Positions 1 to 24,000 of a stretch of DNA of 24,000 nucleotides are shown piece by piece. How positions within the stretch are numbered: position 1 is the first letter of the stretch; each line of letters begins with the position of its first letter. The DNA comes from Candidatus Electronema sp. PJ. GTDB lineage: Bacteria > Desulfobacterota > Desulfobulbia > Desulfobulbales > Desulfobulbaceae. The DNA is taken from contig NZ_JBLWEO010000083.1 in NCBI RefSeq assembly GCF_048287395.1, forward strand, positions 6,880 to 30,879. The letters run 5' to 3'. The notes under the pieces are model-generated. The model did no database searches. It saw only the letters and a list, made by a program, of their open reading frames with translations, and was not told where the DNA came from. Position numbers and translations under genes: made by a program.

Positions 1-185
1 AACACAGTTCTAACACCCACCAATTAAATAATCAGGCAGGAGAAAGGCTGCATCAGTTCCCAACGCGGTAAGGCAACCAGTGTACGCTCCGGCACTGTAT
101 CGCGTCCGGGGACTGCCCTTTGTTTCGGCTACGCTGACAGTTGCGGCTGTCATTCTTTTAAATTAATGGGAAGGAGAGAAGAGAG

Positions 186-1340
186 ATGAGGAAGAAACTC
201 AATGGCAAGGGCGTGGCCGCCTTGGCTGCTGGCTCGATGTTGCTTGGCACATCGACAGGGGCTTTTGCCCTGGAGATCAAATCTGGTAACGACAAAGTTG
301 AACTCCAGCTGAAAGGCCATATCGCACGGGCGGTGCTAGTCGCAGATGATGGCCAGGAGAACAAGTTCTTGCATGTGGACAACAGCAACTCGGAGAGCCG
401 GATCACTCTTGATGGCAAAGTAAAGGCCGATGACCTGACTATCGGCAGCACTTTTGAGCTGCAATGGCAGGCGAATCCGTCGGATAAGGTGTCGATGGAG
501 GAGGAGAGCATCTCTGGTGAGTTTAAAGAACGAATCATGGAGGTGTATCTTGATTCCAAGGAGCTGGGCAAGTTCTCTTTGGGCCGGGGTGATATGTCTT
601 CTGATGACAGCACCGAGGTTGATCTGTCTGGCACGGACTTAGCAGGCAACTCTGGCGTGGCGGATGTGGGTGGCGGCTTCAAGTTTAACGATCCCAACGT
701 GTCAATGCCGACCACAGATGAGAACGGTGAAGTGGTGGATAAGCGTCTGGCCGTAAGCAATGTGTTCGATAACATGGACGGCTTGAGCCGGAGAAACCGA
801 GTGCGCTATGATACCCGGAAATTCGCCGGCTTTGGCTTGGGCATCGCAGCTGGCGAGAAGGAGATGTTTGATGCGACGCTGGTGTATTCCGGTGAGTTGG
901 CTGGCACCAAGCTTGAAGGCGCACTGGCCTGGTCTAATCCGGGCAGCGACAAGGACTATAGCCAGATCAACGGCTCGGCTTCACTGCTTTTCCCCTTTGG
1001 TCTGAATGTCACAGCTGCTTTTGGCAGTCGCGATCTGGATGAGATGCCTGCTGGTGACGATGAGCCGGTCTTCATGTACGGCAAGATCGGTTACAAGTGC
1101 GATAAGCTCCTGTCTATCGGCTCTACGGCCATCTCTCTGGATTACGGCGTGTACGAAAACGTCAAGCATCAAGACAAAGGTGAAGAGGGCACGGCTTACG
1201 GTCTTCAGCTGGTGCAGAAAATCTCTGACTGGAACACCGAACTCTATGCGGCTTGGCGGAATTACGAGCTGGAAGACCATACTGGCGCGAACTACGAGGA
1301 TATCTCTCTGCTCATGGCCGGTGTGCGGCTTAAATTCTAA
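186..1340 (+). CDS. Outer-membrane porin-like beta-barrel protein, paralog A
   Basis: ATG 186 is preceded by SD-like GGAAGGAGAG. N-terminal signal peptide (AAGSMLLGTSTGAFA/LE). Sequence is glycine/aromatic-rich with an alternating pattern. C-terminal ...GVRLKF ends in Phe, as in OM beta-barrels. Shares long identical blocks with the next ORF (LEIKSGNDKV, FELQWQANPSDKVSMEEESISG, EVDLSGTDLAGNSGV, YSQINGSAS, FMYGKIGY). Confidence 0.75.
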   Translation: MRKKLNGKGVAALAAGSMLLGTSTGAFALEIKSGNDKVELQLKGHIARAVLVADDGQENKFLHVDNSNSESRITLDGKVKADDLTIGSTFELQWQANPSDKVSMEEESISGEFKERIMEVYLDSKELGKFSLGRGDMSSDDSTEVDLSGTDLAGNSGVADVGGGFKFNDPNVSMPTTDENGEVVDKRLAVSNVFDNMDGLSRRNRVRYDTRKFAGFGLGIAAGEKEMFDATLVYSGELAGTKLEGALAWSNPGSDKDYSQINGSASLLFPFGLNVTAAFGSRDLDEMPAGDDEPVFMYGKIGYKCDKLLSIGSTAISLDYGVYENVKHQDKGEEGTAYGLQLVQKISDWNTELYAAWRNYELEDHTGANYEDISLLMAGVRLKF

Positions 1341-1360
1341 CCTGATTTAACCAGCAGACA

Positions 1361-1391
1361 GCGGATGTTCCCTCGGACATCCGCCTTCTTT
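1361..1391 (+). terminator. Candidate intrinsic terminator after porin paralog A
   Basis: Hairpin GCGGATGT(1361-1368)/ACATCCGC(1377-1384) followed by the pyrimidine-rich tract CTTCTTTCC. The tail is not a clean U-run. Confidence 0.45.
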
Positions 1392-1500
1392 CCTCTGCTG
1401 CCCAAAGGATCCCTTCGCTTTTTTCTGGAAAAATAGCAGGGGCAAGGGTATGATAGGTGCGGGCAGTCTCATCACATTAATTTTTAGAAGGAGAGGAAAG

Positions 1501-2646
1501 ATGAAGAAACAACTGCCGTCAGCAAGCTCAATTAGCTTAGTTGCCGGGGCAATGCTTTTCGCTGCTGCGACTGGGGCTTCGGCTTTAGAGATAAAATCCG
1601 GCAATGACAAAGTCGATCTGCAACTCAAGGGTCATGTCAACCGAGCAGTCATGTATGCGGATGATGGCAACGAGAGTAACGTGTTCCATGTTGACAATAC
1701 CAATTCCGAGACCAGGGTCGGACTGTACGGAAAACTGGCCGCCACCGAATACCTGACCATCGGCAGCAACTTCGAGCTACAATGGCAGGCCAATCCGTCT
1801 GATAAAGTGTCAATGGAAGAGGAGAGCATTTCTGGCGACTTCAAAGAGCGGCTGGCTGAGGTTTATTTTGACTGCAAGAAGGGCGGCAAGCTTTGGTTAG
1901 GTCGCGGCAAAATGACCAGCGACGACAGTTCTGAAGTTGACCTTTCTGGCACTGATCTAGCGGGCAACTCCGGCGTGACCGATGTCGGCGGCGGTTTTAA
2001 GTTTTACAACGCAGCAGCAGCTCCGGCTCCGGAAGATAGCGAGGAAAGCACAGGTTTTACGGTTAAGGATGTCTTCAATTCCATGGACGGCACCCGATAC
2101 AACCGGGTTCGCTATGATACACCCAAATTTGCAGGTTTCAGCCTCGGCGCAGCAGCAGGCGAACAAGATTTGGTTGATGCCATCTTGAGGTATTCAGGTG
2201 AATTCGCTGAGACAAAGCTGGAAGGTGCTCTTTCCTGGTCCAATCCTGGCGACAACGGCGATTACAGCCAGATCAACGGCTCTGCCTCTGTGCTGTTCAA
2301 TTCCGGCCTGAACCTGACCGCTGCTGGCGGTACCCGTGACATGAACAATATGCCTGTAGGCGGTGACGAGCCAATTTTCATGTACGGCAAGATCGGCTAC
2401 ATTTGCGACAAAATGTTCGCGATCGGCAGCACAGCGGTTTCTGTTGATTACGGCATCTTTGAGAATGCTAAGAAGCAGAACATCGGCCAGGAAGGCACAG
2501 CCACGGGCGTACAGTTCGTGCAAAACCTGTCTGACTGGAGCACCGAACTATTTGCGGCATACCGAGGTTATGCGTTGGAAGACACGACCGGCGCGGATTA
2601 CGAAGATATCACCATTGTAATGGGTGGTGCTCGCTTCAAGTTCTAA
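1501..2646 (+). CDS. Outer-membrane porin-like beta-barrel protein, paralog B
   Basis: Start moved to ATG 1501 (MKKQLPSASS...), which is preceded by AGAAGGAGAGG. Signal peptide ...AAATGASA/LE. Ends ...GARFKF. Collinear with paralog A along the whole length. Confidence 0.75.
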   Translation: MKKQLPSASSISLVAGAMLFAAATGASALEIKSGNDKVDLQLKGHVNRAVMYADDGNESNVFHVDNTNSETRVGLYGKLAATEYLTIGSNFELQWQANPSDKVSMEEESISGDFKERLAEVYFDCKKGGKLWLGRGKMTSDDSSEVDLSGTDLAGNSGVTDVGGGFKFYNAAAAPAPEDSEESTGFTVKDVFNSMDGTRYNRVRYDTPKFAGFSLGAAAGEQDLVDAILRYSGEFAETKLEGALSWSNPGDNGDYSQINGSASVLFNSGLNLTAAGGTRDMNNMPVGGDEPIFMYGKIGYICDKMFAIGSTAVSVDYGIFENAKKQNIGQEGTATGVQFVQNLSDWSTELFAAYRGYALEDTTGADYEDITIVMGGARFKF

Positions 2647-2734
2647 GTAAGACTTCTCAATAAGTGTTGGGGCAACTCTCTGTGGTTGCCCCGGCAATGT
2701 ATGCACGATGTCGCCTGGCATTGTGTCGTGGTTC

Positions 2735-2760
2735 AAGCCCCTGCGCAAGGGGCTTTTCTG
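2735..2760 (+). terminator. Candidate intrinsic terminator after porin paralog B
   Basis: Stem AAGCCCCT(2735-2742)/AGGGGCTT(2748-2755) followed by TTCTG. A second GC hairpin without a T tail lies just upstream: GGGGCAAC(2669-2676)/GTTGCCCC(2685-2692). Confidence 0.5.
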
Positions 2761-2805
2761 TATGCGGATGATAAAGCAGTCTGCACCTTTCCTGTCGCAC
2801 ACACT

Positions 2806-3507
2806 ATGGCCAAAGAAAAAATCCTGCTGGTTGAAGACGCAGAGGACATCCTGGAGTTAGTCCGCTACCATCTGGCCAAAGAAGGCTATCAGGTAAGCTG
2901 CGCCCGATCTGGGGAAGAGGCGTTGAATGCTGTCCGACAGACTTCCTTTGACCTGATCCTGCTTGATCTGATGCTGCCGGGTTTAGATGGGCTTGAGGTC
3001 TGCCGACGACTACGGCGGGACGCGGCAATGGCGCATGTACCTGTCATCATGCTTACTGCGAAAAGCGAGGAGACGGATATGGTGGTCGGCCTCGAATTAG
3101 GGGCGGATGATTACGTGACCAAACCCTTCAGTCCGCGTGTGTTGACAGCCCGCATCCGGGCTGCGTTGCGCCGCGCGCAGCAAAAGGACGACGGCGAACA
3201 GGCTGATATCCTCAGCATCGGGGCGTTGCAGATCGACCGCTCCCGTTATGAGGTCTGCGTTAAGGGCGAACTCGTGCGCCTGACCGCCACGGAGTTTGGC
3301 ATTTTGCTCTGTTTGACCAAACGGCCAGGCTGGGTCTTTAGCCGCTACCAGATTGTTGAGGCAGTCCGGGGCGAGGACTACAGCGTCACCGACCGGGCCG
3401 TGGATGTCCAGATTGTGGGGTTGCGGAAAAAGCTCGGGGAGCTGGGGCATTACATCGAAACCGTGCGCGGTGTGGGATATCGCTTCCAGGCGCAGGCCGA
3501 GGCATGA
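2806..3507 (+). CDS. OmpR/PhoB-family response regulator (PhoB-like)
   Basis: Receiver-domain motifs: ILLVEDAEDI, DLILLDLMLPGLDG, MLTAKSEETD, GADDYVTKPFSPRVLTARIRAALRR. These closely resemble the E. coli PhoB block [29 protein letters not shown]. Winged-helix C-terminus ends ...IETVRGVGYRF. The start was trimmed from ORF start 2686 to ATG 2806 (MAKEKILLVED). The stop overlaps the kinase start (ATGA at 3504-3507). Confidence 0.9.
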   Translation: MAKEKILLVEDAEDILELVRYHLAKEGYQVSCARSGEEALNAVRQTSFDLILLDLMLPGLDGLEVCRRLRRDAAMAHVPVIMLTAKSEETDMVVGLELGADDYVTKPFSPRVLTARIRAALRRAQQKDDGEQADILSIGALQIDRSRYEVCVKGELVRLTATEFGILLCLTKRPGWVFSRYQIVEAVRGEDYSVTDRAVDVQIVGLRKKLGELGHYIETVRGVGYRFQAQAEA

Positions 3508-5276
3508 GAAAGCTGCTCTGGAACCTGTGCAGCTCCTACCTGCTCCTGGTGCTCCTTGCCCTGAGCGCAAGTTTCTTTTCTGCGTCCTTCCTCCTCAAAC
3601 CTTTTCATAACGAACAAGCGCAGCAGCAGCTCGCAGCCCAGGCCCGACTCTTCCGCAGCCAGCTTATCCAGGAAGCAACTTTACGCCAGGCCGAAAGCAA
3701 GATTGGGAAGCTCTGTGCTGCCTTCCAGGCGGAGTTAGGCACCCGCATCACGGTGGTGCTGGCCTCAGGCAAGGTCATTGGCGACTCAGAAGAACAGCCA
3801 GCGACGATGGACAATCATGCTGACCGGCCAGAAATCAAGGCCGCGCTCGCAGATGAAATCGGCGTTTCTCTGCGCCGCAGCTACACCTTAGCCAAAGAGA
3901 TGCTGTATGTTGCTGTTCCGGTCAAAAGGGCAGGAGCAATCTGGGCGGTGGTGCGGGCAGCGGTGCCAGCCCAGGACGTGCAGCAGCAGCGTCAAGCGGT
4001 TCTGGGCAAGATTGCCCTGGCTGCGCTGCCAGCTTTGCTGCTAGCGGCAGCAGGCGGCTTGCTCCTGTCGTGGCGCATCAGTAGGCCGCTGGAAGAAATC
4101 GAGCAGGGCGTGCTGCGCTTCACTCAAGGCAGCTGGCAGCATCGTATTCGTATTGCTGGGCCGCTGGAAATCACCAGTCTGGCTGCGTCCTGCAACCGGA
4201 TGGCAGCCCAGCTTGACGAGCAAACCACGGTACTCAAGAAGCAGCTGGACTTGCTCGAATCGACTTTCCGCAGCATGGCCGAGGCAGTCGTAGTGACTGA
4301 CCAAGAGGGCCGCATTCTCCGCTGTAATCAGGCCGCAGGCAGGCTGTTTGGCTTTGAGATCAACCGGGTTGCCGACCGCGACATCCAGGAAATCATCCGT
4401 CATGCCGATGTGCAGCAGTTCCTCGCTAGGACGCTGAAAAAAGGCAGGCCGACCGAAGAGGTCATTGCCGTCAATACAGGCCAGGAAAAGATTCTCAGTG
4501 CGCATGGCACCCTGCTCCGCAGCGAAACCGGCCAGATCGCAGGGGCACTGCTGGTTTTTCATGATATCACCCGCCTCAAACGGCTGGAAACCATGCGCCG
4601 TGACTTTGCGGCCAATGTCTCGCATGAGCTGAAAACCCCAATCACCGCGATTAAAGGCTTTGTCGAGATCCTGCGCGATGGTGCTTTGCATGAACCGGAG
4701 AACGCTGACCGTTTTCTGGAGATTGTGAGCCGGAATGTCCAGCGACTGCACGCCATCATCGAAGATTTACTCGCTCTGGCCCGCTTAGAACAGGAAGAGG
4801 AGCAGGGACAAATCCACCTGAACTGGCAGGCCATCAAGCCGGTACTGGAAAACGCCGCTGCGGTCTGTGCGCCAGCCGCGCAGGCGAAAAGTATCCAGCT
4901 TGAACTGCGCTGCGCCGAGGCCATCAAGGCGCAGATCAACAGTGCGCTGCTGGAGCAGGCCGTGGTCAACCTAGTGGATAATGCAGTGAAATATAGCCAC
5001 GAGCGCAGTGCGGTTATCTTGCAGGCAGAACAACGGGTGCAGAACGGCGAAGTGGTGCTTGCGGTGCAGGATACGGGCTGTGGGATCAGTCGGGAGCATC
5101 ACGCCCGCCTTTTTGAACGCTTTTACCGGGTGGATAAGGCCCGCAGCTGCAAGCTGGGCGGCACTGGCTTGGGTCTGGCGATTGCCAAACATATCGTACA
5201 GGCCCATCACGGCACAATTACCGTGGAAAGCGCACTAGGCAAGGGGAGTATTTTCTCGATCAGGCTGCCAGGTTGA
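3504..5276 (+). CDS. Membrane sensor histidine kinase (PhoR-like: periplasmic domain, HAMP, PAS, HisKA, HATPase_c)
   Basis: Two hydrophobic segments (LLLVLLALSASFF and ALAALPALLLAAAGGLLL) flank a sensing domain of about 150 aa. H-box is RRDFAANVSHELKTPITAIKGF. N box is VNLVDNAVKYS. G boxes are VQDTGCGI and GGTGLGLAIAKHIV. Translationally coupled to the regulator. Confidence 0.9.
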   Translation: MRKLLWNLCSSYLLLVLLALSASFFSASFLLKPFHNEQAQQQLAAQARLFRSQLIQEATLRQAESKIGKLCAAFQAELGTRITVVLASGKVIGDSEEQPATMDNHADRPEIKAALADEIGVSLRRSYTLAKEMLYVAVPVKRAGAIWAVVRAAVPAQDVQQQRQAVLGKIALAALPALLLAAAGGLLLSWRISRPLEEIEQGVLRFTQGSWQHRIRIAGPLEITSLAASCNRMAAQLDEQTTVLKKQLDLLESTFRSMAEAVVVTDQEGRILRCNQAAGRLFGFEINRVADRDIQEIIRHADVQQFLARTLKKGRPTEEVIAVNTGQEKILSAHGTLLRSETGQIAGALLVFHDITRLKRLETMRRDFAANVSHELKTPITAIKGFVEILRDGALHEPENADRFLEIVSRNVQRLHAIIEDLLALARLEQEEEQGQIHLNWQAIKPVLENAAAVCAPAAQAKSIQLELRCAEAIKAQINSALLEQAVVNLVDNAVKYSHERSAVILQAEQRVQNGEVVLAVQDTGCGISREHHARLFERFYRVDKARSCKLGGTGLGLAIAKHIVQAHHGTITVESALGKGSIFSIRLPG

Positions 5277-5280
5277 GCAA

Positions 5281-5518
5281 GCAGCAAGGGGAACAGGGTG
5301 TGCAGGTGAGCAAAAGCCCTCTGCAACGGGGAAAAATGGCCGTGCATCAGTGAAAAATCGTTCTGTAACGTGGAGAAATGACTGTGTAGCGGTGAAAAAT
5401 CACCCTGCACCGGTGAAAAATGATCGTGCAGTGGGTAAAAACGACAGTGCAGCAGGGAAAAACCATTCTGCAGCGGGGAAAAACGACTGTGCAGCACTGC
5501 ACCACCATTTTTCCCCGT
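5281..5518. repeat. Array 1: ten direct 21-nt degenerate tandem units plus one inverted terminal unit
   Basis: The GAAAAA-type core recurs at 5331, 5352, 5373, 5394, 5415, 5436, 5457 and 5478, exactly 21 nt apart. Weaker copies lie at 5289 and 5310. Unit consensus is about GCAGCGGTGAAAAAYNNYYGT. The last element is inverted (TTTTTCCCCG at 5508-5517) and pairs with CGGGGAAAAA at 5474-5483. Confidence 0.85.
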
Positions 5519-5526
5519 GTATTTAT

Positions 5527-5558
5527 CAGAAAACGGAAGGCCGCTGCCTCTCCTTCCG
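5527..5558 (-). terminator. Candidate intrinsic terminator for the minus-strand repeat/beta-barrel gene
   Basis: Stem CGGAAGG(5534-5540)/CCTTCCG(5552-5558). On the minus strand it is followed by TTTTCTGATAAATA. It lies about 20 nt downstream of the stop at 5580-5582. Confidence 0.5.
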
Positions 5559-5579
5559 CCTGAATAAGCAGCTGCCTCC

Positions 5580-7004
5580 TTAGAAGCGGAAGCGCAACCC
5601 GCCACCGATGCGGCCATATTTGTCCATATCGTCCAGCTCATCGGTGCCAACTCTGCCTTCCACGAAAATAGCCGCGCTGGTCGAGGCCGGAGCACCAAAG
5701 ATGCGCAGACCAATCTCGGCGATGTAGTCTGCTTGGCTGTCCTCGCTCGGCACTTCGTCTTCGCCATTGGTCATCCAGGAACCAACACCCAAGCCAAGGA
5801 AGAAGGGCGACCACGTTGCGCCGTGCGCTGAGGTGCATTGGTAGAAGTTATACTGCACCATGAGATCGAGCAGGAACGCATCGGCTCCAGCATCGCCACT
5901 GATCTTGGCTGCCCCGCCTGCTAAAGCCAAGAAGGAGAAGTGCGGATTAATAACATACTCCACGCCTAATCTACCTAGCCCGTAATCTGCTTCTTCTGGT
6001 TGCCGGAGATATCCTACGTCCGCAATGAAATGGAACGGCGACTCGCAGCACTGAGCCGCTGCACCCTGCACTTCTTTCACCACTTGCTTGACCACGGTTC
6101 GCGTCGGCCCAGGCACAGTGACTCGCTTCACGACGGTTCTGGTTGGGCCAGGCACATGGATAACCCGTTCCGGGCCAGGAACTTCCTTGACCACCTCTTT
6201 CACTACTTCTTTGACTACTGGTTTGTCCACGTATTTGATCACTTCCTTGGGCACGTAAACCGTCGGGCCAGTTACTTGTACTGGGCGATCAACATATTTG
6301 ATGACTTCTTTCGGAACATAAACCGTTGGCCCAGGCACCGGAACCTGCCGAACCACTTCTCTCACCACCGGGCGGTCAACATAAACCGTCGGGCCAGGAA
6401 CGGGAACCTGCACCTGCTTGATCACCTCTTGCGGGACATAGACGGTTGGGCCAGGCACCGGCACTTCCTTAATCACTTGCTGAATGACCGGGGCCTGCTG
6501 CTGCACTATTTGCACTGGCATCGGCGCAGGGACAGACTCCTTCAGGGCCAGATTGCCGCATTGCAGAGGTACGGCAAAGGTATAACGCTGGCCGTCCTTG
6601 TCAATCATAAACTCAAATACTGACAGCGGCGCATTGCCGCCCCAGGTCACATCCCGCGCTACCTTAACCCGGCCCTTGCCGTAGCGACGGAAGAGCATCC
6701 AGTCAATCTGCTGGCCTGGTAAGTAATCAACAATGGCGATCTGGGTCTGCGGATACTGGGCAATGTGGGCCTGCACCAGGGGGAAGAGGTCTGCATTGCC
6801 TGCTGCTGACATGCCCGCCTGGATATCGCCGCTCATATCCTGCATCATGGCCCGCAGATCCTCCACGGTTGATAGAGGTCGGGAAACCGGATGCGTACCC
6901 ACTGTCCTGAGAATACTTGCAGCCTGCACTTGGACTGCGCCTGTGGACGCAGTCAATGCGGCCAGCACTGCTACGGACACCAACATCTTTTTGCTCTTGT
7001 TCAT
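5580..7004 (-). CDS. Secreted protein: N-terminal globular domain, VPGPT/VKEV repeat linker, C-terminal OmpA-like 8-strand-type beta-barrel
   Basis: Start trimmed to ATG at 7004 (MNKSKKMLVSVAVLAALTASTGAVQVQAAS), which has AGGAGGAAG immediately upstream. The central region repeats PVPGPTVYVPKEVIKYVDRPV-like units. The C-terminus alternates hydrophobic residues and ends GGGLRFRF. Confidence 0.7.
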   Translation of the reverse strand: MNKSKKMLVSVAVLAALTASTGAVQVQAASILRTVGTHPVSRPLSTVEDLRAMMQDMSGDIQAGMSAAGNADLFPLVQAHIAQYPQTQIAIVDYLPGQQIDWMLFRRYGKGRVKVARDVTWGGNAPLSVFEFMIDKDGQRYTFAVPLQCGNLALKESVPAPMPVQIVQQQAPVIQQVIKEVPVPGPTVYVPQEVIKQVQVPVPGPTVYVDRPVVREVVRQVPVPGPTVYVPKEVIKYVDRPVQVTGPTVYVPKEVIKYVDKPVVKEVVKEVVKEVPGPERVIHVPGPTRTVVKRVTVPGPTRTVVKQVVKEVQGAAAQCCESPFHFIADVGYLRQPEEADYGLGRLGVEYVINPHFSFLALAGGAAKISGDAGADAFLLDLMVQYNFYQCTSAHGATWSPFFLGLGVGSWMTNGEDEVPSEDSQADYIAEIGLRIFGAPASTSAAIFVEGRVGTDELDDMDKYGRIGGGLRFRF

Positions 7005-7047
7005 CGCCTTCTTCCTCCTACATCTTTGTTGCATGTAATGAGCAGGC

Positions 7048-8727
7048 CTATTCCTGCTCAGAAATTGTCTGCCAATATGCTGGGTCAGCTGGGAATTCTT
7101 CCCGGCCAATCAAGGCCGCACCTACCGCGTTGCCCACTTCGTAATGCTCCGGGAAGCTGACGCTGGTGCGTAGCCGTTCTGCAACCGCAGGCAGGAAGCA
7201 GCGCGAGGCCGCACCAATGCCAATGATCGGGATCTTCACCGCCACGCTCAGGGAAAAGAGCGGGTTGTCCTTGCTGCTGAGAAAAGGGGCGGCCTCGCTG
7301 GCTGGCCAGACTTTGCGGGCCAGATAATCAAGGATGATGGTTTCAATAACTTGCTCGGTGGCTGCCACCACCCGCAGGCAGAGGCTTTCCACATCCATCT
7401 TCAGGGCCGCAGCCAAAGCAACAGCCCCGCGCTCGGCCTGCTCACGGTTGCCGATCTTCAGCTTGCCTAGGACATGCAGGGCATCAGTCGGCGTAAAGCC
7501 AATCATCCTGATCTGCTGGCGGTAGGTGAGTCGCTCCAACCATTTCTCTAACAGCACCCCAGACATGCCAATCTGCAGCGCCAAGGTCTCTGGGTTGGCT
7601 GCGCCATATTCGAGCAAACTGCGCAGGATTTCATCGTGCGAGGCTGCTGCTTCATCCAGCCCCTCTACCGGCATAACCAAGGCATTGCGCAGACCACAGC
7701 CCAACCAGTCTGCCGGATCTGGCAAACCAGTGGTCATAGACAGCGGCTGTACCCTCGTCTGCGCCAGACGAATGCTCGGGCTATGTTCTAGCGAGCAGAT
7801 AACATGGGAATCACCGCCCCCGCCTGCGGTGTACATGTCAATGGCCTCGATGTGGGTCTGCCACTGGCCGATCCGACAGCCTTCGTTGCTCAAGACCGGC
7901 CAACCGTTGCGGATCATACAGACATCAGTGGTTGTGCCGCCGACATCAACCACCAAGGCGGTCTGCTCGCCAGCGGTGCAACCGAAGCGGGCTGTAGCTG
8001 CCGGGCCACTGGCCACGGTAATTGCGGCTCGCTGCACGGCTTCGTCTAAGTTTGCGCCCCTACCGTTACCGCAGATGATCGTCACCGGGCAGTTTAGTCC
8101 GGCCCGGAGCATAGAAATCTGCACCGAGGAAAGAAAACCCACCATCAGCGGCATCAGGCGGGCGTGCAGGCAGGCCGTGGCTGCCCTGGCGTGCATTCCC
8201 GGACTACCGCTCACCTGATGCGAGCAGAAGACTGGCTTGGGATCGAGAATGCCAATGGCCTCTTCTGCCACCAACTCGTGGGTTGGGTTCTTGATCGACA
8301 TGGCACTACAGATCGCATAGCTATCTACCTCGCCGCGCAGGGCACGCACGGAATCCACCAGCCCTTCCAGATCAAGCGGCTCTTCTTCTTCGCCAGTGAT
8401 CTTATGGCCGCCCTTCATGAACACGCTGGCAGTCACTGGCAACTTGAAGTGGCGGACATGGCCAAAGACCAGCAAGGCAACCCGTGCGCCTCGTCCCTCA
8501 ACCACTGCGTTGGTAGCCAAGGTAGTAGAGACAGACAAACGGTTAACAGCCTCTGGTGGGATGCCAAAGGACAGGAGCCGCTCCAACACCTTGCCCACGC
8601 CAATGCCGAGATCGTGATGCGTGGTCGGCTCCTTGACCGAATGTGCCACCTGAAGGGTGGAATTGCTGATCAGAACGCCGTCGGTGCAGGTGCCGCCGGT
8701 GTCAATGCCGATGCAATAGCTGTCCAT
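7048..8727 (-). CDS. Hydantoinase/oxoprolinase-family (ASKHA-fold) protein
   Basis: Start trimmed to ATG at 8727 (MDSYCIGIDTGGTCTDGVLI). A second phosphate-binding motif is present (LVVDVGGTTTDVCMI). Both are typical of the hydantoinase A/oxoprolinase family. Stop codon is TAG. Confidence 0.7.
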   Translation of the reverse strand: MDSYCIGIDTGGTCTDGVLISNSTLQVAHSVKEPTTHHDLGIGVGKVLERLLSFGIPPEAVNRLSVSTTLATNAVVEGRGARVALLVFGHVRHFKLPVTASVFMKGGHKITGEEEEPLDLEGLVDSVRALRGEVDSYAICSAMSIKNPTHELVAEEAIGILDPKPVFCSHQVSGSPGMHARAATACLHARLMPLMVGFLSSVQISMLRAGLNCPVTIICGNGRGANLDEAVQRAAITVASGPAATARFGCTAGEQTALVVDVGGTTTDVCMIRNGWPVLSNEGCRIGQWQTHIEAIDMYTAGGGGDSHVICSLEHSPSIRLAQTRVQPLSMTTGLPDPADWLGCGLRNALVMPVEGLDEAAASHDEILRSLLEYGAANPETLALQIGMSGVLLEKWLERLTYRQQIRMIGFTPTDALHVLGKLKIGNREQAERGAVALAAALKMDVESLCLRVVAATEQVIETIILDYLARKVWPASEAAPFLSSKDNPLFSLSVAVKIPIIGIGAASRCFLPAVAERLRTSVSFPEHYEVGNAVGAALIGREEFPADPAYWQTISEQE

Positions 8728-8997
8728 GTCTATCGTGTCCGTCCTGTCTCGAGTCCCGCTGAAAAGTATTCGGAAATCATGTGCCTTGCTGAAGACTACC
8801 TGAAGAAGAGACATTGTAAACCGGTAGCTGCCGATTGTCCAGTACCGACTGAGTAAGTAACAGATGACTTGGCGTAGAGTAGGGCGAAGTTTCATCAGAA
8901 TGCGTTTGCATGGTAGGCGGAGAAGGAGTAACTTGCAGTGGATAAACTGCGCGGTGCTCACGCACAGCTCAGTTGCCAGTAACCTTCACCTTTTTCT

Positions 8998-10302
8998 ATG
9001 CAAATGACCGACCGAGCCAAAACCGTTGCTGATGCCTACCGGGCCTGCAACCCGGAAAAGCCTCTGTCTGCTGAGGATGATCGCTATGTTGATCTCTCGG
9101 AAAGCCGGGGCGTGGAGCATATTGCTGAACTCATCACCTGGAGAATCCAGAACAGCGAACCTGCCGTGCAAATCAAACAGCTTTTCACTGGCCATCGCGG
9201 TTCTGGCTAGACCACTGAGCTGTTTCGTTTGCAAAAGGAACTGGAGAACAACAAGTTCTGCACAGTGTATATGGACGTGGAAGAGCTGCTTGATCTGGGT
9301 TCGCTCAATTATCTTGACGTGCTGGTAGCTATCGCCCGCCAACTTCAGGAAGAGCTGGCCAAAAGAGACCTGCCGCTGCCAGATGTGCTCCTGAATAACA
9401 TCGCGAGCTGGTTTGACGAGTGTATTGTTGAAGAGACAAAGAGCACGGAAAAGCAAGGCTGCGTTGGAACTGAGGCGAAAGCAGGCAGCAAAATCCCCTT
9501 TTTCGCCGAACTGTTTGCCAGCGTCACCGCCAACATTAAGACTGGCAGCACCCAGCGGGAGACGATCAGGAAAAAACTGAGCCGGGAACTCAGTGTGTTT
9601 ATGGACAAGCTCAACCTGCTGATCAGTACGGCCCGCGAAAAGGTGCGCAAAAAAGGCTTTGCTGATCTTGTCCTGATTGTGGACGGCATGGAGAAGATGC
9701 ACTACGAGCTGAATTCAGAAGGTCAGTCCAACTACAACGTGCTTTTCATTCACAACGCCGAGCGGCTGCGGGCACCGGAATGCCACATCATTTACACCGT
9801 GCCGGTTTCGCTCGCCTATCAGCAAAATCTCAAGGCGTATTTTGATGACATTATCGTCCTACCGATGGTCAAGACGGATAAGCCAGGCATCAAGAAGCTG
9901 ATTGAGGTTGTCGAACGGCGAGTGGATACCAGTTTGGTCTTCGGCGGGCCTAAACTGCTGACCAAGCTGGCGCAGACCAGTGGCGGCGTGGTGCGCGACC
10001 TGATGCACTTGATACGGATGTCGATGGAGACCAAAGCCGAGCAGATTGGCGCGGCTGATGTGGATCGCGCTATCTCTAATCTGCGTAAAATCTATGATCG
10101 CCTGATTCGCGAAAACGATATCGAGCACTTCCAGCGGATTCAGCGCACTCGCCGCATCCAAGGCGGCGATGAAAAGGCGGGCCGCCTGCTTGACCAACGC
10201 TTAGTACTGGAGTATCAGAACGGCGATCTTTGGGCAGATATCCACCCAATCGTTCGCCAAATCCCCTGGGTCAAAGCTGCGCTGGCTGACCATGCAGCCT
10301 GA
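8998..10302 (+). pseudogene. STAND/AAA-like P-loop NTPase interrupted by one in-frame TAG at the Walker A lysine codon (9208-9210)
   Basis: ORFs 8998-9210 and 9229-10302 are in the same frame. Reading through gives ...IKQLFTGHRGSG*TTELFRLQKEL..., which is GxxGxGK[ST]T with the K codon replaced by TAG. A Walker-B-like, NACHT-like motif FADLVLIVDGMEKM lies at about 9661-9699. No other stop occurs in the downstream 364 codons. Confidence 0.6.
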
Positions 10303-11845
10303 AAGCACCGAATCCGTTATCAGCCGGATATGCCGCGCTCTGAGCTGGGCAGACGGCTTTGCCCTCTTCTTTGTCCTCGTCAATCTGCCAACAGCGCGGA
10401 AGGCCCTGGCCCGCCAAGTGATCACCCAGTTTGCGCGGCCCGTTGTTGAGCTGACTGTACCGCAGCAGGGCTTTGGCGGCACGACCTTAGACGGCTGGCT
10501 ACTGCCTCAGTTGTCAGGCACAGACGAAACCAGCCCGGTTTTCCTGCATGGCTTGGACCAGCTCCTGCCTAGCGGGCAAAAGCAGCTGCGGCATTTCCTC
10601 CAGCAGCTCAATTGGCGGCGTTCTGCGCTGGCTGCGATCAAGCGGCCTTTGGTGCTTTGGCTGCCGCGCCACGCTTTGGACAGCCTGGCCGAGTATGCGC
10701 CGGACTTTTACGACTGGTACAGCAATGTTTATGAGTTTGCCTCGCCGGATGAGGAAGCAGTGCAGCTGGGCAATGGCTTTAGGGCGGAATTCAACACCGA
10801 GGTGCATCCAGCCTTACGCCAAAGCAAGGCAGAAAAGGAGCAATGGCTGCACACCTTGACCGTGCTCCTGGATGAACACCCGGAACGCAACGCCTACCGG
10901 GCCAAGTTGCTTTATGATACAGGCCAACTGCATTATGCTCTGGGCAATTTGGATGATGCCTTTGCCTTGTACAAGCAATCACTCGACATCTACAGAGAAC
11001 TTGGCAACAAGCAGGGGGAAGGAGCACGTCTCAACAACATCTCTCAGATTTACCATACCCGGGGTGACTACGAAACCGCGCTCGAATATCTCCAGCAGGC
11101 ACTCGCAATTCAGCAGGAGATTGGCGATAAGCAGGGGGAAGGAGAAAGCTTCAACAACATCTCCCAAATTTACAAAGCCCGGGGCGAATACGAAACCGCG
11201 CTTAACTATCTTGAACAGTCGCTCAACATCCGCAGAGAACTTGGCGACAAGCAGAGAGAAGGAGTAATTCTCAACAATATTTCCGGGATTTACTATGCCC
11301 TTGGCGACGACGAAACCGCACTTAACTATCTTAAACAGTCGCTCGAGATCAGCAAAGTACTCGGCGACAAGCAGGGAGAAGGAGTAATCTTCAACAACAT
11401 TTCCCAGATTTACTATGCCAGTGGCGACGACGAAACAGCACTTAATTATCTTAAACAGTCGCTCGAGATCAGCAAATTACTCGGTGACAAGCAAGGAGAA
11501 GGAGTAATCCTTAACAACATCTCGTTGATTTATAAGGCCCATGGCGACTACGAAACCGCGCTCGACTTTCTCCAGCAATCACTTGTAATTCGTCAGGAGA
11601 CTGGCAACAAGGCAGGGCTTTGTACCACCCTATTCAACATCGGCCATCTTCACAGAAACAAAGGAGAAGAGGAAAAAGCCCGGCAAATGTGGGTGCAAGC
11701 CTATCTGCTGGCCAAAGAAATCGGCTACGCTGACGTATTGCATAATTTGGAGCAATTAGCCAAAAAACTTGGCTGGGAAGGCGGCTTACAGGCTTGGCAA
11801 ACACTGGCAAAGAAGTTCAACCTGGGCAAGACCAAGCCAGATTGA
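10292..11845 (+). CDS. TPR-repeat protein with an N-terminal domain of about 170 aa and unknown function
   Basis: The ATG at 10292 overlaps the NTPase stop (10300-10302) by 11 nt. There are about seven 40-aa TPR_12-like units, for example GDYETALEYLQQALAIQQEIGDKQGEGESFNNISQIYKAR. Confidence 0.85.
   Translation: MQPESTESVISRICRALSWADGFALFFVLVNLPTARKALARQVITQFARPVVELTVPQQGFGGTTLDGWLLPQLSGTDETSPVFLHGLDQLLPSGQKQLRHFLQQLNWRRSALAAIKRPLVLWLPRHALDSLAEYAPDFYDWYSNVYEFASPDEEAVQLGNGFRAEFNTEVHPALRQSKAEKEQWLHTLTVLLDEHPERNAYRAKLLYDTGQLHYALGNLDDAFALYKQSLDIYRELGNKQGEGARLNNISQIYHTRGDYETALEYLQQALAIQQEIGDKQGEGESFNNISQIYKARGEYETALNYLEQSLNIRRELGDKQREGVILNNISGIYYALGDDETALNYLKQSLEISKVLGDKQGEGVIFNNISQIYYASGDDETALNYLKQSLEISKLLGDKQGEGVILNNISLIYKAHGDYETALDFLQQSLVIRQETGNKAGLCTTLFNIGHLHRNKGEEEKARQMWVQAYLLAKEIGYADVLHNLEQLAKKLGWEGGLQAWQTLAKKFNLGKTKPD
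10890..11730 (+). repeat. Intragenic 120-bp tandem repeats encoding the TPR units
   Basis: The TCAACAACAT-type motif recurs at 11031, 11151, 11271, 11391, 11511 and 11631, exactly 120 nt apart. The units around 11300-11410 and 11420-11530 are nearly identical at the nucleotide level. Confidence 0.85.
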
Positions 11846-11859
11846 TTCGAGTCTGGCCT

Positions 11860-12150
11860 CTGCGCACTCCTTTGCCAGCTGCTTGCTCTGCTTGGTAAGT
11901 CGCTCGCCAAGGAGTTTGGCTCGGCAGAACTCCTTTCCTACTCGGCCAAACTCCTTTGTTGCCTAGCCGCATTCCTTTTCTGCCGACTCCAACTCCTTTC
12001 TTGCCGACTTGCACTCCTTTCCGGCCAAACAGCAAAGGAGTGCGGCCAAGCAAAACTCCTTTGTTGCCTAGCCGAACTCCTTTGCGGCTTGGCAAAACTC
12101 CTCTTCTGCCGAGTACAACTCCTTGCTTACCGACTTGCAAAGCAGGGGAA
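11860..12150. repeat. Array 2: about 14 phased 21-nt degenerate tandem units
   Basis: The ACTCCTTT-type core occurs at 11866, 11929, 11950, 11971, 11992, 12013, 12055, 12076, 12097 and 12118, all in 21-nt register. Inverted cores AAAGGAGT/AAGGAGT lie at 12034 (in register) and 11909 (1 nt off register). Unit is about ACTCCTTTSTTGCCGASYYRM. Confidence 0.85.
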
Positions 12151-12184
12151 ACAGGTGGCAATGGCTGGGAAATCCAGCGAAATC

Positions 12185-13822
12185 CTACAACAGCCCGTTC
12201 ACTATCGCCTTGGCCTCGTCCTGAATCCGGGCCAAGTGCGCCGCATCAATGAAACTCTCGGCGTAAATTTTGTAGATGTCCTCGGTGCCGGAAGGCCGCA
12301 GGGCGCACCAGCCGTTGGCCGCGACAATCTTCAGCCCACCGATGGCTGCGCCGTTGCCCGGTGCTTTGGTGAGAATGGCAACGATGGGTTCTCCGGCCAA
12401 GGTTTTCACCGGCACGTCCTCCGGCTGCAATTTCTTCAGCACCGCCTTCTGCACGGGCGTGGCGGGCGCGTCAATGCGAGCATAAACCGGCGCACCAAAC
12501 TGCTGCGTCAGATCTTGATAGTATTCGCCCGGATCGCGTCCGGTTCGCGCCGTGATTTCAGCCGCCAGCAGGTTGAGGATGATGCCGTCCTTGTCCGTGC
12601 TCCAGACCGTGCCGTCCTTGCGCAGGAAGCTCGCGCCCGCGCTTTCCTCGCCGCCAAAAAAAACTTTGCCCTTGAGCAGGCCGTCCACGAACCATTTGAA
12701 ACCGACCGGCACTTCAACCACTTTGCGGCCCAGCGCGGCGGCGGCGCGATCAATGATTGAGCTGCTGACTAAGGTTTTACCTATACCCAAATCAGCTCGC
12801 CACTGCGGACGATGCTGGGCTAAGTAGGAAATAGCGACGCTCAGGTAGTGATTTGGGTTCATCAGGCCCATGCTCTTGGTGACAATGCCGTGGCGGTCAA
12901 AGTCGGTGTCGTTGCCAAAGGCGATATCAAAGTCCGCCTTCATCGCCACCAGCCCGGCCATCGCGTAGGGCGAGGAGCAGTCCATGCGGATTTTGCCATC
13001 CTTATCGCAGTGCATGAAGGAGAAGGTGGAATCGAGCGTGTCGTGGAAAATCTCCATGTTCAAGCCGTATTGCGCCTTAATCGCCTGCCAGTAGGCCATG
13101 CCTGCGCCGCCCATTGCGTCCGCGCCAATGCGGATGCCGGACTTGGCAATGGCCTCCATGTCAATCACTTGGGTCAAATCCTTGACATAAGGCAGCACGT
13201 AATCGTACAAACGCAGTGTCTCCACCTTGAGCGCGTCCGCCAGCGGCAGTATTTTTACTCCAGCTAAATTGTCTTCAAGCAGCTGGTTAGCGCGGGCCTC
13301 GATAACGCTGGTCACATCGGTATCTGCTGGGCCACCATGCGGCGGATTGTACTTGAACCCGCCGTCAGCAGGCGGATTATGTGACGGGGTGATGACGATG
13401 CCGTCGCAAAGCGGTCTGCCCTGCTGGTTATGGGTGAGGATAGCGTGTGAGATGACTGGTGTGGGCGTGTAAACCGAATTCCCAGCGGCAATACAGACCT
13501 GTACCTTGTTGGCGGCCAGCACTCGCAACGCCGTGAGCTGGGCAGGCCAGGAGAGCGGGTGGGTATCCATGCCCATGAACAAGGTGCCATTGATGCCTGC
13601 TTCACGTCGGTAATCACAAACAGCCTGGGTAATGGCCAAGATGTGCGCCTCGTTGAAGCTGCGCTTAAGCGCACTCCCACGATGGCCAGAAGTGCCGAAG
13701 CTGACTCTTTCCGCGCTCTGCTGCGTATCAGGAATCAAGGTAAAATAGGCGGAAATTAATTCCGGGACATTGATTAATATCGATTGCGGGGCAGGCAGGC
13801 CTGCTAAAGGGTGGGTGCTCAT
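12185..13822 (-). CDS. pgm: Alpha-D-glucose phosphate-specific phosphoglucomutase
   Basis: Start trimmed to ATG at 13822 ([12 protein letters not shown]...), with AGGAGGAA upstream. The product is 546 aa, the same length as E. coli Pgm. Active-site loop is [17 protein letters not shown]. Metal loop is GADAMGG. C-terminus contains ...[18 protein letters not shown]. Confidence 0.92.
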
Positions 13823-13950
13823 GGTTCCTCCTGTGCTGTTTACTGGTCGTGCTGCTTCTCTGCTGCGGCAAAAGTATCCCGTCTTCGTCAATCTTGCCAG
13901 AGAAAAACAGCAGTTGGCAGGCAGCCTTGCCCAGAAAAACGCAGAAAGCC

Positions 13951-13979
13951 GTTGACAGCTTCTGCTGTTTAGCATAAAG
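13951..13979 (+). promoter_or_regulatory. Candidate sigma70-type promoter for rpsU
   Basis: TTGACA (13951-13956), a 17-nt spacer, then TAAAGT (13974-13979). It lies about 70 nt upstream of the rpsU ATG. This is sequence pattern only. Confidence 0.35.
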
Positions 13980-14051
13980 TGACCCGCTTATGCACTTTAA
14001 GATGAACACGCAGATGGGACATGCCATTTCAGCAAAGGATGTGATTTTTTC

Positions 14052-14246
14052 ATGATAGAGGTTGAAGTTAAAGGAGACCTTGAGTACGCGATTCGTCAGT
14101 TAAAGAAGAAACTACAGATTGACGGCATCAAACGTGAACTCAAACGGCGCGAGGCTTACGAGAAGCCCAGCATTAAAAAACGCCGCAAGTCTGCTGAAGC
14201 CCTGCGCAAGCTGCGCAAGTACAACCGGATTAAAAACCGGATGTAG
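14052..14246 (+). CDS. rpsU: 30S ribosomal protein bS21
   Basis: A 64-aa, highly basic protein with the S21 signature (LRKLRKYNRIKN; EAYEKPSIKKRRK). AAGGA lies upstream of the ATG. Confidence 0.93.
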   Translation: MIEVEVKGDLEYAIRQLKKKLQIDGIKRELKRREAYEKPSIKKRRKSAEALRKLRKYNRIKNRM

Positions 14247-14254
14247 GTTTTCAG

Positions 14255-14292
14255 GCCCTGCCACTGTTCCACTTGGCAGGGCTTTCTTTTTT
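14255..14292 (+). terminator. Intrinsic terminator after rpsU
   Basis: Stem GCCCTGCCA/TGGCAGGGC followed by TTTCTTTTTT. Confidence 0.75.
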
Positions 14293-14318
14293 ACTGCCCT
14301 CCTCGCCACTGCTGTTCT

Positions 14319-15230
14319 GTGTTGGAAACCTCGCCTCTGATTGACAGCCTTGACCACTTTCTGCGCCATCTCACGGTACAGCGTAGGCTCTCTCTGAACA
14401 CGGTTAATAGCTACGGTTCTGATCTGCGGTTCTTTATAGAATTTCTCCAAAAGCAGCACATAGACGATCCAGCGCACATCACTGCCGTTGAAGTTCGGGC
14501 TTTCCTAAAAGATTGCTTTGCGCGCGAGATTCAAGCCCGTAGTAATGCCCGACGACTCTCTGCTCTACGCTCCTTTTTCGCTTTCCTGGTCTTGCAAGGA
14601 AAGCTCACTGTCAGCCCAGCAGCAGAGATAGACCTACCCAAGATTGGCAGCATTCTTCCAGGAACTCTGTCTGTCGCCGAAGTTGATCTCTTGCTCGTAC
14701 CACCTGATGCGGGCGAGACTGATCCATTGCTGTTGCGCAATGCCGCGATGCTCCACTTGCTCTATGCCACTGGTATCCGGGTTTCCGAATTAGTCAATCT
14801 GCCCGTGCAGGATTGCAGTTTGAGCAGCGGCCATGTCCGCATTCTTGGCAAAGGGAATAAAGAGCGCATGGTGCCATTCAACACCGAGGCAGGTGTGAGA
14901 ATTACAGCTTATTTGGAACAAGGCCGTCCAGTATTACTGAGCGGGCGGAGTAGCCGTTTTCTCTTTGTCACCAAACAAGGTGGAGCCATGACCCGCAACC
15001 GCTTCTGGCGGATCATTGGCGAACTGGCCCGACAGCGCGGCATCAGTAAGACTGTCAGTCCCAAGACCATGCGGCACTCTTTCGCTACCCACATGCTGGC
15101 AGGCGGAGCCGATTTGCGTGCTCTCCAGATGATGCTCGGTCATGCTGATATTGCCACTACCCAAATTTATACCCACGTTGATAAAAGTCGCCTCAAGGCC
15201 GGGCACCAGAAGTTTCACCCACGCGGCTAA
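14319..15230 (+). CDS. xerD: Tyrosine recombinase XerD
   Basis: Collinear with E. coli XerD. Shared motifs include LYATGIRVSELV, ILGKGNKERMVP, MRHSFATHML, GADLRALQMMLGHADIATTQIYTHV and a C-terminal HPRG. Apparent GTG start at 14319. Confidence 0.85.
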   Translation: MLETSPLIDSLDHFLRHLTVQRRLSLNTVNSYGSDLRFFIEFLQKQHIDDPAHITAVEVRAFLKDCFAREIQARSNARRLSALRSFFAFLVLQGKLTVSPAAEIDLPKIGSILPGTLSVAEVDLLLVPPDAGETDPLLLRNAAMLHLLYATGIRVSELVNLPVQDCSLSSGHVRILGKGNKERMVPFNTEAGVRITAYLEQGRPVLLSGRSSRFLFVTKQGGAMTRNRFWRIIGELARQRGISKTVSPKTMRHSFATHMLAGGADLRALQMMLGHADIATTQIYTHVDKSRLKAGHQKFHPRG

Positions 15231-15369
15231 TTCGTATTGCCTTCTCTCAACAGAAAAATTCTCCCTCCTGCACAAAGCAACAGCATCCTCTGACAAAACG
15301 CGGTACATTGTCGGGCGTGACCTGGTCACGCTTCAGCTATCATTCCCAAAATGCAACTCAAGCGACACC

Positions 15370-15951
15370 ATGAACCCGATGCGACATTTACCGAATCTGA
15401 TTACTGCTGCCCGCCTTATCCTCACCTCGCTACTGGCTGTGCTGCTGATGTTTGTTGAAGAAGAGAAAAAAGGGCTGGCTGTGCTCTGCTGTCTGTTGTT
15501 CACTATTGCTGCGGTCACTGACTTGCTTGATGGTTACGTGGCCCGTCGCTACGGCGCAGTCAGTACCTTGGGCAAACTACTCGACCCCTTGGCCGACAAA
15601 CTGCTGGTAACGACGGCCTTGATCATGCTCATTCCCCTGAATCGTTTACCCGCCTGGATCGCCCTACTGATTCTCTCGCGCGAACTGCTGGTAACAGGAC
15701 TGCGGGGCATTGCTTCTTCTGCCGGAATTGTGGTGGCGGCAAGTGGGTTAGGCAAGATCAAATCCATTACCCAGTACGTTGGGCTTGGCATCCTCATTTT
15801 TCCCCTCGGTGTCCTGCCGATCCCATTCCTACATCACCTCGGCCTCTTCCTGGTCTATATCGCCCTGGTGCTGACCTTATGGTCAGGCGCAGACTATTTC
15901 TACCGCCTACGCCGAGTCTTTTTGGCGGAAGAGGACAGTAATCAAGCATAA
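15370..15951 (+). CDS. pgsA: CDP-diacylglycerol--glycerol-3-phosphate 3-phosphatidyltransferase
   Basis: Start trimmed to ATG 15370 (MNPMRHLPNLITAARL). CDP-alcohol phosphatidyltransferase motif is DLLDGYVARRYGAVSTLGKLLDPLADK. Multiple TM segments. The 193-aa size is typical for this enzyme. Confidence 0.88.
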   Translation: MNPMRHLPNLITAARLILTSLLAVLLMFVEEEKKGLAVLCCLLFTIAAVTDLLDGYVARRYGAVSTLGKLLDPLADKLLVTTALIMLIPLNRLPAWIALLILSRELLVTGLRGIASSAGIVVAASGLGKIKSITQYVGLGILIFPLGVLPIPFLHHLGLFLVYIALVLTLWSGADYFYRLRRVFLAEEDSNQA

Positions 15952-15953
15952 CC

Positions 15954-16655
15954 TTGTTGTTAAAGCTTACCTTCATGCCAGGTCTTGATGGAACAGGGAT
16001 CTCCTTCGAGCCTCTGCGCAGATTTCTGCCTCACAATATTGCCGCTACCGTTATCCGATATCCGTCAGACCGGCTCCTCTCTTTTGCAGACACTGTTGAT
16101 TGCGCTTTCGAGCAGATTGCGGGAGAGCAAGACATCATAGTAGCAGAATCTTTTTCAGGGCCGGTAGCAATTGCACTTCTTGGATCAGGCAGAGTCAAAG
16201 CCAAAGGAGTCCTTCTTTGCGCTACCTTTGCTCGGCTACCCAAACGATTCGCTTTCCTGAATATGAACGCATTGCCTCTTGAATTCGGCTTTCGTGCTCC
16301 GTTTCAGAACCTACTGCTGCGGTATTTTATTGGCAATGCAAAGAAGAGGCAATCTCTTGAATCCATGCAGGAGCGAATAGCAGAGATCGTTCCCGTGAAA
16401 ACAATAGTTCATCGGATTCGTTTGCTTTCATCTCTTGATGTCCGTCCGTGGCTTCCGCATCTCAAGATGCCTTGCTGGTACATTCGGCCAACCAGGGATA
16501 GGCTTCTTCCGGCAAAGGTAGCTACTGATTTTGTTCAGGCGATACCCCACCTAGTCATAAAAGAGATACCGACATCCCATTTCGTTCTTCAGTCAGAGCC
16601 AGCAGTTTCAGCAGCAGTGATAGAGGAATTCATGAAAATCATACCTTGTGGATAA
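15954..16655 (+). CDS. Alpha/beta-fold hydrolase (start uncertain: TTG 15954 or ATG 15975)
   Basis: N-terminal PGLDGTG oxyanion-type motif and a nucleophile-elbow-like IVAESFSGPVA. The length fits an alpha/beta hydrolase. No specific family was recognised. Confidence 0.6.
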   Translation: MLLKLTFMPGLDGTGISFEPLRRFLPHNIAATVIRYPSDRLLSFADTVDCAFEQIAGEQDIIVAESFSGPVAIALLGSGRVKAKGVLLCATFARLPKRFAFLNMNALPLEFGFRAPFQNLLLRYFIGNAKKRQSLESMQERIAEIVPVKTIVHRIRLLSSLDVRPWLPHLKMPCWYIRPTRDRLLPAKVATDFVQAIPHLVIKEIPTSHFVLQSEPAVSAAVIEEFMKIIPCG

Positions 16656-16714
16656 CGCCGATTCGTTTCTTCATCCCACACCCGCCCTTGCCTCTCATCC
16701 ACGTTGGAGGGAAA

Positions 16715-17021
16715 GTATCATCTAGATGCGTCACTCAGGGTCATCAGGATGAGTCTTTCCTGTCATCTATATGAGTCTCCTAGGGTCATATAGATGACAC
16801 TTCTGGTATCATATAGATGGTACGTTCCCTCCAACGTATATAAGTCCGACCGACTTATACACGTATGTCCCTCGGACATACGTACGTTGGAGAAAAACTG
16901 GATCCTACGTTTGAGACTTCCTCGAACGTACGTTCCAGCATGTCTCGAACGAGTGTTTGAGGATTCCTCAAACGTACGTTTGACTTTTTCTCGAACGCTC
17001 GTTTGAGATTTTCTCAAACGT
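16715..17021. repeat. Array 4: about 13 phased units of 22-23 nt, each an internal palindrome or hairpin
   Basis: Family A has core TCATNTANATGA at 16718, 16741, 16763, 16786 and 16809. Family B consists of ACGT-bounded 23-nt hairpin units starting at 16861, 16884, 16907, 16930, 16953, 16976 and 16999. An example is ACGTATGTCC-ctc-GGACATACGT. Another is CGTTTGAGA-ttt-TCTCAAACG. A 14-bp perfect stem pairs 16761-16774 with 16786-16799. Confidence 0.85.
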
Positions 17022-17046
17022 ACGATCTAGTTTCCCGCCTCTGTTC

Positions 17047-17075
17047 TTGACAAACCGGGCTAGGCTCCGTATGCT
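17047..17075 (+). promoter_or_regulatory. Candidate sigma70-type promoter upstream of thyX
   Basis: TTGACA (17047-17052), a 17-nt spacer, then TATGCT (17070-17075). It lies directly downstream of array 4 and about 110 nt upstream of the thyX ATG. This is sequence pattern only. Confidence 0.3.
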
Positions 17076-17183
17076 GGTGGAGCAGGTCTTTTATCCCCTC
17101 GCATCAGCATCTTAACGCCCAGAGAAGAGCAATCTCCATCATTGGCAGACTTGAAATAACGTTCCTTCAAGAAAGTTGCATAC

Positions 17184-18113
17184 ATGAAAATCATCGCCCC
17201 GTCGTTTACTGTCCTTGATCATCTTGATCAGCAGAGCCTTGCTGTCCGCATCGAATATTGCGGGCGGATATGTTATAAGAGCGAAGATCGCATCACGCAT
17301 GAATCGGCCCTGCCATTTGTTGAGAAGATGGCCGAGCATGGTCACAACTCGGTGCTAGAAATGGGCGTAGTCACGCTGGAGGTCTGCGCAGAGGCAAGCG
17401 CGATCTATGAGCTTTTCCTTTGCCAGCCCAAATATTTGCACATCAGCCGCGAAGAGAACCGCCTGCTGATTACTGGCAGCATCCGAGCCTTCCGGGAAAT
17501 GCTGATGTTCCATCCAGACTGCGCTGTTATCCGGGCAACCTGTGCCTTGCTCAATGACCGCCACCCATATTTTTTCAGCAATATCCTGCCTGAAGGTGGG
17601 CTTGCCGCTGTGCCGTCGATCCTCGTGCGTAAGGTACCGCTTGAGGAAGTGGAGCGGTTGCCCATGAGAGAGCGTGCCAAACACCGGTACCTTGCGGTCA
17701 AGTTTGTTGTCAACCGCGCCGTGACCCACGAGATTGTCCGGCACCGCGTATGCAGTTTTTTGCAAGAGTCACAACGGTATTGCCGCTACAGCGACGACAA
17801 GTTTGGCAGCGAAGTGACCTTCATTAAGCCGATGTTTTGGGAAGAAGGCAGCGCGGAATATGCCATCTGGCAGCAGGCCATGCAGGAAACAGAACAGCTC
17901 TATCTGCGCCTACTCGAAACCTCGACAGCCCAAGCAGCACGGACAGTGCTGCCTAATTCGTGTAAGACCGAGATTATCGTCTATGCTAATCTGGAGCAGT
18001 GGCGACATATCTTCAAACTGCGCTGTTCTAAAGCGGCAGAGCCGTCTATGCGGGAAGTGATGGTGCCGCTAAGGGAGGAGTTTCAGCGGCGGTTTCCTGG
18101 CGTGTTTGTCTGA
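17184..18113 (+). CDS. thyX: FAD-dependent thymidylate synthase
   Basis: ThyX signature RHRxxSxxxxSxR is present as VRHRVCSFLQESQRY. At 309 aa it is at the long end for ThyX. Confidence 0.88.
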   Translation: MKIIAPSFTVLDHLDQQSLAVRIEYCGRICYKSEDRITHESALPFVEKMAEHGHNSVLEMGVVTLEVCAEASAIYELFLCQPKYLHISREENRLLITGSIRAFREMLMFHPDCAVIRATCALLNDRHPYFFSNILPEGGLAAVPSILVRKVPLEEVERLPMRERAKHRYLAVKFVVNRAVTHEIVRHRVCSFLQESQRYCRYSDDKFGSEVTFIKPMFWEEGSAEYAIWQQAMQETEQLYLRLLETSTAQAARTVLPNSCKTEIIVYANLEQWRHIFKLRCSKAAEPSMREVMVPLREEFQRRFPGVFV

Positions 18114-18173
18114 TCATTGCCCAGTGGAACGGGGAATCAATCTCTTTATGTTATAATGGAGTAACGGTTAGAA

Positions 18174-19358
18174 ATGAGTGCTGCAAAAAAGATGCTGGCC
18201 TTGGCCGAAAAGTCTTCCTGGATCCGCAAAATGTTCGAGGAAGGTGCTCGGATGAAGGCGAAGTTCGGGCCGGAGAATGTGTTTGATTTCAGCCTTGGTA
18301 ACCCGGATGTGCCGCCGCCGCGACAATTTTACCGGGTGCTGACTGAGTTAGTCCAAGCAACTCAGCCTGGAATGCACGCCTACATGCCCAACAGTGGTTA
18401 TCCCCACGTGCGGGAGGCCGTAGCAGCCCGGCTGGCACAGGAGCAGGAGGTGGCCATCAGTGCAGGCGATGTCCTCATGACCTGCGGGGCTGCGGGTGCC
18501 TTGAATGTGGCGATGAAGGCACTGCTCGATTCTGGTGATGAGGTCATTATTATTAGCCCCTTCTTTGTCGAATATACCTTTTATATTGACAATCACGGCG
18601 GGGTTGCCAAAATCGTGCCTGCGGATGCGGAATTCAACCTCGATCTTCCAGCCATTGAAGCGGCTTTACAGGACAAGACCAAGGCTGTGCTGATCAATAG
18701 TCCTAACAACCCAACAGGTCAGGTGTACAGCGCAGAATCGCTTGCTGCCCTGGGTAGGCTTTTGGCTAGCGGGGGCGAGCAGTTTGGGCACCCCGTTTAC
18801 CTGATCGCTGATGAGCCGTACCGCAAAATTATCTATGATGGCGTGGCAGTACCTTCAGTCATGACCGCGACCGTCAATTCTATTGTGGTGTCCTCGTATT
18901 CAAAGGACTTGTCTTTGCCCGGCGAGCGTATTGGCTATTTAGCTGTGCATCCTGAGATGCCGGACAAGGTTGCCTTGCTCAATGCCATGACTTTGGCCAA
19001 TCGGATCCTTGGCTTTGTCAACGCCCCCGCCCTCATGCAGCGGGCTGTCGCCCAGCTTCAGGATGTGAGCGCGGACATCTCCATTTATGCCAAGCGGCGC
19101 GACCTGTTCTGCAAGATTTTAGATGAGGCGGGCTTTGAGTATGTCCGGCCTAAAGGGGCGTTTTATCTCTTCCCTAAAACCCCGATTGATGATGTGGAGT
19201 TCTGTCAGCTGCTGCTGCAAGAAAAGATCCTGGCCGTTCCTGGACAAGGCTTTGGCAGACCAGGCTATATTCGCCTGGCCTTCTGTGTCGAAGAGGAGAT
19301 CATCAGCAAAGCAAGCGAGGGCTTCAAAAGGGTGATGCTATCTCTGCGTCGGCAATGA
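18174..19358 (+). CDS. PLP-dependent aminotransferase, class I/II (aspartate/alanine aminotransferase-like)
   Basis: PLP-lysine motif SYSKDLSLPGERIGY. INSPNNPTGQVY block. C-terminal GYIRLAF. Confidence 0.88.
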   Translation: MSAAKKMLALAEKSSWIRKMFEEGARMKAKFGPENVFDFSLGNPDVPPPRQFYRVLTELVQATQPGMHAYMPNSGYPHVREAVAARLAQEQEVAISAGDVLMTCGAAGALNVAMKALLDSGDEVIIISPFFVEYTFYIDNHGGVAKIVPADAEFNLDLPAIEAALQDKTKAVLINSPNNPTGQVYSAESLAALGRLLASGGEQFGHPVYLIADEPYRKIIYDGVAVPSVMTATVNSIVVSSYSKDLSLPGERIGYLAVHPEMPDKVALLNAMTLANRILGFVNAPALMQRAVAQLQDVSADISIYAKRRDLFCKILDEAGFEYVRPKGAFYLFPKTPIDDVEFCQLLLQEKILAVPGQGFGRPGYIRLAFCVEEEIISKASEGFKRVMLSLRRQ

Positions 19359-19511
19359 TGCTTTGGCCTGGGAGAAAGTTCCGTTCTGAGTGTGGGAAAA
19401 CACCCCATGCTCCATCTTGAAGAGAACGTTTTCCCAGGCGCAAAGAAAAAAGAGGTATCGGCGACAGAAATAGGACTATTCCTCCTTTTGGCCACCGCAT
19501 ACCTCTCTTGT

Positions 19512-20669
19512 TCAATCTCTTTCCGGCCTGACTGCCTCTTGCTCTTCAGCCCGCATTGCCAGCGCATCCTCCAGAATGGCACTGACCTCGTTGGCAGCCC
19601 GCTGCATGGCTTCATCGCGGTAATGGGCGTACCGCTGGGTCATCTGCGGACTTTTGTGCGTCATCAGCTTTTGCAATGTGAACATGTCCACCTTGCCGCT
19701 ACTGGCCAGCATGGTGGCATATACATGTCGCAGCCCATGTAATGGCCGGAAATCTGCGGGCAACCCAGCTGTATCCCTAATCGCCCTGACCTCCTTGGCA
19801 ATGTCGTTGCGCTGGCCACCACCTTGGGCCGGGAAAACATATTCACCGCCCTGCTTCGCGAGGGATTGGAACAAAGCACTTGCGCTGTTGTTGAGCGGAA
19901 TCTTCTGACTCTTCCCACCTTTTGGCTCCCGGATATGGATGAAGCCCCGCTCGAAATCTATATCATCCCATTTCAGCTTGAATAGCTCGCCCCGGCGCAT
20001 ACCAGTATATAATACGAGCCGCATCATGTTAGCCGCTGGAACGCACGTGCTTGTCTCCATCGCTTTAAAGAGCCTCCGCATCTGCTCTGGGGTCAAGTCT
20101 TCGGTCTTGATGTTGTCAACAGAGGGCATGTCAATCTTGAAGGACAGGGGGGCAGTCCAGCCTAGCCCGCAGCCGTAATTCACAATCCTCTTCAGCAGAG
20201 TTAGAACATGCTTCACCGTCTGTGGTGCAAGGGTTTTCAGCAGGTTTGTTCGTAGTCGGTCAATGTCCAGCTTAGTAAGCTCGTGCGGCTCTTTGCTACC
20301 AAAGAGTTGCTTCAGGTATTTTGCATATCTGCCAGCATCACTTTGGGTTGACCGGCTGTCAGGTAAGCAAGCGCGGTAGGCTTCCCACAGATGCGCCACT
20401 GTTCGCCGTTGACTGATCTCTTCATCAGCGGCCTTGCGTCTGTCGCGATTACTTTGCTGTTTGCCTTCGATTTTATCTGAGCGGATGCCTGCGGCTTTAA
20501 CAGGAGTCATGTTGTCCTGGTACTGGCGGCCTGCCTTTTCTTCAACCAATTTTCCGTCTTTTCTGTAGCGGATATAGTAGATCCGCTCCGTCTTTTTCCC
20601 GTTGGCTGCCATGCCCTCAATGTAGAACACCCCGGCATAGTTTGTTTTATACCGTTTCATGCTTGCCAT
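19512..20669 (-). CDS. Tyrosine-type site-specific integrase (phage integrase family)
   Basis: Catalytic residues appear intact: TGMRRGEL (Arg), HGLRHVYAT (HxxR) and RYAHY (Tyr). The N-terminal SAM-like/arm-binding region is present. Confidence 0.88.
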   Translation of the reverse strand: MASMKRYKTNYAGVFYIEGMAANGKKTERIYYIRYRKDGKLVEEKAGRQYQDNMTPVKAAGIRSDKIEGKQQSNRDRRKAADEEISQRRTVAHLWEAYRACLPDSRSTQSDAGRYAKYLKQLFGSKEPHELTKLDIDRLRTNLLKTLAPQTVKHVLTLLKRIVNYGCGLGWTAPLSFKIDMPSVDNIKTEDLTPEQMRRLFKAMETSTCVPAANMMRLVLYTGMRRGELFKLKWDDIDFERGFIHIREPKGGKSQKIPLNNSASALFQSLAKQGGEYVFPAQGGGQRNDIAKEVRAIRDTAGLPADFRPLHGLRHVYATMLASSGKVDMFTLQKLMTHKSPQMTQRYAHYRDEAMQRAANEVSAILEDALAMRAEEQEAVRPERD

Positions 20670-20785
20670 GATTCATTTCTCCCAGTACATTTCTAGCTTA
20701 GCTTCAAGCTAATGGCCTCTTGCTCCCCACCCTATTCCCCACGATAGCCGTAACTATACTGGTAAATAAGAGAGAAGTCGATACC

Positions 20786-21895
20786 ATGAAGGATTCCTTT
20801 GTAACCGGACAGCGAATTCACAAGCTGCAAGCATCGTTGCGGAGCCGCAATCTTGATGCCATTCTGATCACTGAGCCGGCAAACCGGCGGTATCTCAGCG
20901 GCTATACCCCTGTTGATCACGACATCCAGGAAAGCTCTGGTATCCTGCTGATCCCCAAAAAAGGCAGTCCCTGGTTGCTGACTGACTCCCGCTTTGAGCT
21001 GCAAGCCAAGGAGGAGGCCGTAAGTTTCACGGTCGAGCTGTACCGGAAAGGGATGTCTGTCTTGCTTAAAACACTGCTACCTTCTCTAGGGATAAAGCGA
21101 TTGGCTTTTGAGAGCCATTATTTTCTTCATTCTGCGGTTGGCAGACTTGGAGAGGTACTGGGGAAAAGCGTGGACCTGGTGCCGCTCACTGGTTTGATTG
21201 AACGGATGCGGGTGATTAAGAGTGAGGAGGAAATCCGTCTGCTGAAACAGTCTGTCCTGCGCAACGAGCAGGTGTTTCAGCAGGTGCGCAGCATGATCGC
21301 GCCAGGCATGACCGAGATCGACATCGCCTTAACCATTGAGCGCACCATGCGGGAGCTAGGCGCAGAGCGGCCCAGCTTTGAGACCATCGTCGCCTTCGGC
21401 TCTAATGCCGCCAAGCCCCATGCTGTGCCGTCAAACCGGGTGCTGAAGGAGAACGAGCTGGTTCTCATCGACATGGGCCTGGTGTTGCAAGGCTATTGCT
21501 CCGATATGACCCGTACCTTTTTTCTTGGCGAACCAGACAGCATGTTTCTTGAACGGCTGCGAACCGTGCGCCGGGCACAGCTTGCTGCGACCAAGGCAAT
21601 CCGAGCCGGTGCCGTCTGTCGAGCAGTGGATCAGGCGGCCCGGCAAATCATTGCCAATGCAGGCTACGGCAGCTATTTCGGCCACGGTCTTGGGCACGGA
21701 GTCGGTCTCGCTGTGCATGAGTCGCCGCGCCTCAGTGCGCGTAGCCGAAAACAGCTGCAAGCCGGGATGATCGTCACTATTGAACCGGGCATCTATCTGC
21801 CTAGCTGGGGTGGTATTCGGCTAGAGAATATGGCCGTTGTCCGCGAGGAAGGCTGCGAGCTGTTGAATGAGGATATCAGCGGTTTGGATCTGTAG
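20786..21895 (+). CDS. M24-family Xaa-Pro aminopeptidase/dipeptidase
   Basis: Start trimmed to ATG 20786 (MKDSFVTGQRI). Pita-bread metal ligands are present: LIDMGLVLQGYCSDMTRTF, HGLGHGVGLAVHESP, VTIEPGIY and IRLENM. Stop codon is TAG. Confidence 0.88.
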   Translation: MKDSFVTGQRIHKLQASLRSRNLDAILITEPANRRYLSGYTPVDHDIQESSGILLIPKKGSPWLLTDSRFELQAKEEAVSFTVELYRKGMSVLLKTLLPSLGIKRLAFESHYFLHSAVGRLGEVLGKSVDLVPLTGLIERMRVIKSEEEIRLLKQSVLRNEQVFQQVRSMIAPGMTEIDIALTIERTMRELGAERPSFETIVAFGSNAAKPHAVPSNRVLKENELVLIDMGLVLQGYCSDMTRTFFLGEPDSMFLERLRTVRRAQLAATKAIRAGAVCRAVDQAARQIIANAGYGSYFGHGLGHGVGLAVHESPRLSARSRKQLQAGMIVTIEPGIYLPSWGGIRLENMAVVREEGCELLNEDISGLDL

Positions 21896-21924
21896 TTCAA
21901 CCTAGAAATGCAACTAAACTACTG

Positions 21925-22195
21925 TTGCAGTTTATCCGCAAAGGTCTTTTGTTAAGCCGCAAAAAGTTGTTGCTTAACAAAAGATCTTTGTTGTTTGGCA
22001 ACCAAGAGTTGTTGTTTCGCCGCAACCTTCTTCTGCTTGGCAACAAGAGGTTTATGCCGAGCCAAAGAAGGTTGTTGCTAAACAAGAGAAGGTTGTTATT
22101 TGGCAAGAACCTTCTCTTGCCGAGCTGAAACCTTTTGTTGCTCGGCAACAACTCTTCTTTGCCGAACAACAACCCTTTGTCAGCTAACTGTTGCC
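21925..22195. repeat. Array 3: about 12-13 phased 21-nt degenerate tandem units with embedded inverted repeats
   Basis: The TTGYTNRGCA-type anchor occurs at 21949, 21970, 21991, 22012, 22033, 22054, 22075, 22096, 22117, 22138 and 22159, exactly 21 nt apart. Perfect 12-bp inverted repeat CTTTTGTTAAGC(21946-21957)/GCTTAACAAAAG(21972-21983). Perfect 9-bp inverted repeat TTGCCGAGC(22117-22125)/GCTCGGCAA(22140-22148). Confidence 0.85.
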
Positions 22196-22197
22196 CC

Positions 22198-23997
22198 TTA
22201 TAACGGGATCACAACTATCTTTGGCTTTGCCGGACAGCCTTTGGAGTTGACAGGGGTGTTGGCTGAGGTATCCGGGCATTCGTCGCTTGCGTCAGGAACT
22301 CCGTCTCCATCCGTGTCAACACATGAATATGGAGAGTCTGACACCTCGACTTCATCGGTAAACTGTGCCGACACTCCATCGCGATTGTCGGTGGCGGTCA
22401 GTTTGATCGTATATGTTCCGGCAGCGGCGTAAGTATGCGAAGGATTCTGCTCCGTCGAGGTTTCTCCATCGCCGAAATCCCAGCTCCATGACGCTATGGT
22501 GCCGTCCTGGTCAAAGCTGCGGTCGGTGAAATCAACCTTGAGGCCAGTAGCAGCGGAATTGAACAGTGCGGTTGGAAGAATATTGTCGTCTGGAATGCAA
22601 ACTAGCGCATCATGAAGATTAACCCGGCCATGCTTTGTCCAAACGAGGAAATTTTGCCCAAGAGCACCAGTTTGTTGTGCAGTTGTTTCGATACACTCCC
22701 GCACTTTCGCGTTGGTTGGATTTTGAATATAGCTCCACACCATCGCCGCAATGCCGGACACTACTGGTGTCGCCATAGAAGTGCCGGATTTCCAGTCATA
22801 GCAATCCGTGTCTCCGCTGCAATATAATGCAGGAACTGCCGCAAAAATAGTTCCTTTTCCGTCAATCATAGAAAGTGCACCTCCGGGGGCGGCGACGGAG
22901 ACCCAATCTTTATTGAAAGTGGAAAAGGATGAAAGGTTGTCATAATGATCTGTGGCGGCAACACTGATGACACTGGAATATCCAGCAGGATACTGCACGA
23001 TCATGTCGGAGTTGTTTCCTGCTCCAGCCACCAGAACAGCACCTTTGCCCCATGCGTAATCAACAGCATTTCTAATTACTGCTGAATCTTCTGGGCCAGC
23101 AATGCTCATGTTAATGACCTGATAGCCATGATCAGCAGCGTAAACGATGGCCTCTGCAAGATCAACATCTTGGCAATCGGCACCGTAGTAACCTGGTATA
23201 ATTTCCACTTCAGCGCAAACTTTAAGCGAACCAATTCTTGGCTCCCATGCTACTCCGGCCGTTCCAATGCCGTTATCTGTTTTAGCTGCGGCGATGGAGG
23301 CGACATGGGTTCCATGTCCAACGAAGTCAGTAGCATTGGGACTGGAAGAAAAATTTACTTGTTCGACACATTTGCCATTAAGATCAGGATGTGAGCATTC
23401 AACCCCGCTGTCGAGTATGGCTATTTTGACATCAGAGCTGCCATGAGTAAGTCCCCAACCTTCTGGCGCATCAATGTCCGCATCTGGGATTCCCCAGTAG
23501 GCAGGAGCAACGCATACATATTCAAAGGTGTTTGGATCAATCGAGCAGACCGCGCCGAATCCCTGTCCGGTGTTATGCAGGTGCCATTGTTCAGTAAAGT
23601 TGTTGGGAACGTTATACGGTGCAGGTAGGCTTCCTTCAGTTGTGGTCAGGGTGCGCCGGTAATTCGGTTCGGCAAACGCCACTTTGGGATTTTTCTTGTA
23701 GGCTTTGATGGCATCTGCCATTTTACCGTCCGGCACTTCCACCAGTTCAATGCCGAGCCGATTCAGTTTTTTAAGAACCTTGGCACCCGTCTTACTGTGC
23801 GATGCGCCAATATCAACTGCTGAAATACCAGGTTTGAAGGACACCAGAACTTGATTTGGGACAGGATCGAGTTTTTTCAGCTTCTTCTCTTTTTCGGAAG
23901 ACTGTCTTGGTTTGCTTACTACTGCTGAGGCATCTGAGCACAGAAACAGTGCTGTGCAGAATGCAGCTCCGGCAGCTGACAATTTCCATTTTTTCAT
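22198..23997 (-). CDS. Secreted subtilisin-like serine protease (S8) with C-terminal PKD domain and TSP3-like calcium-binding motif
   Basis: Signal peptide MKKWKLSAAGAAFCTALFLCSDASA. Catalytic triad motifs are IAILDSGV (Asp), GHGTHVASI (His) and GTSMATPVVSG (Ser). PKD-like WDFGDGETSTEQNPSHTYAAAGTYTIKLTATD. The motif DTDGDGVPDASDECPD lies near the C-terminus. Confidence 0.9.
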   Translation of the reverse strand: MKKWKLSAAGAAFCTALFLCSDASAVVSKPRQSSEKEKKLKKLDPVPNQVLVSFKPGISAVDIGASHSKTGAKVLKKLNRLGIELVEVPDGKMADAIKAYKKNPKVAFAEPNYRRTLTTTEGSLPAPYNVPNNFTEQWHLHNTGQGFGAVCSIDPNTFEYVCVAPAYWGIPDADIDAPEGWGLTHGSSDVKIAILDSGVECSHPDLNGKCVEQVNFSSSPNATDFVGHGTHVASIAAAKTDNGIGTAGVAWEPRIGSLKVCAEVEIIPGYYGADCQDVDLAEAIVYAADHGYQVINMSIAGPEDSAVIRNAVDYAWGKGAVLVAGAGNNSDMIVQYPAGYSSVISVAATDHYDNLSSFSTFNKDWVSVAAPGGALSMIDGKGTIFAAVPALYCSGDTDCYDWKSGTSMATPVVSGIAAMVWSYIQNPTNAKVRECIETTAQQTGALGQNFLVWTKHGRVNLHDALVCIPDDNILPTALFNSAATGLKVDFTDRSFDQDGTIASWSWDFGDGETSTEQNPSHTYAAAGTYTIKLTATDNRDGVSAQFTDEVEVSDSPYSCVDTDGDGVPDASDECPDTSANTPVNSKGCPAKPKIVVIPL

Positions 23998-24000
23998 AAT

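Follow-up and report, generated by a model that had tools for sequence, protein, structure and literature searches.

What fills the larger gaps between genes in Candidatus Electronema sp. PJ, a freshwater cable bacterium, and does it belong to a known kind of element? The window analysed is a 24 kb stretch of this genome. Repeat periods were sought with TRF and a lag-autocorrelation scan and tested against dinucleotide-preserving shuffles, and the scan found exactly four periodic regions. Three of these are 21-nt arrays, each filling a gap between convergent genes: array 1 (A1) between a histidine kinase gene and an IMCp-like gene (5276|5580), array 2 (A2) between a TPR gene and PGM (11845|12185), and array 3 (A3) between pepP and an S8 gene (21895|22198). 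The match fraction at lag 21 is 0.53–0.64 in A1–A3, compared with ca. 0.32 for the best lag in the shuffles (z = 12.5–22.5), so the three arrays reported in the initial annotation are real. TRF detected A1 and A2 but not A3, because the units of A3 are in mixed orientation.

Array loci of four relatives (L171, L089, L086 and L172) were compared with the PJ window. In ca. 89 kb of freshwater Electronema DNA, from four or five genomes, there are 9–10 arrays and only two periods: exactly 21 nt (A1, A2, A3 and an array in L171) or exactly 23 nt (A4a and A4b in the window, L089a, L089b, L086 and L172), with z = 4–22. Arrays of the 23-nt class are no rarer than those of the 21-nt class. The 24-kb window alone has five different array sequences.

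The arrays have a common plan. A conserved core of 7–12 nt is followed by a less conserved, often palindromic spacer; the whole 21- or 23-nt unit repeats, and the "spacers" of 6–14 nt resemble each other and are not unique. The lattice of units is rigid at 21 bp or 23 bp, a typical array is ca. 250 bp long (range 130–300 bp), and there is higher-order 42/63-nt structure. At the unit/spacer level the units are imperfect palindromes that can fold into a stem-loop. Each array mixes direct and inverted units and is therefore self-complementary – all match their own reverse complement (nhmmer E = 0.0085 for A1 to 4e-23 for L089b), and RNA fold z-scores range from −2.6 to −14.2. The idea of a family of phased arrays that share a rigid period, are of similar length and mix unit orientations is thus borne out, and cores do flip on the lattice. 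The 21-nt period proposed for it is exact in A1–A3 but is not the only one, since the fourth periodic region (16700–17040) has a period of 23 nt.

A1 (5301–5518, plus strand) is in the 3' region of the histidine kinase gene, the stop codon of which is at 5276. It consists of two degenerate units, eight good direct 21-nt units (5322–5489) with the consensus TGCAGCGGGGAAAAATGACTG, and one inverted unit; individual units are 77–80% identical to the consensus. The autocorrelation is f = 0.64 at lag 21 and f = 0.69 at lag 42 (z = 22.5). The orthologous kinase/IMCp junction of the related species L171 keeps an A1-type array with the same unit consensus (nhmmer E = 2e-28), colinear with that of PJ apart from one exact 21-nt indel, a whole unit. 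A1 is only a little better conserved, at 78%, than the adjacent non-repeat intergenic DNA (69–70%). Orthologous unit pairs are alike at 15.5 of 21 positions, a marginal excess over the 14.2 of 21 for non-orthologous pairs (p = 0.02). Judged by these alignments, A1 was inherited from the common ancestor of PJ and L171.

The distal end of A1, ca. 200 nt past the stop codon, has a hairpin and a U-tract (5474–5527, plus strand). It is made of the last direct unit (5474–5494), a CA loop, the inverted unit CTGCACCACCATTTTTCCCCG (5497–5517) and a U-rich tail, and its predicted energy is −24.1 kcal/mol (z = −4.1). The L171 equivalent is predicted at −21.5 kcal/mol and has the tail CUUUUUCU; the inverted unit is identical between the two species at 21 of 21 positions. 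Going by its predicted fold, this hairpin probably serves the RR-HK operon as intrinsic terminator, and to that extent the terminator role first suggested for the arrays is partly supported in A1. Unit positions are unequally conserved (chi2 = 60, df = 20, p = 7e-6): the invariant ones (TGCA and an A-run) find their pairing partners in the inverted unit, and the variable ones sit in the internal loop of the hairpin. A bipartite motif for protein binding would account for the conserved positions just as well. The IMCp-like gene has an intrinsic terminator of its own (5522–5558, minus strand; CGGAAGG...CCTTCCG, then UUUUCUG), which is ordinary, lies outside A1 and is kept in L171.

A2 (11867–12160) has 14 units of 21 nt, in which a core of 7 nt, CTCCTTT, is joined to a quasi-palindromic spacer of 14 nt, tTGCCnAGCCaa. 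At 11909 and 12035 an in-place flip turns the core into AAGGAGT (2–3 flips among the 14 units), and the outer arms (11869–11929 and 12104–12164) are 77% complementary. The autocorrelation z is 16.9, and the fold z-scores are −5.3 and −5.0. A3 (21914–22190) has 12–13 units of 21 nt, with the core AAGAGGTT or AACCTTCTT and the spacer TTGCnnnGCAA; the autocorrelation z is 12.5, the fold z-scores are −12.4 and −9.2, and the match to its own reverse complement has E = 2e-15. From 21998 on, unit orientation is + − + + + − − − −. In both arrays the cores (7–9 nt) flip in place while the lattice is kept, and canonical hairpin-plus-U-tract terminators are few. The PGM gene beside A2 is of the Campylobacterota type, the downstream neighbour of pepP in PJ is replaced relative to four relatives, and two tyrosine recombinase genes are found between A2 and A3.

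Arrays were compared with each other by counting 21-mer pairs with at least 15 of 21 matches, relative to shuffles, and by nhmmer cross-matches. A2 and A3 share 73 such pairs, versus 0.8 ± 1.6 in shuffles (nhmmer E = 9e-8). This likeness is at the level of the unit, without colinearity, between arrays 10 kb apart; on sequence grounds A2 and A3 are homologous, with a common ancestry. The initial annotation had also seen a YTGC-anchored layout common to A1 and the other two. The best match is 14 of 21, no 21-mer pair reaches 15 of 21 (0.5–1.1 do in shuffles) and there is no nhmmer cross-match, so that this resemblance is best put down to chance. The further proposal that each array was generated locally with its own core is half right, as A1 is inherited and A2 and A3 are related.

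The fourth periodic region contains two arrays, in a tandem junction between an abhydrolase gene and thyX. A4a (16700–16830), downstream of the abhydrolase gene, has ca. 5 units; the 23 nt of a unit comprise a 12-nt palindrome, TCATCTAGATGA, and an 11-nt spacer. A4b (16874–17040) has 7 units of 23 nt, each a palindrome of ca. 20 nt, TCTCGAACGTACGTTCGAGA, plus 3 nt. A4a has z = 5.5 alone and A4b z = 15.8; 16700–17040 as a whole has z = 21.4, and the fold of 16656–17060 has z = −14.2. A4b ends 13 nt before the promoter-like site of thyX (ATG at 17184), a sigma-70-like TTGACA-17-TATGCT at 17047–17075 on the plus strand that is a consensus match only. Three relatives hold four further 23-nt arrays, all with palindromic units and all on the promoter side of genes: L089a, which is placed after a separate canonical terminator, L089b, and those of L086 and L172, which are in divergent junctions. 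In both L086 and L172 the array is upstream of an orthologous 358-aa gene (54% amino acid identity), but the two array sequences cannot be aligned. The position has been kept and the sequence replaced, which argues for continuing homogenisation in place.

A preference for convergent junctions, as first proposed, did not hold up. Among gaps of at least 150 bp in the PJ window (including the 23-nt array) and in L089, L086 and L172, arrays fill 3 of 5 convergent, 2 of 5 divergent and 2 of 4 tandem junctions – about half of the larger gene-free gaps. A fourth convergent junction in the window (19358|19512, 153 bp) has no array, and most convergent junctions in the relatives are only 3–46 bp wide and empty. 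All 21-nt arrays are in convergent junctions and all 23-nt arrays on the promoter side, in a sample that is tiny.

Neither 21 kb of the marine Ca. E. halotolerans nor ca. 65 kb of other Desulfobulbaceae-like contigs yielded an array. A total of 2.04 Mb from other bacteria contained no 23-nt arrays and a single 21-nt array, and that one is coding. Phage and plasmid collections gave no match to the arrays, and Rfam gave nothing at the gathering threshold or at E ≤ 1 except a chance miRNA match. The initial annotation knew of no named element class that fits, and a search of Rfam and the literature likewise found none. The arrays look like an undescribed kind of bacterial repeat.

The closest parallel is with the REP/BIME elements of Enterobacteria and Pseudomonas. 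These too are extragenic arrays of short stem-loop units in both orientations, commonly placed past stop codons and where genes converge; they are passed on vertically at orthologous sites and can act as terminators, 3'-end protectors or platforms for proteins (gyrase, IHF). They differ in that their units are 20–40 nt, one family occupies hundreds of loci, orientation alternates regularly and there is a cognate RAYT transposase. The Electronema arrays have a rigid 21- or 23-nt lattice, almost all of them differ in sequence, their units are irregularly oriented (nine direct units and one inverted in A1; the mixed order given above for A3), and no RAYT is known for them. The 21-nt class fits the 3'-end/convergent rule, whereas 23-nt arrays are also in divergent promoter regions (L086 and L172).

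Other known repeats share fewer of these properties. Minisatellites (VNTR) have head-to-tail units of 10–100 bp in intergenic DNA, higher-order repeats and copy-number steps of whole units, like the indel between PJ and L171; however, the period of an ordinary VNTR is arbitrary and all its units are direct, while the Electronema arrays have two periods only, inverted units that keep the lattice and global self-complementarity, and occupy ca. half of large intergenic gaps. Iterons and type Ib/II partition centromeres (R6K, RK2, P1 incA, F sopC, omega-binding heptad arrays) also have short repeats ca. two helical turns apart, sometimes in mixed orientation and cooperatively bound by dimeric proteins, but they are single loci beside rep/par genes with one sequence per replicon, whereas here many chromosomal arrays differ in sequence and have no adjacent rep/par gene. 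Intrinsic and bidirectional terminators resemble the distal unit pair of A1, a hairpin and U-tract directly downstream of convergent genes; a terminator is one hairpin of 20–40 nt, compared with arrays of 130–300 bp, and the converging genes at the A1 junction use two separate hairpins, and array units make up only one of them. MITEs with internal tandem repeats (pneumococcal BOX, Correia/NEMIS) are likewise intergenic, modular and 100–350 bp long, with a terminal inverted or long-hairpin architecture, but have many near-identical copies and target-site duplications, neither of which was found in the available loci except for the unit-level likeness of A2 and A3.

The reading we favour, with a probability of about 0.4, is that these are lineage-specific, self-complementary satellite arrays arising by local duplication and flipping of units, the 21-nt class being used as repeat-built 3'UTR/terminator blocks in the manner of BIMEs. 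An ordinary feature misread is hardly credible. It is true that 21 nt equals 7 codons, that either strand of the arrays can be read through in an open frame, and that iterons are spaced ca. 22 bp. However, both strands are open in several phases, with low-complexity translations, a 1-nt deletion in the L171 orthologue breaks any frame, and 23-nt arrays cannot code. A CRISPR array is rejected, as there are no unique spacers and a Pfam scan found no cas genes among the window genes; iterons or a partition centromere are rejected, as the same scan found no rep or par domains; and an assembly artefact is rejected, as the independent L171 assembly has the A1-type array. It is very improbable that the arrays are loci for RNA products, whether sponges for an RNA-binding protein or the ribosome or a source of phased 21–23-nt small RNAs or guides. 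The cores are purine-rich with Shine-Dalgarno- or GGA-like motifs (AAAGGAG, AGAAGG, GGGGA), folding predicts long double-stranded hairpins (z as low as −14), and unit length is that of a typical guide, though by analogy only; but no motif is common to different arrays, arrays occur in non-transcribed promoter regions and after terminators, and there is no evidence of dedicated promoters. A CsrB/RsmZ-type sponge in particular is rejected, with no Rfam family match and GGA missing from about half of the A1 units. Spread of a few element families by a transposase followed by divergence, as for REP/BIME-RAYT or MITEs, is unlikely. The homology of A2 and A3 at 10 kb distance, their sites of unusual synteny or gene origin, the recombinase genes between them and the terminal-inverted, self-complementary architecture of all arrays speak for it. 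Yet in ca. 109 kb of cable-bacterial DNA units are found only inside their own arrays, except for the non-colinear A2/A3 pair, the window has no HUH/Y1-type transposase (including RAYT), no target-site duplications were seen by eye, and the phage and plasmid collections have no match.

Two further alternatives are serious, though each is less probable than the reading favoured. The arrays may be functionless satellite DNA, in which local palindromic seeds are multiplied by a lineage-specific mutational process, such as template switching or slippage promoted by hairpins, and are kept where tolerated. Dense, lineage-restricted arrays in about half of all large gaps whatever the junction type, whole-unit indels, higher-order repeats and sequence turnover at a kept position are all consistent with this, and A1 units match their consensus about as closely as expected after neutral decay of a perfect ancestral array at the observed four-fold divergence. 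Against it, substitutions in A1 units are strongly non-uniform, the inverted unit is fully conserved, unit identity between species (68–74%) exceeds that at four-fold sites of the flanking genes (60%), and random seeds would not all be expected at exactly 21 or exactly 23 nt. The arrays may also be DNA-level platforms with dyad-symmetric sites ca. two helical turns apart. An insulator-type or nucleoid-associated protein (or gyrase, as at BIME-2) would bind there or polymerise along the DNA, so that a barrier, topological or transcriptional, would separate neighbouring transcription units. Such a platform would explain a fixed period with free sequence, palindromic units or spacers, arrays in every junction type, and a period and position kept upstream of the orthologous 358-aa gene despite complete sequence turnover; the position-specific conservation in A1 fits a bipartite motif, TGCA-N6-AAAAA, and A5-tracts in A1 are phased at 21 bp (R = 0.81–0.99). 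But A-tract phasing, and hence intrinsic curvature, is limited to A1 and its L171 orthologue, a 23-bp period does not make a whole number of helical turns, none of the genes beside the arrays is a candidate for the binding protein, and the palindrome differs from array to array, which would demand a specific binder for each or one that recognises structure.

Our preferred reading, of satellite arrays with 3'-end use in the 21-nt class, has difficulties of its own: one hairpin suffices to terminate, leaving the upkeep of 10–14 units unexplained, and since arrays occur in divergent junctions (L086 and L172) and after a canonical terminator (L089a), an RNA-end function cannot cover the whole family. 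An exact period across unrelated sequences points to a ruler, such as helical phasing or a protein footprint, and local duplication supplies none. The small margins by which A1 exceeds its surroundings in conservation and orthologous units exceed other pairs in likeness, the equally good fit of the conserved A1 positions to a protein-binding motif, and the scarcity of canonical terminators in A2 and A3 also count against it. Under this reading the arrays would change by gain and loss of whole units and by flips in place, through local duplication, recombination and homogenisation, as the L171 indel and the flipped cores partly show, and not through a dispersed mobile sequence inserting again and again. 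The 23-nt class probably comes from the same DNA-level process; candidate effects are insulation from upstream read-through or protein binding. The 21-nt arrays directly follow stop codons and would therefore be transcribed as a repeat-built 3'UTR. Any transcript entering an array, of either class, would fold into a block of several hairpins; in the 21-nt class unit pairs would supply the terminator hairpin, as the predicted fold of A1 indicates, and the hairpins probably protect the 3' end as well. By analogy, the 21-nt class would thus behave like the REP/BIME arrays of enterobacteria without being a member of that family.

A lag-autocorrelation scan found exactly four periodic regions across the 24-kb window, at 5236–5535 (period 21/42), 11861–12165 (period 21), 16691–17045 (period 23) and 21906–22185 (period 21). 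The three 21-nt arrays, A1 (5301–5518), A2 (11867–12160) and A3 (21914–22190), are real – their match fraction at the best lag was 0.53–0.69 vs. ca. 0.32 in dinucleotide-preserving shuffles (z = 12.5–22.5) – and the gene calls agree with the initial annotation that each of them fills a convergent gap: histidine kinase/unknown protein, TPR/phosphoglucomutase and M24 peptidase/S8 protease, respectively. TRF reported 21-nt arrays at 5322–5495 and 11973–12124 and 23-nt arrays at 16718–17024; A3 was not picked up because its units are in mixed orientation. The lattice is visible directly once the arrays are printed in register. A1 has 8–9 direct units of consensus TGCAGCGGGGAAAAATGACTG and a single inverted one. 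In A2, each of the 14 units combines a 7-nt core CTCCTTT with a 14-nt quasi-palindromic spacer, and A3 has 12–13 units, each with a core of AAGAGGTT or AACCTTCTT and a spacer TTGCnnnGCAA. The fourth array, A4 (16700–17040), was absent from the initial annotation. It has a period of 23 nt, consists of two sub-arrays, of 12-nt palindromes TCATCTAGATGA and of 20-nt palindromes TCTCGAACGTACGTTCGAGA, and lies at a tandem junction, with a promoter-like thyX site just downstream.

Throughout the family the lattice is rigid, with a period of 21 or 23 bp. Each unit combines a conserved core with a more variable spacer, in many cases itself a palindrome; where units are inverted, the core is flipped in place and the lattice is kept. 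All arrays hit their own reverse complement in nhmmer (E between 0.0085 and 4e-23), and long inverted arms flank the arrays on both sides. RNA fold stability is far above that of shuffled sequences, with z = −2.6/−3.3 for A1, −5.3/−5.0 for A2, −12.4/−9.2 for A3 and −14.2 for A4. A YTGC-anchored layout, proposed as common to A1 and A2/A3, was no better than chance. A2 and A3, which had been thought to have independent cores, are homologous at the unit level – 73 pairs of 21-mers matched at 15 or more positions (0.8 ± 1.6 in shuffles), the local alignment score was 38 vs. 16.8 ± 1.9, and nhmmer gave E = 9e-8. Colinearity of the two at the scale of the array was not found in this comparison.

The pepP product of the window matches a protein of the freshwater cable bacterium Candidatus Electronema sp. 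PJ at 100% identity. Contigs of related cable bacteria were reached through homologues of pepP and of the IMCp-like protein encoded at 5580–7046 (−), whose gene converges with that of the histidine kinase across A1. A1 itself, with its 21-nt period, is found at the orthologous convergent kinase/IMCp junction of the contig locus L171 (nhmmer E = 2e-28), where the kinase is 81% and the IMCp-like protein 90% identical in amino acid sequence to those of strain PJ. Two 23-nt arrays are found in L089 (pepP 85% identical to PJ): one, here L089a, is built from the palindrome GATAGTACTATC plus 11 nt (f = 0.76) and lies between the canonical pntB terminator and the next gene, and the other, of the CCCATAGCTATGGG type, is upstream of pntA. 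L086 (pepP 83% identical to PJ) and L172 (Electronema sp. VV) each have a 23-nt array in the divergent region upstream of orthologous genes for a 358-aa protein. These genes (3283–4359 (−) in L086 and 3784–4860 (−) in L172) directly adjoin the arrays; the proteins are 54% identical and have no Pfam domain, and could be linked to the 23-nt array or merely be neighbours. The period of every array in PJ and its relatives is exactly 21 or exactly 23 nt. The common 21-nt period of the initial annotation holds for A1, A2, A3 and L171, and is joined by a second class at 23 nt.

The freshwater-Electronema DNA, ca. 89 kb drawn from five or six genomes, contains 9 arrays. No array was found in 21 kb of the marine Ca. 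E. halotolerans or in ca. 65 kb of other Desulfobulbaceae-like contigs. The controls were 1.26 Mb of distant-bacteria loci from a contig search with the phosphoglucomutase (PGM) and 0.79 Mb of loci from a metagenome-contig search with a pepP alignment, which returned mostly generic M24 peptidases and only ca. 7 Desulfobulbaceae-like loci. In the 2.04 Mb of unrelated bacteria there were no 23-nt arrays and one 21-nt array, inside a 221-aa ORF. Plasmid and phage collections gave no blastn match to the arrays, and Rfam gave nothing real at the gathering threshold or at E ≤ 1. A lattice search of viral contigs for A2-like and A1-like arrays found none related among the best 12 of 48 matches; these 12 look like coding heptad repeats and are mostly on phage or giant-virus contigs. 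In IMG/VR (L173–L220), a 21-nt lattice of CTCCTTT/AAAGGAG was present in 46 contigs, and the highest-scoring of those inspected had the look of coding heptad (7-aa) repeats, many of these in giant-virus MAGs. Periodicity of 21 nt elsewhere is usually coding. Coding repeats were rejected for the arrays described here: frames are open on both strands, the L171 orthologue has a frameshift, and the 23-nt class cannot code.

REP/BIME, the extragenic palindromic repeat arrays of Enterobacteria, are nearest to the arrays in behaviour, but two of the features that define them were not seen: orientation does not alternate regularly here, and in the sequences compared (by nhmmer among other methods) there was no sign of a dispersed unit family, as no units were found outside their own arrays. 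The arrays fall within the formal definition of minisatellites, with copy number changing by whole units. Unlike CRISPR they have no unique spacers and no cas genes in the window, unlike iterons and centromeres they have no rep or par genes there and are many and different, and unlike MITEs they gave no copies in the loci, phages and plasmids compared. The intrastrand-triplex (BoxC/PIT) elements and the Geobacter 'multicopy sequence' are different elements according to the literature. No description of such arrays was present in the literature searched in full text, including the cable-bacteria genome papers, in which only IS-type repeats of >250 bp are treated. The arrays are a real and lineage-restricted form of extragenic repeat array, one that has apparently gone undescribed.

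The initial annotation also proposed that the arrays prefer convergent junctions. When gaps of 150 bp or more were counted in the freshwater-Electronema loci, 3 of 5 convergent, 2 of 5 divergent and 2 of 4 tandem gaps contained an array, and the convergent junctions of the relatives are mostly 3–46 bp wide and empty of arrays. Because occupancy is similar across junction types and these narrow convergent gaps are empty, a general convergent preference is unsupported. The window also has a 153-bp convergent junction (19358|19512) with ordinary hairpins only and no array. The independent 21-nt arrays are all convergent, directly after stop codons, and the 23-nt arrays all lie to the promoter side of genes. 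This split by position has p of ca. 0.03–0.05 in Fisher's exact test, with 6–7 arrays only, and the assignment of 21 nt to a 3'-end class and 23 nt to a promoter-side class is a lead, not a result.

A1 of PJ and its L171 orthologue align colinearly apart from an indel of exactly 21 nt and a deletion of 1 nt. The array is 78% identical, compared with 69–70% for the flanking non-repeat intergenic DNA and 60% for 4-fold degenerate sites of both flanking genes (n = 480). Orthologous unit pairs are barely closer than non-orthologous ones (15.5 vs. 14.2 of 21 positions alike, permutation p = 0.02), and therefore the unit consensus is the main thing conserved. Conservation within the A1 unit is strongly position-dependent (chi2 = 60, df = 20, p = 7e-6) – across 17 units T1, G2, A4 and the A-run hardly vary, and positions 5 and 17–21 vary freely. 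Between PJ and L171, the inverted terminal unit is identical at 21/21 positions. The 23-nt arrays of L086 and L172, at much greater divergence, have kept their position, period and palindromic character, and their sequences are unalignable. A neutral decaying array would have lost its periodicity at such divergence, so that either the units undergo continual re-homogenisation or the architecture is under selection. The earlier claim that each array was generated locally with its own core is only partly borne out, since A1 is shared between PJ and L171, and A2 is homologous to A3. The 21-nt arrays may have originated from a hairpin arm that was locally amplified and flipped.

The arrangement of A1 suggests how the 21-nt class could function. 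After the kinase stop codon come the direct units and then a terminal hairpin, predicted to form between the final direct unit and the inverted one (−24.1 kcal/mol), with a U-rich tail behind it. The homologous hairpin of L171 (−21.5 kcal/mol, tail CUUUUUCU) has the predicted form of a canonical intrinsic terminator. In the A1 unit, pairing with the inverted unit involves precisely the invariant positions, and the variable ones are in the internal loop. The gene converging on the kinase has a separate terminator of its own, just outside A1. A3 has several very strong hairpins with U-rich tails (e.g. 21938–21991, −31.2 kcal/mol). The 21-nt arrays would, on this evidence, be transcribed as repeat-built 3'UTRs in which unit pairs end transcription and protect transcripts, and may thus act like enterobacterial BIMEs. 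A terminator role, raised in the initial annotation, is partly borne out by the predicted distal hairpin and U-rich tail of A1 in both PJ and L171; L089a, of the 23-nt class, lies after a canonical terminator. The asymmetry of G-U vs. A-C wobbles, a non-independent measure, gave no clear choice of the strand selected as RNA.

The 3'UTR/terminator model leaves unexplained the retention of 10–14 units, the exact period across unrelated sequences, and the role of the 23-nt arrays in non-transcribed promoter regions. These points, along with the position of L089a, favour a ruler at the DNA level in the form of a protein or helical-phase platform, which together with pure neutrality is the main rival explanation. 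Intrinsic curvature was rejected as a family trait, since phased A-tracts are limited to A1. A CsrA sponge was also rejected, as GGA is not conserved across units. A more elaborate scheme, which we consider unlikely, is a dedicated chromosomal repeat system of freshwater cable bacteria with two dyad-symmetric classes (21-bp at 3' ends and 23-bp at promoters), selected for period and position and free in sequence. A protein recognising structure or spacing, or cruciform extrusion driven by supercoiling, would read the arrays, which would serve as insulators or topological barriers.

Several of the genes beside the arrays have features of their own. The IMCp-like protein (5580–7046 (−); 212–1678 in L171; 10001–11446 in L172) is specific to cable bacteria, with 36 homologues, all in Electronema or Electrothrix. 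It has no Pfam match, and some homologues are annotated 'IMCp domain-containing'. Within its gene are tandem coding repeats that differ in period and copy number from species to species, with 39 and 12 nt at 6082–6225 of the window, 30 nt in L171, and 87 nt (3.8 copies) in L172. At ca. 1690–1860, between the terminator and the IMCp-like stop codon, L171 has a ca. 170-bp insertion, absent in PJ, with GC-rich hairpins (GGGCGGCCACAGGGGGCCGCCC; TAGGGGTAGGCCCCTGTGCCTACCC), possibly another kind of small element, mobile or REP-like. The phosphoglucomutase beside A2 (12185–13975 (−)) has its nearest relatives, among 185,000 species genomes, in Campylobacterota (74–75% identity) and not in Desulfobulbaceae, and the contig search with it returned distant bacteria only (≤75% identical). 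It was likely acquired horizontally, and translation probably begins close to residue 52 of the ORF as listed. Ca. E. halotolerans has a different, 457-aa PGM-family gene near pepP. A small gene at 14053–14247 (+) (64 aa, MIEVEVKGDLEYAIRQLKK...), below the 100-aa threshold for listing ORFs, looks by eye like ribosomal protein S21 (rpsU) and is followed by a textbook intrinsic terminator (14254–14295); ordinary single-hairpin terminators are thus used elsewhere in the genome. The TPR gene (10292–11845) has 120-nt (40-aa) TPR_12 coding repeats at 10982–11563 (TRF). The ORF that continues straight into it (9229–10302 (+)) has no Pfam match and overlaps a long ORF on the opposite strand (8986–9702 (−)) by ca. 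470 bp. The synteny of pepP is different in every relative. In L084, L086, L089 and L170 a convergent gene of 380–389 aa lies 3–4 bp after pepP; in PJ (window 19512–22198) this neighbour is replaced by A3 and the S8/PKD protease, and a tyrosine integrase gene is immediately upstream of pepP.

If the pattern is genome-wide, extrapolation at ca. 1 array per 10 kb gives a few hundred arrays per ca. 3-Mb Electronema genome. Repeat annotation that relies on BLAST or on families cannot see a class set by its lattice and symmetry rather than its sequence. For uncultured cable bacteria, the arrays are candidate VNTR markers in strain typing, and they probably cause breaks in short-read assemblies. They would offer a natural system in which a period stays constant despite sequence turnover, with a helical or protein ruler and concerted evolution as candidate causes. 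On the insulator or barrier reading, if true, they would correspond in bacteria to the satellite/insulator arrays of eukaryotes, and would not be REP, CRISPR or iteron elements. More broadly, the arrays would make it possible to ask if the transcription units of a filamentous multicellular bacterium are organised by repeat-built 3'UTRs and terminators or by phased binding platforms.

Follow-up and report, generated by a model that had tools for sequence, protein, structure and literature searches.

The window analysed here, 24,000 nucleotides (24 kb) long, belongs to a 31,175-bp contig of the freshwater cable bacterium Candidatus Electronema sp. PJ (Desulfobulbaceae). It holds on its forward strand a gene for a predicted ATPase that is interrupted by one stop codon, and an intact gene for a TPR protein that follows with a short overlap (Table 1). 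Inspection of the letters and the open reading frames alone (the sequence-only reading in the following) had proposed that the ORFs 8998-9210 and 9229-10302 share one frame and are separated by nothing but a TAG, and direct reading of the window bases bears this out: the TAG stands at 9208-9210, positions 8998 and 9229 are in one frame, and the two ORFs make up a single gene split by the TAG alone. Translation of 8998-10302 gives 434 codons with 1 internal stop, located in ...KQLFTGHRGSG*TTELFRLQ... (the asterisk marks the stop). The same reading had counted 364 downstream codons free of any further stop; the frame is indeed open to its end, but the sense codons after the TAG number 363, followed by the TGA at 10300-10302. 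The Walker B motif with a NACHT-like appearance that it had pointed out is real, and the overlapping TPR gene that it took to be intact is preserved over its full length.

Table 1. Features of the interrupted ATPase gene and of its partner gene in the window
Feature	Position	Strand	Basis or remark
ATPase gene 5' part, codons 1-70	8998-9207	+	ends in the Walker A glycine-rich loop GHRGSG (9190-9207); translation and homology
In-frame TAG at the invariant Walker A lysine, residue 71	9208-9210	+	sequence and homologue alignment
ATPase gene remainder, codons 72-434 and TGA	9211-10302	+	without further stop or frameshift
TTG used as RefSeq start, WP_417911107.1 (357 aa)	9229-9231	+	without upstream Shine-Dalgarno-like sequence
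Walker B, VLIVDGMEK	9670-9696	+	in the ATPase gene remainder
CHIIYTVP	9781-9804	+	in the ATPase gene remainder
Lid motif, SGGVVRDLM	9979-10005	+	in the ATPase gene remainder
Invariant HP, C-terminal winged helix	10243-10248	+	H416-P417 of the ATPase
Partner gene, TPR protein, 517 aa, intact	10292-11845	+	ATG overlaps the ATPase gene end by 11 nt
Partner N-terminal domain, AAA+-like fold without GK[ST] P-loop	10292-10876	+	alignment A2, AF2, Foldseek
Partner TPR array (TPR_12/TPR_10 repeats), intact	10877-11845	+	Pfam TPR_12, E 2e-73

In regard to the start of the ATPase gene, the ATG at 9004 is probably the true one, since the homologues begin with MT..., in agreement with this second ATG. RefSeq annotates only the 357-aa tail of the protein, and the ATPase locus bears no pseudogene flag. 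The corresponding entry, WP_417911107.1, named 'hypothetical protein', is 100% identical to the lysine-restored query over 82% of its length, and the 20 nt upstream of its TTG start read AGACCACTGAGCTGTTTCGT. It represents a truncated call for a disrupted gene, for which treatment as a pseudogene or a check against the reads is advisable. Opposite the 5' part of the ATPase gene lies an antisense ORF (8986-9702, minus strand, 238 aa) that matches no family and is probably spurious.

When the lysine is restored at the TAG, the joined protein can be aligned over 97-100% of its length to more than 100 proteins of 429-445 aa (lowest E-value 1e-206), so the two ORFs are not chance neighbours. Upstream of the TAG, the 70 encoded residues match the N-termini of the nearest homologues (P0002-P0005) at 87-90% identity. 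The sequence-only reading would have lost its ground if the two ORF products had belonged to unrelated families, and the homology search placed both in one family. Its central claim, that the stop sits on the P-loop lysine codon, was upheld by the alignment of homologues: each of 110 full-length proteins has lysine at the site, the codon is AAA (36) or AAG (28) in every one of the 64 related loci for which the motif could be located, and a TAG is found in none of these proteins or loci. The surrounding motif, TGHRGSGK[TS]TEL, is nearly invariant in a 24-sequence alignment. As the codon is AAG, AAG and AAA in the three nearest DNA relatives, and only the first codon base differs from AAG, the single A-to-T change suggested earlier can explain the stop, and a substitution of AAG to TAG would be its simplest origin. 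The gene belongs to the family by descent, but no functional member can be produced from it as written, the Walker A lysine being absent. In JGI metagenomes, a DNA pattern across the site that left the codon free had 0 matches, while a scan of genome contigs returned 496 related loci, the best of them 66% identical, from a collection that does not contain the PJ contig.

The product of the gene is predicted to be an AAA+ ATPase of about 434 aa, resembling Orc1/Cdc6 or STAND proteins in its succession of core, lid and winged helix. Members of the family are about 435 aa long and carry the signature TGHRGSGK[TS]TE ... IVDGxEKM ... CHhhYTxP ... SGGxxRDLM ... HP, in which the Walker B motif takes the form hhhhDGxEK with a NACHT-like spacing, and the invariant H416-P417 pair of the winged helix is seen both in the 24-sequence alignment and in the predicted model. 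The AF2 model (pLDDT 86.8, pTM 0.86) comprises an AAA+ core, a lid and a C-terminal winged helix, and it is the alpha/beta core together with the helical lid in this model that places the protein in the AAA+ superfamily. Foldseek matched it best to archaeal Orc1/Cdc6, and then to RuvB, RFC, CED-4 and Apaf-1; there were 52 PDB matches at E<=1e-3, and all among the 50 listed are AAA+ or STAND proteins. Sequence profiles gave only sub-threshold matches of the AAA_22, AAA_14, KAP or Sll1717 type (23.6 bits for NCBIfam Sll1717 against a cut-off of 75), and neither Pfam NACHT nor Pfam NB-ARC matched the ATPase. The PADLOC-DB 2.0 profiles likewise gave no match to the ATPase, and only generic TPR models matched the partner. 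A weak nSTAND_NTPase5 match was obtained for one distant homologue. The ATPase ends after the winged helix, the TPRs being located in the next gene, and no effector domain was found.

The family is large, with at least 1,486 clusters (50% identity) at E<=1e-30 and 3,541 at E<=1e-10. Its hosts include cable bacteria, Thiotrichales, Methylococcales, Gallionella, Chloroflexota, Acidobacteriota, Rhodothermales, filamentous cyanobacteria and some archaeal MAGs; the gene pairing is conserved across phyla, and many of the hosts are filamentous. One member (P0306, 765 aa) bears a HipA_C kinase domain at its N-terminus (E 3.5e-53); no other enzymatic or toxin-like domain was seen in fusion with the family.

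The N-terminal domain of the partner comprises its first 195 residues. Of the related loci, 76 were counted as having enough downstream sequence, and in all 76 a homologue of this domain immediately follows the ATPase gene; one further locus (L084) has room downstream and gave no match to this domain. In 10 distant loci, the partners show the same layout of N-terminal domain and TPR repeats. The structure of the domain, predicted with nine database homologues (pLDDT 80.4), gave Foldseek matches that were all AAA+ proteins, namely ORC subunits, NSF/Sec18, Hda, DnaA and clamp-loader subunits. At the sequence level, a PDB search with the profile of the domain returned only noise, and a profile-profile comparison with the ATPase family was not significant (probability 0.3%). 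Because it is without a GK[ST] P-loop, the domain is a degenerate and presumably inactive NTPase domain. The overlap between the ATPase stop and the partner start is conserved in three related loci (L001, L003 and L004), which makes translational coupling plausible. The flanks differ in every genome examined, with unrelated housekeeping genes around the related loci, and the unit is therefore a self-contained two-gene cassette. In the window, it is bordered by a hydantoinase-like gene and a phosphoglucomutase gene; the former does not adjoin the cassette in the three nearest Electronema genomes, and no orthologous intact copy was readable there.

Several known systems resemble the cassette or its parts. 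The best structural matches of the ATPase, archaeal Orc1/Cdc6 (PDB 2qby_A and 1fnn_A), have the AAA+ core, the helical lid and the C-terminal winged helix in common with it, and one cable-bacterial homologue is annotated as 'Orc1-like AAA ATPase domain-containing protein'. However, sequence identity is about 12% and TM-scores are only 0.37-0.45, the Walker B motif is hhhhDE in Orc1/Cdc6 and hhhhDGxEK in the window ATPase, and the latter is without a replication-origin context and always paired with a TPR protein. STAND NTPases (Apaf-1, CED-4, NACHT, Avs) share with it the P-loop, the NACHT-like D-G-x-E spacing of the Walker B motif and the core-lid-winged-helix module, and CED-4 (E 1.6e-4) and Apaf-1 (E 4.3e-4) are among the fold matches, although Orc1/Cdc6 scores better. 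STAND proteins are recognised by a nucleotide-binding domain, a helical domain and a winged helix with a conserved histidine contacting ADP; this three-part build and the H416-P417 pair are present in the predicted model of the ATPase, and the HP of the winged helix may be equivalent to the STAND 'MHD' histidine. On the other hand, the TPR array of the cassette resides on a separate polypeptide, there is no effector domain, and neither Pfam nor PADLOC gives a match. Membership of the ATPase among STAND proteins is not established; neither the profiles nor a sensor and effector on one polypeptide place it there.

Regarding the organisation of the cassette as a whole, TPR repeats are the commonest sensor type of Avs proteins (PMC13581612), and a two-gene operon with an active and an inactive STAND module was described by Kaur, Iyer, Burroughs and Aravind in 2021, in their section on GT4, together with the proposal of a hetero-oligomeric ring for the two products (PMC8195603). 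That operon is likewise a mobile two-gene unit, in which one NTPase has the nucleotide motifs while its neighbour combines an eroded NTPase module with a variable C-terminal part. In that operon, GT4 or HEPN effectors are attached to the inactive module, as against TPR repeats here; in organisation, it is the closest described parallel to the cassette. The iSTAND and iSTAND2 ternary conflict systems (Kaur et al. 2020), which are defined by MoxR and vWA partner genes, resemble the cassette in having an inactive NTPase module and in being enriched in multicellular bacteria (PMC7159879). Assignment to an iSTAND ternary system was rejected, since neither MoxR nor vWA occurs in the window or in the related loci.

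As to the nature of the stop codon, the TAG is in our judgement probably a private and very recent nonsense allele (AAG to TAG) of Candidatus Electronema sp. PJ. Elsewhere, the gene is preserved as in intact relatives, which makes the lesion very recent in evolutionary terms: all 68 invariant family columns (alignment A1) are kept in the window protein, and in a leave-one-out HMM comparison the protein with restored lysine scores 674.6 bits, as compared with 633-714 in 29 intact relatives and 671-679 in the three nearest ones. There is no overall acceleration of rate, the window protein being nearer to the P0007/P0009 outgroup clade than P0002 is, and the ATPase gene shows no detectable decay. 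Two observations could nevertheless point to a pseudogene of greater age, in decay under relaxed constraint. Among the 117 strongly conserved columns (those conserved in >=90% of homologues; a 118th is the lysine site itself), the window protein departs at five (F88C, H246Y, H253N, Q256R and G279K), all of them 3' of the stop, which is above the 0-4 departures of any of the 25 nearest relatives and gives a weak hint of some age for the allele. In addition, protein identity falls to 64-70% against every relative between residues 81 and 330, compared with 82-88% at either end against P0002-P0004. At the DNA level, identity to the related locus L004/P0003 (L004 2885-4192) is 83-91% at 9034-9243, 85-93% at 9994-10340 and 58-74% in between (about 9240-9990), the drop beginning about 30-90 nt 3' of the TAG. 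However, a further stop or indel is absent from the 363 codons after the TAG, the HMM score lies in the normal range, and neutral decay would have reached the N- and C-terminal parts to the same extent, whereas these remain 82-91% identical to L004. A similar mosaic is also seen between intact homologues, such as P0005 and P0003. As decay would not spare both ends, and as intact homologues are mosaic too, the pattern suggests recombination among family copies and not erosion. Decay after an old pseudogenisation, an idea that came from the divergent middle, was for these reasons (the HMM score and the mosaic comparisons) rejected, and we regard an older pseudogene as very unlikely.

A single lesion in a perfectly preserved gene is also what a base-call or consensus error would look like, and it is possible, if on the doubtful side, that the organism carries AAG, or has TAG in a minority of its population only, and that the contig has a wrong or a minority base at 9208, through a sequencing, consensus or assembly artefact or as a minority variant. 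The gene has no other sign of inactivation, the assembly comes from an uncultured organism with one deposited contig, and the sole 100% match is the RefSeq entry itself. Being a mosaic, the gene may moreover have been assembled from a sample with mixed templates or paralogues; several genomes have two cassette copies (L006 and L008, L039 and L041, L070 and L080), and since in several MAGs the two copies lie on different contigs, paralogy within a genome is common. As a transversion, an A-to-T change belongs to the rarer class among spontaneous mutations, which also counts against a recent nonsense allele. Against an artefact, the assembly does not look error-prone, because the remaining 16 window genes are intact with full-length domain matches, no frameshifts are present in the 24 kb, and the window contains no N and one long homopolymer only. 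A finished consensus rarely has substitution errors, a base absent from the reads cannot arise in a graph assembler, and true single-lesion pseudogenes are generally commoner than consensus errors creating a stop. Two other family copies are disrupted as well, one by a stop (L026) and one by a frameshift (L043), which speaks for a real null allele. The T at 9208 is probably real in the organism. It is extremely unlikely, in contrast, that the TAG is decoded by near-cognate readthrough, a suppressor tRNA or pyrrolysine to give some full-length protein, possibly as a throttle on a costly NTPase. Although the downstream frame is fully open and well preserved, and low-level near-cognate UAG readthrough is known in bacteria, TAG serves as an ordinary stop in the window, where it ends the genes 7048-8961 (-), 12185-13975 (-) and 20720-21895 (+), the ends of all three coinciding with the ends of homologues or domain models. 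Not one of the 64 loci and 110 homologues has a TAG at the site, folding of the 96 nt that follow the stop is not better than that of shuffled sequences (z = -0.66), and neither pyrrolysine nor the Gln, Tyr or Trp inserted by readthrough could stand in for the Walker A lysine. No tRNA was found in the 24-kb window, nor any Rfam family at gathering thresholds, and a literature search on pyrrolysine and cable bacteria yielded only ANME papers, none of which gives pyrrolysine as a cable-bacterial trait. From the three explanations offered in the sequence-only reading, recent loss of function and error are therefore retained, while suppression or readthrough is opposed by the ordinary use of TAG as a stop, by its absence from the relatives and by the lack of RNA structure.

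The restored gene offers 136 possible single-base changes to a stop, distributed over 119 codons, and the lysine site is 1 of them; a stop falling on the Walker A lysine codon is accordingly a coincidence of about 0.7% (1 in 136). The site is not unusual as a tetranucleotide, CTAG occurring 28 times in the window against 34 expected from trinucleotides. Because a stop at codon 71 costs 84% of the protein whatever residue is replaced, the TAG on the catalytic lysine has no mechanistic weight beyond truncation at residue 70. In itself, the TAG is ordinary, one more single-lesion null allele or base error. It resembles the single-lesion pseudogenes and natural null alleles in which one nonsense codon interrupts an otherwise intact accessory gene with a context that varies between relatives, the sole difference being that the codon hit here is that of the Walker A lysine. 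Among the disrupted copies elsewhere in the family, the one in Thiotrichales MAG BB31 (L026, 4001-5278) contains a single in-frame TAA directly before the Walker B strand (…QDL*DIVILVDGLEKM…) and is otherwise intact, whereas that of Thermodesulfobacteriota MAG031 (L043, 4001-4920, and L066, 144-650) has a frameshift near residues 34-42 and is split over two contigs.

If the nonsense allele is real, translation would end after residue 70, inside the P-loop, and no functional ATPase would be made. A product restarted at the TTG at 9229 would be without strand 1 and the P-loop, and would presumably be inactive. Expression of the partner would probably be lowered too, through lost translational coupling and Rho polarity, because the partner ATG overlaps the ATPase stop. 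The active ATPase and the partner, whose AAA+ domain is eroded, probably assemble into a hetero-oligomer; its sole functional nucleotide site would come from the ATPase, and a ligand would be bound by the TPR array. According to this scheme, the TAG of PJ would remove the single active nucleotide site of the cassette and create a fresh natural null allele. A defence role for the cassette is only a guess, since there is no PADLOC match. One could go further and see in the pair a new 'split STAND' module for sensing or conflict, with the PJ allele selected as a knock-out of a costly or autoimmune system, or with low-level readthrough providing a full-length but ATPase-dead scaffold; we consider this quite unlikely. 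The main interest lies in the cassette as a large, uniform and uncharacterised family rather than in the stop codon, and if the TAG is real, PJ represents a natural null that can be compared with relatives carrying an intact cassette.

Some further observations concern the other genes of the window. The hydantoinase/oxoprolinase-like ORF next to the cassette (7048-8961, minus strand) is over-extended: its homologues are about 548 aa long and align from ORF residue 79, which places the real start near 8727. Together with a gene without family assignment (5580-7109, minus strand), it forms a pair that is conserved in other Electronema genomes (L086-L088). Two tandem Porin_4 genes (186-1340 and 1450-2646) precede the genes for an OmpR-type response regulator (2686-3507) and a PAS/HAMP histidine kinase (3504-5276). 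Two tyrosine-recombinase (Phage_integrase) genes are also present, one of XerC/D length at 14319-15230 (+) and the other at 19512-20669 (-). The former overlaps by 89 nt an ORF for a CDP-alcohol phosphatidyltransferase (15142-15951), the domain of which begins at residue 82, and the phosphatidyltransferase gene therefore probably starts later than 15142.

Follow-up and report, generated by a model that had tools for sequence, protein, structure and literature searches.

A 21-nt phased array with a Shine-Dalgarno-like core between two convergent cable-bacterium genes: a possible REP- or MITE-like intergenic repeat element

To our knowledge, no pure culture of cable bacteria is possible and their gene regulation is almost unknown. 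The 24-kb stretch of Candidatus Electronema sp. PJ that was analysed here (the window) contains, between two convergent genes, a run of 21-nt units whose core resembles a Shine-Dalgarno (SD) sequence on one strand and its complement, the anti-SD, on the other. This raises the question whether the repeats, here called array 2, act through ribosomes or messengers, are bound as DNA, or belong to an element of another kind. The answer that we favour, with a probability of about 0.4, is that array 2 is an intergenic repeat element resembling REP/BIME sequences or MITE-borne minisatellites, which would provide 3'-end hairpins to both flanking mRNAs.

Anatomy of the array

Array 2 lies between a gene for a TPR-repeat protein (10292–11845, plus strand, 517 aa; an ORF with the Pfam families TPR_12 and TPR_10 and cable-bacterium TPR proteins as best homologues) and pgm, encoding phosphoglucomutase (12185–13822, minus strand, 545 aa; Pfam PGM_PMM domains I–IV, 92% identity to Ca. 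Electronema pgm). Both gene calls of the sequence-only reading, including the pgm stop at 12185, were confirmed, and homology places the pgm start at 13822, which is residue 52 of the long ORF. The convergent intergenic region of 339 nt (11846–12184) is wholly filled by the repeat element; array 2 begins about 20 nt past the TPR stop and ends about 5 nt short of that of pgm. No insertion sequence was found in the 24-kb window, and the tyrosine recombinases at 14319–15230 and 19512–20669 belong to the Phage_integrase family and are not Y1 transposases of the type of RAYT, the IS200/IS605-like tyrosine transposase whose gene is flanked by its cognate REP sequences.

A register table combined with orientation scoring resolves array 2 into 15 abutting 21-nt slots from 11866 (11866–12180) with zero indels, which bears out the earlier count of about 14 exactly phased units. 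Each slot consists of an 8-nt core module and a 13-nt spacer module; the latter carries yTGCCGAG in either orientation, and this second module is centred some 9–12 bp from the core. Direct cores occupy the plus strand in 10 of the 15 slots, in agreement with the earlier statement that most units carry a ACTCCTTT-type core on that strand. Seven are exact copies of ACTCCTTT (11866–11873, 11929–11936, 11950–11957, 11992–11999, 12013–12020, 12055–12062 and 12076–12083), the others being ATTCCTTT (11971–11978), ACTCCTCT (12097–12104) and ACTCCTTG (12118–12125). The remaining five slots hold one degenerate direct core (TCTGCTTG, 11887–11894, plus strand, 5/8 match), two clear inverted cores on the minus strand (CAAGGAGT at 11908–11915 and AAAGGAGT at 12034–12041) and, at the right end of the array, two degenerate inverted ones, namely AAAGCAGG (12139–12146, minus strand, 6/8 match), which lies within the right inverted arm described below, and another in the slot that starts at 12160. 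The two inverted AAGGAGT cores that had been reported are thus both present, but the one at 11909 is not off register as was thought, because AAGGAG at 11909 and at 12035 falls in the phase of CTCCTT.

This regularity goes well beyond what the local base composition predicts. The hexamer ACTCCT occurs nine times in 11846–12184, always in one 21-nt phase, whereas in 2000 dinucleotide shuffles of the same gap it occurred 0.2 times on average and never more than twice. All seven copies of ACTCCTTT in the 24-kb window are inside the TPR–pgm gap, and a three-core pattern has two occurrences in the window but none in 100 shuffles. Tandem Repeats Finder (TRF) detected parts of array 2 with a period of 21, and the self-identity at a lag of 21 nt is 0.63–0.69. 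The core is the best-conserved part of the unit, with a majority fraction of 0.89 versus 0.62 for the oriented spacers. In the young duplicate unit pairs 11951/12056, 11972/12098 and 11993/12119, there are 3 differences per about 27 core positions and 4 per about 36 spacer positions.

At the level of the whole array, the outer units are arranged as two inverted arms of about three units each, the left one (11869–11929) being 77% complementary to the right one (12104–12164). Within the array, the direct core at 12013 and the inverted core at 12034 are partners in a hairpin that was earlier described as 8 bp long; the hairpin exists, but it is in fact a perfect stem of 10 bp, GCACTCCTTT/AAAGGAGTGC, with a 13-nt loop (12011–12043, with 12011–12020 paired to 12034–12043). 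The core at 12076–12083 lies in the loop of an 11-bp hairpin, TTGCCTAGCCG/CGGCTTGGCAA. Palindromes in array 2 always require two units of opposite orientation. When single slots were folded with 6 nt on each side, 9 of 14 gave 0 to −5 kcal/mol, that is, weak or no hairpins for the most part.

Relatives and other phased arrays

Relatives of array 2 were sought by comparing its translation with 1.84 billion proteins using phmmer. At least four matches came from other assemblies (P0363, P0366, P0369 and P0376; E values of 7e-14 to 1e-6). These are spurious ORFs on contigs of 38–110 kb in NCBI assemblies, in which KGV heptads (AAAGGAGT) alternate with TPF/TPL heptads (ACTCCTTT) and the same two spacer classes recur. 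The SD-like octamer is therefore kept in at least four further arrays, which vary in unit number. The pair P0366 and P0376, with 64% identity over 92 aa, differ by one 7-residue unit and by one slot that is occupied by KGV in one array and by TPx in its counterpart; these differences indicate gain or loss of a unit together with an in-place flip of a core. The two arrays are apparently orthologous and retained between assemblies, and both core orientations occur in them in roughly equal numbers. Cores and spacers thus change orientation in place, within arrays as well as between apparently orthologous arrays. As judged by these sequence matches, array 2 belongs to a dispersed family in which conservation is highest in the SD-like core. 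Within 123 kb of related loci, as in the window, a position weight matrix of the unit detected no further copies; REP/BIME elements, for comparison, have tens to thousands of dispersed copies per genome.

That the family was found by way of predicted proteins is no reason to regard it as coding, and the possibility that the 114-codon minus-strand frame, with heptads of the type xGxKGVx, encodes a real repetitive basic protein can be considered negligible. The frame is open through the entire array, its period equals seven codons without any indel, and gene callers predicted similar ORFs in other assemblies. Against this, a second frame is open on the opposite strand, the information content has no 3-nt periodicity, no Pfam family matches, and translation would have to start at a TTG at the pgm stop that is not preceded by an SD sequence. 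Moreover, in-place inversions turn KGV into TPF or TPL, both within and between related arrays, which implies conservation at the level of DNA instead of protein, and in other arrays of this general kind the period of 23 nt precludes coding. Array 2 is not a coding sequence.

Array 2 is one of four phased arrays in the window; the other three have periods of 21, 23 and 21 nt and different cores, and three of the four (arrays 1, 2 and 4) lie between convergent genes. Array 4 (21911–22196), located between the convergent pepP and subtilase genes, is the one further place in the window where similarity to array 2 could be detected (E = 0.001, 69% over 65 nt). Its 21-nt slots contain AAGGTT/AACCTT cores and TTGCCGAG/CTCGGCAA spacers. 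We regard array 4, on the basis of this similarity, as a diverged relative in which GGAG has been replaced and GGA is absent. A flank motif that seemed to be shared by arrays 1 and 2, GCAGGGGAAACAGG, was lost in an ungapped search.

Phased arrays are a general trait of the Electronema-type cable bacterium lineage. Three are present in a 10-kb contig (L250) and others in the related contigs L003, L004, L249 and L251, although these counts give no rate since the control loci used for comparing array density had been pre-selected for 21-nt-spaced patterns. Periods of 21 and 23 nt recur across unrelated arrays of the lineage, and the recurrence of two discrete periods points to some constraint or to a particular mechanism by which the arrays are generated. 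Contig L249 contains two copies, about 96% identical, of an element of about 200 nt that includes a 23-nt array, which shows that array-bearing elements can disperse as units. Pattern searches in public nucleotide data were less informative. Among the matches listed for ACTCCT-N15-ACTCCT-N15-ACTCCT in genome contigs were heptamer microsatellites such as (ACTCCTN)n of cyanobacteria and others, which say nothing about the family. Those listed for ACTCCTTT-N13-34-ACTCCTTT-N13-34-ACTCCT in metagenome contigs included unrelated tandem repeats with periods of 8–42 nt, several of them with a 21-nt period and none with a TGCCGAG spacer, and a scan of viral contigs gave three matches, all irrelevant.

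The exact period invites an explanation at the DNA level, in which a protein would bind AACTCCTTT, perhaps together with TGCCGAG at a distance of half a period, on the same side of the helix once in every two turns. The protein would either assemble cooperatively into a filament or form a complex in which the DNA is bent or wrapped, as with iterons or centromere-like repeats. Twenty-one bp is exactly two turns of 10.5 bp, a period kept through 15 slots without a single indel although the spacers have diverged, and a conserved core of 8–9 bp beside a variable spacer is the classic signature of a repeated protein site, with the second module some 9–12 bp from the core. In addition, 23-nt arrays are located directly upstream of sigma-70-like promoters at three loci, which suggests DNA-level roles for at least the 23-nt class. 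For array 2 itself we nevertheless consider such binding improbable. The unrelated cores of the many arrays would demand many cognate proteins, and the site is not palindromic, yet both orientations are tolerated in one slot. The further neighbours are xerD-like and lipid-synthesis genes, with no replication, partition or regulator gene adjacent, and array 2 has no plasmid similarity in PLSDB. Its place between two gene ends is not a regulatory one, and whole-unit duplication combined with in-place inversion also explains the fixed period.

The core, folding and the flanking transcripts

The comparison of the core with SD and anti-SD sequences was correct as such: AAGGAG and CTCCTT are the canonical SD hexamer and its complement, and cores with AAGGAG are complementary to the 3' tail of 16S rRNA. 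A specific SD or anti-SD role of the array 2 core is nevertheless not supported. No ATG, GTG or TTG start codon follows the SD-like cores consistently, the downstream bases being those of the variable spacer, whereas a functional SD site would need a start codon 5–10 nt downstream that opens a conserved ORF; the sole long frame is that of the spurious repeat ORF. The three other arrays in the window are phased in the same manner but have unrelated cores, the related array 4 has AAGGTT/AACCTT, in-place strand flips fit poorly with a strand-specific function, and recent duplicate units differ in the core as often as in the spacer. On the other hand, the conservation of the core (0.89 versus 0.62) and its retention in at least four further arrays support the idea that it matters. 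The SD-like core is a signature of the family but is probably not used as a ribosome-binding site.

No sigma-70-like promoter was detected in 11600–12400, and the sole terminator-like site in that interval is inside the TPR coding region. Array 2 contains no canonical intrinsic terminator, that is, no hairpin followed by a T-run, and neither does a T-run follow the small hairpin GCTGG-GAAAT-CCAGC (12165–12179) between array 2 and the pgm stop. Since there is no room for a terminator ahead of the array on either side, both the TPR and the pgm transcript are predicted to enter it, and very probably do so.

The potential of such transcripts to fold is considerable. Array 2 folds far better than shuffled sequences on both strands, with z-scores of −5.0 and −5.3 that do not differ between strands; local hairpins on the minus strand are lower in raw energy, which is explained by the G+U content. 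In minus-strand local folds, most units have the core in the loop of a stem of 5–11 bp, and the predicted unpaired probability is 0.59 for cores versus 0.31 for the rest. The plus-strand cores are also predicted to be mostly unpaired (0.63), so that exposure is equal on both strands. Mismatches between inverted pairs lack a wobble bias (G-T 12, A-C 20, other 33) and hence give no sign of selection for RNA pairing.

These folds bear on two explanations in which the transcript would act as a multivalent RNA. In the first, which we hold to be quite unlikely, the minus-strand transcript, either as the pgm 3' UTR or as an sRNA derived from this UTR by processing, would carry about ten AAAGGAGU motifs and titrate a GGA-binding protein of the CsrA/RsmA type like CsrB or RsmZ, or bind the 30S subunit via its anti-SD and thereby protect the mRNA (STAB-SD-like). 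Arrays with AAAGGAGU cores could then, with the same low likelihood, constitute a family of decoy RNAs from the 3' UTRs of convergent genes that sequester a CsrA-type regulator or 30S. The presence of A-N-GGA in every core, the position of most cores in loops, their predicted accessibility and the lack of a terminator between pgm and the array would suit such a decoy, as would the conservation of the core as the hallmark of a family with several loci, since Csr/Rsm sponges are multi-copy. Known Csr/Rsm sponges have irregular motif spacing, though, whereas it is rigidly 21 nt here. There is neither a promoter nor a terminator for an independent sRNA. No Rfam family matched at gathering score, and up to E = 10 only chance miRNA-like hairpins and no CsrB/Rsm match appeared. 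Cores flip in place to the other strand, with a rough balance of orientations in P0366 and P0376, the plus-strand cores are exposed equally well, and the sister array 4 lacks GGA. A csrA gene was not found by tblastn in 145 kb of cable-bacterium DNA (<5% of a genome), and a literature search revealed no link between cable bacteria and CsrA.

In the second explanation, the plus-strand transcript (the TPR 3' UTR) would mimic the anti-SD and expose about ten CUCCUUU loops that sequester the SD sequences of mRNAs or its own antisense transcript. The usual 16S 3' tail is ACCTCCTTTCT, and AACTCCTTTCT matches it at 10 of 11 positions, while the plus-strand cores should be well accessible. Such a mimic would be without known precedent and global titration of SD sequences would be toxic; in view of the strand flips, the sister array without the motif and the missing transcription unit, we consider it very improbable.

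A possible repeat element and its known counterparts

The explanation that we prefer is that Electronema-type cable bacteria possess a dispersed, lineage-specific family of non-coding repeats, of which array 2 is one copy. The element is a modular minisatellite, in which each slot combines an 8–9-nt core, AACTCCTTT or its complement AAAGGAGTT, with a 13-nt yTGCCGAG spacer. Core and spacer modules are each free to sit in either orientation within the slot, and the outer three units on the two sides are inverted copies of each other. The array may change when whole units are gained or lost and when a module that has inverted modules on both sides turns round in place (hairpin flip-flop), which would maintain an exact 21-nt register without selection on the period. 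Upon entry of both mRNAs, the array would form many imperfect hairpins and one long outer stem, and by analogy with REP/BIME elements it would probably serve as a structured 3' end that is a barrier to exonucleases or read-through.

The preferred explanation is favoured by the exact register, the mixture of orientations and the conserved core, by the occurrence of the same family in other assemblies, array 4, the lineage-wide phased arrays and the duplicate in L249, and by the folding z-scores, the lack of space for terminators and the position of three of four arrays between convergent genes. The absence of a hairpin with a T-run, of wobble bias, of palindromic units, of REP tags and of a family copy in 123 kb of related loci argues against it. 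Furthermore, a purely structural role does not account for a core that markedly surpasses the spacer in conservation, in array 2 itself as well as at other loci; this hints that a protein, the ribosome or the spreading machinery of the element recognises the core sequence specifically.

A simpler view is that of a neutral or selfish minisatellite without any effect on the host, produced by slippage and small inversions and tolerated in a convergent gap, with an SD-like core inherited by accident from a founder unit. This is rather unlikely in our opinion, but several observations agree with it: the per-base divergence of young duplicates is about the same for core and spacer, the stems lack wobble bias, and many unrelated array sequences exist in the lineage. 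The flanks of the pgm, TPR and aminotransferase genes differ in every relative examined, and array 2 is not conserved beside the pgm or TPR orthologue in relatives. A neutral minisatellite does not account well for the higher conservation of the core, its retention in at least four arrays elsewhere, the persistence of apparently orthologous arrays between assemblies, and the recurrence of 21- and 23-nt periods across unrelated arrays.

Many intergenic regions of the window and of related contigs are filled by phased modular arrays of 21 or 23 nt, and a literature search found no mention of such arrays in cable bacteria. They take up a large share of the intergenic regions sampled and could, although this is quite unlikely, be an undescribed class of regulatory element instead of junk. 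If they are only a new class of REP-like repeats, they still give rise to 'hypothetical proteins' that are spurious (four to five such annotations came to light here), probably break short-read assemblies, and may mark rearrangement-prone junctions. If the core does have a function, as a protein sponge, in 30S binding or as a site for a spreading machinery, it would offer a first handle on post-transcriptional control in cable bacteria.

Several known systems were compared with array 2. It shares with CsrB, RsmY and RsmZ a large number of GGA motifs (10 A-A-GGA on the minus strand, many in predicted loops or linkers), an intergenic position and membership of a multi-locus family, but differs by the lack of its own promoter, terminator or Rfam match, by rigid spacing and by motifs on both strands. 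Plasmid iterons and type II centromere repeats, which are phased direct repeats of 17–22 bp, likewise combine a conserved core and a weaker remainder with a period near two turns; array 2 differs in lacking a rep or par gene, an AT-rich or DnaA-box context and PLSDB similarity, and in its chromosomal position between gene ends. For the orientation mix, a mechanism is offered by the hairpin-associated small inversions that Kelchner and Wendel reportedly described in 1996 for chloroplast non-coding DNA, in which a segment between short inverted repeats is flipped in one close relative as compared to another, with unchanged length, as the cores and spacers of array 2 do. The comparison is used only for this proposed mechanism, as it concerns a mutation process in organelle spacers and not an element family.

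Other candidates were ruled out: CRISPR because there are no unique spacers, TIGR arrays because those are built of 36-nt units and come with a Nop-domain protein, integron attC sites because R'/R'' cores are missing, and sigma-54 promoters because of wrong spacing. The TAACTGA-type repeats of Beggiatoaceae, which are contiguous heptamers beside start codons (PMC4679880), also do not correspond to the slots of array 2.

The closest counterparts are REP/BIME elements and BrickBuilt. REP/BIME sequences have short units of 20–40 nt in both orientations, clustered extragenically, mainly 3' of ORFs or between convergent genes, the latter being the preferred position of REPs, and form larger hairpins, with multiple lineage-specific families per genome (PMC3733652). 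Compared to E. coli BIME-2, Pseudomonas REPINs and Stenotrophomonas SMAG, array 2 is similar in its extragenic location in a convergent gap, its short units in both orientations, its larger hairpins, its restriction to a lineage and the presence of further array families in the same genome. It differs in that a single 21-nt unit is not a palindrome and carries no GTAG/CGTC tag (one CTAC and no GTAG, CGTC or GACG occur in 11846–12184), in that units abut in a rigid 21-nt register with cores and spacers flipping independently, and in that an asymmetric SD-like octamer is conserved instead of a stem. BrickBuilt, a MITE of Porphyromonas gingivalis with an internal 23-nt minisatellite (PMC4596501), resembles array 2 in its tandem, imperfect units of about 21–23 nt without spacers and with conserved and variable halves, its inverted ends, always intergenic position and restriction to a species, and may also resemble it in having several non-identical copies per genome that vary in unit number. 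Elements of this type have unique leader and tail segments whose short terminal inverted repeats match an IS family, with target-site duplications. The inverted ends of array 2 (11869–11929 and 12104–12164) are built of array units, however, no IS-like ends or target duplications were seen and the bases outside the inverted ends are not duplicated, and the units of BrickBuilt are all direct, whereas those of array 2 flip. Within the lineage, the duplicated element of L249, with its 23-nt array and promoter, is the closer analogue of BrickBuilt.

Register and modules of the array between the TPR gene and pgm

Array 2 fills the 339-nt gap (11846-12184) between two convergent genes, a TPR-repeat gene on the plus strand (10292-11845, found by ORF and domain search) and the phosphoglucomutase gene pgm on the minus strand (12185-13822, start placed by homology). 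The phosphoglucomutase is 92% identical to a protein of a Ca. Electronema MAG and its next matches are from Electronema and Electrothrix, so that the window can be assigned to an Electronema-type cable bacterium. The longest pgm ORF (12185-13975, 596 aa) exceeds the homologues by 51 residues. The gene actually begins with the ATG at 13822, upstream of which lies ACAGGAGGAACC; Shine-Dalgarno (SD) sequences of the host are of the GGAGG type, e.g. upstream of pgm. The TPR gene has tandem repeats of its own (10982-11563; 120/240 nt, about 4.7 copies, 79% identity), which represent TPR modules at the DNA level.

Written in lines of 21 nt, array 2 gives 15 slots (11866-12180) with zero indels. Ten slots carry the octamer ACTCCTTT or a one-base variant and one a degenerate direct core, two (11908 and 12034) have the reverse-complement core at exactly the same slot position, and the final two have degenerate reverse-complement cores. 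All seven copies of ACTCCTTT in the 24-kb window lie within the TPR-pgm gap. ACTCCT occurs nine times there, whereas 2000 dinucleotide shuffles of this gap gave 0.2 copies on average and never more than 2. The phased array with an SD-like core that was proposed in the sequence-only reading is therefore real, and the enrichment of its core exceeds what the local base composition predicts. An inverted core at 11909, described there as 1 nt off register, is actually in register, and the hairpin between 12013 and 12034 exists with a length of 10 bp instead of 8 bp. A feature absent from that reading is that the outer 61 nt on the left and right of the array are mutual inverted copies (77% complementary).

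Each unit consists of two modules, a core of 8-9 nt and a spacer of 13 nt. The core is highly conserved (majority fraction 0.89), whereas the spacer reaches 0.62 when oriented and 0.53 when not; orientation of the spacers, which otherwise look variable, reveals a second motif, yTGCCGAG. Since about half of the spacers point each way and most cores have one orientation, many cores are bracketed by complementary spacers, as in TTGCCTAGCCG - core - CGGCTTGGCAA at 12064-12094. Block duplicates are present as well (slot 11951 corresponds to 12056, and slots 11972-11993 to 12098-12119).

Whole-unit duplication or deletion would leave the 21-nt period intact. The same holds when a module flanked by inverted modules is itself inverted, be it a core with opposite spacers on its two sides or a spacer with opposite cores. 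We infer that unit duplication/deletion together with module inversion is the mutational mechanism, the inversion step being the same as in the small, hairpin-associated inversions of non-coding chloroplast DNA. The rigid phase alone is thus no proof of selection for helical phasing. It is quite improbable that array 2 is a phased protein-binding array at the DNA level: its period corresponds to two helical turns and its core is conserved, but sister arrays have many unrelated cores, core flips are tolerated, and the location is between gene ends.

Dispersal of the family and the coding question

One minus-strand frame is open across array 2 and reads as heptads xGxKGVx, and an artificial protein derived from this frame was used as a phmmer query against 1.84 billion representatives. 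There were 51 matches, and most of the 37 for which the sequences were read are heptad-repeat proteins unrelated to array 2. Four predicted proteins (P0363, P0366, P0369 and P0376; 157-177 aa, E 7e-14 to 1e-6), all from NCBI assemblies with contigs of 38-110 kb, use the same vocabulary as array 2. KGV is AAA GGA GTn, TPF/TPL is ACT CCT TTn, the reverse complement of the core, with its 8-nt slot and reading frame unchanged, and xPS[RQH] and x[LV]G[NKRQ] are the two spacer orientations. P0367 is a looser relative, with one cluster member named Ca. Electronema sp. P0366 and P0376 share 64% identity over 92 residues and differ by one 7-residue unit and one KGV/TPx slot, from which it follows that arrays are kept between related genomes, with whole units gained or lost and the core flipped in place. 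Because of this vocabulary and these differences, array 2 is a member of a dispersed family (multi-copy or multi-genome), with the SD-like octamer as its hallmark and conserved signature. Conservation is at the DNA level and not at the protein level, since a change of KGV to TPF is an intolerable substitution.

A coding repeat was considered and rejected: the other strand has an open frame too, the information content lacks 3-nt periodicity, there is no Pfam match, and sister arrays with a 23-nt period cannot code. Public hypothetical proteins of 150-180 aa (P0363, P0366, P0369, P0376, P0367/P0412 and P0405) correspond to translated 21-nt arrays with KGV/TPF heptads, and are very probably annotation artefacts. 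In scans of large contig collections with the core pattern at the DNA level, unrelated microsatellites swamped everything among the matches listed. Near-perfect 21-nt (or 42-nt) tandem arrays starting with ACTCCTTT occur in the unrelated metagenome contigs L131, L143, L173, L193, L200 and L243, which were picked by the search pattern, so their frequency is uninformative.

Phased arrays elsewhere in the window and in relatives

The window holds three further phased arrays. Array 1 (5277-5545; period 21 nt, TGCAG..GGGGAAAAA) lies between a histidine-kinase gene and a convergent outer-membrane-like gene. Its roughly ten units of 21 nt (cTGCAgCGGGGAAAAAcGAc), downstream of the histidine-kinase gene, terminate in an inverted unit, giving a long hairpin CGGGGAAAAA...TTTTTCCCCG, after which comes TGTATTTAT. 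Another hairpin, GGAAGG...CCTTCC with a T-rich tail (about 5535-5557), resembles a terminator for the convergent gene at 5580-7109. Array 3 (16693-17053; period 23 nt, hairpin units such as CGTTTGAG..CTCAAACG) is directly upstream of the promoter before thyX (TTGACA-17-TATGCT). Array 4 (21911-22196; period 21 nt, 12-13 slots), between the convergent pepP and subtilase genes, is the only window sequence resembling array 2 (E = 0.001, a weak homology). It has the spacer TTGCCGAG/CTCGGCAA in common with array 2, whereas its cores are AACCTT/AAGGTT; as the AAGGTT type is found on the left and the AACCTT type on the right, the pepP-subtilase gap forms one large imperfect palindrome.

Among related contigs, phased arrays were found three times in L250 (10 kb), twice in L249 and once each in L003, L004 and L251. 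L250 is a metagenome contig from one of the closest relatives found (aminotransferase 83% identical). Its arrays (299-717, 5698-6239 and 8529-8670) comprise one of about 17 units with a 21-nt period, in which modules AATGAGGCATT / AATGCCTCATT flip in place, one with a 41-nt period that has a GCCTCAT/ATGAGGC module in common with the former, and one of 23-nt units with ATGCAGGCAT palindromes. The intergenic L251 array (551-726; period 23 nt) has palindromic units of the GAGACACCATAGTGTCTCC type. The L003 array (13806-14015; period 21 nt, palindromic units GATAAGGCCTTATC and GGACAAGGCTTGATCC) abuts a stretch of N in the deposited sequence, which suggests that phased arrays are broken or masked in assemblies. 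L249 has two copies, 5.5 kb apart and about 96% identical, of a segment of about 200 nt that comprises a leader, three hairpin units of 23 nt and a TTGACA promoter; it looks like a dispersed promoter-carrying element. Arrays of 23-nt units occur directly upstream of sigma-70-like promoters in the window (16693-17053), L004 (5379-5543) and L249 (11606-11716 and 6096-6181); their units combine a palindrome of 15-18 nt, variable within and between arrays, with a linker, and the promoters downstream have a similar -35 region (TTGACAnAnCnGGnC).

Intergenic arrays with periods of 21 and 23 nt are unusually abundant in this lineage; a comparison of array density with other bacteria is not valid, since the control loci were preselected for 21-nt patterns. 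No mention of phased arrays of this kind in cable bacteria was found in the literature searched. The neighbours of pgm, the TPR gene and the aminotransferase gene differ between the window and every related genome compared (L001, L003, L004, L246, L247, L249, L250 and L251), and therefore no DNA-level orthologue of array 2 could be aligned. IS elements, toxin-antitoxin pairs and phage-like genes occupy the junctions in these loci. Rearrangement is extensive in the lineage, and its breakpoints may fall together with array-bearing gaps.

Array 2 as a possible structured 3′ region

With respect to the SD/anti-SD idea of the sequence-only reading, the sequence likeness holds: AAGGAG in the cores is a canonical SD, and AACTCCTTTCT agrees with the common 16S tail in 10 of 11 positions. 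A strand-specific, ribosome-related function is argued against, as the sites lack a consistent start codon after them, the cores are found on either strand and change orientation between relatives (orientations in P0366 and P0376 are roughly balanced), array 4 lacks GGAG, and recent duplicate units, as read from the 21-nt lines, vary in the core as often as in the spacer. A specific SD-related or protein-sponge function is hypothetical.

Both strands of array 2 fold far better than shuffled sequences (z = -5.0 and -5.3), and on either strand the predicted unpaired probability is about 0.6 for cores and about 0.33 elsewhere in the array. The most interesting live alternative, although an unlikely one, is a CsrB-like protein sponge on the pgm-sense strand, which carries ten A-N-GGA motifs, many in predicted loops. 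However, array 2 has no promoter or terminator of its own and no Rfam similarity, its spacing is rigid, unlike that of known sponges, and neither a csrA gene in 145 kb of cable-bacterium DNA nor a literature link was found.

About 20 nt separate the TPR stop from array 2, and about 5 nt separate the array from the pgm stop. No promoter turned up in a scan of 11600-12400, and the sole terminator-like site in it is inside the TPR coding region. Given this proximity to both stops and the lack of a terminator outside the TPR coding region, the TPR and pgm mRNAs would both have to enter the array, unless they end within coding sequence. The most economical reading, to which we tentatively assign a probability of about 0.4, is that array 2 is a structured 3′ region similar to the extragenic palindromic repeats REP/BIME; most likely it belongs to the broad class of extragenic repeats whose role, if they have one, is that of a structured 3′ end. 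The structural reading is weakened by the lack of a T-tail on any of the hairpins and by the absence of a wobble bias in mismatches of inverted pairs (G-T 12, A-C 20, other 33), and it leaves the strong conservation of an asymmetric octamer unexplained. The observations themselves establish a phased array that is real, non-coding and far from random, and the occurrence of such arrays as a class, together with the conserved core, deserves attention.

REPs favour gaps such as that of array 2 and, in the current view, work as hairpins in the RNA (PMC3733652). The position between convergent gene ends is alike, but single units of array 2 are not palindromes and the GTAG and CGTC tags are lacking. 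BrickBuilt of P. gingivalis, a MITE, is a dispersed intergenic element with an internal minisatellite of about 23 nt (PMC4596501). Array 2 is likewise an intergenic minisatellite, with units of 21 nt, whereas its inverted ends are built of units and are not IS-type terminal repeats. As these differences concern defining features of REP/BIME and BrickBuilt, array 2 is tentatively filed as a variant of this general kind of repeat.

Follow-up and report, generated by a model that had tools for sequence, protein, structure and literature searches.

What is the string of short palindromic units, repeated every 23 nucleotides (nt), that fills the spacer upstream of thyX in Candidatus Electronema sp. 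PJ, and does it serve that gene? We analyzed a stretch of 24,000 nt of this genome (termed the window herein), in which the array has genes for a hydrolase, ThyX, PgsA, and an aminotransferase as its neighbors. The features of the locus, in window coordinates, are the following.

15954 to 16655, + strand: gene for a BioH-like alpha/beta hydrolase, upstream of the array
16701 to 16711: left arm of the outer palindrome, ACGTTGGAGGG, B-type, fitting the half-site consensus ACGTTYGAGR
16718 to 16820: family A, five 12-nt near-palindromes, TCATCTAGATGC, TCATCAGGATGA, TCATCTATATGA, TCATATAGATGA, and TCATATAGATGG
16827 to 16837: right arm of the outer palindrome, CCCTCCAACGT, the exact 11-nt inverted partner of ACGTTGGAGGG
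16838 to 16883: family B units U1 and U2, GTCC/GGAC type, orthologous to the array of Electronema KV (contig L011, 6908 to 7007; profile z = 9.1)
16884 to 17021: family B units U3 to U8, TTTGAGA/TCTCAAA type, each exactly 23 nt, with a 46-nt super-period
17047 to 17075, + strand: sigma-70-like element TTGACA-17-TATGCT, 25 nt past the last unit, not conserved in KV
17184 to 18113, + strand: thyX (Pfam Thy1), downstream of the array

The near-palindromes of family A (TCATCTAGATGA-type) start at positions 16718, 16741, 16763, 16786, and 16809, with spacings of 23, 22, 23, and 23 nt, which confirms the coordinates given in an earlier sequence-only reading of the locus; the 11-nt inverted repeat that this reading had placed around them is indeed exact. 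Family A units 3 and 4 read identically on opposite strands, and the pattern TCATNTAGATGA, with at most one mismatch, gave 7 strand matches, all within the array stretch, versus 0.23 expected. Family B consists of the seven exact 23-nt units already reported across 16861 to 17021 and of an eighth that had gone uncounted (U1, 16838 to 16860; ATATAAGTC-cgacc-GACTTATA) and that abuts the other seven; the arms of U2 pair without a mismatch (10-3-10), and its hairpin is put at −13.3 kcal/mol. The description of the seven units as each bounded by ACGT was too general, with five of them starting and four ending with this tetramer. TRF gave a period of 23, 0% indels, and the 46-nt super-period. In all, three or four types of unit, among them ACGTTTGAGATTTTCTCAAACGT and TCATCTAGATGA, make up the region from 16701 to 17021, some running in one direction and some in the other.

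In units U3 to U8, one can recognize a 10-nt half-site, ACGTTYGAGR, whose orientation alternates. This half-site occurs 10 times, with alternating orientation, between 16701 and 17021, and 14 times in the window versus 3.9 expected, the 4 occurrences outside the array being at chance level. Since the half-sites at 16701 (+) and 16828 (−) enclose family A, this family lies inside a B-type palindrome, as its "loop." There are also two long imperfect palindromes, close to each other in length (16701 to 16837, 137 nt; 16895 to 17033, 139 nt), and the two hairpins of ∼138 nt in the predicted fold arise because tandem palindromic units automatically make a long palindrome. A/T runs in the array lie 7 to 8 nt apart, not 10.5. 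The 351 nt from 16695 to 17045 hold 12 of the 39 ACGT sites of the window (∼30-fold denser), and CTAG, GTAC, and TATA are enriched there too. We considered ACGT avoidance or a restriction decoy and rejected it: the Markov observed/expected ratio for ACGT outside the array is an unremarkable 0.71, and it is ∼0.85 to 1.0 in most relatives.

The dyad symmetry, together with the strict 23-nt period, is far beyond chance, as the sequence-only reading had held. The arms of the units form on average 7.6 of 10 Watson-Crick pairs, versus 2.5 ± 0.5 (maximum, 4.5) in 5,000 composition-matched shuffles, and the correct register pairs at 78 to 82%, versus at most 50% in a slid register. The 356-nt region has predicted folding energies of −160.9 (+ strand; z = −12.2) and −153.8 kcal/mol (− strand; z = −11.1). 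Six of the eight B units (five of the seven first described as folding on themselves) fold better than their own shuffles, at −5.9 to −13.3 kcal/mol; those at 16884 and 16930 do not.

It had also been proposed that the symmetry is preserved by selection while the sequence drifts, which should show as the two arms of a hairpin changing together. Within the sub-families they do not. Pairing between the two arms of one TTTGAGA unit (7.17 of 10) is about the same as between arms of different units (7.27), and the covariation score was reached by 255 of 500 and 83 of 500 shuffles, i.e., was not above shuffles. The apparent drift with kept symmetry is the difference between two or three unit types (ATGTCC/GGACAT versus TTGAGA/TCTCAA), a single split. 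In the array stretch shared with KV, where the alignment was read directly, substitutions yield mismatches or wobbles and no compensated pairs. Stem mismatches of the G·U and A·C kinds stand at 4:3 in PJ and 3:6 in KV by hand count, with no sense-strand bias, and with the two kinds in balance, selection on an RNA hairpin is not detectable. Compensatory evolution of the arms was thus found neither within the sub-families nor between PJ and KV: the dyad symmetry is real, but it shows no detectable compensatory maintenance.

To place the array among relatives, thyX loci were compared across 12 genomes and 9 metagenome contigs, the relatives of the window being 81 to 86% identical in thyX. Four loci (L001, L002, L012, and L014, i.e., E. 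nielsenii, strain JC, E. aureum GS, and one metagenome contig) have pgsA overlapping thyX (ATGA), with no spacer and no array, and none of the nine metagenome thyX loci has one (one metagenome contig, L013, begins exactly at the thyX start codon, and its upstream region is not assembled). Electronema KV is the only relative with a spacer between pgsA and thyX; it is 186 nt long and is filled by an ACGT-phased 23-nt array. On this comparison of loci, the overlap is the ancestral state, and the array arose in part of the genus, by an insertion or expansion particular to that lineage, before PJ and KV split. The KV units align with 16831 to 16887 ungapped at 79% identity, versus 60% at four-fold sites of thyX, which suggests constraint at the sequence level that a pure hairpin barrier would not need. 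The hydrolase gene lies between pgsA and thyX only in strain PJ, and its next best homologue is just 59% identical, suggesting that it was acquired together with or next to the array.

These comparisons weaken the proposed link to the regulation of thyX. An array does precede thyX in one relative, KV, but it is missing from the four in which pgsA and thyX overlap, and no promoter-like site lies between array and thyX in KV; the array is therefore not a conserved thyX operator, and a conserved thyX operator or regulator was rejected as an explanation. The TTGACA-17-TATGCT element does lie where it had been reported, 25 nt past the array, but it is a single 10/12 match of a kind found at chance frequency (0.9 such sites in shuffles of the region). 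By eye, no sigma-54 promoter was seen after the array. The other arrays of the window, described below, lie at convergent gene ends, which have no promoters.

Two further observations concern the surroundings of the spacer. A 12-nt direct repeat, CATGAAAATCAT, occurs at 16632 to 16643 (3′ end of the hydrolase gene) and at 17183 to 17194 (spanning the thyX start codon) and so flanks the whole 539-nt spacer; it could be a scar of recombination or insertion, or microhomology. Genes for tyrosine recombinases lie on either side within 3 kb (a XerC/D-like protein of 303 amino acids, 14319 to 15230, and a phage-integrase-family protein of 385 amino acids, 19512 to 20669), and no link between these two genes and the array was found.

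The thyX array is one of four arrays that a lag scan detected in the window, where they make up ∼5% of the 24 kb. The other three are listed here; three of the four convergent intergenic spacers of the window hold an array.

5287 to 5538: W1, period 21, unit TGCAGCGGGGAAAAATGACCG, in the spacer where the histidine-kinase gene and an open reading frame (ORF) of 509 amino acids converge
11894 to 12173: W3, period 21, AACTCCTTTG core, units in either orientation, in the spacer where the TPR and phosphoglucomutase genes converge
21926 to 22182: W5, period 21, GCAACAAGAGGTTGTTGC-type unit, akin to W3, in the spacer where the M24 peptidase and subtilase genes converge

W1 carries A5 tracts phased every 21 bp and has little hairpin potential (z = −2.6). 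In W3, ∼10 copies of AACTCCTTT were seen, which are anti-Shine-Dalgarno-like on the + strand and read AAGGAG on the − strand.

A uniform lag scan over ∼208 kb of Electronema-lineage DNA, to which a further 28 kb (∼235 kb in total) added none, found 11 noncoding arrays, all with a period of 21 or 23. There were none in 129 kb of DNA from other Desulfobulbaceae and none in the shuffled controls. Array density is uneven, from four in 24 kb in PJ to zero in 20 kb in several relatives; JC and JM are among the array-poor strains. The geometry of the palindrome varies among arrays (arms of 6 to 10 nt, loops of 0 to 7 nt, linkers of 0 to 11 nt) and the period stays constant. Among the 10 placed arrays, a small sample, W1, W3, and W5 lie between convergent genes, the thyX array (W4), L004, L011, L012a, L012b, and L024 between codirectional genes, L001 is uncertain, and none lies between divergent genes; every array that could be given a position has at least one gene ending upstream of it. 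Within this small set, the 21-nt cases with a known position (W1, W3, and W5) fall in convergent spacers and the 23-nt cases in codirectional ones (L001 uncertain); the association is not independent, as those three 21-nt arrays share one genome. Another 21-nt palindromic array, in Electronema sp. TJ (L026, 13883 to 14015), borders a masked or unresolved run of N (14016 to 14991) and was left out of the placement.

Each array has largely its own unit sequence. BLAST searches with the array regions in ∼400 kb of related DNA (the window plus L001 to L021) matched the orthologue only, with no dispersed copies; the plasmid and phage collections and Rfam were also negative, and the array is not a fragment of a repeat family scattered through the DNA covered, an outcome that would have told against the sequence-only reading. 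Weak profile similarity, with z > 4, was nevertheless found for three nonorthologous pairs (W3 and W5, L012a and L012b, and family B of the thyX array and L012a), which is suggestive of kinship, as far as profiles can tell when the permutation null is perhaps lenient for palindromic sequences.

No orthologue of W3 was found downstream of phosphoglucomutase at about six to seven other loci, and in KV an IS30-like transposase fragment (L011, 1 to 163), at the end of the contig, lies just downstream of this gene, where PJ has W3. A TPR gene immediately followed by an array was seen both in PJ and in E. aureum GS (L012, 14349 to 15644). The 23-nt array of L004 (5536 to 5673; CACAGCAGGCTGTGACG plus 6 variable nt) has units that are ∼90% alike and is therefore young. 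It stops 37 nt short of a Crp/Fnr-family gene, and after it comes a short terminator-like hairpin, GCACTGGAGTGC-TTTT, similar to the unit.

Do such arrays belong to a known family? Rfam returned no family at the gathering score, only sub-threshold matches to eukaryotic microRNA hairpins and no CRISPR repeat, and significant covariation was likewise missing, which leaves neither mark of a structured RNA. No tRNA or transfer-messenger RNA was found, and the plasmid and phage collections gave no match to the array. The NrdR-type operator of genes for deoxynucleoside triphosphate synthesis is a 16-bp box, ACACWATATATWGTGT, in phased pairs; no match to this box was obtained with up to three mismatches. 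Coding repeats were rejected, as 23 nt is not a multiple of 3 and the ORFs across the arrays have no Pfam match and low-complexity translations. A CsrA sponge with GGA in the loops fits occasional units only, and for integron attC sites (CTCCAAC...GTTGGAG, 64 nt), there is neither a cassette structure nor evidence of IntI. The cable-bacteria literature that we searched does not mention such arrays, and searches for 21- or 23-bp tandem repeats also gave no relevant find.

The closest comparison is with the REP/BIME elements of enterobacteria and pseudomonads, which are likewise short imperfect extragenic palindromes, clustered, in both orientations, and of several families per genome, and which lie after the 3′ ends of genes and between convergent genes at strain- and species-specific locations. 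The palindromic stem-loop unit of ∼20 to 40 nt is present here (7.6 of 10 pairs; six of eight units folding significantly), as is the extragenic position at 3′ ends or between convergent rather than divergent genes (10 placed arrays, a small sample). REP clusters were recently described as dual terminators and stabilizers between tandem and convergent genes, with locations that vary by strain (bioRxiv 10.64898/2026.03.23.713779). Unlike REP/BIME elements, the arrays consist of head-to-tail abutting units with a strict 21- or 23-nt period and A/T-richer stems, and their sequence is largely particular to each array rather than a genome-wide consensus; the tens to hundreds of dispersed copies of one consensus that mark REP elements, and even dispersed single copies, were not seen in ∼400 kb, a partial test. 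REP elements further have an associated RAYT (a Y1 transposase) and a conserved tetranucleotide head; in the present array, ACGT bounds most of the B units.

Plasmid iterons and ParR/parC repeats share with the arrays their four to ten repeats, an element-specific sequence, often an inverted copy at one end, and a period of ∼22 bp, or two helical turns (iterons are direct repeats of 17 to 22 bp; here, the period is 23 with 0% indels, and 21 and 23 in the class). In contrast to these elements, no array has a rep or par gene, an A+T-rich unwinding region, or DnaA boxes beside it; the arrays are many per chromosome, have internally palindromic units instead of simple direct repeats, and lack plasmid similarity. 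Minisatellites, or variable-number tandem repeats, and the tandem repeats of Borgs usually consist of nearly identical copies, vary widely in unit length, and need have no dyad symmetry. They resemble the arrays in being intergenic and tandem, with a locus-specific unit and quick gain and loss between relatives; the units of the arrays, however, are 60 to 90% alike and palindromic, and their period is confined to 21 and 23.

A CRISPR is likewise built of regular, partly palindromic repeats, and family A would allow a reading as 12-nt repeats with variable spacers of 11 nt. Both are far too short for a CRISPR, which has repeats of 23 to 47 nt, unique spacers of similar length, and cas genes or a leader; family B has no spacers, and the window has no cas genes. 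Intrinsic terminators, too, are stem-loops after gene ends, with a G+C-rich stem ahead of a T-run, and the equal folding of the array on both strands recalls bidirectional terminators. The array differs from them in having eight or more consecutive hairpins with a T-run on the last unit only (the one terminator-like site inside it, 16989 to 17008, spans the U7/U8 junction and reaches into the last unit), and in KV an essential gene follows the array and no promoter-like site stands between the two. As for miniature inverted-repeat transposable elements (MITEs), inverted ends are present, but neither a duplication at their borders nor, in the ∼400 kb of related DNA, another copy was found.

Taken together, the thyX array belongs to an apparently undescribed set of intergenic arrays with 21- or 23-nt periods in freshwater Ca. 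Electronema. Our main reading, to which we give a probability of roughly 40%, is that it is a lineage-specific, REP/BIME-like cluster of extragenic palindromes that grows in place and acts as a hairpin barrier when transcribed. Such arrays would expand and be renewed where they lie, through slippage or unequal recombination among their units, which would preserve the period, and their dyad symmetry would be inherited from the founding unit (the half-site in alternating orientation) instead of being kept by compensatory substitution; symmetry without covariation fits an inherited half-site. Since the flanking genes are on the + strand and thyX of KV can be reached only through the array, the array is probably transcribed, although transcription of the arrays and any effect at the RNA level are what we infer. 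The RNA would form a run of stable stem-loops, act like a REP/BIME cluster of E. coli, hinder 3′-to-5′ decay of the upstream message, and partly block read-through. In PJ, thyX would thereby lose the translational coupling to pgsA that it had ancestrally and would depend on the promoter-like site just after the array. Counting against a hairpin barrier are W1, with its z of only −2.6, and the T-run, which follows the stem of just the last unit of the thyX array; counting against the REP-like part is that no unit sequence is dispersed in the ∼400 kb of related DNA.

Several other explanations compete with a REP-like barrier. Several observations would suit a neutral or selfish minisatellite, i.e., a hairpin-bearing spacer that was amplified and is tolerated only where promoters stay intact, with quasi-palindrome template switching keeping the arms alike: arrays come and go among close relatives, the W3 site is empty at six other phosphoglucomutase loci, PJ is array-rich and several relatives have none, the arms do not covary, and the young L004 array speaks for ongoing amplification. 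We nevertheless consider this somewhat unlikely. The array has been kept since the split of PJ and KV, with units conserved above four-fold sites and no indels across eight diverged units, and arbitrary founders do not predict a period limited to 21 and 23. Bacterial genomes have a deletion bias that disfavors the retention of junk, which argues against ∼5% of 24 kb being kept as such. Conservation above neutral sites is instead what a binding array at the DNA level would show, in which each 23-bp unit consists of inverted half-sites (ACGTTYGAGR-N3-YCTCRAACGT) for a dimeric protein, and the dimers sit about two helical turns apart, as in iterons, ParR/parC, and ARG-box pairs, regulating thyX or organizing the local DNA. 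The 10 alternating half-sites and their excess in the window are in line with this, as are arms without covariation (as a conserved half-site predicts), wobble pairs without strand bias, a spacing of 21 to 23 bp (∼two turns of DNA) that is constant while hairpin geometry differs, and the end of the array 25 nt ahead of a −35-like hexamer. Binding is still an unlikely explanation: sequences are array specific, and one protein cannot read them all; the sister arrays lie at convergent gene ends, where there is nothing to regulate; outside the array, half-sites are no more frequent than chance predicts; no gene for replication, partition, or a candidate regulator adjoins the array; no NrdR-box-like site is present; and most relatives express thyX with no array.

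A nonautonomous mobile element, i.e., a MITE or a REP/REPIN moved in trans (for example, by a RAYT), would account for the two long palindromes of 137 and 139 nt as two inserted copies, for the empty site in relatives, for the relatedness of some arrays at different loci, and for the CATGAAAATCAT repeat around the entire spacer. We regard it as very unlikely, given that neither long palindrome has a target-site duplication at its ends or a second copy in ∼400 kb of related DNA, that such a palindrome is automatic for any tandem palindromic array, and that no transposase lies nearby, only the two tyrosine recombinases. The same ∼138-bp palindromes are similar in length to the footprint of gyrase, and BIME-2 elements are reported to involve gyrase in the handling of supercoiling. 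The array might be imagined as an element of DNA topology: bendable DNA in phase, or DNA prone to form cruciforms, that at gene ends binds gyrase or a nucleoid protein, or extrudes cruciforms, and absorbs the supercoiling of transcription; the enrichment of arrays between convergent genes, the A5 tracts of W1 phased at 21 bp (two turns), and palindromes that are equally strong on both strands would agree with it. A 23-bp period is out of phase with the helix of B-DNA, and the A/T runs of the array lie 7 to 8 nt apart instead of 10.5; we take this explanation to be extremely improbable.

One property sets the whole class apart. The sequence-only reading had argued that simple slippage would not suffice, and this stands, though for the reason that slippage cannot explain one period shared among unrelated arrays. 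The period is always 21 or 23 despite differing lengths of arms, loops, and linkers, which in-place slippage fails to explain and which points to a ruler at the DNA level or to shared ancestry. The quantized period, independent of hairpin geometry, is explained neither by the REP-like reading nor by any of its rivals, and a period so sharply quantized calls for a mechanism. Quite doubtful, but worth stating, is that the arrays constitute a previously undescribed genome-wide palindromic array system of freshwater cable bacteria, in which the length of the unit is set by a molecular ruler independently of sequence and hairpin. If so, a dedicated machine would be implied, with the thyX array as one of its substrates; it might be a polymerizing DNA-binding protein that reads structure or phase, an enzyme that makes units of fixed length, or a processing of transcripts into RNAs of ∼22 nt.

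Should the class prove to extend through the genome, it would be a kind of extragenic palindromic repeat peculiar to cable bacteria. The arrays also reshape operons, as in the ancestrally overlapping pgsA-thyX pair that is split here, and would be useful as strain markers. They offer a natural test of the tuning of expression by gene-end hairpins outside the enterobacteria, in which REP elements were studied.

A few observations concern coding regions of the window. Long ORFs overlap on opposite strands at 8986 to 9702 (−) and 9229 to 10302 (+), neither with a Pfam match. Tandem repeats of 120 and 240 nt at 10982 to 11563 are the coding TPR repeats of a protein of 517 amino acids. The phosphoglucomutase ORF next to W3 (12185 to 13975) encodes 596 amino acids and its homologues, which cover 91% of it, have ∼546, so that the true start is probably ∼50 codons past the first ATG.
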